The notes under the pieces: generated by a model
Databases searched by the model: none
Seen by the model: the letters and a program-made list of their open reading frames with translations, nothing else
What the model was told of the DNA's origin: nothing
Part shown: piece after piece, positions 1 through 53,459 of the stretch
Layout: each line of letters begins with the position of its first letter
How positions within the stretch are numbered: the first letter of the stretch is position 1
Source: Candidatus Rokubacteria bacterium 13_2_20CM_69_15_1
GTDB lineage: Bacteria; Methylomirabilota; Methylomirabilia; Rokubacteriales; CSP1-6
Reading direction: 5' to 3'
NCBI GenBank assembly: GCA_001914535.1
Contig: MNCR01000102.1
Location: 1 to 53,459, forward strand
DNA: 53,459 nucleotides
Made by a program: the position numbers and the translations under genes

Positions 1-57
1 CTCGGGAGCGCGTGCGGCACCGCGACGCCTCCGAGCCTCCTCACGCCCGAGGGGTCC

Positions 58-1287
58 ATGCCCACGCGGCGGATCCTCGCGAACGGCGTCCGAGTCGTAG
101 TCCAGGAGTTCCACGCCGGCGATGTCGTCGCCGTGCAGCTCTGGGTCGGGGTGGGAGCCCGCGACGAAGCGTCGCGAGAGCTCGGGCTCGCCCACTATCT
201 CGAGCACATGCTCTTTAAGGGCACGGCGAGCCGCGCTCCGGGCTTCGTGGACCGCGAGGTGGAAGGGGTCGGCGGGCGACTCAACGCGGGGACTTCACTC
301 GACTACACGTATTACCACACCGTGCTTCCCGCGCCTCGCGCGACCGCGGCCATCGAGTTGCTCGCCGACCTGAGCGTGAATTCGACGCTCGGAGAGCAGA
401 CGCTCGACCTCGAGAAGCGCGTCGTCCTCGAGGAGATGCGACGGGGTGAGGACAACCCGCATCGCCATCTCCTCCGGCGGCTCTATGCGCTCCTCTTCGA
501 CGGGCACCCCTACGGCCGCCCAGTGATCGGCACCGCGGAGATCATCCAGGGGCTCACGCGCGAAACGCTTGTCGGATTCTACCGGCGGTCCTACGTTCCC
601 GAGTCGTTCGTGCTGGTCGTCGTGGGGCCCGTCAGTACGCCCGAGGTGCTGAGCGCGGCGGAGCGCACGCTCGGACGGCTGCCGCGCAGCGGGCTCAAGC
701 GATTTCCGCCGTCGGCGCCAGCCGCCGTGCGCTTGCACACGCTCGATGTCGAGCGGCCGGGGACGCAGGCCTACCTCGGCTTGGCGTGGCTCGGTCCGAA
801 GCTCGACCACGCGGACACGCCCGTCGTGGACTTGCTCGTGTCGATCCTCGGCCAGTCGCGGTCGTCGCGGTTGCCACAGGCGCTGCGTGAGAGGCTCGGC
901 CTCGTGAGCTCGGTCAGCGCGGACTACTCGGCACTCGAGGCCGCCGGCGCGGTGACGATCACGGCGCAGCTCGAGCCGACGAATCTGTCGCGCGTCGAGG
1001 CGGAGATCCTGAGAGAGCTCGCACGCCTGAGCGAGCGCGGCGTCACGAGCGCCGAGCTCAGGCGCGCCGTCACAGCGGCCGAGGCGCGCCATGCCTTCGC
1101 GAGCGAGACGGCGGAGGGCCGCGCCTACACGTTCGGTCGCGCGGAGACGGTCTGGCGCCTCGAGGAGGAGCTCGCCTACGTCGATCGCCTCCGCTCGGTG
1201 ACGCGCGACCAGATCCGCGCGGCGGCGCGCCGCTACCTCGATCCCGAGCGCTACACCCGGCTGGCGTTCGTGCCGCCCTCGCGATGA
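58..1287 (+). CDS. M16B family zinc peptidase, catalytic subunit (may extend 5' beyond window)
   Basis: HXXEH motif (LAHYLEHMLFKG), NAGTSLDYT motif and downstream VLEE; frame is open back to base 1 (LGSACGTATPPS...), so the true start may lie outside the window. Confidence 0.9.
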   Translation: MPTRRILANGVRVVVQEFHAGDVVAVQLWVGVGARDEASRELGLAHYLEHMLFKGTASRAPGFVDREVEGVGGRLNAGTSLDYTYYHTVLPAPRATAAIELLADLSVNSTLGEQTLDLEKRVVLEEMRRGEDNPHRHLLRRLYALLFDGHPYGRPVIGTAEIIQGLTRETLVGFYRRSYVPESFVLVVVGPVSTPEVLSAAERTLGRLPRSGLKRFPPSAPAAVRLHTLDVERPGTQAYLGLAWLGPKLDHADTPVVDLLVSILGQSRSSRLPQALRERLGLVSSVSADYSALEAAGAVTITAQLEPTNLSRVEAEILRELARLSERGVTSAELRRAVTAAEARHAFASETAEGRAYTFGRAETVWRLEEELAYVDRLRSVTRDQIRAAARRYLDPERYTRLAFVPPSR

Positions 1288-2594
1288 CCTCTCCGCAGCG
1301 CTGTGTCGCGCTGGTCCTTGTCGCGGCGCTCGTCGGCCCCGCCTCCACCGCGACGGCGCAGCCGCCCAGCGTCACGCGCCACGTCCTGGCCAATGGGATG
1401 ACGGTCATCGTGCGCGAGAATCCCCTTGCGCCGGTGGTCGCGGTGTCCCTCCAGGTGCGAACCGGCTTGCGGGCCGAAACGCCGGAGACCGCCGGCGTCA
1501 CCAACCTCCTGGTGCGGGCGATGATTCGCGGCACGGCGCGTCGCTCTGGCGCGGCGCTTGCCGAGACGGCCGAGGGGCTCGGCGGGAGCCTGGACGCGTC
1601 GGGCGAGGTGGAGTCCGCCGAGATCCGCGGCGAAGCGCTCGCCCGCCACTGGGGGGATCTGCTCGGGCTGATCGCGGAGGTCGCGCTCGAGCCGGCGCTC
1701 CTCGAGGCGGAGATCGAGCGCGAGCGGCGGCTCATCCTGAGTCAGATCCAGACGCGCGCCGAGGCGCCGTTCGAACTGAGCCTGGACACCCTGCTGCACC
1801 AGCTCTACGGCGACCATCCGTACGCGTGGCAGCGGCTCGGTCTCAAGGCGGCCATCGGGCGGCTCGGGCGCGCCGACCTGGTCGCGCACTACCGCGGCGT
1901 CTTCCAGGCGGCGCGGACGGTTCTCGCGGTGAGCGGCCAGGTGTCGAGCCCGCGCGTCGTCAAGACCGCCGAGCGGCTCTTCGCGAAGTTCCCGAGTTCG
2001 AGCGTGGGCGAGGTCGGCGCCGTGGCATCGGCTATGCCGAGCGGCGAGCGGCGCGCCCTCGAGCGACCCGCTCAGCAGGCGCAGATCCTCGTCGGCTACC
2101 TCGGGCCCGCGCTCAACGACCCGGCGTATCCCGCCGTCCGCGTGCTGGGCGTCGTGCTCGGCGGCGGGACGGCGGGCCGGCTCTTCGCCGAGCTCCGGGA
2201 GAAGCGCGGGCTCGCGTACTCGCTCGGGGTCCTGACACCGTTCCGCACCGGACCCGCCTTCGTCGTCGCCCACCTGGGCACGGCGCCCGAGAACGCGGCC
2301 GCGGCCGAGGCGGCCCTCCTCGCCGAGCTCGAGAGGGTCCGCCAAGCGCCGGTCGACGACCACGAGCTCGCTCGGGCGAAGGCCTACCTCATCGGGACCT
2401 TTTCGATGGACCGGCGGACGAACGCGCGACAGGCGTGGTACCTCGCGTTCTTCGAGGTGATCGGCGCGGGCTGGGATTTCGCCGACCGCTACGCGCGCGC
2501 CCTCGAAGCGGTCACGGCCGCCGACGTCGAGACCGCGGCGCGCCGCTACCTGGTCCGCCCGACGATCGTCGTCCTCCGGCCCCCGGCCCGATGA
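1284..2594 (+). CDS. M16B peptidase-like partner subunit, non-catalytic, with signal peptide
   Basis: M16 fold motifs (LANG, HPY, LREKRGLAY) but HXXEH replaced by NLLVR; N-terminal hydrophobic signal ending ATA-Q; ATGA overlap with previous gene. Confidence 0.85.
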   Translation: MTSPQRCVALVLVAALVGPASTATAQPPSVTRHVLANGMTVIVRENPLAPVVAVSLQVRTGLRAETPETAGVTNLLVRAMIRGTARRSGAALAETAEGLGGSLDASGEVESAEIRGEALARHWGDLLGLIAEVALEPALLEAEIERERRLILSQIQTRAEAPFELSLDTLLHQLYGDHPYAWQRLGLKAAIGRLGRADLVAHYRGVFQAARTVLAVSGQVSSPRVVKTAERLFAKFPSSSVGEVGAVASAMPSGERRALERPAQQAQILVGYLGPALNDPAYPAVRVLGVVLGGGTAGRLFAELREKRGLAYSLGVLTPFRTGPAFVVAHLGTAPENAAAAEAALLAELERVRQAPVDDHELARAKAYLIGTFSMDRRTNARQAWYLAFFEVIGAGWDFADRYARALEAVTAADVETAARRYLVRPTIVVLRPPAR

Positions 2595-3307
2595 TTCCGA
2601 TCAGCGACGACGTTCCGAGCCGCACCGTTCCGTTGGTGACGATCGGGCTCATCGGGGCGAACGTCGCCGTGTTTCTCTACCAGGCCTCGCTCGGGATCAG
2701 CGCCGATCCCCGTGCGGCGAGCATCGCCCAGGCGTTCGTGATGGAGTTTGGGGCGATCCCATGCCGGCTCAGCGGTGGATGCCCGGCCGTCGACGGGTTC
2801 CCGCACCCGGTCGTCACGATCTTCACGGCGATGTTCCTCCACGGCGGGCTGTTCCACGTCGGCGGCAACATGCTCTATCTCTGGATCTTCGGGAACAATG
2901 TCGAGGACACCCTGGGACACGGACGGTTCCTCCTCTTCTACCTCGCGTCCGGCATCGCGGCGGCCTTCGCCCAAACGTTCGTGAACCCCGACTCGACGGT
3001 GCCGATGATCGGGGCGAGTGGCGCCGTGTCTGGGGTCCTCGGCGCCTACCTGTTCCTGTTCCCGTACGCGCGCGTGCTCGTGTTGCTGATCTTCGGCTTC
3101 TTCATCCGACCCGTGTACGTTCCGGCGATCGTCGTGCTCGGCTTCTGGATCGTGGTTCAGTTCGTCAATGGCCTGATCACCGTCAGCGCGGCGGCCCACG
3201 GCGGCGGCGAGGCGGGAGGGACGGCGTGGTTCGCCCACATCGGCGGGTTCCTCGCGGGGATCGTGCTGCTGTTTCTGATTCGGCGGTGGCGGGGTGGTCG
3301 CCTATAA
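2591..3307 (+). CDS. Rhomboid family intramembrane serine protease
   Basis: MIPISDD start at ATGA overlap; FLHGG..H..GNM, GASG (catalytic Ser) and AHIGG (catalytic His) motifs; multiple hydrophobic helices. Confidence 0.93.
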   Translation: MIPISDDVPSRTVPLVTIGLIGANVAVFLYQASLGISADPRAASIAQAFVMEFGAIPCRLSGGCPAVDGFPHPVVTIFTAMFLHGGLFHVGGNMLYLWIFGNNVEDTLGHGRFLLFYLASGIAAAFAQTFVNPDSTVPMIGASGAVSGVLGAYLFLFPYARVLVLLIFGFFIRPVYVPAIVVLGFWIVVQFVNGLITVSAAAHGGGEAGGTAWFAHIGGFLAGIVLLFLIRRWRGGRL

Positions 3308-4116
3308 TGAGAAACGTGACCAAGGCCGCGGCCCGCGTGCGCATCGACCGCCTGCTCGTCGAGCGCGGGCTCGTCGAGAGTCGGGAGCAGGCCGCCCGCC
3401 TGATCCTCGCGGGCGAGGTGCTCGTGGACGGCAAGCGCGTGGACAAGGCGGGCGCCCTCGTCGGCGGGGAGGCGAGCGTCGAGCTCCAGGGGCGCGCGCC
3501 GTTCGTGAGCCGGGGCGGCGAGAAGCTCGTCCACGCCCTCGACGCCTTCCAAATGAAGGTGGCCGGCCGGGTCTGCCTCGACGTGGGCGCCTCGACCGGC
3601 GGCTTCACCGACTGCCTGCTCCAGCGCGGCGCCGCCCGCGTGTACGCCGTGGACGTCGGGGTGGGCCAGCTCGACGCCAGGCTGCGCAAGGACCCGCGCG
3701 TCATCGTGATGGAGAAGAGCAACGCCCGGGCCCTCGACCCCCGGATCTTCGGCGAGCAGCCTACGCTCGCCGTCATCGACGTCTCGTTCATCTCGCTGGA
3801 GAAGGTCTTGCCGTCGGTGTTCGGCGTGCTCGCGCCGCGCGGTGAGGTCATCGCGCTGGTGAAGCCCCAGTTTGAAGTGGGGCGCGAGGCCGTGGGCAAG
3901 GGCGGCGTCGTGCGAGAACCGGCGCTCCACCGTCAGGCGGTGGCCCGCCTCGCGCGGTACGCGGTGCTCCGCGGCTGGCACGTGCTCGGCGTCACCGCCT
4001 CACCGCTCCGGGGCCCCAAGGGCAACCGCGAGTTCTTCCTCTATTGCTCGAGCCACGGGCGCACCGCGAGCGACCTCGAGTCGATGATCGACCGGAGCGT
4101 CGAGGCGCTTGCGTGA
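3307..4116 (+). CDS. tlyA: TlyA family rRNA 2'-O-methyltransferase (S4 + FtsJ-like domains)
   Basis: RIDRLLVERG S4 domain, FVSRGGEKL, DVGASTGGFTD, DVSFISL, LVKPQFE, GPKGNREF; alternative start GTG 3316. Confidence 0.93.
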   Translation: MRNVTKAAARVRIDRLLVERGLVESREQAARLILAGEVLVDGKRVDKAGALVGGEASVELQGRAPFVSRGGEKLVHALDAFQMKVAGRVCLDVGASTGGFTDCLLQRGAARVYAVDVGVGQLDARLRKDPRVIVMEKSNARALDPRIFGEQPTLAVIDVSFISLEKVLPSVFGVLAPRGEVIALVKPQFEVGREAVGKGGVVREPALHRQAVARLARYAVLRGWHVLGVTASPLRGPKGNREFFLYCSSHGRTASDLESMIDRSVEALA

Positions 4117-4970
4117 AGCGCGTCGGCGTCGTAGCGAAGCCAGGCGCGGGTGAGTCCCGGGCCCCGATCCAGGCGCTCCTCGAGTGGCTCTCGGCACGGG
4201 GACTCTCCCCGGTGCTCGAGAAGGAGACCGCCGGGCTGGTCCCGGCGGCCACCGTCCCCTCCGTGGGCAAGGCGGACCTGCCCGCACAGGTGGACCTGGT
4301 CGTGGTGCTCGGCGGCGACGGCACCCTCCTCTCGACGGCTCGCGCGGTCGGCGACCTCGGCGTGCCGCTGCTCGGCGTGAACCTCGGCGGGCTCGGCTTC
4401 CTCACCGCGACGACGCTGGACGAGATGTTCCCGGCGCTCGAGGCGGTCCTCGCGGGCCGGATGGCGGTGGACGAGCGTATGATGCTGATCGCGCGCATCG
4501 TCCGGGACGGCCAGCGGCTCGGGGAGTACGCCGCCCTCAACGACATCGTCATCACCAAGTCCGCGATGAGTCGTATCATCGATCTCGCGGTGTCGGTCGA
4601 GGGACAACACGCCACCTCCTACCGCGCCGACGGCCTCATCATCTCGACGCCCACTGGCTCGACCGCCTACAACCTCTCGGCCGGCGGGCCCATCCTGTTC
4701 CCGACGATGGACGCGATCGTGCTGACGCCGATCTGTTCCCACACGCTGACGAACCGACCGATCGTCCTCCCGGGCATGCACCGGGTCGAGGTCACGCTGA
4801 TGGCGGACCAGGACGTCATGGTCACCGTGGACGGCCAGATCGGCGTGGGCCTCAGGGAGCACGACACCGTACAGGTGATCAAGGGCGCCGCCCGGATCCG
4901 CCTCGTGCGCTTCCCGCAGACGGAGTTCTTCTCGGTCCTCCGGACCAAGCTGAAGTGGGGGGAACGCTAG
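4113..4970 (+). CDS. nadK: NAD kinase
   Basis: LGGDGT, GVNLGGLGFL, NE/D motif (ALND), DGLIISTPTGSTAYNLSAGG; GTGA overlap with tlyA. Confidence 0.95.
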   Translation: MKRVGVVAKPGAGESRAPIQALLEWLSARGLSPVLEKETAGLVPAATVPSVGKADLPAQVDLVVVLGGDGTLLSTARAVGDLGVPLLGVNLGGLGFLTATTLDEMFPALEAVLAGRMAVDERMMLIARIVRDGQRLGEYAALNDIVITKSAMSRIIDLAVSVEGQHATSYRADGLIISTPTGSTAYNLSAGGPILFPTMDAIVLTPICSHTLTNRPIVLPGMHRVEVTLMADQDVMVTVDGQIGVGLREHDTVQVIKGAARIRLVRFPQTEFFSVLRTKLKWGER

Positions 4971-4992
4971 GGCGTCTTCCCCCGGATACGAC

Positions 4993-5021
4993 TTGAGCCG
5001 CCGCGGCGAGTAACCTAGCAT
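4993..5021 (+). promoter_or_regulatory. Putative sigma70-type promoter of recN (leaderless-like)
   Basis: TTGAGC (4993-4998), 17-nt spacer, TAGCAT (5016-5021), 8 nt before ATG 5030; no Shine-Dalgarno. Confidence 0.5.
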
Positions 5022-5029
5022 CGTCACCG

Positions 5030-6718
5030 ATGCTCCGCGAGCTTCGCATCCGGAACTTCGCCGTCATCGAAAGCGCCGCGGCGGAGTTTCGCCCGGGCCT
5101 CAACGTCCTCACCGGCGAGACCGGCGCTGGCAAGTCCATGCTCATCGACGCGATTCTGTTGGTTCTGGGAGCGCGCGCCCAGACTGACGTGATCCGAGGC
5201 GACACCGACACCGCCACGATCGAGGCGGTGTTCGACGTCGAGCCGCGCGGCGCCGTCGCCGCCGCGCTCGAAGAGGCGGGACTCTCGCTCGACGACGGCC
5301 TCCTCGTGGCGCGGCGCGAGCTCAGTCGCTCGGGCCGCCACCGGGCCTTCGTCAACGACGCGGCCGTCACCGTCGGGCTCCTCGAACGCCTGGGCGACCA
5401 CCTCGTCGAGGTGCACGGCCAGCACGAGCACGCGCGTCTGCTCGAGCCCGCCCGCCAGCTCGAGCTCCTGGACCGCTTCGCCGATGCGGAGGAGCTCAGG
5501 GAGCGCGTGACGAGTCTCGTGGCGAAGTTTCGCGCCGCGCGCGCCGAGGTGGAACGGGCGCGCGCCGCCGAGCGCGACCGGGCCCAGCGGGAGGATCTCC
5601 TGCGCTTCCAGCTCTCCGAGCTCGACGGCGCGCGCGTGCGCCCGGGCGAGGAGGAGGAGCTCCGGCAGGAGCGGCGCCGGCTCCAACACGCCGACAAGCT
5701 CGCCGCGGGGCTGGCCGAAGTCGTGGCGCTCCTCGACGACGATCGCGACGCTGCGACGGCGCGGCTCCACCGCGCGACGCGCGTCCTCGGCGACCTGGCG
5801 CGCCTCGACCCCGCGTTCGCGGCGCCCGTCGAGCCTCTCGACGCGGCCAACGCGCAGCTCGAGGAAGCGCTCGCGGCGGTCCGGGCGCTCCGCGATTCGG
5901 TGGCGGTCGAGCCCGGCCGGCTCGAGTCGCTCGACGAGCGCCTGGATGCCCTCACGCGCCTCAAGCGGAAGTACGGCGACACCGAGGACGCGATGCTCAA
6001 GTTCCGCGACGAGGTCGCCGCCGAGCTCGACCGTCTCTCGCGCCACGAGGAGATCCGCGCCGCCGAGGAGCGGAGGCTCGGCGAGCTCCAGGCGGAGCTC
6101 GCGCAGGCGGCCACGACGCTCTCCGAGCGACGGCGGGTCGCGGCGGAGCGGTTGGCTCCCGCGGTGGAGCGGGAGCTGCGCGCGCTCGGAATGGAGCGCT
6201 CCGTGTTCCGGATCGGACTGGAGCGGGCGGAGCTCGAGGAGGTGTCGCCGCGGGGTCTCGAGCGGGTTGAGTTCCGGCTCTCGACCAACCCGGGGGAGGA
6301 GGCGCGGTCGCTCGCGCGGGTGGCGTCCGGGGGCGAGCTGTCCCGGACGATGCTCGGGCTCCAGACCGTCCTCGCGAAGGCGGACCGGGTGCCGACGATG
6401 GTGTTCGACGAGGTGGACGCGGGCATCGGCGGACGCGTCGCCTCGGTCGTCGCGCAGAAGCTCGCGATGGCGGCGGAGGGCCGCCAGGTGCTCTGCGTGA
6501 CCCACCTCGCGCCGATCGCGGCGCGCGCCAGCCACCACGTGCGCGTGACCAAGAGCCTGCGCGCCGGGCGCACGCGCGTCGCCGCCGAGGTACTAGCCGG
6601 CGACACGCGTGTCGAGGAGATCGCGCGTATGCTCGCCGGCGAGCGAGTCACCGACACCGCGCGTGGCCACGCGCGCGAGCTGCTCGGCGCGTCAGGGCCG
6701 CGCGAAAGGCGGGCGTGA
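5030..6718 (+). CDS. recN: DNA repair protein RecN
   Basis: LTGETGAGKS Walker A, HGQHE Q-loop, coiled coil, ASGGELSR signature, FDEVDAGIGG Walker B; conserved tlyA-nadK-recN order. Confidence 0.96.
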   Translation: MLRELRIRNFAVIESAAAEFRPGLNVLTGETGAGKSMLIDAILLVLGARAQTDVIRGDTDTATIEAVFDVEPRGAVAAALEEAGLSLDDGLLVARRELSRSGRHRAFVNDAAVTVGLLERLGDHLVEVHGQHEHARLLEPARQLELLDRFADAEELRERVTSLVAKFRAARAEVERARAAERDRAQREDLLRFQLSELDGARVRPGEEEELRQERRRLQHADKLAAGLAEVVALLDDDRDAATARLHRATRVLGDLARLDPAFAAPVEPLDAANAQLEEALAAVRALRDSVAVEPGRLESLDERLDALTRLKRKYGDTEDAMLKFRDEVAAELDRLSRHEEIRAAEERRLGELQAELAQAATTLSERRRVAAERLAPAVERELRALGMERSVFRIGLERAELEEVSPRGLERVEFRLSTNPGEEARSLARVASGGELSRTMLGLQTVLAKADRVPTMVFDEVDAGIGGRVASVVAQKLAMAAEGRQVLCVTHLAPIAARASHHVRVTKSLRAGRTRVAAEVLAGDTRVEEIARMLAGERVTDTARGHARELLGASGPRERRA

Positions 6719-6746
6719 GTCGCGCGGTGTGCCATAATCGATTCTG

Positions 6747-9527
6747 ATGATCGCGGCGATCCTCCGAAAGATCCTCGGCACCAAGCACGAGCGGGACGTC
6801 AAGCGCATGACGCCCACGGTCGAGGCGATCAATGCCCTCGAGCCGGCGATCCAGACGCTCGGCGAGGCCGAGCTCCAGGCGAAGACCGACGCGCTCCGGA
6901 AGCGCCTCGAGGCGGGCGAGACGGTCGAGGAGCTCCTCCCGGAGGCGTTCGCCGTCTGCCGCGAGGCGGCGCGGCGCACCGTGGGCATGCGCCACTTCGA
7001 CGTCCAGCTGATCGGCGGCATGGTGCTGCACCAGGGCACGATCGCCGAGATGGCGACGGGCGAGGGCAAGACGCTCGTCGCGACGCTCCCCGCGTACCTC
7101 AACGGCCTCACGGGCCGCGGCGTGCACATCGTCACGGTCAACGATTACCTCGCCAAGCGCGACGCCCAGTGGATGGGGCCCATCTATCAGGCGCTCGGCC
7201 TGACCGTCGGGGTGATCCAGCACGAGGCCTCCTTCCGCTACGATCCGACGTACGTGACCTCGGACATCCGGATGACGGCGCTCCGACCGTGCACGCGCCA
7301 GGAGGCGTACCGCGCAGACGTCACGTACGGCACGAACAACGAGTTCGGCTTCGACTACCTCCGCGACAACATGCGCTTCACGCTCGACGAGCTCGTTCAG
7401 CGGGAGTTGCACTACGCGATCGTGGACGAGGTGGACTCGATCCTGATCGACGAGGCGCGAACGCCGTTGATCATCTCGGGACCGGCGGACGAATCGACCG
7501 AGCTGTATTACAAGCTCGACCGCATCATCCCCAAGCTCAAGCGGGCGGCGACGATCGTCGACGGCAAGCTCTCCGAGGTCGAGGCGCAGAAGGAGGGCGA
7601 CTACATCGTCGACGAGAAGGCACGCGCCGTGGCGCTCACGGAGCAGGGGATCGCCACCTGCGAGCGGCTGCTCTCCATCGAGAACCTGTACGACCCCCAG
7701 CACATCACGGTCCTCCACCACATCCAGCAGGGGCTCAGGGCGCACGCGCTCTTCAAGCGCGACGTAGACTACGTCGTCAAGGACGGTCAGGTCATCATCG
7801 TGGACGAGTTCACGGGCCGACTCATGCCGGGACGCCGGTGGTCGGACGGCCTCCACCAGGCCGTCGAGGCCAAGGAGGGCGTGCGGATCGAGCGTGAGAA
7901 CCAGACGCTCGCGACGATCACGTTCCAGAACTACTTCCGGATGTACGAAAAGCTCGCCGGCATGACCGGCACCGCCGAGACCGAGGCCGAAGAGTTCGCG
8001 AAGATCTACAAGCTCGACGTCACGGTCATCCCCACCAACCGGCCGCTCGTTCGGGTGAATCACCCGGACGTCGTCTACAAGAGTGAGCGCGAGAAGTTCA
8101 ACGCGGTGGTGGAGGACATCATCGAGCGCACCACGCAGGGCCAGCCCGTGCTCGTCGGCACGGTCTCCATCGAGAAGTCCGAGCAGCTCTCGAAGCTCCT
8201 CAAGAAGCGCGGCGTCCGTCACGAGGTCCTGAACGCCAAGTACCACGAGCGCGAGGCCGAGATCGTCGCCCAGGCCGGCCGCGAGGGCGCCGTCACGATC
8301 GCGACCAACATGGCGGGCCGCGGGACCGACATCCTGCTCGGCGGCAACCCGGAGTTCCTCTCGAAGGAGATCCTCCGGCGGAAGGGGCTCGACCCGGCGA
8401 CCGCGGCCCCTCCGGAGCGCGCGGACGCGGTCGCTGAGGCGCGCCGGATCACCGAGCCGGAGCACGCGCGCGTCGTCGCCCGCGGCGGGCTGCACATCGT
8501 CGGCACGGAGCGGCACGAGGCGCGGCGCGTGGACAACCAGCTTCGCGGCCGTGCCGGACGCCAGGGCGACCCGGGCTCCTCGCGCTTCTATCTGTCGCTC
8601 GAGGACGACCTGCTCCGGATCTTCGGCTCGCAACGTATCCAGAAGATCATGGAGCGCCTCGGGATGGAAGAGGGCGAGCCGATCGAGCATAAGCTCGTGA
8701 CGCGCGCGATCGCGACGGCGCAGAAGCGCGTCGAGACGCACAACTACGAGATCCGCAAGCACCTCCTCGAGTACGACGACGTGATGAACAAGCAGCGCGA
8801 GATCATCTACGGCATGCGCCGCCAGATCCTCGATGGGGAAAGCCAGGCGGACACGATCGCGGAATGGATCGAGGACCTCGTGGTGCTGACGTTGGACGCC
8901 TACGCGGCCGAAGGCGCCCACCCCGAGGACTGGGACCTCGGCGGGCTCGGCGAGGCGCTCTACCGCCAGTTCGACGTGCGGATTCCGCCCGCGCGCCACG
9001 CGGAGGCCGTCTCGCGCGACGGGCTCGCCGAGCTGGTCGGAGCCGCCGTCCGCGAGCGCTACGCGGATCGCGAGCGCCAGCTCGGCCCGGATCTCATGCG
9101 CGCGCTCGAGCGCCACGAGATGCTGGTCGTCATCGACGCGCAGTGGAAGGACCACCTCCTCTCCATCGACCACCTGAAGGAGGGGATCGGCCTCCGAGGC
9201 TACGGCCAGCGAGACCCGCTCACCGAGTACAAGAAGGAAGCGTTCGATCTGTTCCAGGACATGGTCGAGCGCGTGAAGGCCGCGGTCGTCGAGCGGCTGT
9301 TCAAGGTCCAGGTCGTCCGGGACGCGCCGATGGAGCTGCCCGCGATGACCGCGTGGACGGATGCGCGCGAGTCCCGCGGCGAGCTGCCGACGGAGCCCGG
9401 GCGGGCCGGCCCGCCCCCCAAGCGCGAGCCCACGCGCACGCCGACGGGCGCTAAAGTGGGGCGCAACGACCCGTGCCCCTGCGGGTCCGGCAAGAAGTAC
9501 AAGAAGTGCTGCTATCTGAAGGGTTGA
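6747..9527 (+). CDS. secA: Preprotein translocase ATPase SecA
   Basis: [63 protein letters not shown]-terminal [22 protein letters not shown]. Confidence 0.98.
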
Positions 9528-9631
9528 CGGCCTCCGTATAAGCCTCGACATCTGGGGCTCCGGTGGTCCTCGGGCCCTACCGCTGGTACATTTATTTTGG
9601 CCGCAAGGGTCCGTCCGTGTTAGAAAAACTC

Positions 9632-12600
9632 ATGCGCCTCGAGTCGATCACGTTGCACGGGTTCAAGTCGTTCGGCGAGAAGACCGTGGTGCGGGTCCTG
9701 CCCGGCATCACGGGGGTCGTCGGCCCGAACGGGTGCGGGAAAAGCAACGTGGCAGACGCCGTCCGCTGGGCGCTCGGCGAGCAGAGCGCGAAGTCGCTCC
9801 GCGGCCAGCGCATGGAAGACCTGATCTTCCACGGCTCGCAGTCGCGAAAGCCGGTCGGGCTCGCCGAGGTCGAGCTGGCCTTCGGAAACGACGGCACGCT
9901 CTCGGTGCCGTGGGCCGAAGTGTCGGTCACGCGGCGGCTCTACCGTTCGGGCGAGAGCGAGTACCTCCTCAACGGTGGCCCGTCGCGGCTGCGCGACATC
10001 CTCGACCTCTTCGCGGGCACCGGCGCCAACCCGCGCGCCTACTCGGTCATGGACCAGGACAAACTCAACCACGTGCTGACGGCGAAGCCCCACGAGCGAC
10101 GGGTTTTCATCGAGGAGGCGGCCGGAATCGCGCGCTACAAGCAGCAGCGCAACGAGACGCAGGGTAAGCTCGACGCGACCCGCGCGAACCTCGTCCGCGT
10201 GCGCGACGTCATGGACGAGGTCAAGCGGCAGCTCTCCTCCCTCGAGCGGCAGGCGAAGAAGGCGCAGCAGTACAAGGCGCTGCAGACCACGAAGCGCGAC
10301 CTCTCGCTCGCGGTCCTCGCGGCCGAGTACGTGGCGCGCGTGGCCGAGGGCGAGCGGCTCGCGGAGGAGCTCACCCGCCTGCGCGATCAGGAGCAGGCGC
10401 TCCGGACGCGTTCCGCGCAGCTCGCGGCGCGAGAGGCACGGCAGCGCGAGCGACTCCAGGAGAGCGATCACCGGCTCTCGGACCTCCGCCAGTCGGTCCA
10501 GAAGGTGCAGGGCGAGCTCGAGCGGCTGCTGGAGCGGCGTGAGCAGATGGGGGTGCAGCTCGCCGAGCTCGGCGAGGAGACGCTCCGGCTCGACGCGGAG
10601 ATCCGCGCCACGTCGGATCGGCTCGGGGCGATCGTCGGCGAGCGTGAGACCGCGCGAGAGTCGCTCACCGAAGCCTCACGGCTCGTCGAGGAGCGGGGGC
10701 GCACGGCGGACGCGCTCGCCGCCGCCCTCGAGCGCCATCGCGAGGCCCTCGCCGCAGAGCGCGACCGCGCCGAGGCGGCGAGGCTCGAGCAGGTGAGGGT
10801 CGCCGCCGAGCGCGTCGACCTCATGCGGCACGCGGGCGAGCTGCGGGAGCGCGAGGCCCAGCTCCGTCGGCGGGCGGAGCGCCTCGCGGTCGAGCTCGGC
10901 CAGGCGGAGGCCGAGGCGGCGGGGATCCTGGCCCTCCGCGCGAGCCTCGTCCAGGCGCGTGACGCCGCGCAGACGGAGCTCGGCGCGCTCGCCAGCGAGC
11001 GGGAGCGGCTCGCGACCCGACTCGCGGCGGAGGAGCGTGGCCTGGCCGAGACGGAGAGCGCGCTGGCGAACGCGCGGGTCACGCTGGCGGCTCGCCGGTC
11101 GAGCCTCGAGGCGCTCGCGGAGCTCGAGCGTGCGCGCGAGGGTTACGGCGCGGGCGTGCGCGCCGTTTTTCGAGGGGGACGCGTGGCGGCGTTGACGGGC
11201 GTCGTGGGGACGGTGGCGGATCTCCTCGAGGTGCCGAAGGGCTTGGAGCGCGCGATCGAAGCGGTGCTGGGCGAGCGCCTCCAGTGGGTGGTCGTCGAAC
11301 GGTTCGAGCACGCGCGCGCGGCGGTCGCGTACCTCAGCGAGCGGTCGCTAGGCGCGGCCACGTTCCTGCCGCTCGAGCACCTGCCCGCGCCGGCGGGCTC
11401 GCCGCCGGACGAGCATGGAGTCAGCTGGGTGGCGCGGAGCGTGGGTGCGCCGAGCCTGAGCCTCGTCCACCACCTCCTCGGACAGGTCGCGATCGTCGAC
11501 CACCTCGACGAGGCGGAAGCGCTCTGGCGGCGGAACGGCGTCGTCGCGACGTATGTCACGCCGATCGGCGAGGTGCTCGGCCCGACCGGACGGCTCCACG
11601 GCGGGGGCCAGGCTCCGGCGGCCGATGTCGAGCACTCGCTGCTCACGCGCAAGCGCCAGCTGCGCGAGCTCGAGGAGGAGGTGCGCCGGCTTTCGACGTC
11701 GGTGGACGAGGCGCAAGCCGAGGTGGGGCGGCACGAGGCCGAGGTGACGACGATCCGCGCCGAGATCGCCGAGATCGAGCGGGCCCTCCACGCGCGGGAA
11801 GCGGCCCAGCTCGCCGGCGAGAAGGATCTCGAGCAGGCGGGGCGCGAGCACGAGCGGGTTCATCGCCACCGCGAGACGATCCAGACCGAGGCGCGCCAGG
11901 TCGCGCAGGAGTGCGAGGAGACCGTCGCGACCCTGGGCCAGCTCGAGGCGCGCGTCGCCCTCGCGCGCGACGCCGAGGCGACCCACGAAGCGCGGATGGC
12001 GCGGCTCCGCGAGGCGATCGAGGCGGCGCAGGCCCGGGAAACGGAGCTGGTGGCGCAGACGACGGCGTGCCGCGTGGACGTGGCGTCCACCACCGAGCGT
12101 GTGGAGGCGCTGGGCCGCGAGCTCACGCGGATCGACGACATCGAGCGTGACTTCACGGGGCGCATCGAGCAGGCCCGGGCGCGACAGGTCCAGCTCGCCG
12201 ACCGGCGAACCTGGCTCACCGAGGAGCGAGAGCGCACGGACGCGAGCGCGCGCGAAATCGCCGTCGAGCGCGACCGCAAGGACGCCGAGGTGCGGCAGGC
12301 GTCGGAGCACCACGAGGGGCTGCTCGCGGAGTTGCGCGCGATCGAAACCGACCAGCGCACGGTTGACGGCGAGCTCGCGCGGCTCGTCGCCTCGATCCAC
12401 GAGATCGATCTGGGCGCGACCGAGTGCCGGGTGCGCCGGGAGGAGCTCGGCCAGGAGGCGTGGCGCGCCTATGGCGTAGACGCGGCGGCGCTTGCCGCCC
12501 ACCACGACCCGGCCCGCGACCTCGGAACGGCCCGGGCGCAGATCGCCGAGCTCGAGGAGAAGCTGGCCGCGATCGGGCCCGTGAACCTCGTCGCCGACGA

Positions 12601-13195
12601 CGAGTACCGCGAGCTCGACGAGCGGCTCGCGTTCCTCCAGACGCAGCACGACGACCTCGTCGCCTCGATCAAGGACCTCGAAAAGGCGCTGCGTGGCATG
12701 ACGCGGAGCGCGCAGGAGCGCTTCGCTCAGGCGTTCCAGGAGATCAACCGCCACTTCAGCGAACTCTTCCAGCGTCTCTTCGAGGGGGGCCGGGCCGAGC
12801 TCCGGCTGGTCGAGGCCGAAGATGGCGGTGACCCGCTCGACACCGGTGTCGATCTGATGGCACAGCCCCGGGGCAAACGGTTGCAGTCCGTGACGTTGCT
12901 CTCGGGCGGCGAGCGTGCGCTGACGGGCCTGGCGCTCCTGTTCGCGATCTTCTACTTCCGGCCGAGTCCGTTCTGCGTTCTCGACGAGGTGGATGCGCCC
13001 CTCGACGACGCCAACATCCATCGGTTCTTGCGCGTGCTGCGGGAGTTGACGAGCCGGACCCAGTTCCTCGTCATCACCCACAATCGGAAGACCATGGAGG
13101 CGACCGACGTTCTCTACGGCGTCACCATGGAGGAGCCCGGGCTCTCGAAGCTCGTCTCGGTCAACCTCAACGCCGAGGTCTCGCTCAGTAAGTAG
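9632..13195 (+). CDS. smc: Chromosome segregation protein SMC
   Basis: MRLESITLHGFKSF start, GPNGCGKSN Walker A, hinge (TFLPL), long coiled coils, LSGGE signature, LDEVDAPLD Walker B. Confidence 0.97.
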   Translation: MRLESITLHGFKSFGEKTVVRVLPGITGVVGPNGCGKSNVADAVRWALGEQSAKSLRGQRMEDLIFHGSQSRKPVGLAEVELAFGNDGTLSVPWAEVSVTRRLYRSGESEYLLNGGPSRLRDILDLFAGTGANPRAYSVMDQDKLNHVLTAKPHERRVFIEEAAGIARYKQQRNETQGKLDATRANLVRVRDVMDEVKRQLSSLERQAKKAQQYKALQTTKRDLSLAVLAAEYVARVAEGERLAEELTRLRDQEQALRTRSAQLAAREARQRERLQESDHRLSDLRQSVQKVQGELERLLERREQMGVQLAELGEETLRLDAEIRATSDRLGAIVGERETARESLTEASRLVEERGRTADALAAALERHREALAAERDRAEAARLEQVRVAAERVDLMRHAGELREREAQLRRRAERLAVELGQAEAEAAGILALRASLVQARDAAQTELGALASERERLATRLAAEERGLAETESALANARVTLAARRSSLEALAELERAREGYGAGVRAVFRGGRVAALTGVVGTVADLLEVPKGLERAIEAVLGERLQWVVVERFEHARAAVAYLSERSLGAATFLPLEHLPAPAGSPPDEHGVSWVARSVGAPSLSLVHHLLGQVAIVDHLDEAEALWRRNGVVATYVTPIGEVLGPTGRLHGGGQAPAADVEHSLLTRKRQLRELEEEVRRLSTSVDEAQAEVGRHEAEVTTIRAEIAEIERALHAREAAQLAGEKDLEQAGREHERVHRHRETIQTEARQVAQECEETVATLGQLEARVALARDAEATHEARMARLREAIEAAQARETELVAQTTACRVDVASTTERVEALGRELTRIDDIERDFTGRIEQARARQVQLADRRTWLTEERERTDASAREIAVERDRKDAEVRQASEHHEGLLAELRAIETDQRTVDGELARLVASIHEIDLGATECRVRREELGQEAWRAYGVDAAALAAHHDPARDLGTARAQIAELEEKLAAIGPVNLVADDEYRELDERLAFLQTQHDDLVASIKDLEKALRGMTRSAQERFAQAFQEINRHFSELFQRLFEGGRAELRLVEAEDGGDPLDTGVDLMAQPRGKRLQSVTLLSGGERALTGLALLFAIFYFRPSPFCVLDEVDAPLDDANIHRFLRVLRELTSRTQFLVITHNRKTMEATDVLYGVTMEEPGLSKLVSVNLNAEVSLSK

Positions 13196-13238
13196 GTGAA
13201 GAGGCTGACGAAATAGGCTAGACTCGGCGCGTTGGTAT

Positions 13239-14105
13239 ATGTCGTCGGTCGGCTCCCATCTTCGCGAGCTCCGTGAGCGGCGAGGCGTCTCCCTCGACGA
13301 GATCTCTCGCTCCACACGGGTTCTGTCCCCCCAACTGCAAGCGCTCGAGGCGGACAATTTCGCGGCGCTTCCGGCCCCCGCATTCGTCCGGGGGTTCATC
13401 CGCGCGTACTGTCAGGCCCTCGGTGAGCACCCCGACGCGGCGCTCGCCCTCTACGAGGCGAGCCGGCCCCCAGGCCGGCCAGAGGGCGTGGGGCCGCGCG
13501 TCGCCCAGGGAAGCGACGCCGCTCTAGGGGAATCGCGGACGCGAGCGGAGCAGGGGACGCCCCAGGAGGCCCGCGGTCGCGGTGCGGTCTTCGTGAGCTT
13601 TGTGCTCCTCGTCGTCCTCGGCGTCGCCCTCTTCGCGGTGACACTCGCGCTCCAGCCTGCCGGAGAACGCCGGGTCGAGCCGCGGACGCCGCCGCCGACG
13701 ATCGCGGCCCCTGCGCCCGAGGCCCCGCCCTCGAGCGTGGCCGAACCGGTGGCGCCGACGGTGCGCCCGGCGATGCGTCCGCCGACGCCGGCGGCGCCAG
13801 TCCAGACCCCGGCGTCGCCGCCGGCGACCGCCCCTGCGGGGGTCACCGACGTCGCGGCCACGTACCGGCTCGTCGCGCGCACGTCGGAGCTGACGTGGAT
13901 ACGAGTGCGCATGGACGACGGGCGGATGAGCGAGGAGAACATCCCGGCGGGCGAGGTCCGCGAATGGGTCTCGAATCGGCCGTTCGTCCTGAGCATCGGT
14001 AACGCGGGAGGAGTCACCCTCGAGCTGAACGGCCAGCGCCTTCCGCCGCTGGGCCGGAGCGGAGCCGCGATCGCGCGGCTCGTCCTGCCCTCGGAAGGCC
14101 AGTGA
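13239..14105 (+). CDS. rodZ: RodZ-like protein (N-terminal HTH, one TM helix, C-terminal DUF4115)
   Basis: GSHLRELRERRGVSLDEI..FVRGFIRAY HTH, TM segment, Pro-rich linker, WIRV...IGNAGGVTLELNG. Confidence 0.85.
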   Translation: MSSVGSHLRELRERRGVSLDEISRSTRVLSPQLQALEADNFAALPAPAFVRGFIRAYCQALGEHPDAALALYEASRPPGRPEGVGPRVAQGSDAALGESRTRAEQGTPQEARGRGAVFVSFVLLVVLGVALFAVTLALQPAGERRVEPRTPPPTIAAPAPEAPPSSVAEPVAPTVRPAMRPPTPAAPVQTPASPPATAPAGVTDVAATYRLVARTSELTWIRVRMDDGRMSEENIPAGEVREWVSNRPFVLSIGNAGGVTLELNGQRLPPLGRSGAAIARLVLPSEGQ

Positions 14106-15028
14106 CGTTCCTCGGGGGTCTCGGGGACCGGCTTCGCGAGGGGCTCAGGCGGTCGCAGGAGCATCTCGCAAACGGCCTCCGCACGGTGCTCGAGCCGGAG
14201 CGGCCGATCGGTGAGGCGCTCTACGCGGAGCTCGAGGAGCTCCTCATCGCGGCCGACCTGGGCGCCACGCTCGCCGCCGACTTCACGAACCGCGCGCGCG
14301 AAGAGGTCATGTTCGGGACGGTCACGCGCGCCGACCAGCTCCGCCCAGTTTTCCGGCGGTTCCTCGCCGACACGCTCCAGTCCGCTGCCCAGCCGCTCAA
14401 CCTCGACCACCGGCCCGCGGTGGTGCTGATGCTCGGGGTCAACGGCGCGGGGAAGACGACGACGGCCGCCAAGCTCGCCGCCGCCCTCAAGGGATCGGAC
14501 AGGCGGGTTCTCCTCGCGGCCGCCGACACGTTCCGCGCGGCGGCGATCGAGCAGCTCCAGCGCTGGGGCGAGCGGATCGGCGTCGAGGTGATCCACCAGG
14601 CCACCGGCTCGGATCCGGCGGCGGTCGTGTTCGACGCCGTGAAGGCCGCGACCGCCCGCGGGACGGATGCGCTGATCATCGACACGGCCGGGCGCCTGCA
14701 CACAAAGGCGAACCTGATGGAAGAGCTGGCGAAGCTCAAGCGCGTGATCGAGCGGCAGCTCCCCGGCGGTCCACACGAGTCGCTCATGGTCCTCGACGCG
14801 CCGACGGGCCAGAACGGCTTCGCCCAGGCGCGCGTGTTCCACGAAGCGATCGGCCTCACCGGCGTCGCGCTGACGAAGCTCGACGGCACCGCCAAGGGCG
14901 GCATCGTCGTGCGGATCGTGCGCGAGCTGAAGGTGCCGATCAAGCTGATCGGCGTCGGCGAGCGCGTCGACGACCTGCAGGGGTTCGACGCCGAGGCGTT
15001 CGTGGACGCCCTGGTGCCTCCGCCGTGA
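14102..15028 (+). CDS. ftsY: SRP receptor GTPase FtsY (short form, no acidic A domain)
   Basis: GVNGAGKTTT, DTFRAAA, DTAGR, TKLDGTAKGG, GVGE. Confidence 0.97.
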   Translation: MTFLGGLGDRLREGLRRSQEHLANGLRTVLEPERPIGEALYAELEELLIAADLGATLAADFTNRAREEVMFGTVTRADQLRPVFRRFLADTLQSAAQPLNLDHRPAVVLMLGVNGAGKTTTAAKLAAALKGSDRRVLLAAADTFRAAAIEQLQRWGERIGVEVIHQATGSDPAAVVFDAVKAATARGTDALIIDTAGRLHTKANLMEELAKLKRVIERQLPGGPHESLMVLDAPTGQNGFAQARVFHEAIGLTGVALTKLDGTAKGGIVVRIVRELKVPIKLIGVGERVDDLQGFDAEAFVDALVPPP

Positions 15029-16143
15029 CCTCTAGCGAGGAGCGCGTCATGCGGCGTGCGCTCGAGCTCGCCGAGCGGGGGCGGGGGCTCACGTCGCCGA
15101 ACCCGATGGTCGGCGCCGTCGTCGCGGCGCCGGGCGGCGAGATCGTCGGCGAGGGAGTCCACTTGAAGGCGGGCGGGCCGCACGCGGAGATCGAGGCGCT
15201 CCGGGCGGCGGGCCGCTACGCCCGCGGCGCGACGCTCTACGTCACCCTGGAACCGTGCGCCCACCAGGGGCGAACGCCGCCCTGCACGACCCGGATCGTC
15301 GACGCGGGCGTGGCGCGCGTCGTGGCCCCGCTCGTCGATCCGAACCCCCTCGTCGCGGGCCGTGGGTTCGAGGTCCTGCGTCGCGCGGCCATCGAGGTGA
15401 CCGTGGGGCTCCTCGCCGAGGAGGCCGCACTCCAGAATCGCGTGTTCTTCACCGCGATGCGGGAGCGGCGGCCCCACGTGACGCTCAAGGCGGCGATGAC
15501 GCTCGACGGGAAGATCGCGGACGCCCAGGGCGCCTCCCGCTGGATCACGGGCGAGCCGGCGCGGGCCCGGGCGCACCGATGCAGGAGCGAGGCCGACGCG
15601 ATCGTCGTCGGCGTCACCACGGTGATGCGCGACGACCCCGAGTTGACCGTCCGGCTTGGCGAGCCCTGGCCGCGGGAACCGTATCGGGTGGCGCTCGACA
15701 CCGAGGGGCGTACGCCGCCCGGCGCGCGCTTCATCGCGGCCGGCGACCCGGCGCGCGCGCTCGTCGCCGTCGGCGCGGCGGCGCCCGAGGAACGGGTCCT
15801 TCCGCTTCAGGCGGCGGGCGCGACCGTGGTCCGGTGCCCGACGCGCGACGGGCGCGTCGATCTCGGGTTCCTGCTCGGTGAGCTGTTCAGGCGTGACGTG
15901 CGGGGCGTCCTCGTGGAAGGCGGCGGGGAGGTTCACGCGGCCTTCCTGGACGCCGGTCTCGTGGATCGCGTCACGGTCTTCCTGGCACCCCTGCTCGTCG
16001 GCGGGCGCACGGCGCCGTCCGTCGTCGGCGGCGGGGGCCGGGAGCTCAAGAGCGCGGTGAGGCTTGGGCCGCTGACCATCACCCCGGTCGGCGACGATAT
16101 CTTGCTGGAGGCGGACGTGATCCGCGAGCCGCGCGGGGCGTAG
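15025..16143 (+). CDS. ribD: Riboflavin biosynthesis deaminase/reductase RibD
   Basis: [32 protein letters not shown]. Confidence 0.96.
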
Positions 16144-16746
16144 GTGTTCACCGGGATTGTCGAGGAGATGGGGACCGTCGTCGCGCTCGCGCGCTCCGGC
16201 CAGGCCGCCCGGCTCGGCGTGCGAGCGGAGGCGACGCTCGAGGGCAGCGACCGCGGCGCGAGCCTGGCCGTGAACGGCGCCTGCCTCACGGTGGTCGAGC
16301 GGAGCGCGGACGGGTTCGTCTTCGAGCTCGGGCCGGAGACCCTCGCGCGGACGACGCTCGGCCGGCTTCAGCCGGGCGAGCCCGTCAACCTCGAACGGCC
16401 GCTGCGCTTTGGAGGGGCCCTGGGCGGCCACCTCGTGCTTGGCCACGTGGATGGAGTGGGCGCCGTCGAGGAGGTAACGCGTGTAGAATCAACCACGCGG
16501 GTACGGATCGCGCTGCCCAGCCGAGAGCTCGAGCCGCTGCTGATCCCCCAGGGGTCGGTGGCGGTGGACGGTGTGAGCCTCACGGTGGCCGCGCTGGGCG
16601 ACATGAGCTTCGAGGTCATGCTGATCCCGTACACACTGACCGCCACGACGCTCGGTCGGCTCAGGCCCGGGCAGCCGACGAACGTCGAAACCGACGTGAT
16701 CGGCAAGTACCTGGTTCGATCGCTGGCGCAGAAGGGGGTGACATGA
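16144..16746 (+). CDS. ribE: Riboflavin synthase (alpha chain)
   Basis: MFTGIVE N-terminus, [25 protein letters not shown]. Confidence 0.96.
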
Positions 16747-17954
16747 CGGTGTTTGCGACCATCGAGGAGGCCATCGAGAACATTCGCCAGGGGCGGATCC
16801 TCGTGGTCGTGGACGACGAGGACCGCGAGAACGAAGGCGATCTCGTGATGGCCGCCGACCGGGTCACGCCAGAGGCGGTCAACTTCATGGCCAAGCACGG
16901 CCGCGGCCTCATCTGCGTGCCGATGACCGGTGAGCGGCTGGACGAGCTCAGGATCTCGATGATGGTCTCGGACAACACGGCGCCCATGGGGACCGCGTTC
17001 ACCGTCACGGTCGACGCCCGACGTGGCGTCACGACCGGCACCTCCGCCTATGACCGGGCGGTCACGATCCGCACCCTGGTCGATCCACAGATGCGGGCCG
17101 ACGACCTCGCACGTCCGGGCCACATCCTCCCGCTGCGAGCGATGCCGGGCGGCGTCCTGCGCCGCGCCGGCCACACCGAGGCGGCGGTGGACCTGGCCCG
17201 GCTGGCCGGCTGCTACCCGGCGGGTGTCATCTGCGAGGTCCTCGACGAGGACGGAGGAATGGCGCGGGTGGACCAGCTCCAGGAGCTGGCCTTGGCGCAC
17301 GGCCTCATGATGATCACGATCAAGGACCTGATCGAGTACCGGATCCGCACGGAGAAGCTCGTCCGGCGGGTCGCCACGACCAAGCTCCCAACGGATTGGG
17401 GGGAGCTCACGGCGATCGCGTACGACACGAGCGTGGACCCGCGCGTGCCGCTCGCCCTCGTCATGGGACAGGTGGGGGGCGACGCGCCGGTGCTCGTCCG
17501 TGTCCACTCCGAGTGCTTGCCGGGAGACGTCTTCCACTCACGCCGGTGCGACTGTGGGCCCCAGCTCGAGAAGGCGTTGGCGATCATCCAGGCCGAGGGA
17601 CGCGGCGTCTTCGTTTACATGCGCCAGGAGGGGCGGGGCATCGGGCTCCTCAACAAGATGCGCGCCTACGAACTTCAAGATCTGGGCAAGGACACGGTTG
17701 AGGCCAACGCGGCGCTCGGTTTCAAGGCCGACCTTCGCGACTACGGGATCGGCGCCCAGATCCTCGTGGACCTGGGCGTGAAAAATCTCAGGTTGCTCAC
17801 CAACAACCCGAAGAAGATCGTCGGGCTGGAGGGCTACGGTCTCCACATCGCCGAGCGCGTGCCTATCGAGATCCCGCCCAACGACGCCAATCGAAAGTAC
17901 TTGAGCACCAAGCGCGACAAGCTCGGGCATCTCCTCTCGTCGCTCCCGGACTGA
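16743..17954 (+). CDS. ribBA: Bifunctional DHBP synthase / GTP cyclohydrolase II
   Basis: [25 protein letters not shown]....RCDCG, QEGRGIG, TNNPKK. Confidence 0.97.
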
Positions 17955-17955
17955 G

Positions 17956-18534
17956 ATGGCCGGTCGAGCGCCCAGACTGCGCCGCGTGCGCCCGTCGGGA
18001 CGCTCCGTCAGGTTCGCGATCGTCGCGGCTCGCTTCAACGAGCGCATCACCGCGCGCCTCGTCCAGGGCGCGCTCCGGGCGTTCCGCACCGCGCGCCTCG
18101 CCGACGACGCCGTGGAGGTCCACTGGGTGCCGGGGTCGTTCGAGCTTCCGCAGGCCGCCGGTCACCTGGCCGCGACGGGGCGATACGCCGGAATCGTGTG
18201 CGTGGGCGTGGTCATTCGGGGCCAGACGCCACACTTCGAGCTCGTCGCGCGCGAGGCCGCGGCGGGGATCCGCCAGGTGGCGCTCACCACCGGTGTGCCC
18301 GCGACGTTCGGCGTGGTCACCGCGCTCAGCGAGGAGCAGGCGTGGGCGCGGGCGGGCGGCGAGGTGGGGAACCGAGGCGGGGAGGCCGCCGAGGCGGCGC
18401 TCGCGATGGCCGAGTGGATCAGCCGGCTGCGGAATGGCCGCGGGACCCTACGCCCCGCAAAGTCCGCGGGAGCGGAGCCGCGCGCGCCTCTCGCTGGCCA
18501 CCCACGCCTCTTGCGGCCTCGCGGCACCCGATAA
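17956..18534 (+). CDS. ribH: 6,7-dimethyl-8-ribityllumazine synthase with repeat-derived C-terminal extension
   Basis: ARFN, VPGSFELP, GVVIRGQTPHF, FGV, NRG.EAA; about 34 extra residues after the usual end. Confidence 0.93.
   Translation: MAGRAPRLRRVRPSGRSVRFAIVAARFNERITARLVQGALRAFRTARLADDAVEVHWVPGSFELPQAAGHLAATGRYAGIVCVGVVIRGQTPHFELVAREAAAGIRQVALTTGVPATFGVVTALSEEQAWARAGGEVGNRGGEAAEAALAMAEWISRLRNGRGTLRPAKSAGAEPRAPLAGHPRLLRPRGTR
18466..18534 (+). repeat. Junction repeat family copy fused in frame to the ribH 3' end
   Basis: GAGCCGCGCGCGCCTCTCGCTGGCCACCCACGC..CGGCCTCGCGGCACCCGATAAATG aligns with unit 25153-25221; reads EPRAPLAGHPR. Confidence 0.75.
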
Positions 18535-18951
18535 ATGGGCAGTCGGCGACGGGCGCGGGAAGTCGCGCTGCAGTTCCTCTACCAACTGGATCTGCAGGGC
18601 GAGGACGACCCCGTGCCGCACGAGCAGGAGTTCTGGGCGCGCCACGCGCTGTCCGGCGAGGCCAAGACGTTCGCCGAGACGCTCGTGCGCGGCACGAAGG
18701 CGAGCCAGGCCAAGATCGACCAGATGATCGAGCAGTACACCGAGAACTGGGCCCTCGAGCGCATGGCGGCCGTGGATCGCAACATTCTGCGCGTCGCCGT
18801 CTACGAAATGCTCTGGACGGACGAGGCGCCGGGGAAGGTCGTCATCAACGAGGCGATCGAGATCGCGAAGAAGTTCGGCACGAAGGAGTCGGGCCGGTTC
18901 ATCAACGGCGTCCTCGACCGGATCCACAAAGAGCTGCGACCGGCTTCTTGA
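18535..18951 (+). CDS. nusB: Transcription antitermination factor NusB
   Basis: RRRARE.ALQ.LY, DRNILR, VVINEAIEIAKKFG, FINGVLD; follows ribH. Confidence 0.96.
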   Translation: MGSRRRAREVALQFLYQLDLQGEDDPVPHEQEFWARHALSGEAKTFAETLVRGTKASQAKIDQMIEQYTENWALERMAAVDRNILRVAVYEMLWTDEAPGKVVINEAIEIAKKFGTKESGRFINGVLDRIHKELRPAS

Positions 18952-18959
18952 CCCTTGCC

Positions 18960-19685
18960 GTGCGGTACGCGGTCGTCTCCGACATCCACGGCAACCTCGA
19001 AGCGCTCGACGCCGTCCTAGCCGACGTCGCCGGACGCGCGGACGCGATTCTCTGCCTGGGCGACGTCGTGGGCTACGGCGCCGACCCGCGCGCGTGCATC
19101 GAGCGATTGGCCGAGCGCGCGCAGGTGATCACGGCCGGCAACCACGAGCACGCCGTCGCGGGCCTCCTCGACCTCGACTGGTTCAATCCATACGCACGCG
19201 CCGCGGCTGAGTGGACGCGCGAGCGCCTCGACGACGACCACCGGAGCTACCTCGCCGCGCTGCCGCTGGTGGCCCAGGTGGACGACGCGACGCTCGTCCA
19301 CGCCTCGCCCGACCATCCGGAGGAGTGGGAGTACCTCGTGTCCGCCGAGGACGGCTTCCAGGCGTTCGCCGCGTTCACGACGCGCCTGTGCTTCGTGGGG
19401 CACTCGCATGTGCCGGGCGTATGGTCGCTCGGCTCGACTGGCCCCACGTGGCTCCCGGGCGCGGTGGAGGTCGATCTCGAGCACGGCCGCCGCTACCTCG
19501 TGAACGTGGGGAGCGTCGGCCAGCCCCGGGACCGTGACTCGCGCGCGGCGTACGCGCTCTGGTCCGTCGAGGACGGGGCCGTCGCCATCCGGAGGGTCCC
19601 GTACGACGTCGACGCCGCCCGCCGAAAGATCGTCGCGGGCGGACTGCCGCAGTATCTCGCCGACCGCCTGGCATGGGGCGCCTGA
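18960..19685 (+). CDS. Calcineurin-like metallophosphoesterase
   Basis: SDIHGN, LGDVVGYG, GNHE, H(A/G)SP, GHSH, NVGSVGQPRD motifs; GTG start. Confidence 0.9.
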   Translation: MRYAVVSDIHGNLEALDAVLADVAGRADAILCLGDVVGYGADPRACIERLAERAQVITAGNHEHAVAGLLDLDWFNPYARAAAEWTRERLDDDHRSYLAALPLVAQVDDATLVHASPDHPEEWEYLVSAEDGFQAFAAFTTRLCFVGHSHVPGVWSLGSTGPTWLPGAVEVDLEHGRRYLVNVGSVGQPRDRDSRAAYALWSVEDGAVAIRRVPYDVDAARRKIVAGGLPQYLADRLAWGA

Positions 19686-21208
19686 TCGGAGCATCGGTCT
19701 TGCGTGAGGATCTGGCTCTCGCCGGGCTCCTGTCGGTGAGCGCGATGGGTCTCGCCCTGGCGTTCCCGCGCACCGACTGGGACGGAGTCGCCTGGCTCCT
19801 CGTGGCGCCGGTCATCGTGACGGCGTTGAGCCACGCGCCGCGCGCGGCGCTCGCCTGGGGCTGGTTCTTCGGCTCCGTGTTCTTCCTGACGCTCCTCCGG
19901 TGGCTTGACCATACGTTCAGGGTGTATAGCGCCATCCCGTGGCCGGCCACCTGGCTGCCGATCGTCGCGCTCGCGGCGTACTGCGGGCTCTACGTCGGTG
20001 GTTTCGCATGGGCGGTGTCCTGGATCGGCAGGCGGCGCGCCGCCGGAGTCGCCCTGGCGGCGGCGCCCTTCCTCTGGGTGACCGGTGAGTGGGTGCGGTC
20101 CCACCTCCTCGGCGGGTTCCCCTGGGGCACGCTCGGTTACTCGCAGTATCTAAGGTTGCCGGTCATCCAGATCGCCGAGCTGGGAGGCGTCCACGCCGTG
20201 TCGTTCGTTCTGGTCGCGGTGAATGCCGCGGTCGCGGGCTGTCTCGTGCTGCCGTGGCGCGGGGCGCTCGCCGGGGTAGCGCTCGGTGGAACGCTGCTCG
20301 CGGCGACGCTCGCGTTCGGGAGCGCGAGGCTCGCCGAGGCGCCGGGCGGCCCGGGCGAAGTCACCGTGGCCATCATGCAGCCGTCGATCGAGCAGCCGTT
20401 GAAGTTCGATCCGACTCACGCGGCGACGACACTCGGGATCTACACCTCGCTCACCCGGCTCGCGAGCGTCGAGCGCCCGGACCTGGTCGTGTGGCCCGAG
20501 ACGGCGGCGCCGATGGCGCTCCGGCGCGACCCGCGGCTGGTCGATGCCCTCAGCACCCTCTCAAAAACTCTCAAGGTCCCGCTTCTCGTGGGCTCGATCG
20601 ATGCTAATGATACGACTCCGACGAGGCTGACTAATTCTGTGTTTTTATTGACTGAAGGAGGTATCGTAGACAGGTACGATAAGATCCACCTCGTCCCGTT
20701 CGGAGAGTTCGTCCCCCTCTCGCGTCTGCTCGGGTTCATCCGGGGCTGGGCCGAGTTCATCGGCGAGCTCGAGCCCGGCTCGCGCGCGGTGGTATTCCAG
20801 GGCCCGCCCGCGCCGTTCGGTGTCGTAATCTGTTACGAGGGGATTTTCCCGGAGCTCGTGCGCGAATTCGTGAGAGGTGGAGCGCGCTTGATGGTGAACG
20901 TGACGAACGACGCCTGGTTCGGCCGCACCGACGGTCCGTGGCAACACCTCGCCATGTACCCCTTCCGGGCCGTCGAACATCGCACGGCCGTCGTGCGGAC
21001 AGCAAACACCGGCGTCTCCGCCTTCATCGCGCCTTCCGGGCAGATCCTCCGGCGGCTGTCGCTCTACCGCCGCGCCGTCATGGCCGAGCGCCTGCCGCTC
21101 AGGGTCGGCGCGACGGTCTACACGCGGTTCGGTGAGTGGCTCGCGTATCTATCCCTCGGTGTGACCGTGGGCACGCTCGCGGCGAGCGCGCGCAGGGGGC
21201 GGCGTTAA
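19673..21208 (+). CDS. lnt: Apolipoprotein N-acyltransferase
   Basis: Multi-TM N-terminus, GGFPW, catalytic triad WPE / YDK.HLVPFGE / ICYE, TNDAWFG, RTANTG; exact start uncertain (alternative TTG 19700). Confidence 0.95.
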   Translation: MGRLIGASVLREDLALAGLLSVSAMGLALAFPRTDWDGVAWLLVAPVIVTALSHAPRAALAWGWFFGSVFFLTLLRWLDHTFRVYSAIPWPATWLPIVALAAYCGLYVGGFAWAVSWIGRRRAAGVALAAAPFLWVTGEWVRSHLLGGFPWGTLGYSQYLRLPVIQIAELGGVHAVSFVLVAVNAAVAGCLVLPWRGALAGVALGGTLLAATLAFGSARLAEAPGGPGEVTVAIMQPSIEQPLKFDPTHAATTLGIYTSLTRLASVERPDLVVWPETAAPMALRRDPRLVDALSTLSKTLKVPLLVGSIDANDTTPTRLTNSVFLLTEGGIVDRYDKIHLVPFGEFVPLSRLLGFIRGWAEFIGELEPGSRAVVFQGPPAPFGVVICYEGIFPELVREFVRGGARLMVNVTNDAWFGRTDGPWQHLAMYPFRAVEHRTAVVRTANTGVSAFIAPSGQILRRLSLYRRAVMAERLPLRVGATVYTRFGEWLAYLSLGVTVGTLAASARRGRR

Positions 21209-22312
21209 TGCTCGGCGAGCTCAAGCGCGACGTCGCCGACCTCGCGGCGCGGGTCAACGAGCTCCGGGGGCATCTTTGACATCCCGGCGAAGGAGCAGCG
21301 GCTCGCCGCGCTCGAAGGGGAGATGGCGTCGCCCGCCTTCTGGGAGGACAACCGCCGCGCGCAGGAGCTCATCCGCGAGCGCACGGAGCTCAGCCGGGGC
21401 GTCAGTCGGCTGAAGGAGCTGGCGGCGCGCGCCGAGGACCTCACCGTGTTCCTCGAGCTGGCGGCAGAGACGGACGACGGAAGCCTCGACGCCGAGATCG
21501 CCACCGGCATCGCGAGCCTCCGCAAGGACCTCGACGAGTTCGAGCTGAAAGTCATGATGTCGGGGCCGCACGACATCAAGGCGGCGGTCCTCTCGATCCA
21601 CCCGGGCGCGGGCGGTACGGAGTCCCAGGACTGGGCGCAGATGCTCCTCCGGATGTACCTCCGCTGGTGTGAGCGCGCGGGGCTCAAGGCGGAGGTCGTG
21701 GACCTTCTTCCCGGAGACGAGGCCGGGATCAAGTCGGCGACCGTCGAGATCACGGGCGAGTACGCCTACGGCTTCCTCAAGGGCGAGACGGGCGTGCACC
21801 GGCTCGTGAGGATCTCGCCGTTCGACGCCTCGCGCCGTCGGCAGACGAGCTTCGCGTCCGTCGCGGTCGTCCCGGAGGTGGACGACGTGGAGGTCAACGT
21901 GCGGGAGGACGAGATCCGGGTGGACGTCTTCCGAGCCTCCGGTCCCGGCGGCCAGGGGGTCAACACCGCCGACTCGGCCGTCCGCGTCACGCACCTGCCG
22001 ACCGGCATCGTCGTCCAGTGCCAGAACGAGCGGTCGCAGCTCCGCAACCGCGACACGGCGATGCGAATCCTCAAAGCGCGGCTCTACGAGCTCGCGCACA
22101 AGAAGCAGCGCGAGGAGCTCGCCGAGCTCACCGGTGCGAAGAAGGAGATCGCCTTCGGCAGCCAGATTCGCTCGTACACGTTCCATCCCTACCAGCTCAT
22201 CAAGGACCATCGGACGGGGGTCGAGATCGGCAACGTCGAGGCGGTGATGGACGGCGACCTCGACGAGCTGATCCGGGCGTATCTGCTCTGGGTCCGCGGG
22301 CGTGAAGGATAG
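21208..22312 (+). CDS. prfB: Peptide chain release factor 2, +1 programmed frameshift at codon 23/24
   Basis: ATG 21208 (MLGELKRDV...GHL) ends at CTT TGA C (21274-21280); the +1 frame continues DIPAKEQ... with SPF anticodon mimic and GGQ motif. Confidence 0.97.
21265..21280 (+). promoter_or_regulatory. RF2 autoregulatory +1 frameshift site
   Basis: CGGGGG-CAT-CTT-TGA-C: internal SD-like sequence 3 nt before the slippery CTT TGA, as in the canonical prfB site. Confidence 0.95.
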
Positions 22313-22355
22313 CGAGGGTGGCCGTGCGAAGGGGAGCGGAACGCGAGGCGAGCGT

Positions 22356-23861
22356 GTGAATCCAGACGACGCGAACGAGCTGATCCGCGAGCGGCGTGCG
22401 AAGCTCACGGCCCTACGGGCCAAGGGGGTCGATCCGTTCGGCGGCCGCTTCCCGGTGACCCACTGGGCGCTGCCGCTCGCCGACCGACTCCGCGACGCGC
22501 GCGACGAGGAGCTCAAGGGGTTCGGCCCCGTGAGCCTGGCCGGACGGGTCGTCGCCCTGCGCGACCACGGCAAGTCGTGCTTCGGCCACCTCATGGACTA
22601 CACGGGGCGGATCCAGCTCTACGCCCGTGAAGACCAGCTCGGCGACGACTACGCGCGCTTCACCGGTCTCGACCGCGGTGACTTCATCGGCGTCACCGGC
22701 GAGATGTTTCGGACCCGGACCGGCGAGCTGACGGTCGCCGTCAAGGCGTTCACGTTTCTCGCCAAGTCGCTCCGGCCGCTGCCCGAGAAGTGGCACGGCC
22801 TCCGCGACGTCGAGACGCGCTACCGGCAGCGGTACGTCGACCTGATCGTCAACGCGGAGGTACGGGCGATCTTCCTGCTCCGCGCCCGGATCGTGGCGGC
22901 GATCCGGACGTTTCTCGACGCGCGCGGCTTCCTGGAGGTCGAGACCCCGATGATGCACCCGATTCCTGGGGGCGCCATCGCGCGGCCGTTCAAGACGCAC
23001 CACAACGCGCTCGGCATGGACCTGTATCTCCGGATCGCGCCGGAGCTCTACCTCAAGCGGCTCGTCGTCGGCGGCTTCGAGCGTGTCTACGAGATCAACC
23101 GGAACTTCCGGAACGAAGGGATCTCGACCCAGCACAATCCCGAGTTCACGATGCTCGAGTTCTACCAGGCGTACGCCGACTACACGGACCTGATGGACCT
23201 GACCGAAGCGCTGTTCACGGAGCTCGCGCAGTCGGTCCGCGGGACGCTCAGGCTCACCTGGGGCGAGCACGTCATCGACCTCACGCCGCCCTGGCGGCGG
23301 CTCGGGTTCTTCGATGGTCTCTCGGAGGCCCTCGGCATCCGGGTCACGCCGGAGACCGACGCGGCGTCGCTCTCCCGCGCCGCGGAGGCGCGCGGCGTGG
23401 GCGCGGCCGAGGGGCCGCCGTGGAAGCTCTGGAAGGAGGTCTTCGAGCAGCTCGTCGAGCCGACGCTCGTGCAGCCCACGTTCGTCATCGACTTTCCCGT
23501 CGCGCTTTCGCCGCTCGCCAAGAAGAAGCGCGAGGCGCCGGCGCTTGTGGACCGCTTCGAGCTTTTCATCGGTCGGCGCGAACTGGCCAACGCGTATAGC
23601 GAGCTGAACGACCCGATCGACCAGCTCGCCCGCTTCCGCGAGCAGGCGCAGCTCCTCGCGCGCGGCGACGACGAAGCCCACTGGCTCGACGAAGACTACG
23701 TCCGCGCGCTCGAGTACGGCATGCCGCCGGCGGCGGGCGAGGGGATCGGCATCGACCGTCTGGTGATGCTCTTCGGCGACCTGCCGTCGATCCGCGAGGT
23801 CATCCTCTTCCCGCACCTCAGGCCCGAGGCCGGCCGGACGGGCGAGGGCGACGTCCCGTGA
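22356..23861 (+). CDS. lysS: Lysine--tRNA ligase (class II)
   Basis: OB-fold (AGRV..R..GK), [38 protein letters not shown]; GAGG before GTG 22356 (alternative GTG 22302). Confidence 0.97.
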
Positions 23862-25090
23862 GGTGCCAGCTGCCGTTCGAGCTGTTCCTCGGCCTGCGCT
23901 ACCTGCGCGCCCGTGGCCAGCGGACGAATTTGTCGCTCTTCGTGTGGATCGGCGTCGGTGGAGTCTTCCTCGGCGTGGCGGCCCTCATCGTCGTGCTCGC
24001 CGTGATGACGGGCTTCCAGGACGGGATCCGCGAGAAGATCATCGCGGCCAACCCACACCTGCTCGTCTATCAATCGGGCGGGGCCGGGCTCGCCGACCCG
24101 AGCGCGGTCGTCGCCCGGATCGCCGCGGTCCCGGGCGTCCGCCTGGCGACGCCGTTCGTGCACCAGCAAGCGCTCTTCACCACGTCGGCCGGCGGCTCCC
24201 ACGGCGGCCTCATCCGCGGCATCGACCTCCGCACCCCCGCGGTGGCCCGGGACATCGGCTCGCAACTGCGCAGCGGGAGCCTCGAGCCCGTCGAGCACGG
24301 CGAGGCGGCGATCCTTCTCGGGCGCGAGCTCGCCCGTGTGCTCGGCGTCCTGCCCGGCGACACGGTGACGGTGATCTCGCCAAAGGGTGCGCTCACGGCC
24401 GTCGGGATGGTGCCGAAGATGCGCCGGTACACCGTCGCGGGGACGTTCGAGGTCGGCATGTACGAGTTCGACGCCTCGTTCGCCTACCTCGCGCTGCCGG
24501 TGGCGCAGGAGTTCGCCGGGCTCGGCGGCGTCACCGGGATCGAGGTCAAGCTGGCCGACCCGTTCGACGCCAAGCGTGTGGGACGGGCGGTCGCCGGCGC
24601 GCTCGGGTTCCCGTACTGGGTTCGCGACTGGATGGACATGAACCGAAGCCTCTTCGCGGCGCTCCAGCTCGAGAAGCTCGCGCTCTTCGTGATCGTGACG
24701 ATCATCGTCCTCGTGGCGGCGTTTGCCATCATCGGCCACCTTGTCCTGCTCGTCGCGGACAAGCGCAAGGAGATCGGGGTCCTCAAGGCGATCGGCGCCT
24801 CACGGCAGTCCGTCGCCGTGACGTTCTTCGCCGTGGGGATGGGGATCGGTGTGGCTGGCACCGTCGCCGGGAGCGCCGTGGGTCTCTTGATCATCTGGGC
24901 GCAGAACACCTTCAAAGTGATCCGCCTCGCGAGCGACGTCTACCAGATTGACTACCTGCCGATGAAGCTGACGCTGTCGGACGGGCTCATGGTGGTCGGC
25001 GCGACGCTCTTTCTGTCGTTTCTGGCGACGATCATCCCGGCGCGCCGGGCGGGTGCCCTCGAGCCGGTCGACGTCTTGAGGTACGAATGA
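23858..25090 (+). CDS. lolE: Lipoprotein-releasing ABC transporter permease (single LolC/E, LolF-like)
   Basis: [55 protein letters not shown]. Confidence 0.92.
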
Positions 25091-25283
25091 AGCCACGGGC
25101 TCCTCTCTCAGGCCACGCCCGGTCCGACCCGGCCCCGCGGACCCCGATACAAATGAAGCTACGCGCGCCTCGCTCAGGCCACCCACGGTGTGCGTCGGCC
25201 TCGCGCAGCCCGATACAAATGAAGCCACGGGCTCCTCTCTCAGGCCACGCCCGGTCCGACCCGGCCCCGCGGACCTGGGTGGA
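25087..25283 (+). repeat. Three tandem 66-bp type A units of the junction repeat family
   Basis: Units start with ATGAAG at 25087, 25153, 25219; units 1 and 3 identical for 57 nt; in-frame 22-aa peptide repeat. Confidence 0.95.
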
Positions 25284-25287
25284 ATGA
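25087..25287 (+). CDS. Putative 66-aa mini-ORF built from three 22-aa repeats ([22 protein letters not shown]...)
   Basis: ATG overlaps the lolE TGA (ATGA); its own TGA overlaps the next mini-ORF ATG; translation not proven. Confidence 0.45.
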   Translation: MKPRAPLSGHARSDPAPRTPIQMKLRAPRSGHPRCASASRSPIQMKPRAPLSGHARSDPAPRTWVE

Positions 25288-25337
25288 GCCGCGACATGCG
25301 GAACGCAGCCGGGGCGCACCTCGTCTCGGGCCAATGA
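25284..25337 (+). repeat. Type B junction repeat copy, mini-[20 protein letters not shown]
   Basis: 25295-25333 is identical (39 nt) to 43831-43869; ATGA overlaps at both ends, the 3' one being the lolD start. Confidence 0.93.
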
Positions 25338-26029
25338 CCGAGCCGCTCCTGGTCGCCGAAGATCTCGAAAAGGAGTATCGCGCGGGCCCCGAGGTCGTGC
25401 GCGTCCTCCGGGGCGCGAGTCTGGTCGTGCGCCCGGGCGAGATCGTTGCGCTCGTGGGCGCGTCCGGCGTCGGCAAGTCCACGCTCCTCCACCTCCTGGG
25501 CGCGCTCGAGCGGCCCACCGCGGGCCGTGTCTTCTTCCGGGGTGAGGAGTTGTTCGCGCGCGGCGAGGCGGGGCTCGTGCGCTATCGGCGGCAGGACGTC
25601 GGCTTCGTTTTCCAGTTTTACAACCTGCTCGGCGAGCTGTCGGCGCTGGAGAACGCCATGATCCCGGCGCTCCTCCTGCGCAAGCCGTCGGCGGAGGCCC
25701 GGGAAATTGCGGCGGCGGCTCTCGCCGAGGTCGGCCTGGCCGACCGTCTCCACCACCGCCCGGGCGAGCTGTCGGGAGGGGAGCAGCAGCGCGTCGCGGT
25801 CGCGCGGGCTCTCATCAACGGCCCTAAGCTGATCCTGGCCGACGAGCCCACGGGCAACCTCGACCCGAAGACGAGCGAGATCATCTACGACCTGTTCGGG
25901 AGGCTCCAGGCGGAGCGCGGCATCGCATTCCTCGTCGCGACCCACAATCCCGACCTCGCGCGGAAGGCCGAGCGGGGGTACCGGCTGATCGAGGGGCGAG
26001 CCCGGGAGATCGACACGGGTGGCGGCTGA
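25334..26029 (+). CDS. lolD: Lipoprotein-releasing ABC transporter ATPase
   Basis: [19 protein letters not shown] (LolD-like motif), [23 protein letters not shown]. Confidence 0.92.
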
Positions 26030-26129
26030 GCGCGCTCGCGGCCGGGGGCGCCTCTGCGAGAAGATGCGCGCCGATTCGCGCAGTTACTCGCGTGGCAGAA
26101 AAACGCTAGCCCGGGTTTCCCCCCTAGGC

Positions 26130-26150
26130 TATACTGAGTTCGAAGTCACT
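26130..26150 (+). promoter_or_regulatory. Putative -10 box plus overlapping imperfect palindrome upstream of clpC
   Basis: TATACT 26130-26135 followed by TGAGTTCGAAGTCA (26135-26148; 12/14 self-complementary). Confidence 0.35.
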
Positions 26151-26211
26151 AACTAGCCGTCGCCGAAAGAAAATTTCGCTCAGGCGGCTCGGGAAGGGGT
26201 GGGGCACGCCA

Positions 26212-28659
26212 GTGTTTGAACGATTCACCGAGCGGGCGCGACGGGTCATCATCTTGGCGCGGGAGGAAGCCGGTCGTTTCCGACACGACTTCGTGGGCAC
26301 TGAGCACGTCCTCCTCGGGCTGATTCGCGACGGCGAAGGGATCGCGACCGCTGTCCTCCAGCGTCTGGGCCTCAGGCTCGAGACGGTGAAGGCGGAAGTC
26401 GAGCGGGCCCTGGCCGGTTTCCCCAAGACGCTCACGTTCGGTGAAGTGCCCTTTACGCCGCAGGCCAAGCGCGTCCTCGAGCTCTCGATCGAGGAAGCCC
26501 GGCAGCTTGGCCACAACTACATCGGCACCGAGCACCTCCTCCTCGGCCTCATGAAGGAAGGGCAGTCGATCGCGGCGAAGATTCTCGAGTCGCTCGGTGC
26601 GCGCCTGGACGAGGTCCGGCAGGAAACGCTGGCGCTCCTCGGCGACCAGTATTACCCGCGGCCCAAGAAGCGCTCGCAGACGCCCGTCCTCGACGAGTTC
26701 GCCCGCGACCTCACGCAGCTCGCACGCGAGAGCAAGCTCGACCCGGTCATCGGGCGCGAGCAGGAGATCGAGCGCGTGATCCAGATCCTGGCCAGACGGA
26801 CGAAGAACAATCCGGTCTTGATCGGCGAGCCGGGCGTGGGGAAGACGGCCATCGTCGAGGGTCTCGCCCAGAAGATCGTCAACCACGACGTGCCCGACGT
26901 GCTCGTGAACAAGCGGTTGCTCCAGCTCGATCTGGGCGCTCTGGTCGCTGGCACCAAGTATCGGGGTCAGTTCGAGGAGCGGCTCAAGGCGGTGATGAAG
27001 GAGATCCGCCAGTCGGAAAACGTCGTCCTGTTCCTCGACGAGCTGCACACGCTCATCGGCGCCGGCGCCGCCGAGGGCGCGATCGACGCCTCGAACATGC
27101 TCAAGCCGGCGCTCTCGCGCGGCGAGATCCAGACGATCGGCGCGACGACGCTCGACGAGTACCGCAAGTACATCGAGAAGGACGGCGCGCTCGAGCGGCG
27201 CTTCCAGCCGGTCATCGTGAAAGCCCCGACGGTTCCGGAGGCGATCGAGATCATCCGTGGCCTCCGGCACAAGTACGAGGCGCACCACCGGGTGAAGATC
27301 ACCGAGCAGGCGATCTCCGCCGCGGTGCACCTCGCCGACCGCTACATCACCGACCGGCAGCTCCCCGACAAGGCGATCGACGTGATTGACGAGGCATCGT
27401 CGCGGACGCGGCTCATGGCGCTCACGCCGCCGCCCGAGCTCAAGGAGATCGAGAAAGAGCTCGAGCGCGTCATCCGCGAAAAGGACATGTATCTGGAGGC
27501 GCAGGAGTTCGAGAAGGCGGCGTCACTCCGCGAGAAGGAAAAGATCCTCCGGCACCGCGAGGAGGAGCTCAAGCGCGAGTGGGAGAAGAACAAGGGCAAA
27601 GGGACCCAGTCGGTCGAGGAGGAGGACATCGAGTTCATCGTGTCCCGCTGGACCGGCATCCCGTTGGCGAAGCTCGAGGAGAAAGAGTCCGCGAAGCTCG
27701 CGCGCATGGAGGAAGCGCTCCACGGGCGGATCGTTGGCCAGGACGACGCGGTGGCCGCCGTGTCGCGCGCGATCCGGCGCTCGCGCGCCGGTCTGAAGGA
27801 CGCGAAGCGTCCGGTGGGGTCGTTCGTCTTCCTGGGCCCGACGGGTGTCGGCAAGACGGAGCTCGCGCGCGCGCTCGCCGAGTACCTCTTCGGTGACGAG
27901 AACGCGCTGATCCGCGTCGACATGTCGGAGTACATGGAGAAGTTCTCGGTCTCGCGCCTGCTCGGGGCCCCGCCCGGCTACGTCGGCTACGAGGAGGGCG
28001 GCTTCCTCACGGAGAAGGTCCGGCGGCGCCCGTACTCGGTCGTCCTCTTCGACGAGATCGAGAAGGCGCATCCCGACGTGTTCAACATGCTCCTGCAAGT
28101 CTTGGACGACGGACGGCTGACCGACTCGCTCGGCCACGTCGTGGACTTCAAGAACACGATCCTGATCATGACGTCGAACCTGGGCACGAGCCTCATCGGC
28201 AAGCGCGTGTCGCCCGGGTTCCTGCAGGAGTCCGACGAGGCGTCCTACGAGAAGATGAAGGAACGCGTGCTGGACGAGCTGAAGCGCACGTTCCGGCCCG
28301 AGTTCTTGAACCGCATCGACGACATCATCGTCTTCCACGCGCTCGGCTCCGAGCACATCAAGCAGATCATCCGCTTGATGCTCGCGAGGATCAACAAGCA
28401 GCTGGCCGACAAGGGGATCGAGCTCGTGCTCACGCGCGCGGCCGAGGCGGCGCTCGTCGAGAAAGGGTACGATCCCACCTACGGCGCCCGACAGCTGCGA
28501 CGCACGATCCAGAAGTACATCGAGGATCCCCTGGCCGAGGCCATCGTGCGCGGTCAGGTCGCGGAAAGCGCCCGGATCGAAGTGGATGTGGACGGGGCGA
28601 ACTTTACTTTCCGCGAGGCGCAGGCCGTCGATGCGCCGCTCGAGCTTGCAGAGCACTAG
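26212..28659 (+). CDS. clpC: ATP-dependent Clp protease ATP-binding subunit ClpC
   Basis: [12 protein letters not shown], double Clp-N repeats (GTEH), two AAA+ modules ([16 protein letters not shown]), short UVR-like M domain ([13 protein letters not shown]). Confidence 0.95.
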
Positions 28660-28688
28660 GGCGCAGTTTCCACACGCCTGAGCGCTCG

Positions 28689-30956
28689 GTGACACCAGGG
28701 GGGCGAGCCCGTCTCACTATCGTTGTCGCCCTCGTGCCCCCGCTCCTCCAGGTCTCGCCGGCCACGGCGCAGCGACCCCAGCCGCCCCCGATCATCATCA
28801 AGGAGATCACGGTCGAGGGTACGAAGCGGGTTCAGGAGGCCGTCGTGCTCGGGCGGATCAAGAGCGCCGTCGGCTCCCCCTTCAACCCGAGCCTCCTCTC
28901 CGAGGACATCCGGTCGATCTTCAACCTGGGCTTCTTCGACGATGTGCAGACGCGGGCCGAGGATTTCGAAGGCGGGGTGAAGGTGACGTTCGTCGTCAGG
29001 GAGCGGCCCTTTGTCCGAGACGTCGACTTCGCCGGCAACAAGGCCGTGAAGACCAGCGAGCTCCAGGACAAGATCGACCTCAAGTTGGGCAGCGTCTACA
29101 ACCCCGTGGACGTCCAGCGTGTCGTCGAGAAGCTCAAGGACTTCTACGAAGACGAGGGGTACTTCGAGGTCCAGGTGACTCCGAACGTCGAGAAGTTCCC
29201 CGACGGGGACGTGCGCGTGGTATTCAGCATCGTCGAGGGGCGGCAGATCAAGATCGACCGGATCGTGTTCAAGGGCAACAAGGGCCTCACGGAGCGCGAG
29301 CTCAAAGACGCGCTCGCGACGCGGGAGCGGCAGTACTTCATCCTCCGGGGCAAGGTGCAGCGCCAGCGCCTCGACGAGGACGTCGAGCGGATCATTCAGC
29401 TCTACAACGACCACGGCTACATCCAGGCCCGAGTCGAGTCCACCGACGTGGTCGTGGACCGTGAGAAGGCGCTCGTGACGGTCACCTTCACGGTCGTCGA
29501 GGGGCCGCAGTTCAAGGTCGGCGCGGTCAAGCTCAGCGGGATCACGCTCCTCCCCGAGTCGGAGGTCCGACGCCAGCTGAAGCTCAAGACCGGCGACGTG
29601 TTCTCGCGCTCGAAGCTCCGCGAGAGCCTCAAGGGTACCGAGAGCCTCTACAGCACCATCGGCCGGGCGTCGGTGGACGTCGTCCCCAAGACGGAGCAGG
29701 TACCCGGCGAGAACACGATGAACGTCACGCTCGACATCAACGAGGGGCCCGAGGTATTCGTCGAGCGCATCAACATCAGCGGCAACGTGCGGAGCCAGGA
29801 CAAGATCCTGCGCCGCGAGATTCCGCTCCACGAGGGCGACCTGTACACGCTACAGAAGAAGGAGCGGGCCCGCCAGAAGCTCGTGAACCTCGGCTACTTC
29901 GAGAAGGTCGACGTCAACACGCAGCCGGGGTCGGACAAGACGAAGATCATCGTCAACGTCGAGGTCACCGAACGCCCCACGGGCATCTTCAGCCTGGGCG
30001 GCGGGTTCTCGTCGGTGGACAGCTTCGTGGGCACCATCGACCTCGCGCAGCGCAACTTCCTGGGGCGCGGCTTGGAGGTCTCGGTGCGCCTGCGGGGCGG
30101 CGGCAAGACTCAGCAGGGCGTGATCGGCGTCACCGACCCGTGGCTGTTCGACCGCCCGCTCTCTGGAGGCTTCGACCTCTACAGCAACACGCGGATCTTC
30201 ACCGAGTATCGCTACGAGACGCTCGGCGCCGGGCTCCGGCTCGGCCACCCGTTCTTCGAGTACTGGCGGTGGAGCCTCGGCTATCGGGCGTCGCAGGACC
30301 GGATCAGCGACCTGAGCGACGTCGCCGCGTTGTCGACCGCGCTCCTCGAGGAGAGGGGGACCCACGTGACGTCGGCGATGTCGGGAAGCGTGGGCCGCGA
30401 CAGTCGTGACAACGTCATCGCGCCGACGAAGGGTGGTCAGGGTGCCCTGGCGGCGCAGTTCGCGGGCCTCGGCGGTACCGAACGGTACGTGAAGACGAGC
30501 GCGTTCATCACACAGTTCGTCCCGATCTGGTTCGACCACGTGCTCAGCGGACGGCTCGAAGGGGACTACGGCTTTGGCTGGTCGGACAAGCCGATGCCCC
30601 TCTTCGAGCGGTTCTATCTCGGGGGCCCTAACTCGATCCGGAGCTTCAAGTTCATGCAGATCTCGCCCGTGGACGATAACGGCGTGCGCGTCGGCGGAAC
30701 CAGTGAAGTGCTCGCCAACGCCGAGTACCTCATCCCGTTGCCCTTTGGCCTTCGGCTCGCCGGATTCTATGATGTCGGCAACGTGTACGGGTCTGGAACC
30801 AGTTTCGACCTGACCAGCCTGAAGCAAGGGGTCGGCGGCGGCGTCCGGTGGCAATCGCCATTCGGGCCGATCCGGGTCGACTACGGCATCAACCCGAATC
30901 GCAAGCCCGGCGAGAGTTTCGGCGCGTTCCAATTCTCGGTCGGGTCTCCGTTTTAG
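28689..30956 (+). CDS. bamA: Outer membrane protein assembly factor BamA
   Basis: Signal peptide, POTRA repeats (LGFF, EGYF, HGY, LGYF), ERFYLGG..SIRSF loop 6, WQSPFGPIR, C-terminal Phe. Confidence 0.95.
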   Translation: MTPGGRARLTIVVALVPPLLQVSPATAQRPQPPPIIIKEITVEGTKRVQEAVVLGRIKSAVGSPFNPSLLSEDIRSIFNLGFFDDVQTRAEDFEGGVKVTFVVRERPFVRDVDFAGNKAVKTSELQDKIDLKLGSVYNPVDVQRVVEKLKDFYEDEGYFEVQVTPNVEKFPDGDVRVVFSIVEGRQIKIDRIVFKGNKGLTERELKDALATRERQYFILRGKVQRQRLDEDVERIIQLYNDHGYIQARVESTDVVVDREKALVTVTFTVVEGPQFKVGAVKLSGITLLPESEVRRQLKLKTGDVFSRSKLRESLKGTESLYSTIGRASVDVVPKTEQVPGENTMNVTLDINEGPEVFVERINISGNVRSQDKILRREIPLHEGDLYTLQKKERARQKLVNLGYFEKVDVNTQPGSDKTKIIVNVEVTERPTGIFSLGGGFSSVDSFVGTIDLAQRNFLGRGLEVSVRLRGGGKTQQGVIGVTDPWLFDRPLSGGFDLYSNTRIFTEYRYETLGAGLRLGHPFFEYWRWSLGYRASQDRISDLSDVAALSTALLEERGTHVTSAMSGSVGRDSRDNVIAPTKGGQGALAAQFAGLGGTERYVKTSAFITQFVPIWFDHVLSGRLEGDYGFGWSDKPMPLFERFYLGGPNSIRSFKFMQISPVDDNGVRVGGTSEVLANAEYLIPLPFGLRLAGFYDVGNVYGSGTSFDLTSLKQGVGGGVRWQSPFGPIRVDYGINPNRKPGESFGAFQFSVGSPF

Positions 30957-30964
30957 GGAGGGAC

Positions 30965-31510
30965 ATGCGGACCCTGGGGAACGCACTCATGCTCACTGCC
31001 GTCGCCCTCGCGGTGGTCTGCACGTCGGCGCGGGCGCAGGCGCCCGCGGGCCGGGTCGGCTTCATCGACGTGCAGCGCGTCCTCGTCCGCTCCGCGGCGG
31101 GCGTCGCGGCCCGCGAGCAGCTCGAGCGTGAGAAGACGGTGATGCAGCAGAAGATGGACGGCAAGCGCAAGGAGCTCGAGGCGCTGCGCGACGAGCTCGA
31201 AAAGAAGGGGCCGCTGATGACGGCGGACGCACGGCGCGACAAGCAGGATGCGTTCGAGCGCAACCGCCGCGACACCGCGCGCCTGGCCGACGATCTCCAG
31301 AAGGAGCTCGAGAAGAAGGAGCAGCAGCTCCTCCAGCGCGTGCTCCAGGACCTGAGCGGCGTCATCGAGAAGGTCGGCAAGGAGCGCGGCTTCCATCTGA
31401 TCGTGGAGAAGCGGGGCGGGGCCGTCCTCTACGGCGCGCCCGAGGCGGATCTGACCGACGAGATCATCCGAGCATACGATCAGCAGAATACGGGCAAGGA
31501 AAAGAAATAA
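30965..31510 (+). CDS. skp: OmpH/Skp periplasmic chaperone
   Basis: SD AGGGAGGG, signal peptide, VGFIDVQRV, coiled coil, DLTDEII; lies between bamA and lpxD. Confidence 0.9.
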
Positions 31511-31517
31511 GGCGCCG

Positions 31518-32579
31518 ATGGCCAAGGGAGTCGGGTTCACCCTCGGTGAGCTCGCCCGCGCCCTCCACGCCACACTGGAGGGTGATCCGGCGACCGTCGT
31601 GACGGGTGTCGCGCCGCTCGAGAGTGCCGCCCGCGACCAGATTTCCTTCCTCGTGGACGCGCGCTACACTGACGCGGCGAAGGCCTCGCGCGCGGGCGCC
31701 CTCCTGGCCGGGCCCGACGTGTCGGGGCTGCCCGGCCCGGTGCTGCGCGTGAGCGCGCCCCACCGGGCGCTGATCGACCTGCTCACCCTGTTTCATCCGC
31801 CCGCGGGCGCGGTGCCCGGCATCGCCCCCTCGGCGGTCGTCGCGCGCGACGCGAGCGTCGCCCCGACCGCGACGATCGGGGCGCTCGCCGTGATCGAGTC
31901 GGGCGCCGTGATCGGCCCCCTGGCCCGGATCGGCCCGCTGGCTTTCGTCGGGGCAGGCGCCCAGGTGGGCGAGGCGTCGGTCGTGCACGCGCGGGTGGCG
32001 CTCTGTGCGGGCGCCACGCTCGGCAAGCGCGTCGTGGTCCACCCTGGCGCCGTGATCGGCGCCGACGGCTTCGGCTACGTCTTCGACGGCGAGGCACACC
32101 GGAAAATTCCCCAGGTGGGCTCCGTACGGCTCGAGGACGACGTCGAGATCGGTGCGAATACGACGATCGATCGAGCCACGCTCGGCGAGACGATCATCCG
32201 CCGCGGGACCAAGATCGACAACCTGGTGCAGGTCGGCCACAACGTCGAGATCGGTGAGCACTCGATCATCGTGGCGCTGGTGGGGATTTCGGGATCGTGC
32301 CGGATCGGACGCGGGGTCGTGCTCGCCGGGCAGGTGGGCATCAACGACCACGTCACGATCGGTGACGGTGCCGTGGTCGCCGCGCAGTCCGGGATCGCGC
32401 GGGACGTCGCGCCGGGCGAGAAGATGCTCGGCTCGCCGGCGCGCCCGCTGATGGAGAGCAAGCGGATTTTCGTCCTCGAGGGGGAACTCCCGGAGCTGGT
32501 ACGGCGCCTGCGCGACGCGGAGCGCCGGCTCGCCCATCTCGAGGCGCGGCTCGGCGCCGGGGGCGCGCGCGATGGCTGA
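31518..32579 (+). CDS. lpxD: UDP-3-O-acylglucosamine N-acyltransferase
   Basis: Hexapeptide repeats, [35 protein letters not shown]. Confidence 0.96.
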
Positions 32580-33414
32580 TGCCGTCCACCCGACTGCCGT
32601 CGTGGATCCCCGCGCGAGAATCCATCCGGGCGTCACCGTCGGCGCGTACTCGATGGTCGGCCCCGACGTGACGATCGGCGCCGACGTGGAGATCGGTCAC
32701 CACTGCGTGCTCGAGGGGCGTGTCGAGCTCGGGCCCGGCGTGAAGGTCGGCCACGGCTCCATCCTCGGCGGCGAACCTCAAGACCTGAAGTTCAAGGAGG
32801 GCACGCCGTCCGGGGTGCGGATCGGTGCGAAGACCGTGATCCGTGAGTACGTCACGATCCACCGCGCCACGCGTGCCGACGGTTGGACCCGTGTCGGCGA
32901 GGGGTGCCTCCTCATGGCCATGAGCCACATCGCCCACGATTGCACCGTGGGCGATGGCGCGATCATCATCAACTACGCCGGGATCACGGGCCACTGCGAG
33001 ATCGGCGAGCGCGCGACGGTCGGTGGCCTCACGGGTGTGCTACCCTTCACGCGAGTCGGCGCCTACGCGTACGTGGGGGGCGTGTCGAAGGTGAACGCGG
33101 ACGTGCCGCCCTATATGCTCGTAGCCGGGAACCCGGCCGTCGCCCACGGGATCAACGTCGTCGGACTCCGCCGCGCCGGGATGCCGACCGCCGAGCGCCG
33201 CGTCCTCCAGGACGCGTACAGCCTTCTCTACCGCTCGGGGCTCACGCCTCAGCGCGCGCTCGAGCGGATCCAGAGCGAGCTGCCGCCCCTCCCGCCCCTG
33301 GCCCGGCTGGTCGAGTTCCTCGCGGGCGCGCGGCGCGGGATCTGCGGGCCGCCGAGGCGCGGCGCGGGTGAGGGAGGCGACGTCACGCCCGAGCCCGAGA
33401 GCGAGCGCGTGTGA
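32572..33414 (+). CDS. lpxA: Acyl-ACP--UDP-GlcNAc(3N) acyltransferase
   Basis: [29 protein letters not shown] (catalytic His), [14 protein letters not shown]. Confidence 0.96.
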
Positions 33415-34436
33415 TGGCGACGGAACGACTGCGCGCGGGGGTGGTGGGCGCGGGCCACATGGGTCAGTACCACATGCTCGTCTACGCCGAGCTCTGGGAC
33501 ATCGAGCTCGCGGGCGTGGTCGACGTGGACCGCGACCGCGCCGCGCGCGCCGCCGCTCACTACGATACGCGGGCGTTCGCCGACCACCGCGACCTGCTCG
33601 GCCGGGTCGACCTCGTCAGCATCGCGGTGCCGACCGAGCATCACTTCCACATCGCGAGCGACTTTCTCGAGCGGGGCGTGAGCGTGCTCGTCGAGAAGCC
33701 GGTGACGCCAACGCTCGAAGAGGCGCGCGAGCTGTACGCGCTCGCGCGCCGCAGCGGGGCCGTCCTCCACATCGGTCACGTCGAGCGGTTCAACGGGGCG
33801 GTGCAGGAGCTCAAGAAGATCGTCGAGCGGCCGCTCCTCGTCGAGTCGCGCCGGCTCGGCCCGTTCGAGCCGCGCGTCCAGAAGGACACGGTCGTGATGG
33901 ACCTGATGATCCACGACCTCGACATCGTGCTGGGGCTTGTCGACTCGCCGCCCCGACGCCTGACCGCGATGGGCTCGACGGTCCATTCGGGCACGGTGGA
34001 CGTCGCGAACGTCCAGATCGCGTTCGAGTCGGGGACGATCGCGGTCATCACGGCGAGCCGCGCCACCGAGGAGAAAATCCGTACGCTCGCGATCACGCAG
34101 CCCGACGCGTACATCGTCCTCGACTACTCCGAGCAGGACATCCGCGTCCACCGGCGCGCCGCGCAGGAGTACACGCTCAACCGGGAGTCGATCCGCTACC
34201 GCCGCGCCTCCTTCGTCGAGCACGTCCAGGTACACAAAGACAACCCGCTGAAGCTCGAGATCCTGCACCTCGCTCACGCGGTGAAGCGGGCACGTGCGGG
34301 GCAGCCCGTCGTCCTGGCGCCGGACGAGGACCTGCGATCGCTGGCGATGGCCCTCGAGATCGAGCGGATGATCCGAGACGGGCGCGCCGAGGTCGTCTAC
34401 CCGAACACCCTGCCGTGGAGCGAGCACTCGGCCTGA
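33411..34436 (+). CDS. Gfo/Idh/MocA oxidoreductase, probably GnnA-like UDP-GlcNAc 3-dehydrogenase
   Basis: GVVGAGHMGQYH, VPT..H, VEKP, GHVERFN, DLMIHDLD; position between lpxA and lpxB. Confidence 0.8.
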   Translation: MMATERLRAGVVGAGHMGQYHMLVYAELWDIELAGVVDVDRDRAARAAAHYDTRAFADHRDLLGRVDLVSIAVPTEHHFHIASDFLERGVSVLVEKPVTPTLEEARELYALARRSGAVLHIGHVERFNGAVQELKKIVERPLLVESRRLGPFEPRVQKDTVVMDLMIHDLDIVLGLVDSPPRRLTAMGSTVHSGTVDVANVQIAFESGTIAVITASRATEEKIRTLAITQPDAYIVLDYSEQDIRVHRRAAQEYTLNRESIRYRRASFVEHVQVHKDNPLKLEILHLAHAVKRARAGQPVVLAPDEDLRSLAMALEIERMIRDGRAEVVYPNTLPWSEHSA

Positions 34437-35212
34437 TGTGTGGCGCCGGCACGCTGCCGGCGCGCATGGCGGCGGAGGCACAGCGCCAGGGCTGGCGCGT
34501 CGTGGCCTTCGCCTTCGGCGACGCCTCGGGCCCCGCGACCTACGCCGAGCGGGTGATCCCGAGCCGGCTCGCCGAGTTCGGCACCGTGCTTCAGACGCTC
34601 CGCGAGGAGTCCGTCGAGGCCGTCCTGCTGACGGGCAAGTTCTGGGTCCAGGACGTGCTCGGGGCCGGCCCGGTCGATGCGACGGTCGTCTCCATGGCGG
34701 CACGCGCGGGTGCGTTGACCGATGTGCGCATGCTGGACGTGCTCGTGAAGACGCTGGAGGACATGGACATCACGCTCCTCGATCAGCGCCAGTTTCTCGG
34801 CGACGGCCTGGCCACGGCGGGCTGCTGGTCGGCTCGTCGGCCGACGGAGGCGGAACGGCGCGACGTCGAGCGCGGCCTGCGCCTTGCCCGCCACGCGGCG
34901 GCGGCGGGCATCGGCCAGACCGTCGTGCTGCGCCGGGGGGCGGTCGCGGCCGTCGAGGCCCTCGAGGGGACCACCGAGGCGATTCGTCGTGGCGCGGCCC
35001 TCGCCGGGCCGGGCGTCGTGATCGTCAAGGCCGTGGCGGCGGACCACGACTATCGCTTTGACACGCCGGTGATCGGGCCCGAGAGCCTCGAGGCCGCCGC
35101 GGCCGGCCGCGCGTCGGTGGTGGCCGTCGAGGCGGGTCGCGTGTTGATCGTGGACCAGGAGGCGAGCGTGCGGCGCGCCGACGCGGCCGGGATCGCGTTT
35201 CTCGGTGTCTAG
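34415..35212 (+). CDS. lpxI: UDP-2,3-diacylglucosamine diphosphatase LpxI (DUF1009)
   Basis: LGL.CG.G.LP N-terminus, IGQTVV, AVEALEGT, VK......D.RFD.P.IG, VEAG; alternative start ATG 34436. Confidence 0.88.
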   Translation: MERALGLMCGAGTLPARMAAEAQRQGWRVVAFAFGDASGPATYAERVIPSRLAEFGTVLQTLREESVEAVLLTGKFWVQDVLGAGPVDATVVSMAARAGALTDVRMLDVLVKTLEDMDITLLDQRQFLGDGLATAGCWSARRPTEAERRDVERGLRLARHAAAAGIGQTVVLRRGAVAAVEALEGTTEAIRRGAALAGPGVVIVKAVAADHDYRFDTPVIGPESLEAAAAGRASVVAVEAGRVLIVDQEASVRRADAAGIAFLGV

Positions 35213-35294
35213 GATCATGTCGGAGGAGAGCGCCATCGCTTCTGGGGGGAGGGTTCGGAAGGGGGGCGAGGCCCCCCTCCGACTAATCTAGGAT
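35208..35294 (+). mobile_element. 79-bp MITE/REP-like insertion with 8-bp direct repeats
   Basis: TCTAGGAT at 35208-35215 and 35287-35294; inverted repeat GTCGGAGG (35219-26)/CCTCCGAC (35276-83); hairpin TCGGAAGGGGGGC-GAG-GCCCCCCTCCGA; mini-ORF 35217-35291. Confidence 0.65.
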
Positions 35295-36444
35295 GCCGGC
35301 GCACGCCCCCTCGATCATGCTCGCCGCCGGCGAGGCGTCGGGCGATCTCCATGGTGCGGCACTGTGCCACGCGCTCCGCGCGGAGGCGCCGGGCTGCCGC
35401 CTCTTCGGGATGGGTGGCGAGCGCATGGCGGCGGCGGGGATGGATCTGCTCGTCGACGTCACTGCTGTCGCGGTGGCCGGCGGGACCGAGGCCCTGAGCC
35501 GGATCCCGCCGCTCTACCGAGCCTACCGGCGGCTCCGGGCGACGCTCGCCGGCGCCCGACGACCCGGCGTCCTCGTCGTGATCGACTTTCCCGAGTTCAA
35601 CCTGCGCCTGGCGCGGGCGGCGCGCCAGGCGGGCATCCCCGTCGTCTATTTCATCCCGCCCCAGATCTGGGCGTGGCGTTCGTGGCGTGTGCGGACGATC
35701 CGACGCGTGATCTCGCGCGTGCTCGCGGTCTTCCCGTTCGAGACGGCGCTCTACCGGCGCGCGGGCGTGCCTGTCGAATTCGTCGGCCATCCACTGCTCG
35801 ACGCGCTCGCCGGCGCGCCCGACCGGGTGGCCGCGCGGCGCGCGCTCGGGCTCGACGACCGGGCGCTCGTGATCGGGCTCTTGCCCGGCAGTCGCCGCGA
35901 GGAGATCGCGCGCGTGCTTCCGGTGATGCGGGAGGCGGTCGCGGCCATTGGCGCGGCGCGCTCCGACGCGCGCTTCGTACTCGCCCTGGCGCCGACGGTC
36001 GAGCCGGCGGCGGTCGAGCGCCGACTCGGCGAGGGGAGTCCGGTGGCGGTCGCCCGCGGCCAGACCCACGCCGTCATGCGCGGCGCCGACCTGCTGCTCG
36101 TGGGGTCGGGCACGGCGACGCTTGAAGCAGCGCTCCTCGGCACGCCGATGGTCGTGTGCTATCGCGTGTCCCGTCTGACGGAGCTGATGGTCCGGATGCT
36201 GATGCGCGTGCCGTGGATCAGCCTGCCGAACCTGACGCTCGGGCGCGCGGTCGTCCCGGAACTCTACCAGGAAGACGCGACGGGCGAGCGTCTCGGTCGC
36301 GAGGCGTTGAGGCTTCTCGACACTCCGGGGGCTCTCGACACTCAGCGAGCCGCGTTCAGGGAGCTCCAGGGTCAGTTGGGCGAGCCGGGCGTCGGTGAAC
36401 GCGCTGCACGTCTCGTCCTCGCCGAGGCGGGAACGGCGCCGTGA
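35293..36444 (+). CDS. lpxB: Lipid-A-disaccharide synthase
   Basis: AGEASGDLHG, IDFPEFN, PPQIWAWR, FPFE, FVGHP, LLPGSRREE, SGTATLE. Confidence 0.96.
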   Translation: MPAHAPSIMLAAGEASGDLHGAALCHALRAEAPGCRLFGMGGERMAAAGMDLLVDVTAVAVAGGTEALSRIPPLYRAYRRLRATLAGARRPGVLVVIDFPEFNLRLARAARQAGIPVVYFIPPQIWAWRSWRVRTIRRVISRVLAVFPFETALYRRAGVPVEFVGHPLLDALAGAPDRVAARRALGLDDRALVIGLLPGSRREEIARVLPVMREAVAAIGAARSDARFVLALAPTVEPAAVERRLGEGSPVAVARGQTHAVMRGADLLLVGSGTATLEAALLGTPMVVCYRVSRLTELMVRMLMRVPWISLPNLTLGRAVVPELYQEDATGERLGREALRLLDTPGALDTQRAAFRELQGQLGEPGVGERAARLVLAEAGTAP

Positions 36445-37109
36445 GCGCGCTGTCACGTGTCGCGGGCTCGCTGGCGCCACCGCTCGCCGCGATTCTGGTG
36501 AGGGCGCTCGGAACGACGCTCCGCCTCAGTGTGGCGGGTGCCGAGGATGTCGTCCGCCACTGGATCCCGGGCCGTCCCCTGATCTACGCGGTGTGGCACG
36601 GCCAAGCCCTGATGCTCCCCTGGCTCAACGAGCGGCTCCGCGCGAGTCATGGCGCGCGACCCGCGACGGTCCTCGTCAGCCGCTCCGAGGACGGCGAGAT
36701 GGTCGCGCGCTACCTGGTCCGCTTCGGCCTCGACAGCGTGCGGGGCTCCACGTCGCACGGCGGCGCCGAGGCGGGACGCGCGCTCGTGGCGGTGGTGCGA
36801 CGCGGGCGCGACGTCGTGGTCGTTCCCGACGGGCCGCGGGGGCCGTCCCGACGGCTCCAGCCGGGCGTGGTGACGCTCGCCGCCCTCACCGGCGCGCCGG
36901 TCGTGCCGGTCGCCGTCGCCGCGCGGCCGGCCCTCCGACTCCGGAGCTGGGACGCGTTCATGATCCCCCTGCCGTTCGCGCGGTGCGCGGTCGTCTTCGC
37001 AGAGCCCCTCGCGGTGGCGCGAGACGCCGATCGCGCGCGCTCGATGAAGGACGTCGAGCGGAGCCTCGACGAGGCCACGGCGGCGGCCGAGAAACTGGCG
37101 GCCTCCTGA
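36441..37109 (+). CDS. DUF374 / lysophospholipid acyltransferase family protein (LpxJ-like)
   Basis: WHG, S.S.DGE, RGS..HGG, PDGPRGP, SWD...P.PF motifs; within the lipid A cluster. Confidence 0.85.
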   Translation: MSALSRVAGSLAPPLAAILVRALGTTLRLSVAGAEDVVRHWIPGRPLIYAVWHGQALMLPWLNERLRASHGARPATVLVSRSEDGEMVARYLVRFGLDSVRGSTSHGGAEAGRALVAVVRRGRDVVVVPDGPRGPSRRLQPGVVTLAALTGAPVVPVAVAARPALRLRSWDAFMIPLPFARCAVVFAEPLAVARDADRARSMKDVERSLDEATAAAEKLAAS

Positions 37110-38392
37110 TGTACGCGCTCTACACGGCGGCGAGCCTCGTAGCGCTCGTGCTCGTCTATGCGCCGGCGGCGGTGGTCCGACGCCTCATCCGCGGCGTGCC
37201 CCTCAACATGCGTGCGCGCCTGGGCCTCGGCGGCGCGCCACGGCGCCGCGGCGTCCGCGCCGGCTGGCTCCACGCGGTCTCCGTCGGCGAGGCGATCACG
37301 GCGGCCCCGCTCATCGAGGGGCTACGTCGGCTCTGCCCCGAGCGTTCGCTGGTGGTGACGACGGTGACGGAGACCGGCGCGAAGATCGTCCGCGAGCGGT
37401 ACGCGGGGCTCGCGAGGCACCGATTCTTCCCGCTCGATCTGCCGTGGGCGACGCGGCGGTTCGTCGCCTCCCTCGACCCGGCGTTCCTGGTGTGCATGGA
37501 GACGGAGCTCTGGCCGAACATGCTGCGCACGCTCGCCGCGCGCGGCGTGCCGGTCATGATCGCCAACGGGAGGATCTCCGACCGTTCGTACCGCCGCTAC
37601 CGGCTGCTGCGCGGCTTCATGGGCCCCCTGCTCGCCGACGTTCGGGTCTTCGCCATGCAGTCGGCGGAGGACGCGAGGCGGATCATCGCCCTCGGCGTCA
37701 GCCCGGAGCGCGTCGTCGTTACCGGCAATATCAAGAACGAGCCGCTGCCCGACACGACGGGCTCGGCGGACCTCTGGCGCCGGCTCCTCGGCTTCGGGCC
37801 CGGCCAGCGCGTGTGGATCGCGGGGAGCACGCATCGAGGCGAGGAAGAGGCGGTGCTCGACGCGCACCGCGTCGCGCTCCAGGAGTACCCCGACCTCAGG
37901 TTGGTCATCGCGCCCCGTCATCCGGAGCGCGCGCCCGAGGTCCTCGGTCTCGTCGCCGGGCGGGGCTGGCCCGCGGTCCGGCGCAGTGAGCTCGGGCGCG
38001 GGCGCAACCCGAGCGCCGTCGTCGTACTCGACACGGTCGGCGAGCTGGCGCCGATCTACGCCGTCGCTGACGTCGTCTTCGTCGGCGGGAGCCTCGTCGA
38101 CTTCGGCGGGCACAACATGTTGGAGCCGGCGCTCCGACGGAAGCCGGTGCTCATGGGCCCGTACACACAGAACTTCCGGGAGTCGGCGGCGCTCCTCGAG
38201 TCGGTGGGCGCGGCGGTCGTGGTGGAGGACGGCCCCCGGCTCGGCCGCGAGCTCGCCCGGCTCCTCTCGGACCCCGGGCTCAGGGCGAAGATCGGCGAGG
38301 CGGGGTACGGGGCCGTCGCGGCGCGCCACGGCGCCGTGAGCGAGACGCTCGACCTCGTCAGCCGCTTCCTGGTCCCGGGAGACCGCCCGTGA
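37109..38392 (+). CDS. waaA: 3-deoxy-D-manno-octulosonic acid (Kdo) transferase
   Basis: WLHAVSVGE, TT.T.TG, PLD, METELWPN, NGRIS, AGSTH, PRHPER, FVGGS...GGHN.LEPA. Confidence 0.96.
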   Translation: MYALYTAASLVALVLVYAPAAVVRRLIRGVPLNMRARLGLGGAPRRRGVRAGWLHAVSVGEAITAAPLIEGLRRLCPERSLVVTTVTETGAKIVRERYAGLARHRFFPLDLPWATRRFVASLDPAFLVCMETELWPNMLRTLAARGVPVMIANGRISDRSYRRYRLLRGFMGPLLADVRVFAMQSAEDARRIIALGVSPERVVVTGNIKNEPLPDTTGSADLWRRLLGFGPGQRVWIAGSTHRGEEEAVLDAHRVALQEYPDLRLVIAPRHPERAPEVLGLVAGRGWPAVRRSELGRGRNPSAVVVLDTVGELAPIYAVADVVFVGGSLVDFGGHNMLEPALRRKPVLMGPYTQNFRESAALLESVGAAVVVEDGPRLGRELARLLSDPGLRAKIGEAGYGAVAARHGAVSETLDLVSRFLVPGDRP

Positions 38393-39480
38393 CGAACGGC
38401 GGATCGCGGTTCGCGCGGCGATGGGAGGACGGATTCCCGGGGGGCCAGGCGCGCCTGCTCGGCGCCGCGCGCAGGGGCTACGGTGGCCTGCTCGGGGCGC
38501 GCGAGTGGCTCTACAGGCGCGGTGTCCTCAGGTCTCGCGCACTCCCGGTGCCCGTGGTGTCCGTCGGCAACCTGACGGTGGGCGGCACGGGCAAGACGCC
38601 GGCGGTGGAGGTCGCCGTGCACACGCTCCCCGCGCTCGGGCATCGGCCGGCGGTCGTCAGCCGCGGCTACGGCCGCCGCACCCGTGGCGTCCAGATCGTC
38701 GCCGACGCGGCGTCGATCCGGCTCGACGCCGAGGACGCGGGCGACGAGCCGTTCCTGCTCGCGCGGCGCCTGCCCGGCGTGCCGGTGGTCGTCGGCTCGA
38801 ACCGCTATGACACGGCGCGCCTCGCGCTCGAGAGGTTCGGCGTCACCGCGATCGTCCTCGACGACGCATTCCAGCACCGCACGCTCCGGAAGGACCTCGA
38901 GATCGTGATGGCGCGCGCGCGAAGCCCGTGGGGCAACGGGGCGCTCCTGCCAGCGGGCCCGTTACGAGAGCCGCTCGCGGCGCTCCGCCGTGCGAACCTG
39001 GTCGTCGCCACCGGTGCCGAGCGACCGGAAGACGCCGCGGCCGTCGTCAGCGCCGTCGACACCCATGCGCCCGGCGTTCCGGTCCTGACGGCCGTCTACA
39101 CGATCGCGGAGTGCTGGGAGGCGAACCGGATGCGGCCCGTGAGTCTCGCGGAGCTCGCGCAGAAGCGGGTGCTCGCGTTTGCCGGGATCGCGGCGCCCCG
39201 CGCGTTCGAGGAGACGCTCCGCGCTGGGGGCGTCGCCGTCGAGCAGGTCCTCGAATTCGCCGACCACCACTGGTACGCACCCGCCGAGCTCGCGACCCTC
39301 GAGGCGCGGGCCCACGACCTCGGTGTCGAGGGCCTCATGACGACCGAGAAGGACTGGGTGCGTCTCAGGAAGCTGCCGCTGCCGCGGCGGCCCCTGTACG
39401 TCCTGTCGGTCCGCCTCGCCCTCACCTCTGGCGAGAACCTCTGGCAGTCCGCCTTCACGCGCGCGTGCCCGACGGCGTAG
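38389..39480 (+). CDS. lpxK: Tetraacyldisaccharide 4'-kinase
   Basis: SVGNLTVGGTGKTP, SRGYG, GDEP, LDDAFQH, LLPAGPLRE, F.DHH, TTEKD. Confidence 0.96.
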   Translation: MTNGGSRFARRWEDGFPGGQARLLGAARRGYGGLLGAREWLYRRGVLRSRALPVPVVSVGNLTVGGTGKTPAVEVAVHTLPALGHRPAVVSRGYGRRTRGVQIVADAASIRLDAEDAGDEPFLLARRLPGVPVVVGSNRYDTARLALERFGVTAIVLDDAFQHRTLRKDLEIVMARARSPWGNGALLPAGPLREPLAALRRANLVVATGAERPEDAAAVVSAVDTHAPGVPVLTAVYTIAECWEANRMRPVSLAELAQKRVLAFAGIAAPRAFEETLRAGGVAVEQVLEFADHHWYAPAELATLEARAHDLGVEGLMTTEKDWVRLRKLPLPRRPLYVLSVRLALTSGENLWQSAFTRACPTA

Positions 39481-40472
39481 TCGTTCGCCTCCCGAATTGG
39501 CTGGGGGACACCGTGATGGCGGTGCCCGCCATCCGCGCCCTTCGCCAGGATGCTCCCGGCGGACGGCTCCTGGTGGCTGGCCCGTGGGCGACGCTGCTCG
39601 GAGAGCAGGCGCTCGCCGACGTGCTCGTCACGTATCCCCGCTCGTGGAGCGGGCGGCTCTCCACTGCAGACACCGTGCGGGGCTTCGGCGGCTCGACCGC
39701 GGTGCTCCTGCCGAACTCGTTCGAGGCCGCGGTGAGCGCGGTCTACTGGGGGGCGCGCCGGCGGATCGGCTTCGCGGTCGGTGGGCGGAGCGCTCTCCTC
39801 ACCGACCGGGTCGAGCTCCCGGAGCCGCGTCGCCACCAGGTGGACGAGTATCTCCTGCTCGTCGAGCGGCTCGGCGTCGCGGCCGACCTCCGTGAGCCAA
39901 GGCTCGTCCCGCCCGATCCGGCGTCGCCTGCGCGTCGCCGCGTGCGCGCGCTGCTGGCCGAGGCGGGCGTGGACGTGCCGTGCGGACGGGCGCGGCTCGT
40001 CGGCGTTCACCTGGGCGCGGCGTACGGCAGCGCGAAGGTCTGGGACCCTGAACGTGCCGTGGAGCTGTGCCGTCTGCTCGGCGCGCGCGGGGACGTGGCG
40101 GTCCTGCTCGGCGCCTCCAGCGACGTCCCGGTCGTGGAGACGGTGCGGCGCGCGAGCGGCGCGCCGAGCCTCGCCGGGCGCGACGGTCCCGATCTCCTCA
40201 TGGCACTCCTCGCCGAGCTCGACGCCCTCGCCTGCGGCGACACCGGCGTCGCCCACCTCGCCGCGGCGCTCGGGACGCCCGTCGTCGCGCTCTTTGGCCC
40301 CACCGATCCGCGGCTCACCGCCCCACGCGGCCCGGTCGCCGTGATCCGCGGCGACGCGCCGTGCGCGCCGTGTTTCTACCGGGCGTGCCCGATCGATCAT
40401 CCGTGCATGCGCGGGATCGGCGCCGGCGCCGTGCTCGAGCGCCTCGACGCGCTCCTCGCGGTGCGTGCGTGA
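39465..40472 (+). CDS. waaF: LPS heptosyltransferase II (GT9)
   Basis: RLPNWLGD.VMA.P, PNSF.AA, GAAYGSAK.W, DTG..HLAAALG.P..ALFGPT, C-terminal CAPC..C..CM. Confidence 0.9.
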   Translation: MPDGVVVRLPNWLGDTVMAVPAIRALRQDAPGGRLLVAGPWATLLGEQALADVLVTYPRSWSGRLSTADTVRGFGGSTAVLLPNSFEAAVSAVYWGARRRIGFAVGGRSALLTDRVELPEPRRHQVDEYLLLVERLGVAADLREPRLVPPDPASPARRRVRALLAEAGVDVPCGRARLVGVHLGAAYGSAKVWDPERAVELCRLLGARGDVAVLLGASSDVPVVETVRRASGAPSLAGRDGPDLLMALLAELDALACGDTGVAHLAAALGTPVVALFGPTDPRLTAPRGPVAVIRGDAPCAPCFYRACPIDHPCMRGIGAGAVLERLDALLAVRA

Positions 40473-41575
40473 CGCCGCTCACGATCCTGCACCTTGCCGC
40501 CAACCGCTGGTGGACGGGCAGCGCCGACCCGACGATCCAGCTCGCGGCGGGCCTGCGCGCGCGCGGCCATCGCGTCCTCCTCGGCGTGATCCCCGGCGAC
40601 CGGTTCGAGGTGAAGGCGCGGGAGGCAGGCCTCGAGCTGGTCGAAGAGCTCAGGCTCGGCTCCGGGGCGGTCCTCCGCGACACCCTTCGGCTGCGGGCCG
40701 TGATCTACCGTGAGGGGATCGATATCGTTCACGCCCATCACTCGCACGACCACTGGCTCGCGCTGATCGTGCGTGCAGTCCTCCGCGGCCGCCTGCGCCC
40801 GCCCGTCGTGCGGACTTTTCACAACCTCCGCGCGGTGAGGCGCGACCGGCTCGCCGGCGGCCTCTATCGGCGCACCGCTGCGCTCTTCGCGGTCTCGCGC
40901 CAGATCGAGGCGCGCTGCCGCGAGGTCGGTGTCCCGCCGGACCGCGTCCACTGGATTCCGGGCGCCGCAGACCTCGGGCGCTTCGCCGGCGAGGCCGACC
41001 CGCTTCCCGTGCGCGACGAGTTCAAGCTCGGCGAGGCGCCGGTGATCGTCTCGGTCGCGCGTCTGGCGCCGAACCGCGGCCATGAGCTCCTGCTGGCGGG
41101 CTTTCGGCTGCTCCTCCAGGAGCTGCCCGCGGCGCGGCTCCTCCTCGTGGGCAAGGGCGAGACGCGCGGGCACCTCGAGCAGGTGGCCGCCGAGCTCGGG
41201 CTCGTGAACCGGGTCGTCTTCACCGGCTACCGCGATCGCGATCTGCCACTGGTCCTCGCCGCGGCCGACTGCTTCGCGCTGATGTCCGCGGGCTCCGACG
41301 AGTCGTGCCGGGCGGCGCTCGAAGCCATGGCGGCCGGACGCCCGGTCGTCGCGCGACGGGTCGGCGCGCTACCCGAGACCGTCGTGCACGGCGAGACGGG
41401 GCTCCTGATCGACGACGACCGGCCCGAGAGCGTCTGTGCCGCGCTCGCCGCGGCGCTCGCGGCGCCGGAGCGTGGGCGTGCGATGGGTGTCGCCGGGCGC
41501 AGGCGCGCGCGCGACGTGTTCAGCCCCGAGCGGTCGATCGATACCGTGGAGCGGGTCTACCGGAGCCTCGTGTGA
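40469..41575 (+). CDS. Glycosyltransferase family 4 (LPS core)
   Basis: GT-B: RGH.V, DIVHAH, VARL, LVG.G, ALEAMAAGRPVV...VG.LPE.V..G.TG. Confidence 0.88.
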   Translation: MTPLTILHLAANRWWTGSADPTIQLAAGLRARGHRVLLGVIPGDRFEVKAREAGLELVEELRLGSGAVLRDTLRLRAVIYREGIDIVHAHHSHDHWLALIVRAVLRGRLRPPVVRTFHNLRAVRRDRLAGGLYRRTAALFAVSRQIEARCREVGVPPDRVHWIPGAADLGRFAGEADPLPVRDEFKLGEAPVIVSVARLAPNRGHELLLAGFRLLLQELPAARLLLVGKGETRGHLEQVAAELGLVNRVVFTGYRDRDLPLVLAAADCFALMSAGSDESCRAALEAMAAGRPVVARRVGALPETVVHGETGLLIDDDRPESVCAALAAALAAPERGRAMGVAGRRRARDVFSPERSIDTVERVYRSLV

Positions 41576-42696
41576 GGATCCTCCAGCTCGTCTCCTGCCG
41601 TGGCTGGTCCTCCGACGCATACTGGGCCGCTCGCGTGAGCCGCGAGCTCGAGCGGCGTGGCCACGAGGTGACGCTCGGCTGCCGCGTGGGAACGGACGAG
41701 CGGGTGATCACGCCGGCGCTCCAGCTGGGGGTCCGGAGTATCGAGACGTTCGCCTTCGCGAGCGGGCTCAAGCCCCTCGCCGACCCCGCCGATGTGCGCC
41801 GGCTCACCGCGAAGCTCGCGGAGACCGACATCGTGCACGTCCATCGGGGCAAGGAGCACTGGCTCGCCGCCGCCGCCAACCGGCTCAGCCAGACGCCGCG
41901 CCCGCTCGTCCGCACGCGGCACATCGCCCTTGCCGTCCGGCCGCACGCGGCGAACCGCTGGCTCTACCGGCGGGCGACGGCGTGGGTCGTCACGGTGACC
42001 GACGCGATCCGCGGCCAGTACATCGCCTCGGGGCTTCTCGAACCCGAGCGCGTGACGGCGCTCCCGGGCGGCGTCGACACCGAGGTCTACCGACCGCTCC
42101 CCGCGGACCCCGGCGTCCGGCGGAAGCTCGGGGGCGAGCCCGATCGCCCGCTCGTCGGGGTGGTCGCCGGGCTCAGAGTCATGAAGGGACACGCCGTCGT
42201 GATCGAGGCGGCGGGGTACCTGGGGGCGCGTGGACTGCGCCCCCGGTTCGCCTTCGTCGGCCGCGGATCGACGGAGCCCGCGATCCGCGCGGCGATCCGG
42301 GCCGCCGGGCTCGACGCGCAGTTCACCGTCTCGGGGTTCGCAGACGATCTACCCCAGGTGCTCGCGGCGCTCGACGTCGTCCTGTACGTCCCGCTCGAGT
42401 CCGACGGCATGTCGCGTGTCGTCTTCGAGTGCCTCGCCGCCGGCCGGCCGCTGATCGCCTCCCGCGTGGGCGTGGTGCCCGAGGTGCTGACCGACGACGA
42501 GCACGCGGTGCTGGTCCCCTCCGGCGACGCGGCGGCCCTCGCCGACGCGATCGCGCGCCTGCTCGGGAACGCAGGCATCCGCGAGCGGCTCGGCCGTGCG
42601 GCACGGAAGCTCGTCGAGAGCCGGTACTCCGGTGCGCAGCTCGCTGCCGCGCTCGAGACCCGCTACGCACGTCTCGTCACGGCTCCGCCAGTGTGA
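41572..42696 (+). CDS. Glycosyltransferase family 4 (LPS core)
   Basis: GT-B: RGHEV, DIVHVH, GVD, KGH, FECLAAGRPLIASRVG..PE. Confidence 0.88.
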   Translation: MRILQLVSCRGWSSDAYWAARVSRELERRGHEVTLGCRVGTDERVITPALQLGVRSIETFAFASGLKPLADPADVRRLTAKLAETDIVHVHRGKEHWLAAAANRLSQTPRPLVRTRHIALAVRPHAANRWLYRRATAWVVTVTDAIRGQYIASGLLEPERVTALPGGVDTEVYRPLPADPGVRRKLGGEPDRPLVGVVAGLRVMKGHAVVIEAAGYLGARGLRPRFAFVGRGSTEPAIRAAIRAAGLDAQFTVSGFADDLPQVLAALDVVLYVPLESDGMSRVVFECLAAGRPLIASRVGVVPEVLTDDEHAVLVPSGDAAALADAIARLLGNAGIRERLGRAARKLVESRYSGAQLAAALETRYARLVTAPPV

Positions 42697-43823
42697 AGAT
42701 CTCGGTCGTCGCCTTCGACCTCTCTGACAACGCGACCGGCCGTGCCGATCTGCTCGCCCGTCTGCTGGCCGCGCGCTGGGACGTCGAGGTCGTCGGCCCC
42801 CGATTCGGTCCGTCGCTCTGGAAGCCCGCCGAGGGCGGCCCGGTCAAGCACCGGACCGTGCGGGCGGGGAAATATCCAGGGTTTCTCCGACGGCTGCCCG
42901 CGCTGCTCTCGCTGGTCGACGGCGACCTCATCGTCGCGTCGAAGCCGCGCCCGACGAGCTACGGCCTCGGCCTGCTGGCCCGGTCACGGCGTCGGCGCCC
43001 GCTGCTGCTCGACATCGACGACTGGGAGCTCGGGTTCCTCTATCGGTCTGGGGTCTGGGGCCGCGTCGGCCGGGCGCTCGACCTCGCCGATCCCAACGGG
43101 CTCGCGTGGACATGGGTGACGGAGCGGTTGGTCGGCCGCGCAGACGCCCTCACGGTCGCCTCACGCTTCCTCGCCGAGCGCTTCGGCGGCGTCCTGCTCC
43201 CGCACGTGCGCGACACCGATGCGTGGGACCCGGCGCGTTACGATCCGGCGAGCGCGCGGGCGACGCTCGGCGTCGCCGCGGAGAAGGTCGTCATGTTTCT
43301 CGGCACGCCGCGGGCCTACAAGGGCGTGGACGATCTGGTCGAGGCGGTCGGGCTCCTCGGGCCGGGTGTGGTCTTGGCCCTCGTCGGCGCGAATGGGGAG
43401 CGCCGTGCCGCGGGACGCTGGGCGGCGCTGCCGCACGTGAGGGTTTTCGGCGAGATCCCGTTCGACGAGGTTCCGCGTTACCTCATCGCCGCCGACGTCG
43501 TGGCGGTGCCCCAGCGGGCGACGATGGACACCATCGGCCAGGTGCCGGCGAAGCTCTTCGACGCGATGGCGCTCGGGCGGCCGATCGTGTCCACGGCGGT
43601 CTCGATGATCCCCGAGATCCTCGATGGCTGCGGTCTCATCGTGACGCCGGGGGATCCGCGTGGGCTCGCGACGGCGATCCGACGCCTGCTGGAGCGCCCC
43701 GACGAGGCCAGAGGGCTCGGGGAACGCGCCCGCCGGCGCTGCCACGAGCGCTACAGCTTCCGTGCCGCCCGAGCGACGTTGTTCCCCCTCGTCGAGCGCC
43801 TGACCCGGGGATCAGTGAAATGA
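42693..43823 (+). CDS. Glycosyltransferase family 4
   Basis: DIDD, G....KG.DDL, PAKLFDAMALGRPIVST.V..IPE; GTGA overlap start. Confidence 0.87.
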   Translation: MKISVVAFDLSDNATGRADLLARLLAARWDVEVVGPRFGPSLWKPAEGGPVKHRTVRAGKYPGFLRRLPALLSLVDGDLIVASKPRPTSYGLGLLARSRRRRPLLLDIDDWELGFLYRSGVWGRVGRALDLADPNGLAWTWVTERLVGRADALTVASRFLAERFGGVLLPHVRDTDAWDPARYDPASARATLGVAAEKVVMFLGTPRAYKGVDDLVEAVGLLGPGVVLALVGANGERRAAGRWAALPHVRVFGEIPFDEVPRYLIAADVVAVPQRATMDTIGQVPAKLFDAMALGRPIVSTAVSMIPEILDGCGLIVTPGDPRGLATAIRRLLERPDEARGLGERARRRCHERYSFRAARATLFPLVERLTRGSVK

Positions 43824-43961
43824 GTAGCGCCATGCGGAACGCAGCCGGGGCGCACCTCGTCTCGGGCCACCCCCCGAAGGTGCCGGCCCCGCGGCGTCGG
43901 TGAAATGAATCGCGCGATGCGGAACGCAGCCGCGGCGCACCTCGTCTCGGGCCACCCGTGA
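43820..43961 (+). repeat. Two tandem type B junction repeat copies; mini-ORFs MSSAMRNAAGAHLVSGHPPKVPAPRRR (43820-43903) and MNRAMRNAAAAHLVSGHP (43905-43961)
   Basis: ATGCGGAACGCAGCCG(G/C)GGCGCACCTCGTCTCGGGCCA at 43832 and 43917 (85-bp period), the same as at 25296; ATGA overlap upstream, GTGA overlap downstream. Confidence 0.95.
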
Positions 43962-45070
43962 AGCTCCTGATCATCGCCCGCCCCTTCGTGTTCCACGGCG
44001 GCGTCGAGCGGGCGACGGCCGGTCTCGTGGACGCGCTGGTGCAGCACGGCTACGACGTGCACCTCCTGAGCCCCCGCGCCCAGGTGCCCATACCCGGCGT
44101 CACGCGACACGTGCTCCCGCTCCCGCCGCTCCCGTCGGCGGCGCGTGCCCTGGCCCTCGCCGCGCTCGCGCGCGTCGTGGTGTCCCGTGGCGGATGGGAC
44201 GTCGTGCAGAGCCACGAGCGTACGCTCCGCCAGGACATCTATCGGGCGGGGGAGGGGTGCCATCGGGCTTACCTCCACAGCATGGGCGACGCGGGGCGTC
44301 GTCGCCCGCTCTTTCACCGGATCGTCCTCGGGCTCGAGCGGCGCGTGTTCGCGGCGACCCCGCATGTCGTCGCGATCTCCCGCCGCGGCGCGGCCGAGAT
44401 CGCCGACCTCTACGGCGTCCCGGGTGAGCGTCTCTCGGTCGTGTACAACGGCGTGGACCTCGAGCGCTTCCACCCGAAGAACCGCGACGCCGAGCGGCGC
44501 GCCGCGCGTGCCGAGGCCGGGGTCGCCGCCGACGCGTGGACCCTCCTCTTCGTCGGCAGCGGCTTCGAGCGCAAGGGGCTCGGCACCGTGGTGGAGGCGC
44601 TCGCGCTCTGCTCGGATCGCACGAGCCGCCTCATCGTGGTCGGGCGGGGCGCCACCCAGGCGTTCCGAGAGCAGGCCGCGCGCGTCGGAGTCGACAGCCG
44701 TATCGTGTGGCTCGGTCCTCGGCGCGACGTCGAGCGGTGGTACGCCGCCGCGGACGTCGCCGTTCTGCCGAGCCGCTATGAGCCGTTCGGCAACGTCCAT
44801 CTCGAGGCGCTCGCGTCGGGCGTCCCGGTCGTTGCGAGCGCCGTGGCCGGCGGCGCCGAGGCGATCGCGGACGGTCGGGGCGGCGCGATCGTGGATCCGC
44901 GCGACGCGAGGGCCGTCGTGGCGGCCCTCGGGCGCCTCCGCGAGCGGAACCCCGGCGAGGTCACCGACGCCGCACGCCGCGCCGCGGAGCCCTTCACGTT
45001 CGCCGCGCAGGTCGCCGGATTCGGCCGGATCTATGCGCAGATGGCAGCCCCAAGGTGCGATTTTTCTTGA
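43958..45070 (+). CDS. Glycosyltransferase family 4, WaaG/RfaG-like
   Basis: GGVER, QSHER....DIYRAGEGCH, YNGVD, FVGSGFERKGL, YEPFGNV.LEALASGVPV. Confidence 0.88.
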   Translation: MKLLIIARPFVFHGGVERATAGLVDALVQHGYDVHLLSPRAQVPIPGVTRHVLPLPPLPSAARALALAALARVVVSRGGWDVVQSHERTLRQDIYRAGEGCHRAYLHSMGDAGRRRPLFHRIVLGLERRVFAATPHVVAISRRGAAEIADLYGVPGERLSVVYNGVDLERFHPKNRDAERRAARAEAGVAADAWTLLFVGSGFERKGLGTVVEALALCSDRTSRLIVVGRGATQAFREQAARVGVDSRIVWLGPRRDVERWYAAADVAVLPSRYEPFGNVHLEALASGVPVVASAVAGGAEAIADGRGGAIVDPRDARAVVAALGRLRERNPGEVTDAARRAAEPFTFAAQVAGFGRIYAQMAAPRCDFS

Positions 45071-45095
45071 GAAATCCGGACGTGCGACTTACACT
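45067..45095 (+). promoter_or_regulatory. Putative sigma70-type internal promoter for leaderless gmhB
   Basis: TTGAGA (45067-72), 17 nt, TACACT (45090-95), 7 nt, GTG 45103; T-tract immediately upstream. Confidence 0.6.
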
Positions 45096-45102
45096 CGGCG
45101 GC

Positions 45103-45684
45103 GTGGGTTCTCGCCCGGCGGTCTTCATCGATCGTGACGGGACGCTCACGGAGGAAGTGGGCTACGTCAACCATCCCAGCCGGCTACGACTTCTTCCCCG
45201 ATCGGCAGAGGCCGTCCGCCGCCTGAACCGAGCCGGCATCGCGACTCTCGTGGTGACGAACCAGGCGGGCGTGGCGCGCGGCTACTTCTCGGAGGAGGTT
45301 CTGGCCGCGGTGAACGCGGCGCTCGCGGCGAAGCTCAAGGAGGAGGGCGCCTACCTGGACGGCATCTACGTCTGCCCGCACCATCCGACCGAGGGCGAGC
45401 CTCCGTACCGGGTCGCGTGCGACTGCCGGAAGCCCAAGCCGGGACTCCTGTACCGCGCCGCCGCCGATCATGGGCTCGACTTGCCACGGTGCACGTTGGT
45501 CGGCGACAAGCCGTCCGACCTCGTACCGGCGCGCACGGTCGGAGCGCAGGCGGTGCTCGTCTTGACGGGCTACGGGCTCGGCGAGTGGGAATACCGGCGC
45601 GCGAGCTTCCCCGTGGAGCCCGACCACGTGGCGAAGGACCTGCTCGACGCCGTCGACTGGGTGCTCGCGGGGCGCTCGGCGTGA
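45103..45684 (+). CDS. gmhB: D-glycero-D-manno-heptose 1,7-bisphosphate phosphatase
   Basis: FIDRDGT, VTNQAG, CPH..CDCRKPKPG zinc site, VGD..SD; start GTG 45103 preferred over 45055. Confidence 0.93.
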   Translation: MGSRPAVFIDRDGTLTEEVGYVNHPSRLRLLPRSAEAVRRLNRAGIATLVVTNQAGVARGYFSEEVLAAVNAALAAKLKEEGAYLDGIYVCPHHPTEGEPPYRVACDCRKPKPGLLYRAAADHGLDLPRCTLVGDKPSDLVPARTVGAQAVLVLTGYGLGEWEYRRASFPVEPDHVAKDLLDAVDWVLAGRSA

Positions 45685-46691
45685 GCGCGGCGACGAGCGG
45701 GATGCGCGCCGCGGTCGACGCCTTCGGCGCGCGCACGGTCGTCGTCATCGGCGACCTCATCACCGACGAGTATCTCTTCGGCAAGCCGTCGCGGATCTCG
45801 CGCGAGGCGCCCGTCCTGATCTTGCGATTTGTCGAGCGCGAGGTGCTGCTGGGCGGCGCGGCCAATGCGGCGCACAACGTCCACGCGCTCGGCGCGCGCG
45901 TCGTCCCGATCGGCGTGATCGGGCGCGACGGGGCGGGGCAGGAGCTGCAGGCGCTCTTTCACGCCGCCGGCATGCCGACCGACGGCCTGGTGTCGGAGCC
46001 GGGCCGCCCGACGCCCGTGAAGACGCGCATCATGGCCGGTGGTTACCCGGCGACGCGCCAGCAGCTGGTCCGCCTCGACCGCGAGCCGGCGCAGGATCTC
46101 ATGCCGACCACCGAGGACGCGCTGCTCGGCCGGCTCAGCGCGCTCGCGGCGCGCGTCGACGCGATCCTCGTCTCGGACTACGGCTACGGGACCGTCACCC
46201 CGCGCGTCTTCGAGCGCGTCAAGGCCGTCGCCCGCCGCGCCAATGCGATCGTCACGGTGGACAGTCGCTACCACCTTCCGCGCTTCGCGGGCGCCACGGC
46301 TGCCACGCCCAACGAGGCGGAGCTCGCCGAGCTCACCGGCATGCCCGTCGACGACGAGCGCGCCGTCGAGAAGGCGGGACGCCAGCTGCTCGAACGGCTC
46401 GAGGCGCGCATGCTCCTCGTCACCCGCGGTAGCCGCGGGATGGCGCTGTTCGAGCGCGACGGCGCGACCACGTTCATCCCGATCCACGGGACCGACGAGA
46501 TCGCCGACGTGACGGGAGCGGGGGACACCGTCATCAGCACGTTCACGCTCGCCCTGGCGTGCCGCGCGGCGTCCGCCGAGGCCGCGGCGCTCGCGAACGT
46601 CGCGGGCGGGATCGTGGTGATGAAGCGCGGGACCGCCACGGTCTCGCGCGCGGAGCTCCAACAGGCCCTCGGCCTGGGCGCGACGCCGTGA
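45681..46691 (+). CDS. hldA: D-glycero-beta-D-manno-heptose-7-phosphate kinase (stand-alone HldA / RfaE domain I)
   Basis: GD...D.Y..G...RISREAPV, GGAAN, T..KTR, SDYG.G, TPN..E, DVTGAGDT. Confidence 0.92.
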   Translation: MSAATSGMRAAVDAFGARTVVVIGDLITDEYLFGKPSRISREAPVLILRFVEREVLLGGAANAAHNVHALGARVVPIGVIGRDGAGQELQALFHAAGMPTDGLVSEPGRPTPVKTRIMAGGYPATRQQLVRLDREPAQDLMPTTEDALLGRLSALAARVDAILVSDYGYGTVTPRVFERVKAVARRANAIVTVDSRYHLPRFAGATAATPNEAELAELTGMPVDDERAVEKAGRQLLERLEARMLLVTRGSRGMALFERDGATTFIPIHGTDEIADVTGAGDTVISTFTLALACRAASAEAAALANVAGGIVVMKRGTATVSRAELQQALGLGATP

Positions 46692-46701
46692 CGCCCCCGA
46701 C

Positions 46702-47166
46702 ATGACGCTCGACGAAGCGGCCGCCCTCGCCGCGCGGCTCCGCGCCGAGGGCCGACGCATCGTCCTCGCGAACGGCTGCTTCGACCTCCTGCACGTCGGC
46801 CACATCCGCTACCTTCGCGCGGCCCGACGGCTCGGCGACGTGCTCTTCGTCGGCCTCAACTCGGACGCGGCGGTGGCGCGGCTGAAAGGCCCGGGACGTC
46901 CCCTGATACCCGCCGCGGAGCGCGTCGAGCTCCTCCGCTCGCTCCGCGACGTCGATCACGTGGTCGTCTTCGACGACGACACGGCCGACCGGCTCGTCGC
47001 CTCGGTCCGGCCTCACGTGCACGCGAAGGGGACGGACTACACGGCCGGGTCGGTGCCCGAGGCTCCCGCGGTACGGTCGGTGGGCGGGGAGGTGGCCGTC
47101 GTCGGTGACGCGAAGGACCATTCCACGCGGGACTTGATCTCCCGGATCGTGGAGCGCTTTGCGTGA
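46702..47166 (+). CDS. hldC: Heptose-1-phosphate adenylyltransferase (stand-alone HldC / RfaE domain II)
   Basis: NGCFDLLHVGH, GLNSD, KG.GRP, KGTDY, HST. Confidence 0.92.
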   Translation: MTLDEAAALAARLRAEGRRIVLANGCFDLLHVGHIRYLRAARRLGDVLFVGLNSDAAVARLKGPGRPLIPAAERVELLRSLRDVDHVVVFDDDTADRLVASVRPHVHAKGTDYTAGSVPEAPAVRSVGGEVAVVGDAKDHSTRDLISRIVERFA

Positions 47167-48215
47167 ACATCGTGCTCGTCAAGCTCTCCTCGCTCGGCGA
47201 TGTCGTCCACGCGCTCCCGGTCGCCGCGGCGCTCCGTGCGCGGCTCCCACGCGCGCGCCTGAGCTGGATCGTGGAGCGCCGCGAGGCGGCGTTGCTCCGG
47301 GGCAACGGGGTCCTCGACGCGGTCGTGGATGTGGACACGCGCGGCTGGCGCCGCGCGCGCACGCCGGCGGACCTGGTCCGGGCCGGCGGCGCGCTCGGCG
47401 AGCTCGCGCGCGGTCTTCGCGCGGCGCGGTTCGACGTCGCCGTGGACCTCCAGGGGCTCGTGAAGAGCGGTCTCGTGACGGCGGCCACGCGCGCGCCGCT
47501 GCGGATCGGCTTCGCCGCGCCCCTCTGCCGCGAGCGCCTCAGCGCGCTCTTCACGAACCGACACGTGACGCCGCCCGTGACCGCGCGACACGTGGTCGAG
47601 CAGTACCTCGCGGTGCTCGAGCCGCTCGGCGTCCGGCCCACCGCGATCGCGTTTCCGCTGCCCGCGGATCCCGCGGCGGAGGCGCGGGTCGACGCATTCT
47701 TCATGAGGTCCGGCGTGAAGCCCCGTGACCGGCTCGTCGTCCTGCTCCCGGGCGCGGGCCGGGCCGACAAGCGCTGGCCCGTCGACCGCTTCGCCGCCCT
47801 CGCCAGGTCCCTCACCGCGGACGCCGGCGGCTCGGTGCTGGTCGTGTGGGGCCCCGGCGAGCACGATACGGCGACGGCGATCGTGGAGTCGGCGGGTGGC
47901 GGCCGCACGCGGCTCGCGCCGGCCAGCACGATCGAGGAGCTCATCGCGCTGCTCCAGCGGGCGTCGGTCGTCGTCGGGGGCGACACCGGGCCCCTCCACC
48001 TGGCCGCCGCCCTCGGCGTCGCGTGCGTCGGGCTCTACGGACCGACCGCGGCGGAGAGAAACGGCCCCTGGGGACAGGTGAATCGGGCGCTGCAGAGCGC
48101 CGACGGCACGCTCGCCCGGATCGGCGTGACGGAGGTGCTGGCGCGCGTGACCGCGCTGCTCGAGTCGGCGTGGCAGTGCGAGCCGACGCCGTCCGCCTGT
48201 CGGGGCGCGCCGTGA
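47163..48215 (+). CDS. waaC: LPS heptosyltransferase I (GT9)
   Basis: VKLSSLGDVVH.LP, DLQGLVKS, H.VE, K.WP, DTGPLHLAAALG, LYGPT. Confidence 0.92.
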   Translation: MNIVLVKLSSLGDVVHALPVAAALRARLPRARLSWIVERREAALLRGNGVLDAVVDVDTRGWRRARTPADLVRAGGALGELARGLRAARFDVAVDLQGLVKSGLVTAATRAPLRIGFAAPLCRERLSALFTNRHVTPPVTARHVVEQYLAVLEPLGVRPTAIAFPLPADPAAEARVDAFFMRSGVKPRDRLVVLLPGAGRADKRWPVDRFAALARSLTADAGGSVLVVWGPGEHDTATAIVESAGGGRTRLAPASTIEELIALLQRASVVVGGDTGPLHLAAALGVACVGLYGPTAAERNGPWGQVNRALQSADGTLARIGVTEVLARVTALLESAWQCEPTPSACRGAP

Positions 48216-48967
48216 ACCGACCCACCATCTCCGCGGTCGTCATCACGTTCAACGAGGAAGAGCGGCTCCGCCCGTGTCTCGAGAGCCTGGCCTGGGTCGA
48301 CGAGGTCGTCGTGGTGGACGCCGAGTCGAGCGACAAGACGGTCCAGATCGCGCGCGAGTTCACGGACCGCGTCTGGGTTCGGCCGTGGCCCGGGTTCGCC
48401 GGCCAGAAGAACTTCGCCATCGAGCAGGCGACCGGGGACTGGATCTTCTCCGTCGACGCGGACGAGGAGGTCCCGCCGGAGCTCAGGGTGGAGATTGGTG
48501 CGGTGCTCGAGGGCCGAGGCGAGAGTGTCCAGGCCTACCGGGTGCCGCGTCGGAACATCTTCTGGGGGCGCTGGGTGCGCCACGGCGGCCTCTATCCAGA
48601 CTGGCAGCTCCGGCTGTTCCGGCGTGGCCTCGGCCGGTTCGTGGACCACTCGGTTCACGAGTCGGCGCAGGTGACCGGAACCGTCGGCCGGCTCCGGGCG
48701 CCGCTCGTCCACCGGAGCTACCGCGGCGTGGCAGATTTCCTGGCCCGCGCCGACCGGTACTCCACGCTGGCCGCCGAGGCATGGATTCGGAGCGGCCGGC
48801 CAGCCAGGCGCTCGGACCTGGTCTTCCGGCCGCTGGGCAGATTCCTCGGGATGTACGTGGCTCGCGCCGGGTTCCTCGACGGTTGGCGAGGCTTCCTTCT
48901 GGCCTGCCTCTACGCGTACTATGTGCTCATCCGTTCGGCGAAGGTTTGGGAGAGAGTGAGGGGCTGA
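48212..48967 (+). CDS. Glycosyltransferase family 2 (KdtX/WaaE-like LPS beta-1,4-glucosyltransferase)
   Basis: NEE..L..CL.S, VVD..S.D.T, W.GF..QKN.A, DADE, YPD...RLF, VHE, GFLDG..G. Confidence 0.9.
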   Translation: MNRPTISAVVITFNEEERLRPCLESLAWVDEVVVVDAESSDKTVQIAREFTDRVWVRPWPGFAGQKNFAIEQATGDWIFSVDADEEVPPELRVEIGAVLEGRGESVQAYRVPRRNIFWGRWVRHGGLYPDWQLRLFRRGLGRFVDHSVHESAQVTGTVGRLRAPLVHRSYRGVADFLARADRYSTLAAEAWIRSGRPARRSDLVFRPLGRFLGMYVARAGFLDGWRGFLLACLYAYYVLIRSAKVWERVRG

Positions 48968-49956
48968 TGGCGGGGACGAGGGAGCGGGTGCTGTCGGGGA
49001 TGCGGCCGAGCGGCAAGGTCCACCTGGGAAACTATCTCGGCGCGCTCGACAACTGGGTGAAGCTGCAGGACGCGTACGACTGCTACTACTTCGTCGCGAA
49101 CTGGCACGCCCTCACCGACGACACCGACACGGCCACGGTCCCGGGTGACACGGTGGAGATGGTGGCGGACTGGCTCGGCGCCGGCCTCGACCCGCAGCGC
49201 TCGACCCTCTTCATCCAGTCGCAGATACCCGAGCACGCCGAGCTCCATCTGCTCTTCTCGATGGTCACCCCGGTGGGCTGGCTCGAGCGCGTACCGACCT
49301 ACAAGGAGCGGATCGAGGCGCAGGGGATCGCGTCGCCGTCCTATGGGCTGCTCGGCTATCCGCTGCTCCAGGCCGCCGACATTTTGATGTACAAGCCCCG
49401 CTGGGTCCCGGTCGGCGCGGATCAGGTGCCGCACGTCGAGCTGACGCGCGAGGTGGCGCGGCGCTTCAACAACGCGTTCAAGCCCGTGTTCCCCGAGCCC
49501 GAGGCCAAGCTCACCCAGATTCCCAAGGTGCCGGGAACCGACGGGCGCAAGATGTCGAAGTCCTACGACAACGCGATCTACCTCTCCGACCCGGCGGACG
49601 CGGTCATCCGGAAGGTCAAGCCCATGATGACCGACCCGGCGCGCCGACGGCGGACCGACCCGGGCAATCCCGACGTCTGCCCGGTGTTCGACCTGCACAA
49701 GATCTTCACCCCCGTCGCCGAGCGCGAGGCGTGCGCGACAGGCTGCCGCACGGCGGGGATCGGCTGCCTCGACTGCAAGGACGTGTTGCTCCGTCACCTC
49801 GTCCCGAAGCTCGACGGGATCCGTGAGCGCCGCACGAAGTTCGCCGAGCGGCCAGACGTGATCGTCGACATCCTGCACGAGGGCGGGAGGCGTGCCCGGA
49901 CGGTGGCGCAGGCGACGATGGAGGAGGTCCGCGCGGCGGTGAACCTCACGCCATGA
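48967..49956 (+). CDS. trpS: Tryptophan--tRNA ligase
   Basis: SGMRPSG..HLGN, FIQS, YP.LQAADIL, VPVG.DQ, KMSKS. Confidence 0.97.
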   Translation: MAGTRERVLSGMRPSGKVHLGNYLGALDNWVKLQDAYDCYYFVANWHALTDDTDTATVPGDTVEMVADWLGAGLDPQRSTLFIQSQIPEHAELHLLFSMVTPVGWLERVPTYKERIEAQGIASPSYGLLGYPLLQAADILMYKPRWVPVGADQVPHVELTREVARRFNNAFKPVFPEPEAKLTQIPKVPGTDGRKMSKSYDNAIYLSDPADAVIRKVKPMMTDPARRRRTDPGNPDVCPVFDLHKIFTPVAEREACATGCRTAGIGCLDCKDVLLRHLVPKLDGIRERRTKFAERPDVIVDILHEGGRRARTVAQATMEEVRAAVNLTP

Positions 49957-50726
49957 CGGCGGACGCGCCGAAGATCCTCGACACGTCCCGGGACTTCACG
50001 CTCCGCGTGGGGGACTTCGAGGGCCCGTTCGACCTGCTGCTGCATCTGTGCCGCACCAACGAGATCGACCTGGCGCGCCTGCCGGTGCGGACGATCACCG
50101 ACCAGTACCTGGCACACCTCGAAGCGATCGAGTTCCGCGACCTCGAGGCCGCCGGCGGATACCTGGTCATGGCCGCCACGCTCATCTACCTCAAATCCAA
50201 GCTGCTCGTGCCGCCCGATCCGAGCGAGACCGAGGCGCTGGACGAGGAGGGCGAGGCGCTCCGGCTCGAGCTCGAGGAGCGGTTGCGCGCCTACGCGCGC
50301 GTGAAGGGTCTGGGGGCGTGGCTCGCGGCGCGGGAGGCGGAGCAAGCGCTCCTCTGGGGTCGCCCGGTGGGCGCCCTGCCGCCGCTGGAAGAGGTTCCGC
50401 TGGAGGACCTCTCGGTCCACCTGGTCGAGCGGGCGGTCCGGCGGCTGATCGACGAGCAGCTCCGTCGTCGGCCGCGCGAGGTCGAGCCGAATCCGCCCTC
50501 GATCCTCGAGCGCATGACCGAGATCCTCACGTTGCTCCGCGACGCGTGGTCGCTCCTGTTCTCGTCGCTCGTCGGCGGTGAGCGCCGCCGCTCCGAGGTC
50601 GTCGTCACCCTGCTCGCGGTGCTGGAGCTGGTCCGTCTCGGGCGGATCCGTACCCAGCAGACCGAGCTCTTTGGCGAGATCGTCATCGAACGCCAGACCG
50701 GAGAGACCCATGCCGGCTCCAATTGA
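49953..50726 (+). CDS. scpA: Segregation and condensation protein A (kleisin)
   Basis: FEGPFDLLLHL, ITDQYL, YLVMAATL..LKSKLL, LAVLEL...G.I...Q...FGEI. Confidence 0.95.
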   Translation: MTADAPKILDTSRDFTLRVGDFEGPFDLLLHLCRTNEIDLARLPVRTITDQYLAHLEAIEFRDLEAAGGYLVMAATLIYLKSKLLVPPDPSETEALDEEGEALRLELEERLRAYARVKGLGAWLAAREAEQALLWGRPVGALPPLEEVPLEDLSVHLVERAVRRLIDEQLRRRPREVEPNPPSILERMTEILTLLRDAWSLLFSSLVGGERRRSEVVVTLLAVLELVRLGRIRTQQTELFGEIVIERQTGETHAGSN

Positions 50727-51309
50727 CATCCTGGAAGCCCTGCTCTTCGCCTCGGACACCCCACTCGAGCCCGAGCGCATCCGTGAAGTGCTCGAGCTGC
50801 CGGGCGTCGCCGCCGCGCGTGAGCTCGTCGAGGCGCTGCGCTCGCGCTACGCCGACCGTGGCCTCCAGATCGTCGAGGTCGGCGGGGGGTATCGCATGGT
50901 CACGCGCCCGGAGCTCCAGCCCTGGCTCGTCCGGCTCACACGGTCGCGGACGAAGCAGCGCCTCTCGCGGCCCGCGCTCGAGACGCTGGCGATCGTCGCG
51001 TACAAGCAACCCGTGTCGCGCCCCGAGGTGGACGCGATCCGCGGCGTGAACTCCGAGGCCGTCCTCGAGAGTCTGCTCGAGCGGCGCCTCATCCGCATCC
51101 CGGGCCGCAAGGACGCGCCGGGACGGCCGTACCTTTTCGAGACCACGCGCGAGTTCCTCGTCGCGTTCGGCCTGCGCGACCTCGGCGACCTGCCGAAGGT
51201 CGAGGGCGAGCTCCTGGTGCCCGAGCTGGCCGTCGTGGCCGAGCATGGCGAAGCTGAGGCTCAACAAGATCCTGGCCCAGGCGGGGCTGACGTCCCGGCG
51301 GGGAGCTGA
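50710..51309 (+). CDS. scpB: Segregation and condensation protein B
   Basis: LEALLF, GGYRM.TRP, LSRPALETLAIVAYKQP.SR.E.D.IRGVNS, PGRP.L..TT.EFL..FGL..L.DLP. Confidence 0.96.
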   Translation: MPAPIDILEALLFASDTPLEPERIREVLELPGVAAARELVEALRSRYADRGLQIVEVGGGYRMVTRPELQPWLVRLTRSRTKQRLSRPALETLAIVAYKQPVSRPEVDAIRGVNSEAVLESLLERRLIRIPGRKDAPGRPYLFETTREFLVAFGLRDLGDLPKVEGELLVPELAVVAEHGEAEAQQDPGPGGADVPAGS

Positions 51310-51976
51310 CGGGCTGATCGCCGGCGGCCACGTCGCCGTCAACGGCGTGGTCACGCGGAGCCAAGCCACCCTCGCCGATCCCGACGTCGACCGCATCACC
51401 GTCGATGGCCGACCGGTGCCGCCGTCGGAGGCGAAGCACTACCTGCTCCTCAACAAGCCTCGCGGCTACGTGACGACCCTGGCGGATCCCCAGGGACGTC
51501 CCGTGGTCGCCGACCTCGTCAGGCCCGTCGGGGCGCGTCTCTATCCGGTCGGCCGTCTGGACTGGGACGTCGAGGGTGCGCTCCTGCTGACCAACGACGG
51601 CCCCTTGACCCACCGGCTTCTCCACCCGCGCTACGTGCTTCCGCGCGTCTACGAGGCGGACGTGGAGGGGCGCGTGACGTCCGGCGCGCTCGCCCGCTGG
51701 CGCCGGGGTGCCGTGCTCGCCGACGGCCCGGCGACGCCCGCCGCCGTCGCGCTCGTCCGCTCGGGCGCCGAGCGGAGCCGTCTCAGGCTGACCTTCACCG
51801 AGGGGCGCAAGCACGAGGTCAAGCGCTACTGCGAGGCTCTGGGCCACCCGGTCGTGCAGCTCAAGCGGGTCGCCTTCGGCCCGGTGGCGCTCGGCGCCCT
51901 CGCTCCGGGCGCCGTCCGCCGGCTCACCCCGCGCGAGCTCTCCGCGCTCCGGGCGGCGGTCGCCGACCGACCGTAA
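51245..51976 (+). CDS. rluB: 23S rRNA pseudouridine synthase, RsuA family (RluB-like)
   Basis: RLNK.LA.AG..SRR S4 domain, LNKPRG, PVGRLD (catalytic Asp), LLLTNDG, EGRKHEVKR; overlaps scpB by 65 nt. Confidence 0.9.
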   Translation: MAKLRLNKILAQAGLTSRRGADGLIAGGHVAVNGVVTRSQATLADPDVDRITVDGRPVPPSEAKHYLLLNKPRGYVTTLADPQGRPVVADLVRPVGARLYPVGRLDWDVEGALLLTNDGPLTHRLLHPRYVLPRVYEADVEGRVTSGALARWRRGAVLADGPATPAAVALVRSGAERSRLRLTFTEGRKHEVKRYCEALGHPVVQLKRVAFGPVALGALAPGAVRRLTPRELSALRAAVADRP

Positions 51977-52044
51977 CGCAGCCCCGTGCGCCTAGAGCGG
52001 GCCACCCACGGTCCACGCCGACCTCGCGGACCTCGCTACAATAG
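51976..52044 (+). repeat. Type A junction repeat copy directly after the rluB stop
   Basis: ACGCAGCCCCGTGCGCCTAGAGCGGGCCACCCACGGTCCACGCCGACCTCGCGGACCTCGCTACAATAG aligns without gaps to the 66-bp units; reads (T/M)QPRAPRAGHPRSTPTSRTSLQ-stop. Confidence 0.85.
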
Positions 52045-52050
52045 GTTGAC

Positions 52051-52080
52051 TTGCCCTCGTCTCCGTCGTCGGCCTATAAT
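52051..52080 (+). promoter_or_regulatory. Putative sigma70 promoter for pheA-hisC
   Basis: TTGCCC (52051-56), 18 nt, perfect TATAAT (52075-80); SD AGGAG before ATG 52119. Confidence 0.6.
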
Positions 52081-52118
52081 TGCCGGTATTCGAGAGAGTA
52101 GGGTCGGCAGGAGCCGCT

Positions 52119-53180
52119 ATGAACCTGGACGATTGGCGTTCCAGGATCAATGACCTCGACAACCAGATCCTAGACCTCCTCACCCAACGCGCCGAGGCCG
52201 CCCTCCAGATCGGAGACCTCAAACGACGTCAGGATGCGCCGTCGTATGCCCCGGAGCGTGAAGCCGACATCAGCCGGCGCCTGATCGAGGAGAACCGCGG
52301 GCCGCTCAGCGCCGACGCCGTCGCGGCCGTGTGGCGCGAGATCCTGTCGGGCTGCCGCGCGCTCGAAGGCGCCCTCACCGTCGCGTACCTGGGCCCGTCG
52401 GCGACGTTCACGCACCAGGCGGCACTCCAGCACTTCGGCGGCGCGGCGATGTACCGCCCCGCCCGCTCGATCGGCGAGGTGTTCGACGACGTCGAGCGCG
52501 GGCGCGCCGACTTTGGCGTCGTGCCCGTCGAGAACTCCACCGAGGGCGCCGTCAACGTGACGCTCGATCGCCTCATCGTCTCCGAGGCGCTGATCTGCGG
52601 GGAGCTCAAGCTCGAGATCACCCAGCACCTCCTCTCGCGCGCCGCCGACCTCGGCGAGGTGAAGCGCGTGGTCTCCCACCCGCAGGCGCTCGCCCAGTGC
52701 CGCGGGTGGCTCGCCGAGCACCTGGCCGACGTCGCCGCCGAGGAGACGCTCTCGACAGCGGCCGCGGCGGAGCTGGCCGCCACCGATTCGACGGTGGCCG
52801 CCATCGCGTCCGAGCTCGCCGGCCGCCTCTACAACGTCCCCGTGCTGAAGGCGCGCATCGAGGACAACCCGCAGAACGCGACGCGCTTCCTCGTCACGGG
52901 GCGGCGACCCGTCGGCCCCACCGGGCACGACAAGACGTCGATCCTCTTCGCGATGCGGAACGTGCCCGGCGCGCTGTACCGGATCCTCGAGCCGCTCGCC
53001 CGCGACTCCATCAACCTCACGAAGATCGAGTCGCGGCCGGCCAAGCAGAGTCCCTGGGAGTACGTCATCTTCGTCGACCTCGAGGGACATTGCGCCACGC
53101 CTCAAATCGCCGCCGTCCTGCGCGAGATCGGGGAACGAACGCTGTTCTTGAAAATCCTCGGCTCCTACCCGGCCGCATAA
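52119..53180 (+). CDS. pheA: Chorismate mutase / prephenate dehydratase (P-protein)
   Basis: CM domain (LDDWRSRINDLD..RA..P.RE), AYLGP..TF, PVENSTEG, SHPQALAQC, N.TRF, ACT domain (NLTKIESRP). Confidence 0.96.
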   Translation: MNLDDWRSRINDLDNQILDLLTQRAEAALQIGDLKRRQDAPSYAPEREADISRRLIEENRGPLSADAVAAVWREILSGCRALEGALTVAYLGPSATFTHQAALQHFGGAAMYRPARSIGEVFDDVERGRADFGVVPVENSTEGAVNVTLDRLIVSEALICGELKLEITQHLLSRAADLGEVKRVVSHPQALAQCRGWLAEHLADVAAEETLSTAAAAELAATDSTVAAIASELAGRLYNVPVLKARIEDNPQNATRFLVTGRRPVGPTGHDKTSILFAMRNVPGALYRILEPLARDSINLTKIESRPAKQSPWEYVIFVDLEGHCATPQIAAVLREIGERTLFLKILGSYPAA

Positions 53181-53189
53181 GGAGAGAGC

Positions 53190-53459
53190 ATGCCTACGCA
53201 GTGGGAGTCCCTGGCCAACGAACACATCCTCGGGATCGCGCCGTACGAGCCGGGCAAGCCGATCGACGAGCTGGAGCGCGAGCTCGGCATCCACGACGCG
53301 ATCAAGCTGGCGTCGAACGAGAACCCGCTGCCGCCCTCCGGCCGGGTCCAGCGGGCGATTCTCGCGGCGGTCAACCACCTCAACCGGTACCCGGACGGCA
53401 GCGGCTTCTATCTGCGGCAGGCGCTCGCCAAGAAGCACGGGGTGTCGCCCGACCAGGTC
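53190..53459 (+). CDS. hisC: Histidinol-phosphate aminotransferase (partial, runs off window)
   Basis: SD AAGGAG; PYEPGKPI..L.RELG...IKLASNENP, NRYPD; pheA-hisC order is common. Confidence 0.9.
   Translation, partial: MPTQWESLANEHILGIAPYEPGKPIDELERELGIHDAIKLASNENPLPPSGRVQRAILAAVNHLNRYPDGSGFYLRQALAKKHGVSPDQV

Follow-up and report, generated by a model that had tools for sequence, protein, structure and literature searches.

A repeat family at operon junctions of Candidatus Rokubacteria that resembles mycobacterial MIRUs in design

Introduction

Among the short interspersed repeats of bacteria, MIRUs are oriented like their flanking genes; one of their hosts, M. tuberculosis H37Rv, has a genome of about 4.4 Mb. 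According to excerpts of three papers through which the original description (Supply et al, 1997) is cited here (PMC12548453, PMC3184786, and PMC2734929), mycobacterial interspersed repetitive units insert at start codons, and their ORF is coupled with a −4 spacing (PMC12548453, in part). They are 40–100 bp long and transcribed within polycistronic mRNA, the ends of their ORF overlap the adjacent genes, and tetranucleotide direct repeats distinguish filled from empty sites (PMC3184786, in part). For H37Rv, 41 MIRU loci are given (PMC2734929, in part).

The DNA analyzed here (the window) is a stretch of 53,459 nucleotides of contig MNCR01000102.1 from Candidatus Rokubacteria bacterium 13_2_20CM_69_15_1. 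A first-pass annotation had described eight copies of a repeat at gene junctions of this stretch as a cassette carrying its own start and stop codon, across which ribosomes are relayed. Chain statistics with controls, the spacing of units modulo 3, empty versus filled orthologous sites, and the lack of Shine–Dalgarno (SD)-like motifs before repeat-abutting genes all support such a relay at the level of sequence. The accompanying claim of a different element type without a named family is not supported, as MIRUs show the same design in the excerpts of two reviews, PMC12548453 and PMC3184786. With a probability of roughly 70%, the junction repeat is a lineage-specific, non-autonomous mobile family of Candidatus Rokubacteria that is adapted to operons and works like mycobacterial MIRUs.

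Results

An nhmmer model built from the eight reported copies returned exactly eight matches on the window contig, all on the + strand (18468–18538, 25081–25154, 25149–25221, 25217–25286, 25294–25341, 43830–43908, 43916–43965, and 51968–52044), and an independent repeat search of the window grouped the same copies (families D1 and D5). Genome-wide, the 108 copies found at E ≤ 1e-3 fall into 71 clusters, of which 44 hold one copy, 20 two, 4 three, and 3 four. The genome searched is a fragmented 2.80-Mb MAG in 146 contigs and is 76% complete. The family is made up of two main unit types and not of one: type I (65/66 nt) and type II (86 nt) differ in their 5′ modules, which converge on the same reading frame. 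NTGA at both ends is typical of the units, and the GGCCACCCAC core, which is G+C-rich and partly self-complementary, is nearly invariant. The pentamer AATGA does recur at the seven positions previously listed; with 13 occurrences on both strands of the window against a mean of 20 in shuffled sequence, however, it is no more frequent than chance predicts. Adjacent units resemble each other more (median identity 80%) than units of different loci (62%), and by their variable region the copies fall into genome-specific subfamilies, as is typical of recent bursts. A sizeable subfamily has no NTGA ends and lies outside operon junctions.

The core pattern was present in 12 of 61 genomes (the present one and 60 relatives), all within one family: besides the present genome, 11 of 36 same-family relatives contained it, and none of 24 genomes from other families of the order. 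The reversed pattern, used as the control, gave a single match in this set, in G047. When public genomes were scanned with the repeat model, matches were almost exclusively to Rokubacteria/Methylomirabilota MAGs; an Rfam search yielded no match to a known family.

The copies of the window differ in how they are joined to their neighbors. At the ribH–nusB junction, an old copy (18468–18538, +), partly degenerate and lacking a 5′ ATGA, is read in frame as a C-terminal extension of RibH (ORF 17986–18534). The DMRL_synthase domain covers residues 8–143 of 182, the repeat-derived tail lies beyond it, and the TAA of the ORF (18532–18534) directly abuts the ATG of nusB at 18535. Downstream of an FtsX/MacB_PCD permease gene (lolE-like), the ATG (25087) of a first type I unit (25087–25152, +; 66 nt) overlaps the permease TGA (25088–25090). 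A second unit (25153–25218, +; 66 nt) is in frame with the first, so that reading from ATG to ATG is uninterrupted, and a third (25219–25283, +; 65 nt) has its 3′ end swapped for the 5′ end of type II (GGTGGAATGA). A 66-codon ORF (25087–25287) spans these three units; its TGA (25285–25287) overlaps the ATG at 25284, where a 3′-truncated type II unit (25284–25337, +) begins, whose 17-codon ORF ends at a TGA (25335–25337) overlapping the ATG (25334) of an ABC ATPase gene (lolD-like).

At the next locus, the ATG (43820) of a type II unit (43820–43903, +) overlaps the TGA (43821–43823) of a glycosyltransferase gene, and its 27-codon ORF terminates at a TGA (43901–43903) within a GTGA. A two-codon link, GTG AAA TGA (43900–43908, +), joins this unit via GTGA and ATGA overlaps to a 3′-truncated type II unit (43905–43961, +), in which an 18-codon ORF runs from the ATG at 43905 to a TGA (43959–43961) overlapping the GTG (43958) of the next glycosyltransferase gene. 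In both truncated copies of the window, the terminal NTGA is in frame and overlaps the start codon that follows. The last copy (51971–52044, +), specific to the present genome, follows the TAA (51974–51976) of a pseudouridine synthase gene; its start codon is replaced by ACG, and its usual frame closes at a TAG (52042–52044) without a coupled downstream gene. It is not present at the orthologous site in G001, G002, G003, G005, and G010; in G001–G003, the synthase gene ends in GTGA or CTGA adjoining ...CTTGCC. Just downstream of this copy and outside the repeat, a promoter-like site (52051–52080, +; TTGCCC, 18 nt, TATAAT) has 10 of 12 matches, with 0.0 expected in shuffles, and is conserved in relatives. 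The first-pass annotation had been right about the fusion to ribH, the ACG start, the unbroken chain of stop/start overlaps across 25087–25337 and 43820–43961, and the reading of GGC-CAC in frame (in the ORFs crossing the copies and, for ribH, by coordinates).

That all copies lie on the + strand is correct for the window but says little there, because 47 of its 48 genes were called on that strand. Genome-wide, the bias is real though not absolute: between co-directional genes, 65 copies were sense and 4 antisense to both neighbors (binomial p = 3e-15; this and the following p-values are overstated, because the counts include units of the same arrays and of related genomes and are not independent), and at the loci of other genomes the ratio was 101 to 8. 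Among 103 classified copies, 11 were antisense to their neighbors or to a covering predicted gene (7 of them inside such a gene), and 29 had no NTGA at either end; the 11 and the 29 indicate that the junction design belongs to subfamilies and not to every copy. Inverted pairs occurred in 1 of 71 clusters. Gene coordinates came from a crude codon-usage gene caller, with starts checked against orthologous empty sites at four junctions. NTGA overlaps of 4 nt are found at 363 of 1,776 co-directional junctions, and the genome contains 13,240 ATGA tetranucleotides; the junction location of the repeat could stem entirely from selection against insertions elsewhere.

In co-directional intergenic regions of 60–400 nt, a strict chain of −1 (NTGA) overlaps reached the downstream start in 16 of 38 repeat-bearing regions, compared with 24 of 394 repeat-free ones (Fisher p = 7.5e-9); one further repeat-bearing region was fused in frame and one overshot. 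The chain was incomplete in 22 of the 38 regions under the strict rule, or in 11 under a loose one. Other Rokubacteria genomes gave 29 chains in 67 repeat-bearing regions (additionally, eight in-frame fusions and one overshoot) versus 9 in 76 repeat-free regions (p = 2.4e-5). Anchor-to-anchor spacing within arrays (n = 95) fell into class 0 modulo 3 in 55 cases and class 2 in 33. Class 1, the frame that breaks the chain, was depleted to 7 (p = 2.7e-9 versus one third; classes 0/2/1 were 22/12/2 in the present genome and 33/21/5 at other loci). Likewise, 41 copies had the 3′ NTGA at +41 nt from GGCCAC, which puts the stop in frame, 12 had it at +42 (ATG in frame), and 2 at +40, the corresponding numbers in other genomes being 53, 23, and 2.

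It could be argued that the small ORFs are never translated, that ATGA is a mere target-site duplication, that downstream genes initiate independently, and that lengths of 2 or 0 modulo 3 are fortuitous, for instance fixed by founder effects. Many chains are indeed incomplete, and the small ORFs have no coding signature when compared with real genes, either by codon log-likelihood (−0.04 per codon for type II and −0.24 for type I versus +0.46 ± 0.08) or by GC3 (0.84 and 0.79, respectively, versus 0.93). An SD-like tetramer preceded 1 of 29 repeat-abutting genes versus 271 of 706 other co-directional genes (p = 3.7e-5). As only about 38% of all genes have such a motif and about 62% do not, SD-independent initiation is common, which weakens the argument that coupling is required. 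However, two unit types, variants differing by 1 nt in length, and truncated copies all avoid the frame-breaking class, and strict chains not halted for want of a start were in phase in 17 cases and overshot in 1 (37 and 1 in other genomes), which makes untranslated ORFs quite unlikely.

Empty orthologous sites were found. Two insertions, C127 and C145, are present only in the genome studied and consist of exactly 61 nt plus a duplicated ATGA, empty sites reading ...ATGA... and filled ones ATGA + 61 nt + ATGA. The C127 site was empty in all five relatives examined; that of C145 was empty in G001 and G002, without a match in G005, and not comparable in G003 and G010. Occupancy of two window junctions also varies between congeners, some having no unit there and others a different array. 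At 25087, G003 (GTGA) and G005 (ATGA) have an empty site; at 43820, the site is empty in G003 (GTGA) as well as in G010 (ATGA), G001 and G005 have it filled, and G002 retains a remnant. The ribH–nusB copy is kept in each of the four genomes of the genus (the present one and the three congeners examined, G001–G003) and is degenerate but recognizable in two other genera (G005 and G010).

In so fragmented a MAG, tandem units might reflect short-read mis-assembly or faulty binning; N runs adjoin repeats on contigs C65 and C82, and no single Logan contig spans the whole 25087–25337 array. Yet, two DNA runs belonging to different studies yielded overlapping contigs that tile this array with 0–5 differences and bridge its gene/unit and unit/unit joints, the family is present in MAGs of many independent projects, and orthologous arrays differ sensibly between genomes. 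We give practically no credence to an artifact.

As previously claimed, no mobilizing enzyme could be found. A search for a RAYT/Y1 gene (Y1_Tnp, PF01797) was negative in the present genome and in the repeat-rich G001, G002, G003, G005, G010, and G011 (three of them 98–100% complete); the domain was detected in 16 of 61 genomes searched, repeat-free ones among them. This distribution speaks against a single-strand element of the REP/RAYT or IS200/IS605 type, which would end in ATGA and be inserted 3′ of ATGA by a Y1 (HUH) transposase, its co-orientation with genes reflecting strand-specific insertion and the ORF relay being a by-product. Such an element would match the asymmetry of the repeat, its lack of terminal inverted repeats (2–6 of 14 matches in every rotation), the identical tetranucleotide to its left and at its right end, the strongly strand-specific orientation, and the partly self-complementary core. 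Inverted pairs, the REPIN hallmark, are nevertheless confined to the single cluster mentioned above, hairpins are no stabler than shuffled sequence (fold z-scores −0.93 to +1.29), and strand-specific insertion leaves the avoidance of class 1 spacing unexplained; we regard this origin as very improbable.

Alternatively, the repeat might be a domesticated cis-regulatory spacer, the number and sequence of units determining how efficiently neighboring genes are translationally coupled, or how stable the mRNA is between them: a tuner, not a selfish passenger. The retention of the ribH–nusB copy, the maintained frame rules, and the variation in copy number at the same junction among congeners, which could modulate coupling, are consistent with this role. 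Against it, the same junctions are bare in G003, G005, and G010 and yet functional without a unit, and the genome-specific subfamilies point to recent bursts. Moreover, no conserved RNA fold was detected (RNAalifold −2.1 kcal/mol, zero compensatory pairs), nor any terminator-like site in the one region scanned (51900–52200). A tuner therefore seems unlikely.

Discussion

Under the mobile-family reading, a type I unit (about 61 nt) or a type II unit (about 82 nt) would insert at an NTGA stop/start overlap and gain an ATGA on either side, the upstream gene keeping its stop at the 5′ TGA and the overlapping ATG opening a short, meaningless ORF across the unit. This ORF would either stop at the 3′ TGA overlapping the downstream ATG (start-to-start distance 65 or 86 nt, 2 modulo 3) or read through in frame to the following unit or gene (66 or 87 nt, 0 modulo 3). 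Ribosomes would therefore be passed along by termination–reinitiation, and the insertion would cause little polarity. Tandem duplication would then raise the number of units locally and truncation would degrade them, shortened copies surviving where an in-frame NTGA remains. On this reading the small ORFs would be translated, and coupling would be what selection preserves.

Several known systems share parts of this design. Rickettsia palindromic elements (RPEs) insert in frame inside coding regions, and like them, the Rokubacteria repeat is short and readable within an ORF without destroying it, as in the C-terminal tail of RibH and in 66-nt units whose reading continues in frame to the next start. 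Unlike RPEs, it lies mainly between genes and brings its own stop and start, and inside a gene a unit length of 65 or 86 nt would shift the frame. With MITEs (Correia/NEMIS, IS630- or IS5-derived), it has in common that it is non-autonomous, of the 50–150-bp class, and probably co-transcribed with neighboring genes, and that insertion duplicates a short, specific target (ATGA in this case); it differs in having no terminal inverted repeats, no identified cognate full-length IS, and a strict strand orientation relative to genes. REP/BIME/REPIN sequences are likewise short, G+C-rich, partly palindromic, high-copy, mostly extragenic, often located at gene 3′ ends inside operons, and divided into lineage-specific subfamilies. 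In contrast to them, no RAYT/Y1 gene was found in the genomes rich in the Rokubacteria repeat, inverted pairs are rare, hairpin stability is at the shuffled level, and start and stop codons stand in fixed phase, which is not known as a REP feature.

The closest counterpart is the MIRU. As far as the excerpts of PMC12548453, PMC3184786, and PMC2734929 go, both are units of 40–100 bp, often in tandem and intergenic within operons; in both, a small ORF overlaps the flanking stop and start codons at its two ends (−4 spacing), filled sites show tetranucleotide direct repeats and relatives have empty sites, inverted repeats inside the unit are rich in G+C, and copy number varies between strains; and in these excerpts no mobilizing enzyme is named for MIRUs either. 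The likeness is one of described design, and it spans different phyla, Rokubacteria/Methylomirabilota and Actinomycetota. Unlike MIRUs, the Rokubacteria repeat has two unit types whose different 5′ modules converge on one frame, a nearly invariant core, and the subfamily without NTGA ends outside operon junctions; it is also denser, with its 108 copies in 71 clusters on 2.8 Mb compared with the 41 loci given for H37Rv in the excerpt of PMC2734929. The junction repeat is a new family of the MIRU kind, in a new phylum.

Results

The first-pass annotation had reported eight copies of a short repeat at gene junctions of the window, which is the whole of contig C58 (one at 18468, four at 25087-25337, two at 43820-43961, and one at 51971). 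These copies are genuine: repeat grouping joins them, and a profile built from them recovers exactly eight on this contig. The seven AATGA junctions assigned to positions 25086, 25152, 25218, 25283, 25333, 43819, and 43904 are likewise present. Scanning the whole source genome (G000; 2.80 Mb in 146 contigs, 69.6% G+C, 76% complete) with a model made from the eight copies yielded 108 copies at E ≤ 1e-3, a lower bound because a divergent relative of the family escaped this first profile. This relative (C92:18996-19125; …CGGAGCCG.ACGTGCCTGTGA.TCGCCACCCTCGCCC…GATACATGA) constitutes a full relay, that is, a chain of small ORFs joined by stop/start overlaps, of 9-21-15 codons. The genome contains 71 clusters, 44 with a single unit and 27 with two to four (20 double, 4 triple, and 3 quadruple).

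Alignment of all copies revealed a shared core and two main unit types. The 5′ part of the core consists of AGCC, a few variable bases, GC.CCT, 3-4 bases, and TC(A/G)GGCCACCCAC; the 3′ part comprises a hypervariable stretch of 9-10 nt, CCGG(C/G)C(C/T)CGCGG, ∼5 nt, and CG.T.CAATGA. Type I units begin with ATGA(A/C)GCC and are spaced by 65 or 66 nt; type II units carry an additional 5′ module (TGGAATGAGAAGCGACATGCGGAACG) and are spaced by 86 or 87 nt. The 5′ ATG of both types is in phase with GGC-CAC read as Gly-His, and this frame also holds either the 3′ TGA (65/86 nt spacing) or the 3′ ATG (66/87 nt spacing). A third set, 29 of 103 copies, has ATGA at neither end; most copies that lie elsewhere than at co-directional gene junctions belong to this set. 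In relatives, repeats at several unrelated loci contain a module of 46-48 nt (GACTCAC...TTCGCAC; not found in G000), always located between GGCC and (A)CCCAC. It is present at the permease/ATPase junction of two congeners (L125 in G001 and L127 in G002) and at the loci L024, L010 (G005), L110, L082, and L047; repeats carrying it are in effect a longer unit type, built from modules.

Of 61 genomes examined (G000 and 60 relatives), 12 contained the repeat; all of these belong to one family of the order, and one of them (G011) is an unpublished genome. The titles of public records with the repeat are almost all those of Candidatus Rokubacteria, Rokuibacteriota, or Methylomirabilota MAGs. That the tandem units might be assembly artefacts, a possibility raised at the outset, is contradicted by their occurrence in MAGs of many projects and by DNA contigs from two runs of different studies, which tile the array at 25087, with none alone spanning the whole of it.

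How the units connect genes is best seen at the window copies, the flanking genes of which were named by Pfam. At 25087, between genes for an FtsX/MacB_PCD permease and an ABC ATPase (lolE/lolD-like), the TGA of the permease gene overlaps the ATG at 25087 of a 66-codon ORF, which spans three type I units (66, 66, and 65 nt) and ends with the stop at 25285-87. This stop overlaps the ATG (25284) of a truncated type II unit, the 17-codon ORF of which has its stop at 25335-37, overlapping the ATG of the ATPase gene at 25334. At 43820, between two genes for group-1 glycosyltransferases, the chain consists of 27, 2, and 18 codons with GTGA or ATGA joints, and leads to the final GTG at 43958. The copy at 18468, between ribH and nusB, is contained in the RibH ORF (17986-18534) and read as a C-terminal tail of the protein: the lumazine synthase domain ends at residue 143 of the 182-aa call, and the 39 residues beyond it are composed of spacer and repeat. 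Comparison of relatives indicated that this copy is old. The copy at 51971 lacks a start codon; it lies between the TAA of a pseudouridine synthase gene and a promoter-like site just downstream, and in a comparison with five relatives it was found in G000 only. Using our own gene caller, 47 of the 48 genes of the 53-kb window contig are on the + strand, many with 4-nt overlaps; the sole − strand call (50683-51264) scored poorly and is possibly spurious.

The orientation of the repeat is mostly that of the genes. Between co-directional genes of G000, 65 copies were sense and 4 antisense (p = 3e-15); in 8-kb loci of other genomes, the corresponding numbers were 101 and 8. Exceptions to this rule are 7 of 103 copies that lie antisense within predicted genes. 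Altogether, 20 copies in G000 overlap predicted genes; for most of them the codon score falls on one side, and the ORF is therefore probably over-extended. The few with good codon scores on both sides are on contigs C16, C39, C67, and C78. The only inverted pair (+ then −; C90:7616-7815, L144) lies within a predicted ORF of 564 aa, in which residues 2-269 match an ABC transmembrane domain and residues 408-444 match an ABC ATPase, over its first 37 positions only; possibly, this is a fused ABC transporter gene that was disrupted or wrongly called. A hydantoinase B/oxoprolinase gene (C141:13413-15209, L143) has directly oriented copies at both its 5′ and its 3′ junction, most simply two occupied operon junctions rather than a composite element.

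Relay chains were counted in co-directional intergenic regions of 60-400 nt, on the basis of our own codon-usage gene calls. In G000, a strict chain, in which only −1 (NTGA) overlaps are allowed, reached the called downstream start in 16 of 38 regions with the repeat versus 24 of 394 without (p = 7.5e-9), some of these 24 being small real genes or other similarly designed repeats. With a looser chain rule, the numbers were 27/38 versus 94/394, and strict chains at loci of other Rokubacteria genomes were found in 29/67 versus 9/76. Adjacent genes are also connected via GTGA/ATGA overlaps by another tandem repeat, ∼45 nt long and unrelated to the family, which occurs at only two loci of G000 (C39:6377-6470 and C84:17305-17408, with chains of 3-15-15 and 21-15 codons). 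Among 95 spacings between array units, 55 were multiples of 3 and 33 left a remainder of 2; a remainder of 1, the sole class that would bring ribosomes out of phase into the next gene, was left by only 7. Counts of orientation, relay, and spacing are not independent, as array units and related genomes share ancestry; the direction of the results was identical across all data sets. Genes with a start abutting a unit were preceded by a Shine-Dalgarno-like motif in 1 of 29 cases, versus 271 of 706 for the others.

The codon score and GC3 of the small ORFs are far below those of real genes, which is why they are not considered genes. Contigs from RNA runs (X15 and X17) matching 24700-25700 contained the 3′ end of the permease gene and pieces of the repeat flanked by other loci; none bridged gene, repeat, and gene.

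Empty orthologous sites, for which a search had been suggested, were indeed found when seven junctions were compared with three congeners (G001, G002, and G003) and two members of other genera (G005 and G010), and where the sites are filled they bear tetranucleotide direct repeats. On contigs C127 and C145, single units are inserted in G000 only. An empty site has the sequence ...ATGA..., in which the stop of the upstream gene overlaps the start of the downstream gene; a filled one has ATGA, 61 nt, and ATGA again, that is, ATGA is duplicated. The C127 site was empty in all five relatives; the C145 site was empty in G001 and G002, could not be compared in G003 and G010, and had no match in G005. 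The permease/ATPase junction is a bare GTGA in G003, a bare ATGA in G005, and a conventional spacer in G010, and it holds differing arrays in G000, G001, and G002. At the glycosyltransferase junction, G003 and G010 have no unit, G000, G001, and G005 have the repeat, and G002 retains a remnant with an internal deletion. Neighbouring units resemble each other more than do units of different loci (80% versus 62% identity), and the dominant variants of the hypervariable stretch differ from genome to genome among those listed, a pattern that would be expected of local duplication plus lineage-specific bursts.

No known Rfam family was matched: there were no matches in the window at the gathering score, none in 25000-25400 at E ≤ 1, and a single antisense match at chance level in 43750-44000 (E = 0.88). 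Single-sequence folds of five sense and two antisense copies were not more stable than those of shuffled sequences (z between −0.93 and +1.29). RNAalifold gave −2.08 kcal/mol without a compensatory pair for 15 copies, and only short local stems for 106. Stems apparent by eye (GCC..CG.G with C.CG..GGC, and GCACCT with AGGTGC in type II) shift register among copies, and their 3′ partner varies without compensation, so no structure is claimed. As in MITEs, a target-site duplication is present (ATGA doubled at C127 and C145); terminal inverted repeats were not found, with only 2-6 of 14 terminal positions complementary in all five rotations of these two clean insertions. The stable imperfect-palindrome hairpin and frequent inverted doublets of REP/REPIN elements were also absent, mixed strands occurring in 1 of 71 clusters.

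A mobilizing enzyme, which the first-pass annotation had already noted as lacking from the window, did not emerge from the wider search. Y1_Tnp/RAYT (PF01797) had no match in seven repeat-rich genomes (G000, G001, G002, G003, G005, G010, and G011), and the same search did match in control genomes. IS110 (PF01548) is present in G000-G003 and G010 and in many genomes without the repeat, and absent from G005 and G011, which are rich in it; Y2_Tnp (PF04986) showed no correlation with the repeat. None of the three follows the distribution of the repeat. Partial profile matches gave no sign of a full-length element with repeat ends, which suggests that there is none among them. The only IS110-family transposase gene found in G000 (C141:20003-21622, L146; DEDD_Tnp_IS110, 9.6e-32) is located 14 nt beyond a four-unit type II array and convergent to it. 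The last unit of this array has a changed 3′ end (ATAGAAAGAAATG instead of ATACAATGA), and the IS may have inserted into or beside the repeat; no such adjacency was seen in three relatives glanced at.

Discussion

The simplest reading of these sequence data is that ribosomes are relayed across the repeat by reinitiation at the overlaps. Insertion at an NTGA overlap, with NTGA restored on both sides, would keep the upstream stop and the downstream start, and would place between the genes a short ORF reaching from one overlap to the other. Ribosomes terminating at each overlap would reinitiate there and be handed on to the downstream gene, which would make the element nearly neutral; the small ORFs would accordingly be translated. 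This proposal of the first-pass annotation is supported, at the level of sequence, by the chain counts, the spacing mod 3, the empty sites, and the scarcity of Shine-Dalgarno-like motifs before genes that abut a unit. In G000, 4-nt overlaps make up one fifth of the co-directional junctions (363/1776), and the genome contains 13,240 ATGA. We infer that selection, not targeting, restricts NTGA-bearing copies to junctions.

The family offers natural experiments in termination-reinitiation, with dozens of comparisons in which one gene pair is separated by 0, 1, 2, or 4 relay ORFs in sister genomes. It also affects annotation, where units give rise to small ORFs that are spurious and to proteins falsely extended at the N or C terminus (such as RibH), and possibly assembly: runs of N adjoin repeats on two contigs, so units may fragment short-read assemblies. 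Moreover, Rokubacteria strains in soil metagenomes could be told apart by the units, used as VNTR-like markers.

No account of such repeats in Rokubacteria was met in the literature searched on Rokubacteria repeats and on ATGA/translational coupling. Becraft 2017 (PMC5712423) contains a passage on the non-coding fraction; the words repeat, intergenic, and palindrom are absent from its text. The main known comparison is the mycobacterial interspersed repetitive unit (MIRU). According to passages of a 2025 review (PMC12548453), MIRUs appear mobile and insert at start codons, with the MIRU ORF coupled to the gene at −4 spacing and the impact on expression minimized. Passages of a 2011 review (PMC3184786) describe units of 40-100 bp in 40-50 copies, polycistronic transcription, ORFs that overlap the neighbouring genes at their ends, tetranucleotide direct repeats seen when filled sites are compared with empty ones, and internal inverted repeats rich in G-C. 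The Rokubacteria units, too, measure ∼40-100 bp (65/66 and 86/87 nt), are dispersed and often in tandem, lie between co-oriented genes in the orientation of these genes, and bear a small ORF that overlaps the stop of the preceding gene with its start codon and the start of the following gene with its stop codon (−4 spacing); they likewise have empty orthologous sites, and tetranucleotide direct repeats where filled. Going by the published description in these passages, the family matches MIRUs in every reviewed feature that can be read from sequence. The claim of a different element type was therefore not supported: the element is not categorically new, as its design is that described for MIRUs (PMC12548453, PMC3184786). 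Membership in the mycobacterial family by descent seems unlikely because the hosts are Rokubacteria. What is new is the family and the phylum in which it occurs; the kind of element is known but little studied. The density of the family is roughly four times that of MIRUs, calculated with the genome size of M. tuberculosis.

The comparison invites a bolder idea, namely intrinsic junction targeting: machinery without a Y1 transposase or terminal inverted repeats would recognize ATGA overlaps, and relay repeats would form a general, convergent class of operon-dwelling mobile element in high-G+C bacteria, with at least two phyla represented (Actinomycetota by MIRUs, and Rokubacteria by the present family). 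We regard this as tentative and would sooner bet against it; if true, how MIRUs move, a question now 25 years old, would come within reach of comparative genomics, thanks to the abundance of the family and its many genome-specific subfamilies. The family also provides a broad comparative data set for finding the mobilizer of such elements. Its interest lies in this rich material and in generalizing the MIRU principle: a repeat seated in a 4-nt stop/start overlap, across which ribosomes would be handed on, recurs in an unrelated, uncultured soil phylum.

Follow-up and report, generated by a model that had tools for sequence, protein, structure and literature searches.

A MIRU-like intercistronic repeat family with stop/start overlaps at operon junctions of Rokubacteria

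Mycobacterial interspersed repetitive units (MIRUs), reportedly described by Supply et al. in 1997, have found wide use in typing. Excerpts of two publications present them as units of 40–100 bp that occur in tens per genome, often in tandem between operon genes, and that are oriented as the flanking genes and contain small ORFs that overlap, with −4 spacing, the stop of the gene before them and the start of the gene behind (PMC12548453, PMC3184786). The same excerpts describe empty and filled sites, the tetranucleotide present on both sides, and a varying copy number (PMC12548453, PMC3184786), as well as the imperfect inverted repeats that MIRUs carry (excerpt of PMC3184786). Rickettsia palindromic elements are repeats that are fused in frame into protein genes (Ogata et al., 2000, as quoted in the excerpt of PMC3184786), and in bicistronic designs a short upstream ORF delivers ribosomes by termination-reinitiation (excerpt of the review PMC12548453).

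The junction between a LolC/E-type permease gene (lolE) and a LolD-type ABC ATPase gene (lolD) in a Rokubacteria MAG resembles the first of these systems. An earlier note on this DNA had pointed out a chain of ATGA overlaps that runs through two mini-ORFs between the two genes. We interpret the intervening sequence as a MIRU-like, frame-preserving intercistronic repeat by which ribosomes leaving lolE could be passed to the start of lolD, which is without a Shine-Dalgarno (SD)-like motif. We assign a probability of roughly 70% to this reading, in which translation of the repeat is inferred from sequence.

Layout and contig support of the lolE–lolD junction

The window, i.e. the whole stretch of 53,459 nt that was analyzed, contains lolE with a GTG start that overlaps the stop of an upstream lysS-like ORF by 4 nt. 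The lolE product scored 357.3 bits against TIGR02212 lolCE (NCBIfam cut-off 362.45) and the LolD-type product 251.9 bits against TIGR02211 LolD (cut-off 307.75). The spacer between the genes (25087–25333, 247 bp) consists of three type-A units and one truncated type-B unit of a repeat (Table 1). All coordinates of the overlap chain given in the earlier note hold in the sequence and in the ORF list: lolE ends with GAA-TGA and ATG 25087 overlaps this TGA, the TGA of mini-ORF 1 (25285–25287) is overlapped by ATG 25284 of mini-ORF 2, and the TGA of mini-ORF 2 (25335–25337) is overlapped by the lolD ATG 25334. An SD-like motif (GAGG) is found at ATG 25087 only, and none at 25284 or at the lolD start.

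Table 1. Features of the lolE–lolD junction (positions in the window)
Feature	Position	Strand	Basis
lolE, LolC/E-type permease gene	23858..25090	+	ORF list; top NCBIfam match TIGR02212 lolCE
Type-A unit 1, 66 nt, opens with ATGA containing the lolE stop	25087..25152	+	core HMM match 25091–25148
Type-A unit 2 (A')	25153..25218	+	76% identity to unit 1; repeat search and core HMM
Type-A unit 3, 3' end replaced by type-B start	25219..25275	+	first 57 nt identical to unit 1
Truncated type-B unit, 5' module with GGAATGA and first half of the core	25276..25333	+	comparison with full type-B copies
Mini-ORF 1 (66 codons), ATGA overlaps with lolE and mini-ORF 2	25087..25287	+	ORF list
Mini-ORF 2 (17 codons), ATGA overlaps with mini-ORF 1 and lolD	25284..25337	+	ORF list
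LolD-type ABC ATPase gene, 231 aa	25334..26029	+	top match TIGR02211 LolD; coding-potential start exactly 25334
Left AATGA, composed of the shared tetranucleotide ATGA and a leading A from the lolE GAA codon	25086..25090	+	sequence
Right AATGA; CAATGA is the usual unit 3' end	25333..25337	+	sequence, unit comparison

The A-A'-A structure and the flanking direct repeat AATGA, both described earlier, were also recovered. Tandem Repeats Finder reported a period of 66 with 2.9 copies at 25082–25275, and a repeat search of 24900–25500 returned three type-A copies spaced 66 and 66 nt apart. Copies 1 and 3 share 98% identity over 62 nt with a sole mismatch (25085 versus 25217), and are consequently identical from 25086 to 25143. 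The type-B unit at the junction measures 50 nt from ATG to ATG, compared with 86 nt in full copies; since the missing 36 nt are a multiple of 3, the stop/start register is preserved.

Repeat copies from elsewhere might have been misjoined at this site during assembly. The MAG is fragmented into 146 contigs, and the short Logan contigs of four public runs break inside the repeat, where the depth is inflated by other copies; they yielded no joints, no empty-site variant and no confirmation of the unit number. Against a misjoining, contigs of run X1, which may be the source sample, enter the array without differences from both flanks (24965–25115, from lolE into unit 1, and 25304–25477, from the type-B tail into lolD), and in X3 and X4, which are runs of other studies, the stretch is tiled with 1–5 differences. 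Two congeners also have repeat-derived inserts between lolE and lolD. We regard an assembly artefact as very unlikely. For read support, which the earlier note had named as a check, the public contigs speak for the entry into the array from both sides and not for the number of units. Behind 25333, loose ends of the public contigs continue like full-length copies. A single RNA run contained a contig over 24858–25096 only, i.e. in lolE, and such contigs cannot reveal a transcript.

A dispersed repeat family with built-in stop/start overlaps

The units of the spacer belong to a dispersed repeat family. BLAST found 61 matches to the insert in its own genome, a 2.8-Mb MAG of 76% completeness and 70% G+C, and an iterated HMM of the core gave a family size of 114 core units in 76 arrays. 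The family was detected in just one family-level lineage of Rokubacteria (Methylomirabilota); in a Rokubacteria family from which 159 genomes were searched, about 60 genomes had tens of pattern matches each. Two unit types have a common core, type A with 66 or 65 nt and type B with 86 nt and a 5' module of its own. The spacing of type-A units, determined by hand, was 66 nt in ten arrays, 65 nt in three and 64 nt in one. On the sense strand, the core contains 43% C and 32% G. The arrays are mostly oriented as both neighbouring genes (54 of 76, compared with 9 of 76 in opposite orientation; binomial p = 6e-9).

Units of the family begin with ATGA and have the next ATGA directly behind them, and the family consensus itself carries ATGA. 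With a unit length of 3n (66 nt) the reading frame continues across the unit, and with a length of 3n−1 (65 or 86 nt) the stop overlaps the next ATG. At C141:20016–20333, four consecutive full type-B units lie 86 nt apart, and hand translation assigned to each a 29-codon frame of its own with stop/start overlaps. This array also offers a parallel GTGA chain, which the automated walk followed. Many arrays have ATGA borders at gene ends: ATGA precedes the first core in 14 arrays, and in 12 of them its TGA is the stop of the called upstream gene. Many copies lie outside of junctions, and non-junction copies have ACGG or ACGC where junction copies have ATGA. A minority of copies is found inside ORFs as in-frame 22-aa repeats (C107:9520–9709; two arrays examined).

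A strict relay was defined as a chain of ATG starts and 4-nt overlaps that ends in the frame of the true downstream gene, and a lenient relay as one with ATG, GTG or TTG starts and 4-nt or 1-nt overlaps, with gene calls and start estimates from a purpose-made crude caller. Strict relays were found at 14 of 38 repeat-bearing junctions, in addition to one direct in-frame fusion, versus 3 of 590 repeat-free junctions (Fisher p = 4e-16). All three chains at repeat-free junctions have one mini-ORF only, indicating that a two-mini-ORF ATGA chain is not a chance product, in agreement with the earlier judgement that the overlaps at lolE–lolD are unlikely to be coincidental. The remaining 23 of the 38 same-orientation junction arrays had no strict relay. 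In this G+C-rich genome, lenient chains are common by chance: among the 590 co-directional junctions that lack the repeat and have at least 40 nt between the genes, 57 had one. A still looser walk, which allowed GTG and TTG starts and accepted any ORF of at least 100 codons as a gene, was unspecific, with 141 repeat-free junctions from which a gene was "reached", and the strict test was adopted for this reason. In some arrays, short repeat ORFs are chained two to five in a row. The two-mini-ORF overlap chain is a built-in property of the repeat family and not of the lolE–lolD locus. The earlier note had missed the genome-wide dispersal, the ATGA of the consensus and the nature of the 17-codon ORF, which is a second unit type shortened by 36 nt. 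Genes behind same-orientation arrays have an SD-like motif in 8 of 47 cases, compared with 544 of the 1040 other genes whose gap is at least 40 nt (p = 1.6e-6; the count leaves out 77 genes without a candidate start).

Serial insertion or duplication had been proposed as the origin of the spacer. Local duplication is supported by the median identity of 0.87 within arrays versus 0.71 between arrays and by junction units 1 and 3, which are 95% alike. Unit 2 resembles units 1 and 3 no more than it does copies at other places, and has its nearest relatives at other loci (0.81).

Junctions in relatives and a proposed translational hand-over

Comparison with relatives, which the earlier note had also proposed, revealed an empty lolE–lolD site with a GTGA overlap in the same-genus genome G003 (L012) and differing inserts in the congeners G001 and G002. 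Among the 77 named Rokubacteria loci where both genes are present, 54 have a gap of at most 10 nt between them. Both observations bear out the idea that the spacer was inserted into an overlapping junction. In many relatives, the lolD start lies 5 nt ahead of the lolE stop (8-nt overlap), and since this makes the relay walk uninformative at short junctions, gap lengths were used instead. In the filled sites, ATGA is present on both sides in our MAG (G000) and in G002, where one ORF of 46 codons, with ATGA at its start and at its end, spans a different insert of 136 nt. In G001, a 50-codon ORF is present and the relay then breaks 66 nt before lolD. The inserts thus differ in content and not simply in unit number. 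At the site orthologous to C84:23072 of our MAG, where the downstream proteins are 88–90% identical, there are one (G000), three (G001) and four (G002) type-B units, and the relay is intact in all three genomes. Among 21 arrays sampled in three congeners, five were strict relays of 2–4 mini-ORFs, seven were broken and nine lacked a same-strand gene upstream that ends at the array.

In the reading that we prefer, 247 bp would have been inserted into a formerly overlapping stop/start junction of lolE and lolD. After termination at the lolE TGA, ribosomes would start again on the ATG that overlaps it, read first the 66-codon frame and next the one of 17 codons, and could thereby reach the lolD ATG that has no SD-like motif. 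Such a hand-over would leave the insertion nearly neutral for the co-expression of LolE and LolD. Additionally, ribosomes kept on the C-rich spacer might shield the operon from Rho-dependent polarity, as suggested by the base composition and a rho gene in the same genome (711 bits). The relay is not obligatory, as it is broken in G001. Retention of insertions only where coupling of the subunits survived, as proposed earlier, would be in line with the enrichment of strict relays, but the junction of G001 and the 23 of 38 arrays without a strict relay speak against it.

The ATGA on both sides could alternatively be a target-site duplication. A selfish repeat that prefers ATGA targets would then produce the relay as a by-product of inserting itself, through the duplicated tetranucleotide and the fixed length of the unit; the overlaps would not be under selection, and lolD would be initiated independently. 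In line with this, ATGA flanks the filled site while the empty site has a single overlap, and for MIRUs, too, tetranucleotide direct repeats are described at filled sites (excerpt of PMC3184786). The broken relay of G001, the junction arrays without a strict relay and the many non-junction copies with ACGG or ACGC also agree with a selfish repeat. However, the ATGA variant occurs almost only where its TGA is the stop of a gene (12 of 14), and the copies outside of junctions have ACGG or ACGC in its place. Moreover, the shorter type-B copy kept its register, the relay survived changes of the copy number between one, three and four units at an orthologous site, and few downstream genes (8 of 47) have an SD-like motif. 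On balance, we consider purely selfish insertion rather unlikely.

The repeat might alternatively act, like REP/BIME elements, through an RNA or DNA structure, for instance as mRNA stabilizer, terminator or protein-binding hairpin, and the ORFs would be incidental. The orientation bias relative to transcription would suit such an element, as would the near-invariant blocks, e.g. GGCCACCCAC, that are separated by variable blocks in the alignment of units. A scan of the locus detected four terminator-like sites. Two are on the plus strand, inside lolD; the other two, weak hairpins followed by a T-run at the unit starts on the minus strand, would also agree with a structured element. The scan detected no promoter-like site and no terminator-like site on the plus strand of the insert. 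The RNAalifold consensus of 112 units was nearly unstructured (−0.74) without a conserved fold, and shuffling did not change the folding energies of 60 units (mean z −0.2, median 0.03). Rfam 15 gave no match up to E 10 in 24800–25600, and a Y1 transposase (RAYT, PF01797) was not found in the 76%-complete genome. These results make a structured element highly improbable. Inverted arms at unit ends, i.e. MITE-type terminal inverted repeats, were absent from the repeat search of 24900–25500.

That the mini-ORFs encode functional small proteins appears hardly credible. Type-A and type-B units have the core frame in common, with a serine-glycine-histidine-proline stretch in hand translation, and the mini-ORF frame has the fewest internal stops (4 in 106 core units, compared with 19 and 8 in the other two frames, which are small numbers). 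In contrast, codon-like conservation was not detected, as the variation comes in blocks of 4–8 adjacent bases rather than at third codon positions. The family also tolerates truncated copies and copies of other lengths, and within a 605-aa ORF the same units are read in a different frame. The 66-aa product of mini-ORF 1 matched no NCBIfam family, and the coding-potential maximum for lolD begins exactly at 25334.

The units might further be conceived as mobile cassettes that are "translationally transparent" and have stop/start overlaps as their targets, with the variable copy number as an evolvable dial on subunit ratios such as LolE:LolD and with continuous translation shielding the C-rich spacer from Rho. 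This is a speculative and, in our estimation, quite unlikely generalization; if it applied, each extra termination-reinitiation step would lower the ribosome share for the downstream cistron.

Comparison with known repeats

A search of titles and abstracts on Rokubacteria or Methylomirabilota repeats, MIRU-like repeats and extragenic repeats with stop/start overlaps retrieved no equivalent family. The repeat would represent a second, independent family with the design of MIRUs, from an unrelated phylum. In the approximately 60 genomes, sites with and without an insert, arrays of differing copy number, and relays both broken and intact form a large natural data set, with which it can be tested whether selection maintains the stop/start hand-over across mobile insertions in operons. 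For annotators, small intergenic ORFs in these MAGs are repeat-borne, and some downstream gene calls may have false N-terminal extensions.

With REP/BIME elements and REPINs, the Rokubacteria repeat shares that it is short, G+C-rich and dispersed between genes, often within operons. It differs in its lack of a palindrome or stable hairpin, in its direct tandem arrangement instead of inverted pairs and, as far as the 76%-complete genome goes, in the lack of a detected RAYT. REPs, unlike the Rokubacteria units, are not known to carry start and stop codons in register. The copies that form in-frame 22-aa repeats inside ORFs are reminiscent of Rickettsia palindromic elements, whereas the typical Rokubacteria site is a stop/start junction and not the interior of a gene. 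As in bicistronic designs, the stop of a short ORF overlaps the start of the gene that it serves, so that an SD motif would not be needed; in Rokubacteria, however, the short ORFs come from a mobile repeat and can be chained.

Measured against the excerpts cited above, the closest likeness is to MIRUs. It comprises the short units (65/66 and 86 nt; 114 cores in 76 arrays) located mostly between genes, the strict ATGA relay (14 of 38 versus 3 of 590) and the orientation (54 versus 9), which do not extend to every copy, the empty site of G003 next to three filled genomes with ATGA on both sides in G000 and G002, and the varying tandem number (one, three or four units at the C84:23072 orthologous site). 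Differences from these descriptions are the occurrence in a different phylum (Rokubacteria/Methylomirabilota) with a sequence family of its own, the likeness being one of described design and not of compared sequences, the two unit types with one core, the non-junction copies with ACGG or ACGC, and the absence of detectable inverted repeats or a stable fold. By analogy, the Rokubacteria repeat may therefore be said to work like a MIRU, without being filed as a member of the MIRUs.

The lolE–lolD junction in the window and in related genomes

The earlier note had described an unbroken chain of stop/start overlaps between lolE and lolD, and both its coordinates and its sequence were confirmed (see table). 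Tandem Repeats Finder reported a period of 66 with 2.9 copies at 25082-25275, and a repeat search placed three copies at 66-nt intervals in the insert between the two genes, with one base separating copies 1 and 3 and 76% identity of copy 2 to copy 1. The names lolE and lolD are used as the best available ones because the top NCBIfam matches are LolC/E for the upstream flank (357.3 bits, cut-off 362.45) and LolD for the downstream flank (251.9 bits, cut-off 307.75), with scores just below the equivalog thresholds. A codon-usage model trained on the MAG containing the window (G000) placed the start of lolD exactly at 25334. Upstream, the end of a lysS-like ORF (23861) overlaps the GTG of lolE (23858) by 4 nt (GTGA), so that the uninterrupted junction of this operon is of the coupled kind.

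Features of the lolE–lolD junction (positions in the window)
Feature	Position	Strand	Description
lolE ORF	23858-25090	+	410 aa, ends GAA-TGA
Mini-ORF 1	25087-25287	+	66 codons; ATG 25087 overlaps lolE stop
Mini-ORF 2	ATG 25284 to TGA 25335-37	+	17 codons; ATG overlaps mini-ORF 1 TGA
lolD ORF	ATG 25334	+	231 aa; ATG overlaps mini-ORF 2 TGA 25335-37
A-A'-A	25087-25275	+	Units assigned by comparison of copies
Truncated type-B unit	25276-25333	+	Ends after first half of core

LolE homologues were detected in 39 of 41 related genomes, and the lolE–lolD junction was readable in 29 relatives. The search for empty sites proposed in the earlier note was successful in the same genus: G003 has an empty site, in which lolE ends with GAG-TGA and lolD begins at an overlapping GTG. 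Different inserts were present in G002, where one 46-codon ORF with ATGA at both ends bridges a 136-nt insert, and in G001, where the 50-codon ORF in a 207-nt insert ends 66 nt short of the lolD ATG without an overlapping start, so that the relay of mini-ORFs is broken. Among 80 named public MAG loci, whose titles read Rokubacteria, Rokuibacteriota, Methylomirabilota or one of a few other labels, both genes were present in 77, and the gap (counted by hand) was at most 10 nt in 54, 11-90 nt in 7 and more than 90 nt in 16. The 54 short-gap loci mostly show the motif TATGAGTGA, with the lolD start inside the lolE end. These short gaps and the empty site in G003 indicate that the overlapping junction is ancestral and that it has been filled repeatedly; the earlier proposal that the spacer arose by insertion was right in outline.

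Eight of the filled loci, in other Rokubacteria MAGs (L048, L049, L057, L058, L062, L071, L075 and L113), carry a different tandem repeat at this position. It has an obvious G+C-rich inverted repeat, and each of its units opens with the junction motif, AATGAGTGA; hence, the junction seems to have served repeatedly as a site of landing or duplication. In addition, a stretch of ~48 nt unrelated to the repeat splits a core at the G001 and G002 junctions (L011 and L010) and recurs adjoining a core at another G002 locus (L135, contig C6). This stretch may be another small mobile element lying within the first one.

A dispersed repeat family

With 25086-25337 as BLAST query, 61 matches spread over many contigs were found in G000 (2.8 Mb, 146 contigs, 69.6% G+C, 76% complete). 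Iterated nhmmer searches with a profile of the shared core converged at 114 units in 76 arrays, comprising 49 single, 18 double, 7 triple and 2 quadruple arrays. Side-by-side comparison of the copies revealed two main unit types sharing one core of 58-60 nt, which contains nearly invariant blocks, e.g. GGCCACCCAC. Type A measures 66 nt (sometimes 65) and has ATGA immediately 5' of the core, a position occupied by ACGG or ACGC in copies distant from gene junctions, and type B measures 86 nt and has a 27-nt 5' module containing GGAATGA. Type-A spacing, read by hand, was 66 nt in 10 arrays, whereas 3 arrays had 65 nt and 1 had 64 nt, and full type-B units on contig C141 are 86 nt apart each, which fits the spacing rule of the family. 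In the truncated type-B unit of the insert, the ATG-to-ATG distance is 50 nt vs 86; because the 36 nt lost are divisible by 3, the stop still overlaps the next ATG.

Units 1 and 3 of the insert have an identity of 0.95, and unit 2 is equally distant from these (76%) and from copies elsewhere, with 0.81 to its nearest relative. Median unit identity was 0.87 within arrays (50 pairs) and 0.71 between arrays (6166 pairs), which shows that arrays grow by local duplication of units drawn from a dispersed pool. Within the window, 18476-18532 and 51980-52037 are single intergenic units without ATGA (GCGG or ACGC 5' of the core), uncoupled to an upstream stop. Two further arrays of G000 (C107:9520-9709 and C141:42678-42801) have ACGA in place of ATGA and lie inside called ORFs, one as three in-frame 22-aa repeats of a 605-aa protein and the other making up the C-terminal end of a 101-aa ORF, in a reading frame different from that of the mini-ORFs.

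By BLAST with the insert, the repeats were detected in 14 out of 24 further members of the same GTDB family and in none of 16 genomes from other families of the order. A 30-nt pattern from the core, with at most 2 mismatches allowed, was also searched in 251 genomes of the phylum (counts by hand). At least 10 matches were present in ~60 of the 159 genomes belonging to this GTDB family (84 in G000, maximum 176), and each of the 92 genomes outside it had at most 5; the reversed-pattern control gave 0-5 matches per strand and at most 7 per genome. Unpublished genomes are part of these distribution counts, with G011 and G112 among the carriers and G074 and G235 among the rest; G011 is one of the 14 BLAST-positive genomes and the source of locus L019.

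REP-like hairpins were considered and ruled out, since the consensus fold of 112 distinct units was essentially empty (-0.74) and single units folded no better than shuffled sequences (mean z -0.2, median 0.03, 60 units). No Rfam match was found for the insert, and no Y1 (RAYT) transposase in the 76%-complete G000. The scan yielded no promoter-like sites at all, and on the plus strand it placed no terminator-like site within the insert. On the minus strand, each unit start (25155-25171 and 25221-25235) gives a weak hairpin with a T-rich run behind it, which resembles a terminator (4 terminator-like sites found in the scan, 0.4 expected) and alone could disfavour antisense insertion in operons. 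The repeat-encoded peptides are unlikely to be important as proteins, given that copies vary in blocks of 4-8 adjacent bases and not at every third base and that the 66-aa product matched no NCBIfam family. Internal stops in 106 units were fewest in the mini-ORF frame (4, with 19 and 8 in the others), a weak signal.

Orientation and relays at gene junctions

Gene calling in G000 relied on a simple model of its own codon usage and gave 2766 genes (90.6% coding). Of the 76 arrays, 54 were oriented like both neighbouring genes and 9 were opposite (binomial p 6e-9), the remaining 13 being located between genes on different strands or at contig ends. ATGA precedes the first core in 14 arrays, and in 12 of these its TGA is the stop of the upstream gene. 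A lenient relay test was unspecific, as 57 of 590 repeat-free co-directional junctions (gap of at least 40 nt) passed it. A strict test, accepting only ATG starts and 4-nt overlaps in a chain whose end shares both frame and stop codon with the gene called downstream, was passed by 14 of 38 junctions with an array in the same orientation, plus one direct in-frame fusion, vs 3 of the 590, each with a single mini-ORF (Fisher p 4e-16). At junctions with smaller gaps, 6 further arrays extend the downstream gene in frame at its N terminus, and 1 is a further relay. Long chains occur, with four mini-ORFs at C14:15426-15723 and three at C88:15333-15574. A second relay in the window (43815-43954), consisting of two type-B units, the second truncated, bridges a gene ending at 43823 and a gene starting at 43958 via three mini-ORFs (27, 2 and 18 codons) that overlap by ATGA or GTGA. 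The hand-over logic is a property of the repeat family, and lolE–lolD is a single instance of a design shared across it.

In 20 regions of G001, G002 and G003, picked by core-pattern matches and not by ATGA, 21 arrays comprised 5 strict relays (2-4 mini-ORFs), 7 broken ones and 9 at which no same-strand upstream gene ends. At one orthologous site (C84:23044-23131 in G000, the array at C84:23072), three species of the genus, represented by G000, G001 (L126) and G002 (L137), contain 1, 3 and 4 type-B units, respectively; the relay is intact in all three genomes, with 88-90% identity among the downstream proteins. This change in copy number is VNTR-like.

Possible ribosome hand-over and comparison with MIRUs

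The architecture, the excess at junctions, the orientation, the empty site and the persistence through copy-number change are seen directly, and we infer that ribosomes are relayed from lolE to lolD via the mini-ORFs. By termination-reinitiation, a ribosome finishing lolE at TGA 25088-90 would restart at ATG 25087 and proceed onward to lolD. This relay would fit the lack of an SD-like motif upstream of mini-ORF 2 and lolD (ATG 25087 has GAGG from the lolE end) and the rarity of such motifs near candidate starts behind same-orientation arrays (8 of 47 genes vs 544 of 1040 others with a gap of at least 40 nt; p 1.6e-6; 77 genes without a candidate start are left out). Two observations speak against a strict requirement for the relay: it is broken in G001, and 23 of the 38 junction arrays lack a strict one. 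Translation might also protect against Rho, as suggested by base composition and the presence of a rho gene in G000: the sense strand of the units contains 43% C and 32% G (34% and 35% in lolE), so that an untranslated spacer would invite polarity, which translation across it would prevent.

Literature searches retrieved no published description of such a repeat family in Rokubacteria. Passages of the review PMC12548453 describe MIRUs as apparently mobile repeats inserted at start codons, with an ORF within the MIRU coupled to the gene at -4 spacing. Excerpts from PMC3184786 add that MIRUs measure 40-100 bp, occur in 40-50 copies, are transcribed polycistronically, have both empty and filled sites with tetranucleotide direct repeats, and contain ORFs that overlap the neighbouring genes at their ends. 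Except for transcription and sequence homology, all traits named in these excerpts are found in the Rokubacteria family, which may therefore be likened to a MIRU by its design and appears to work as its analogue in another phylum.
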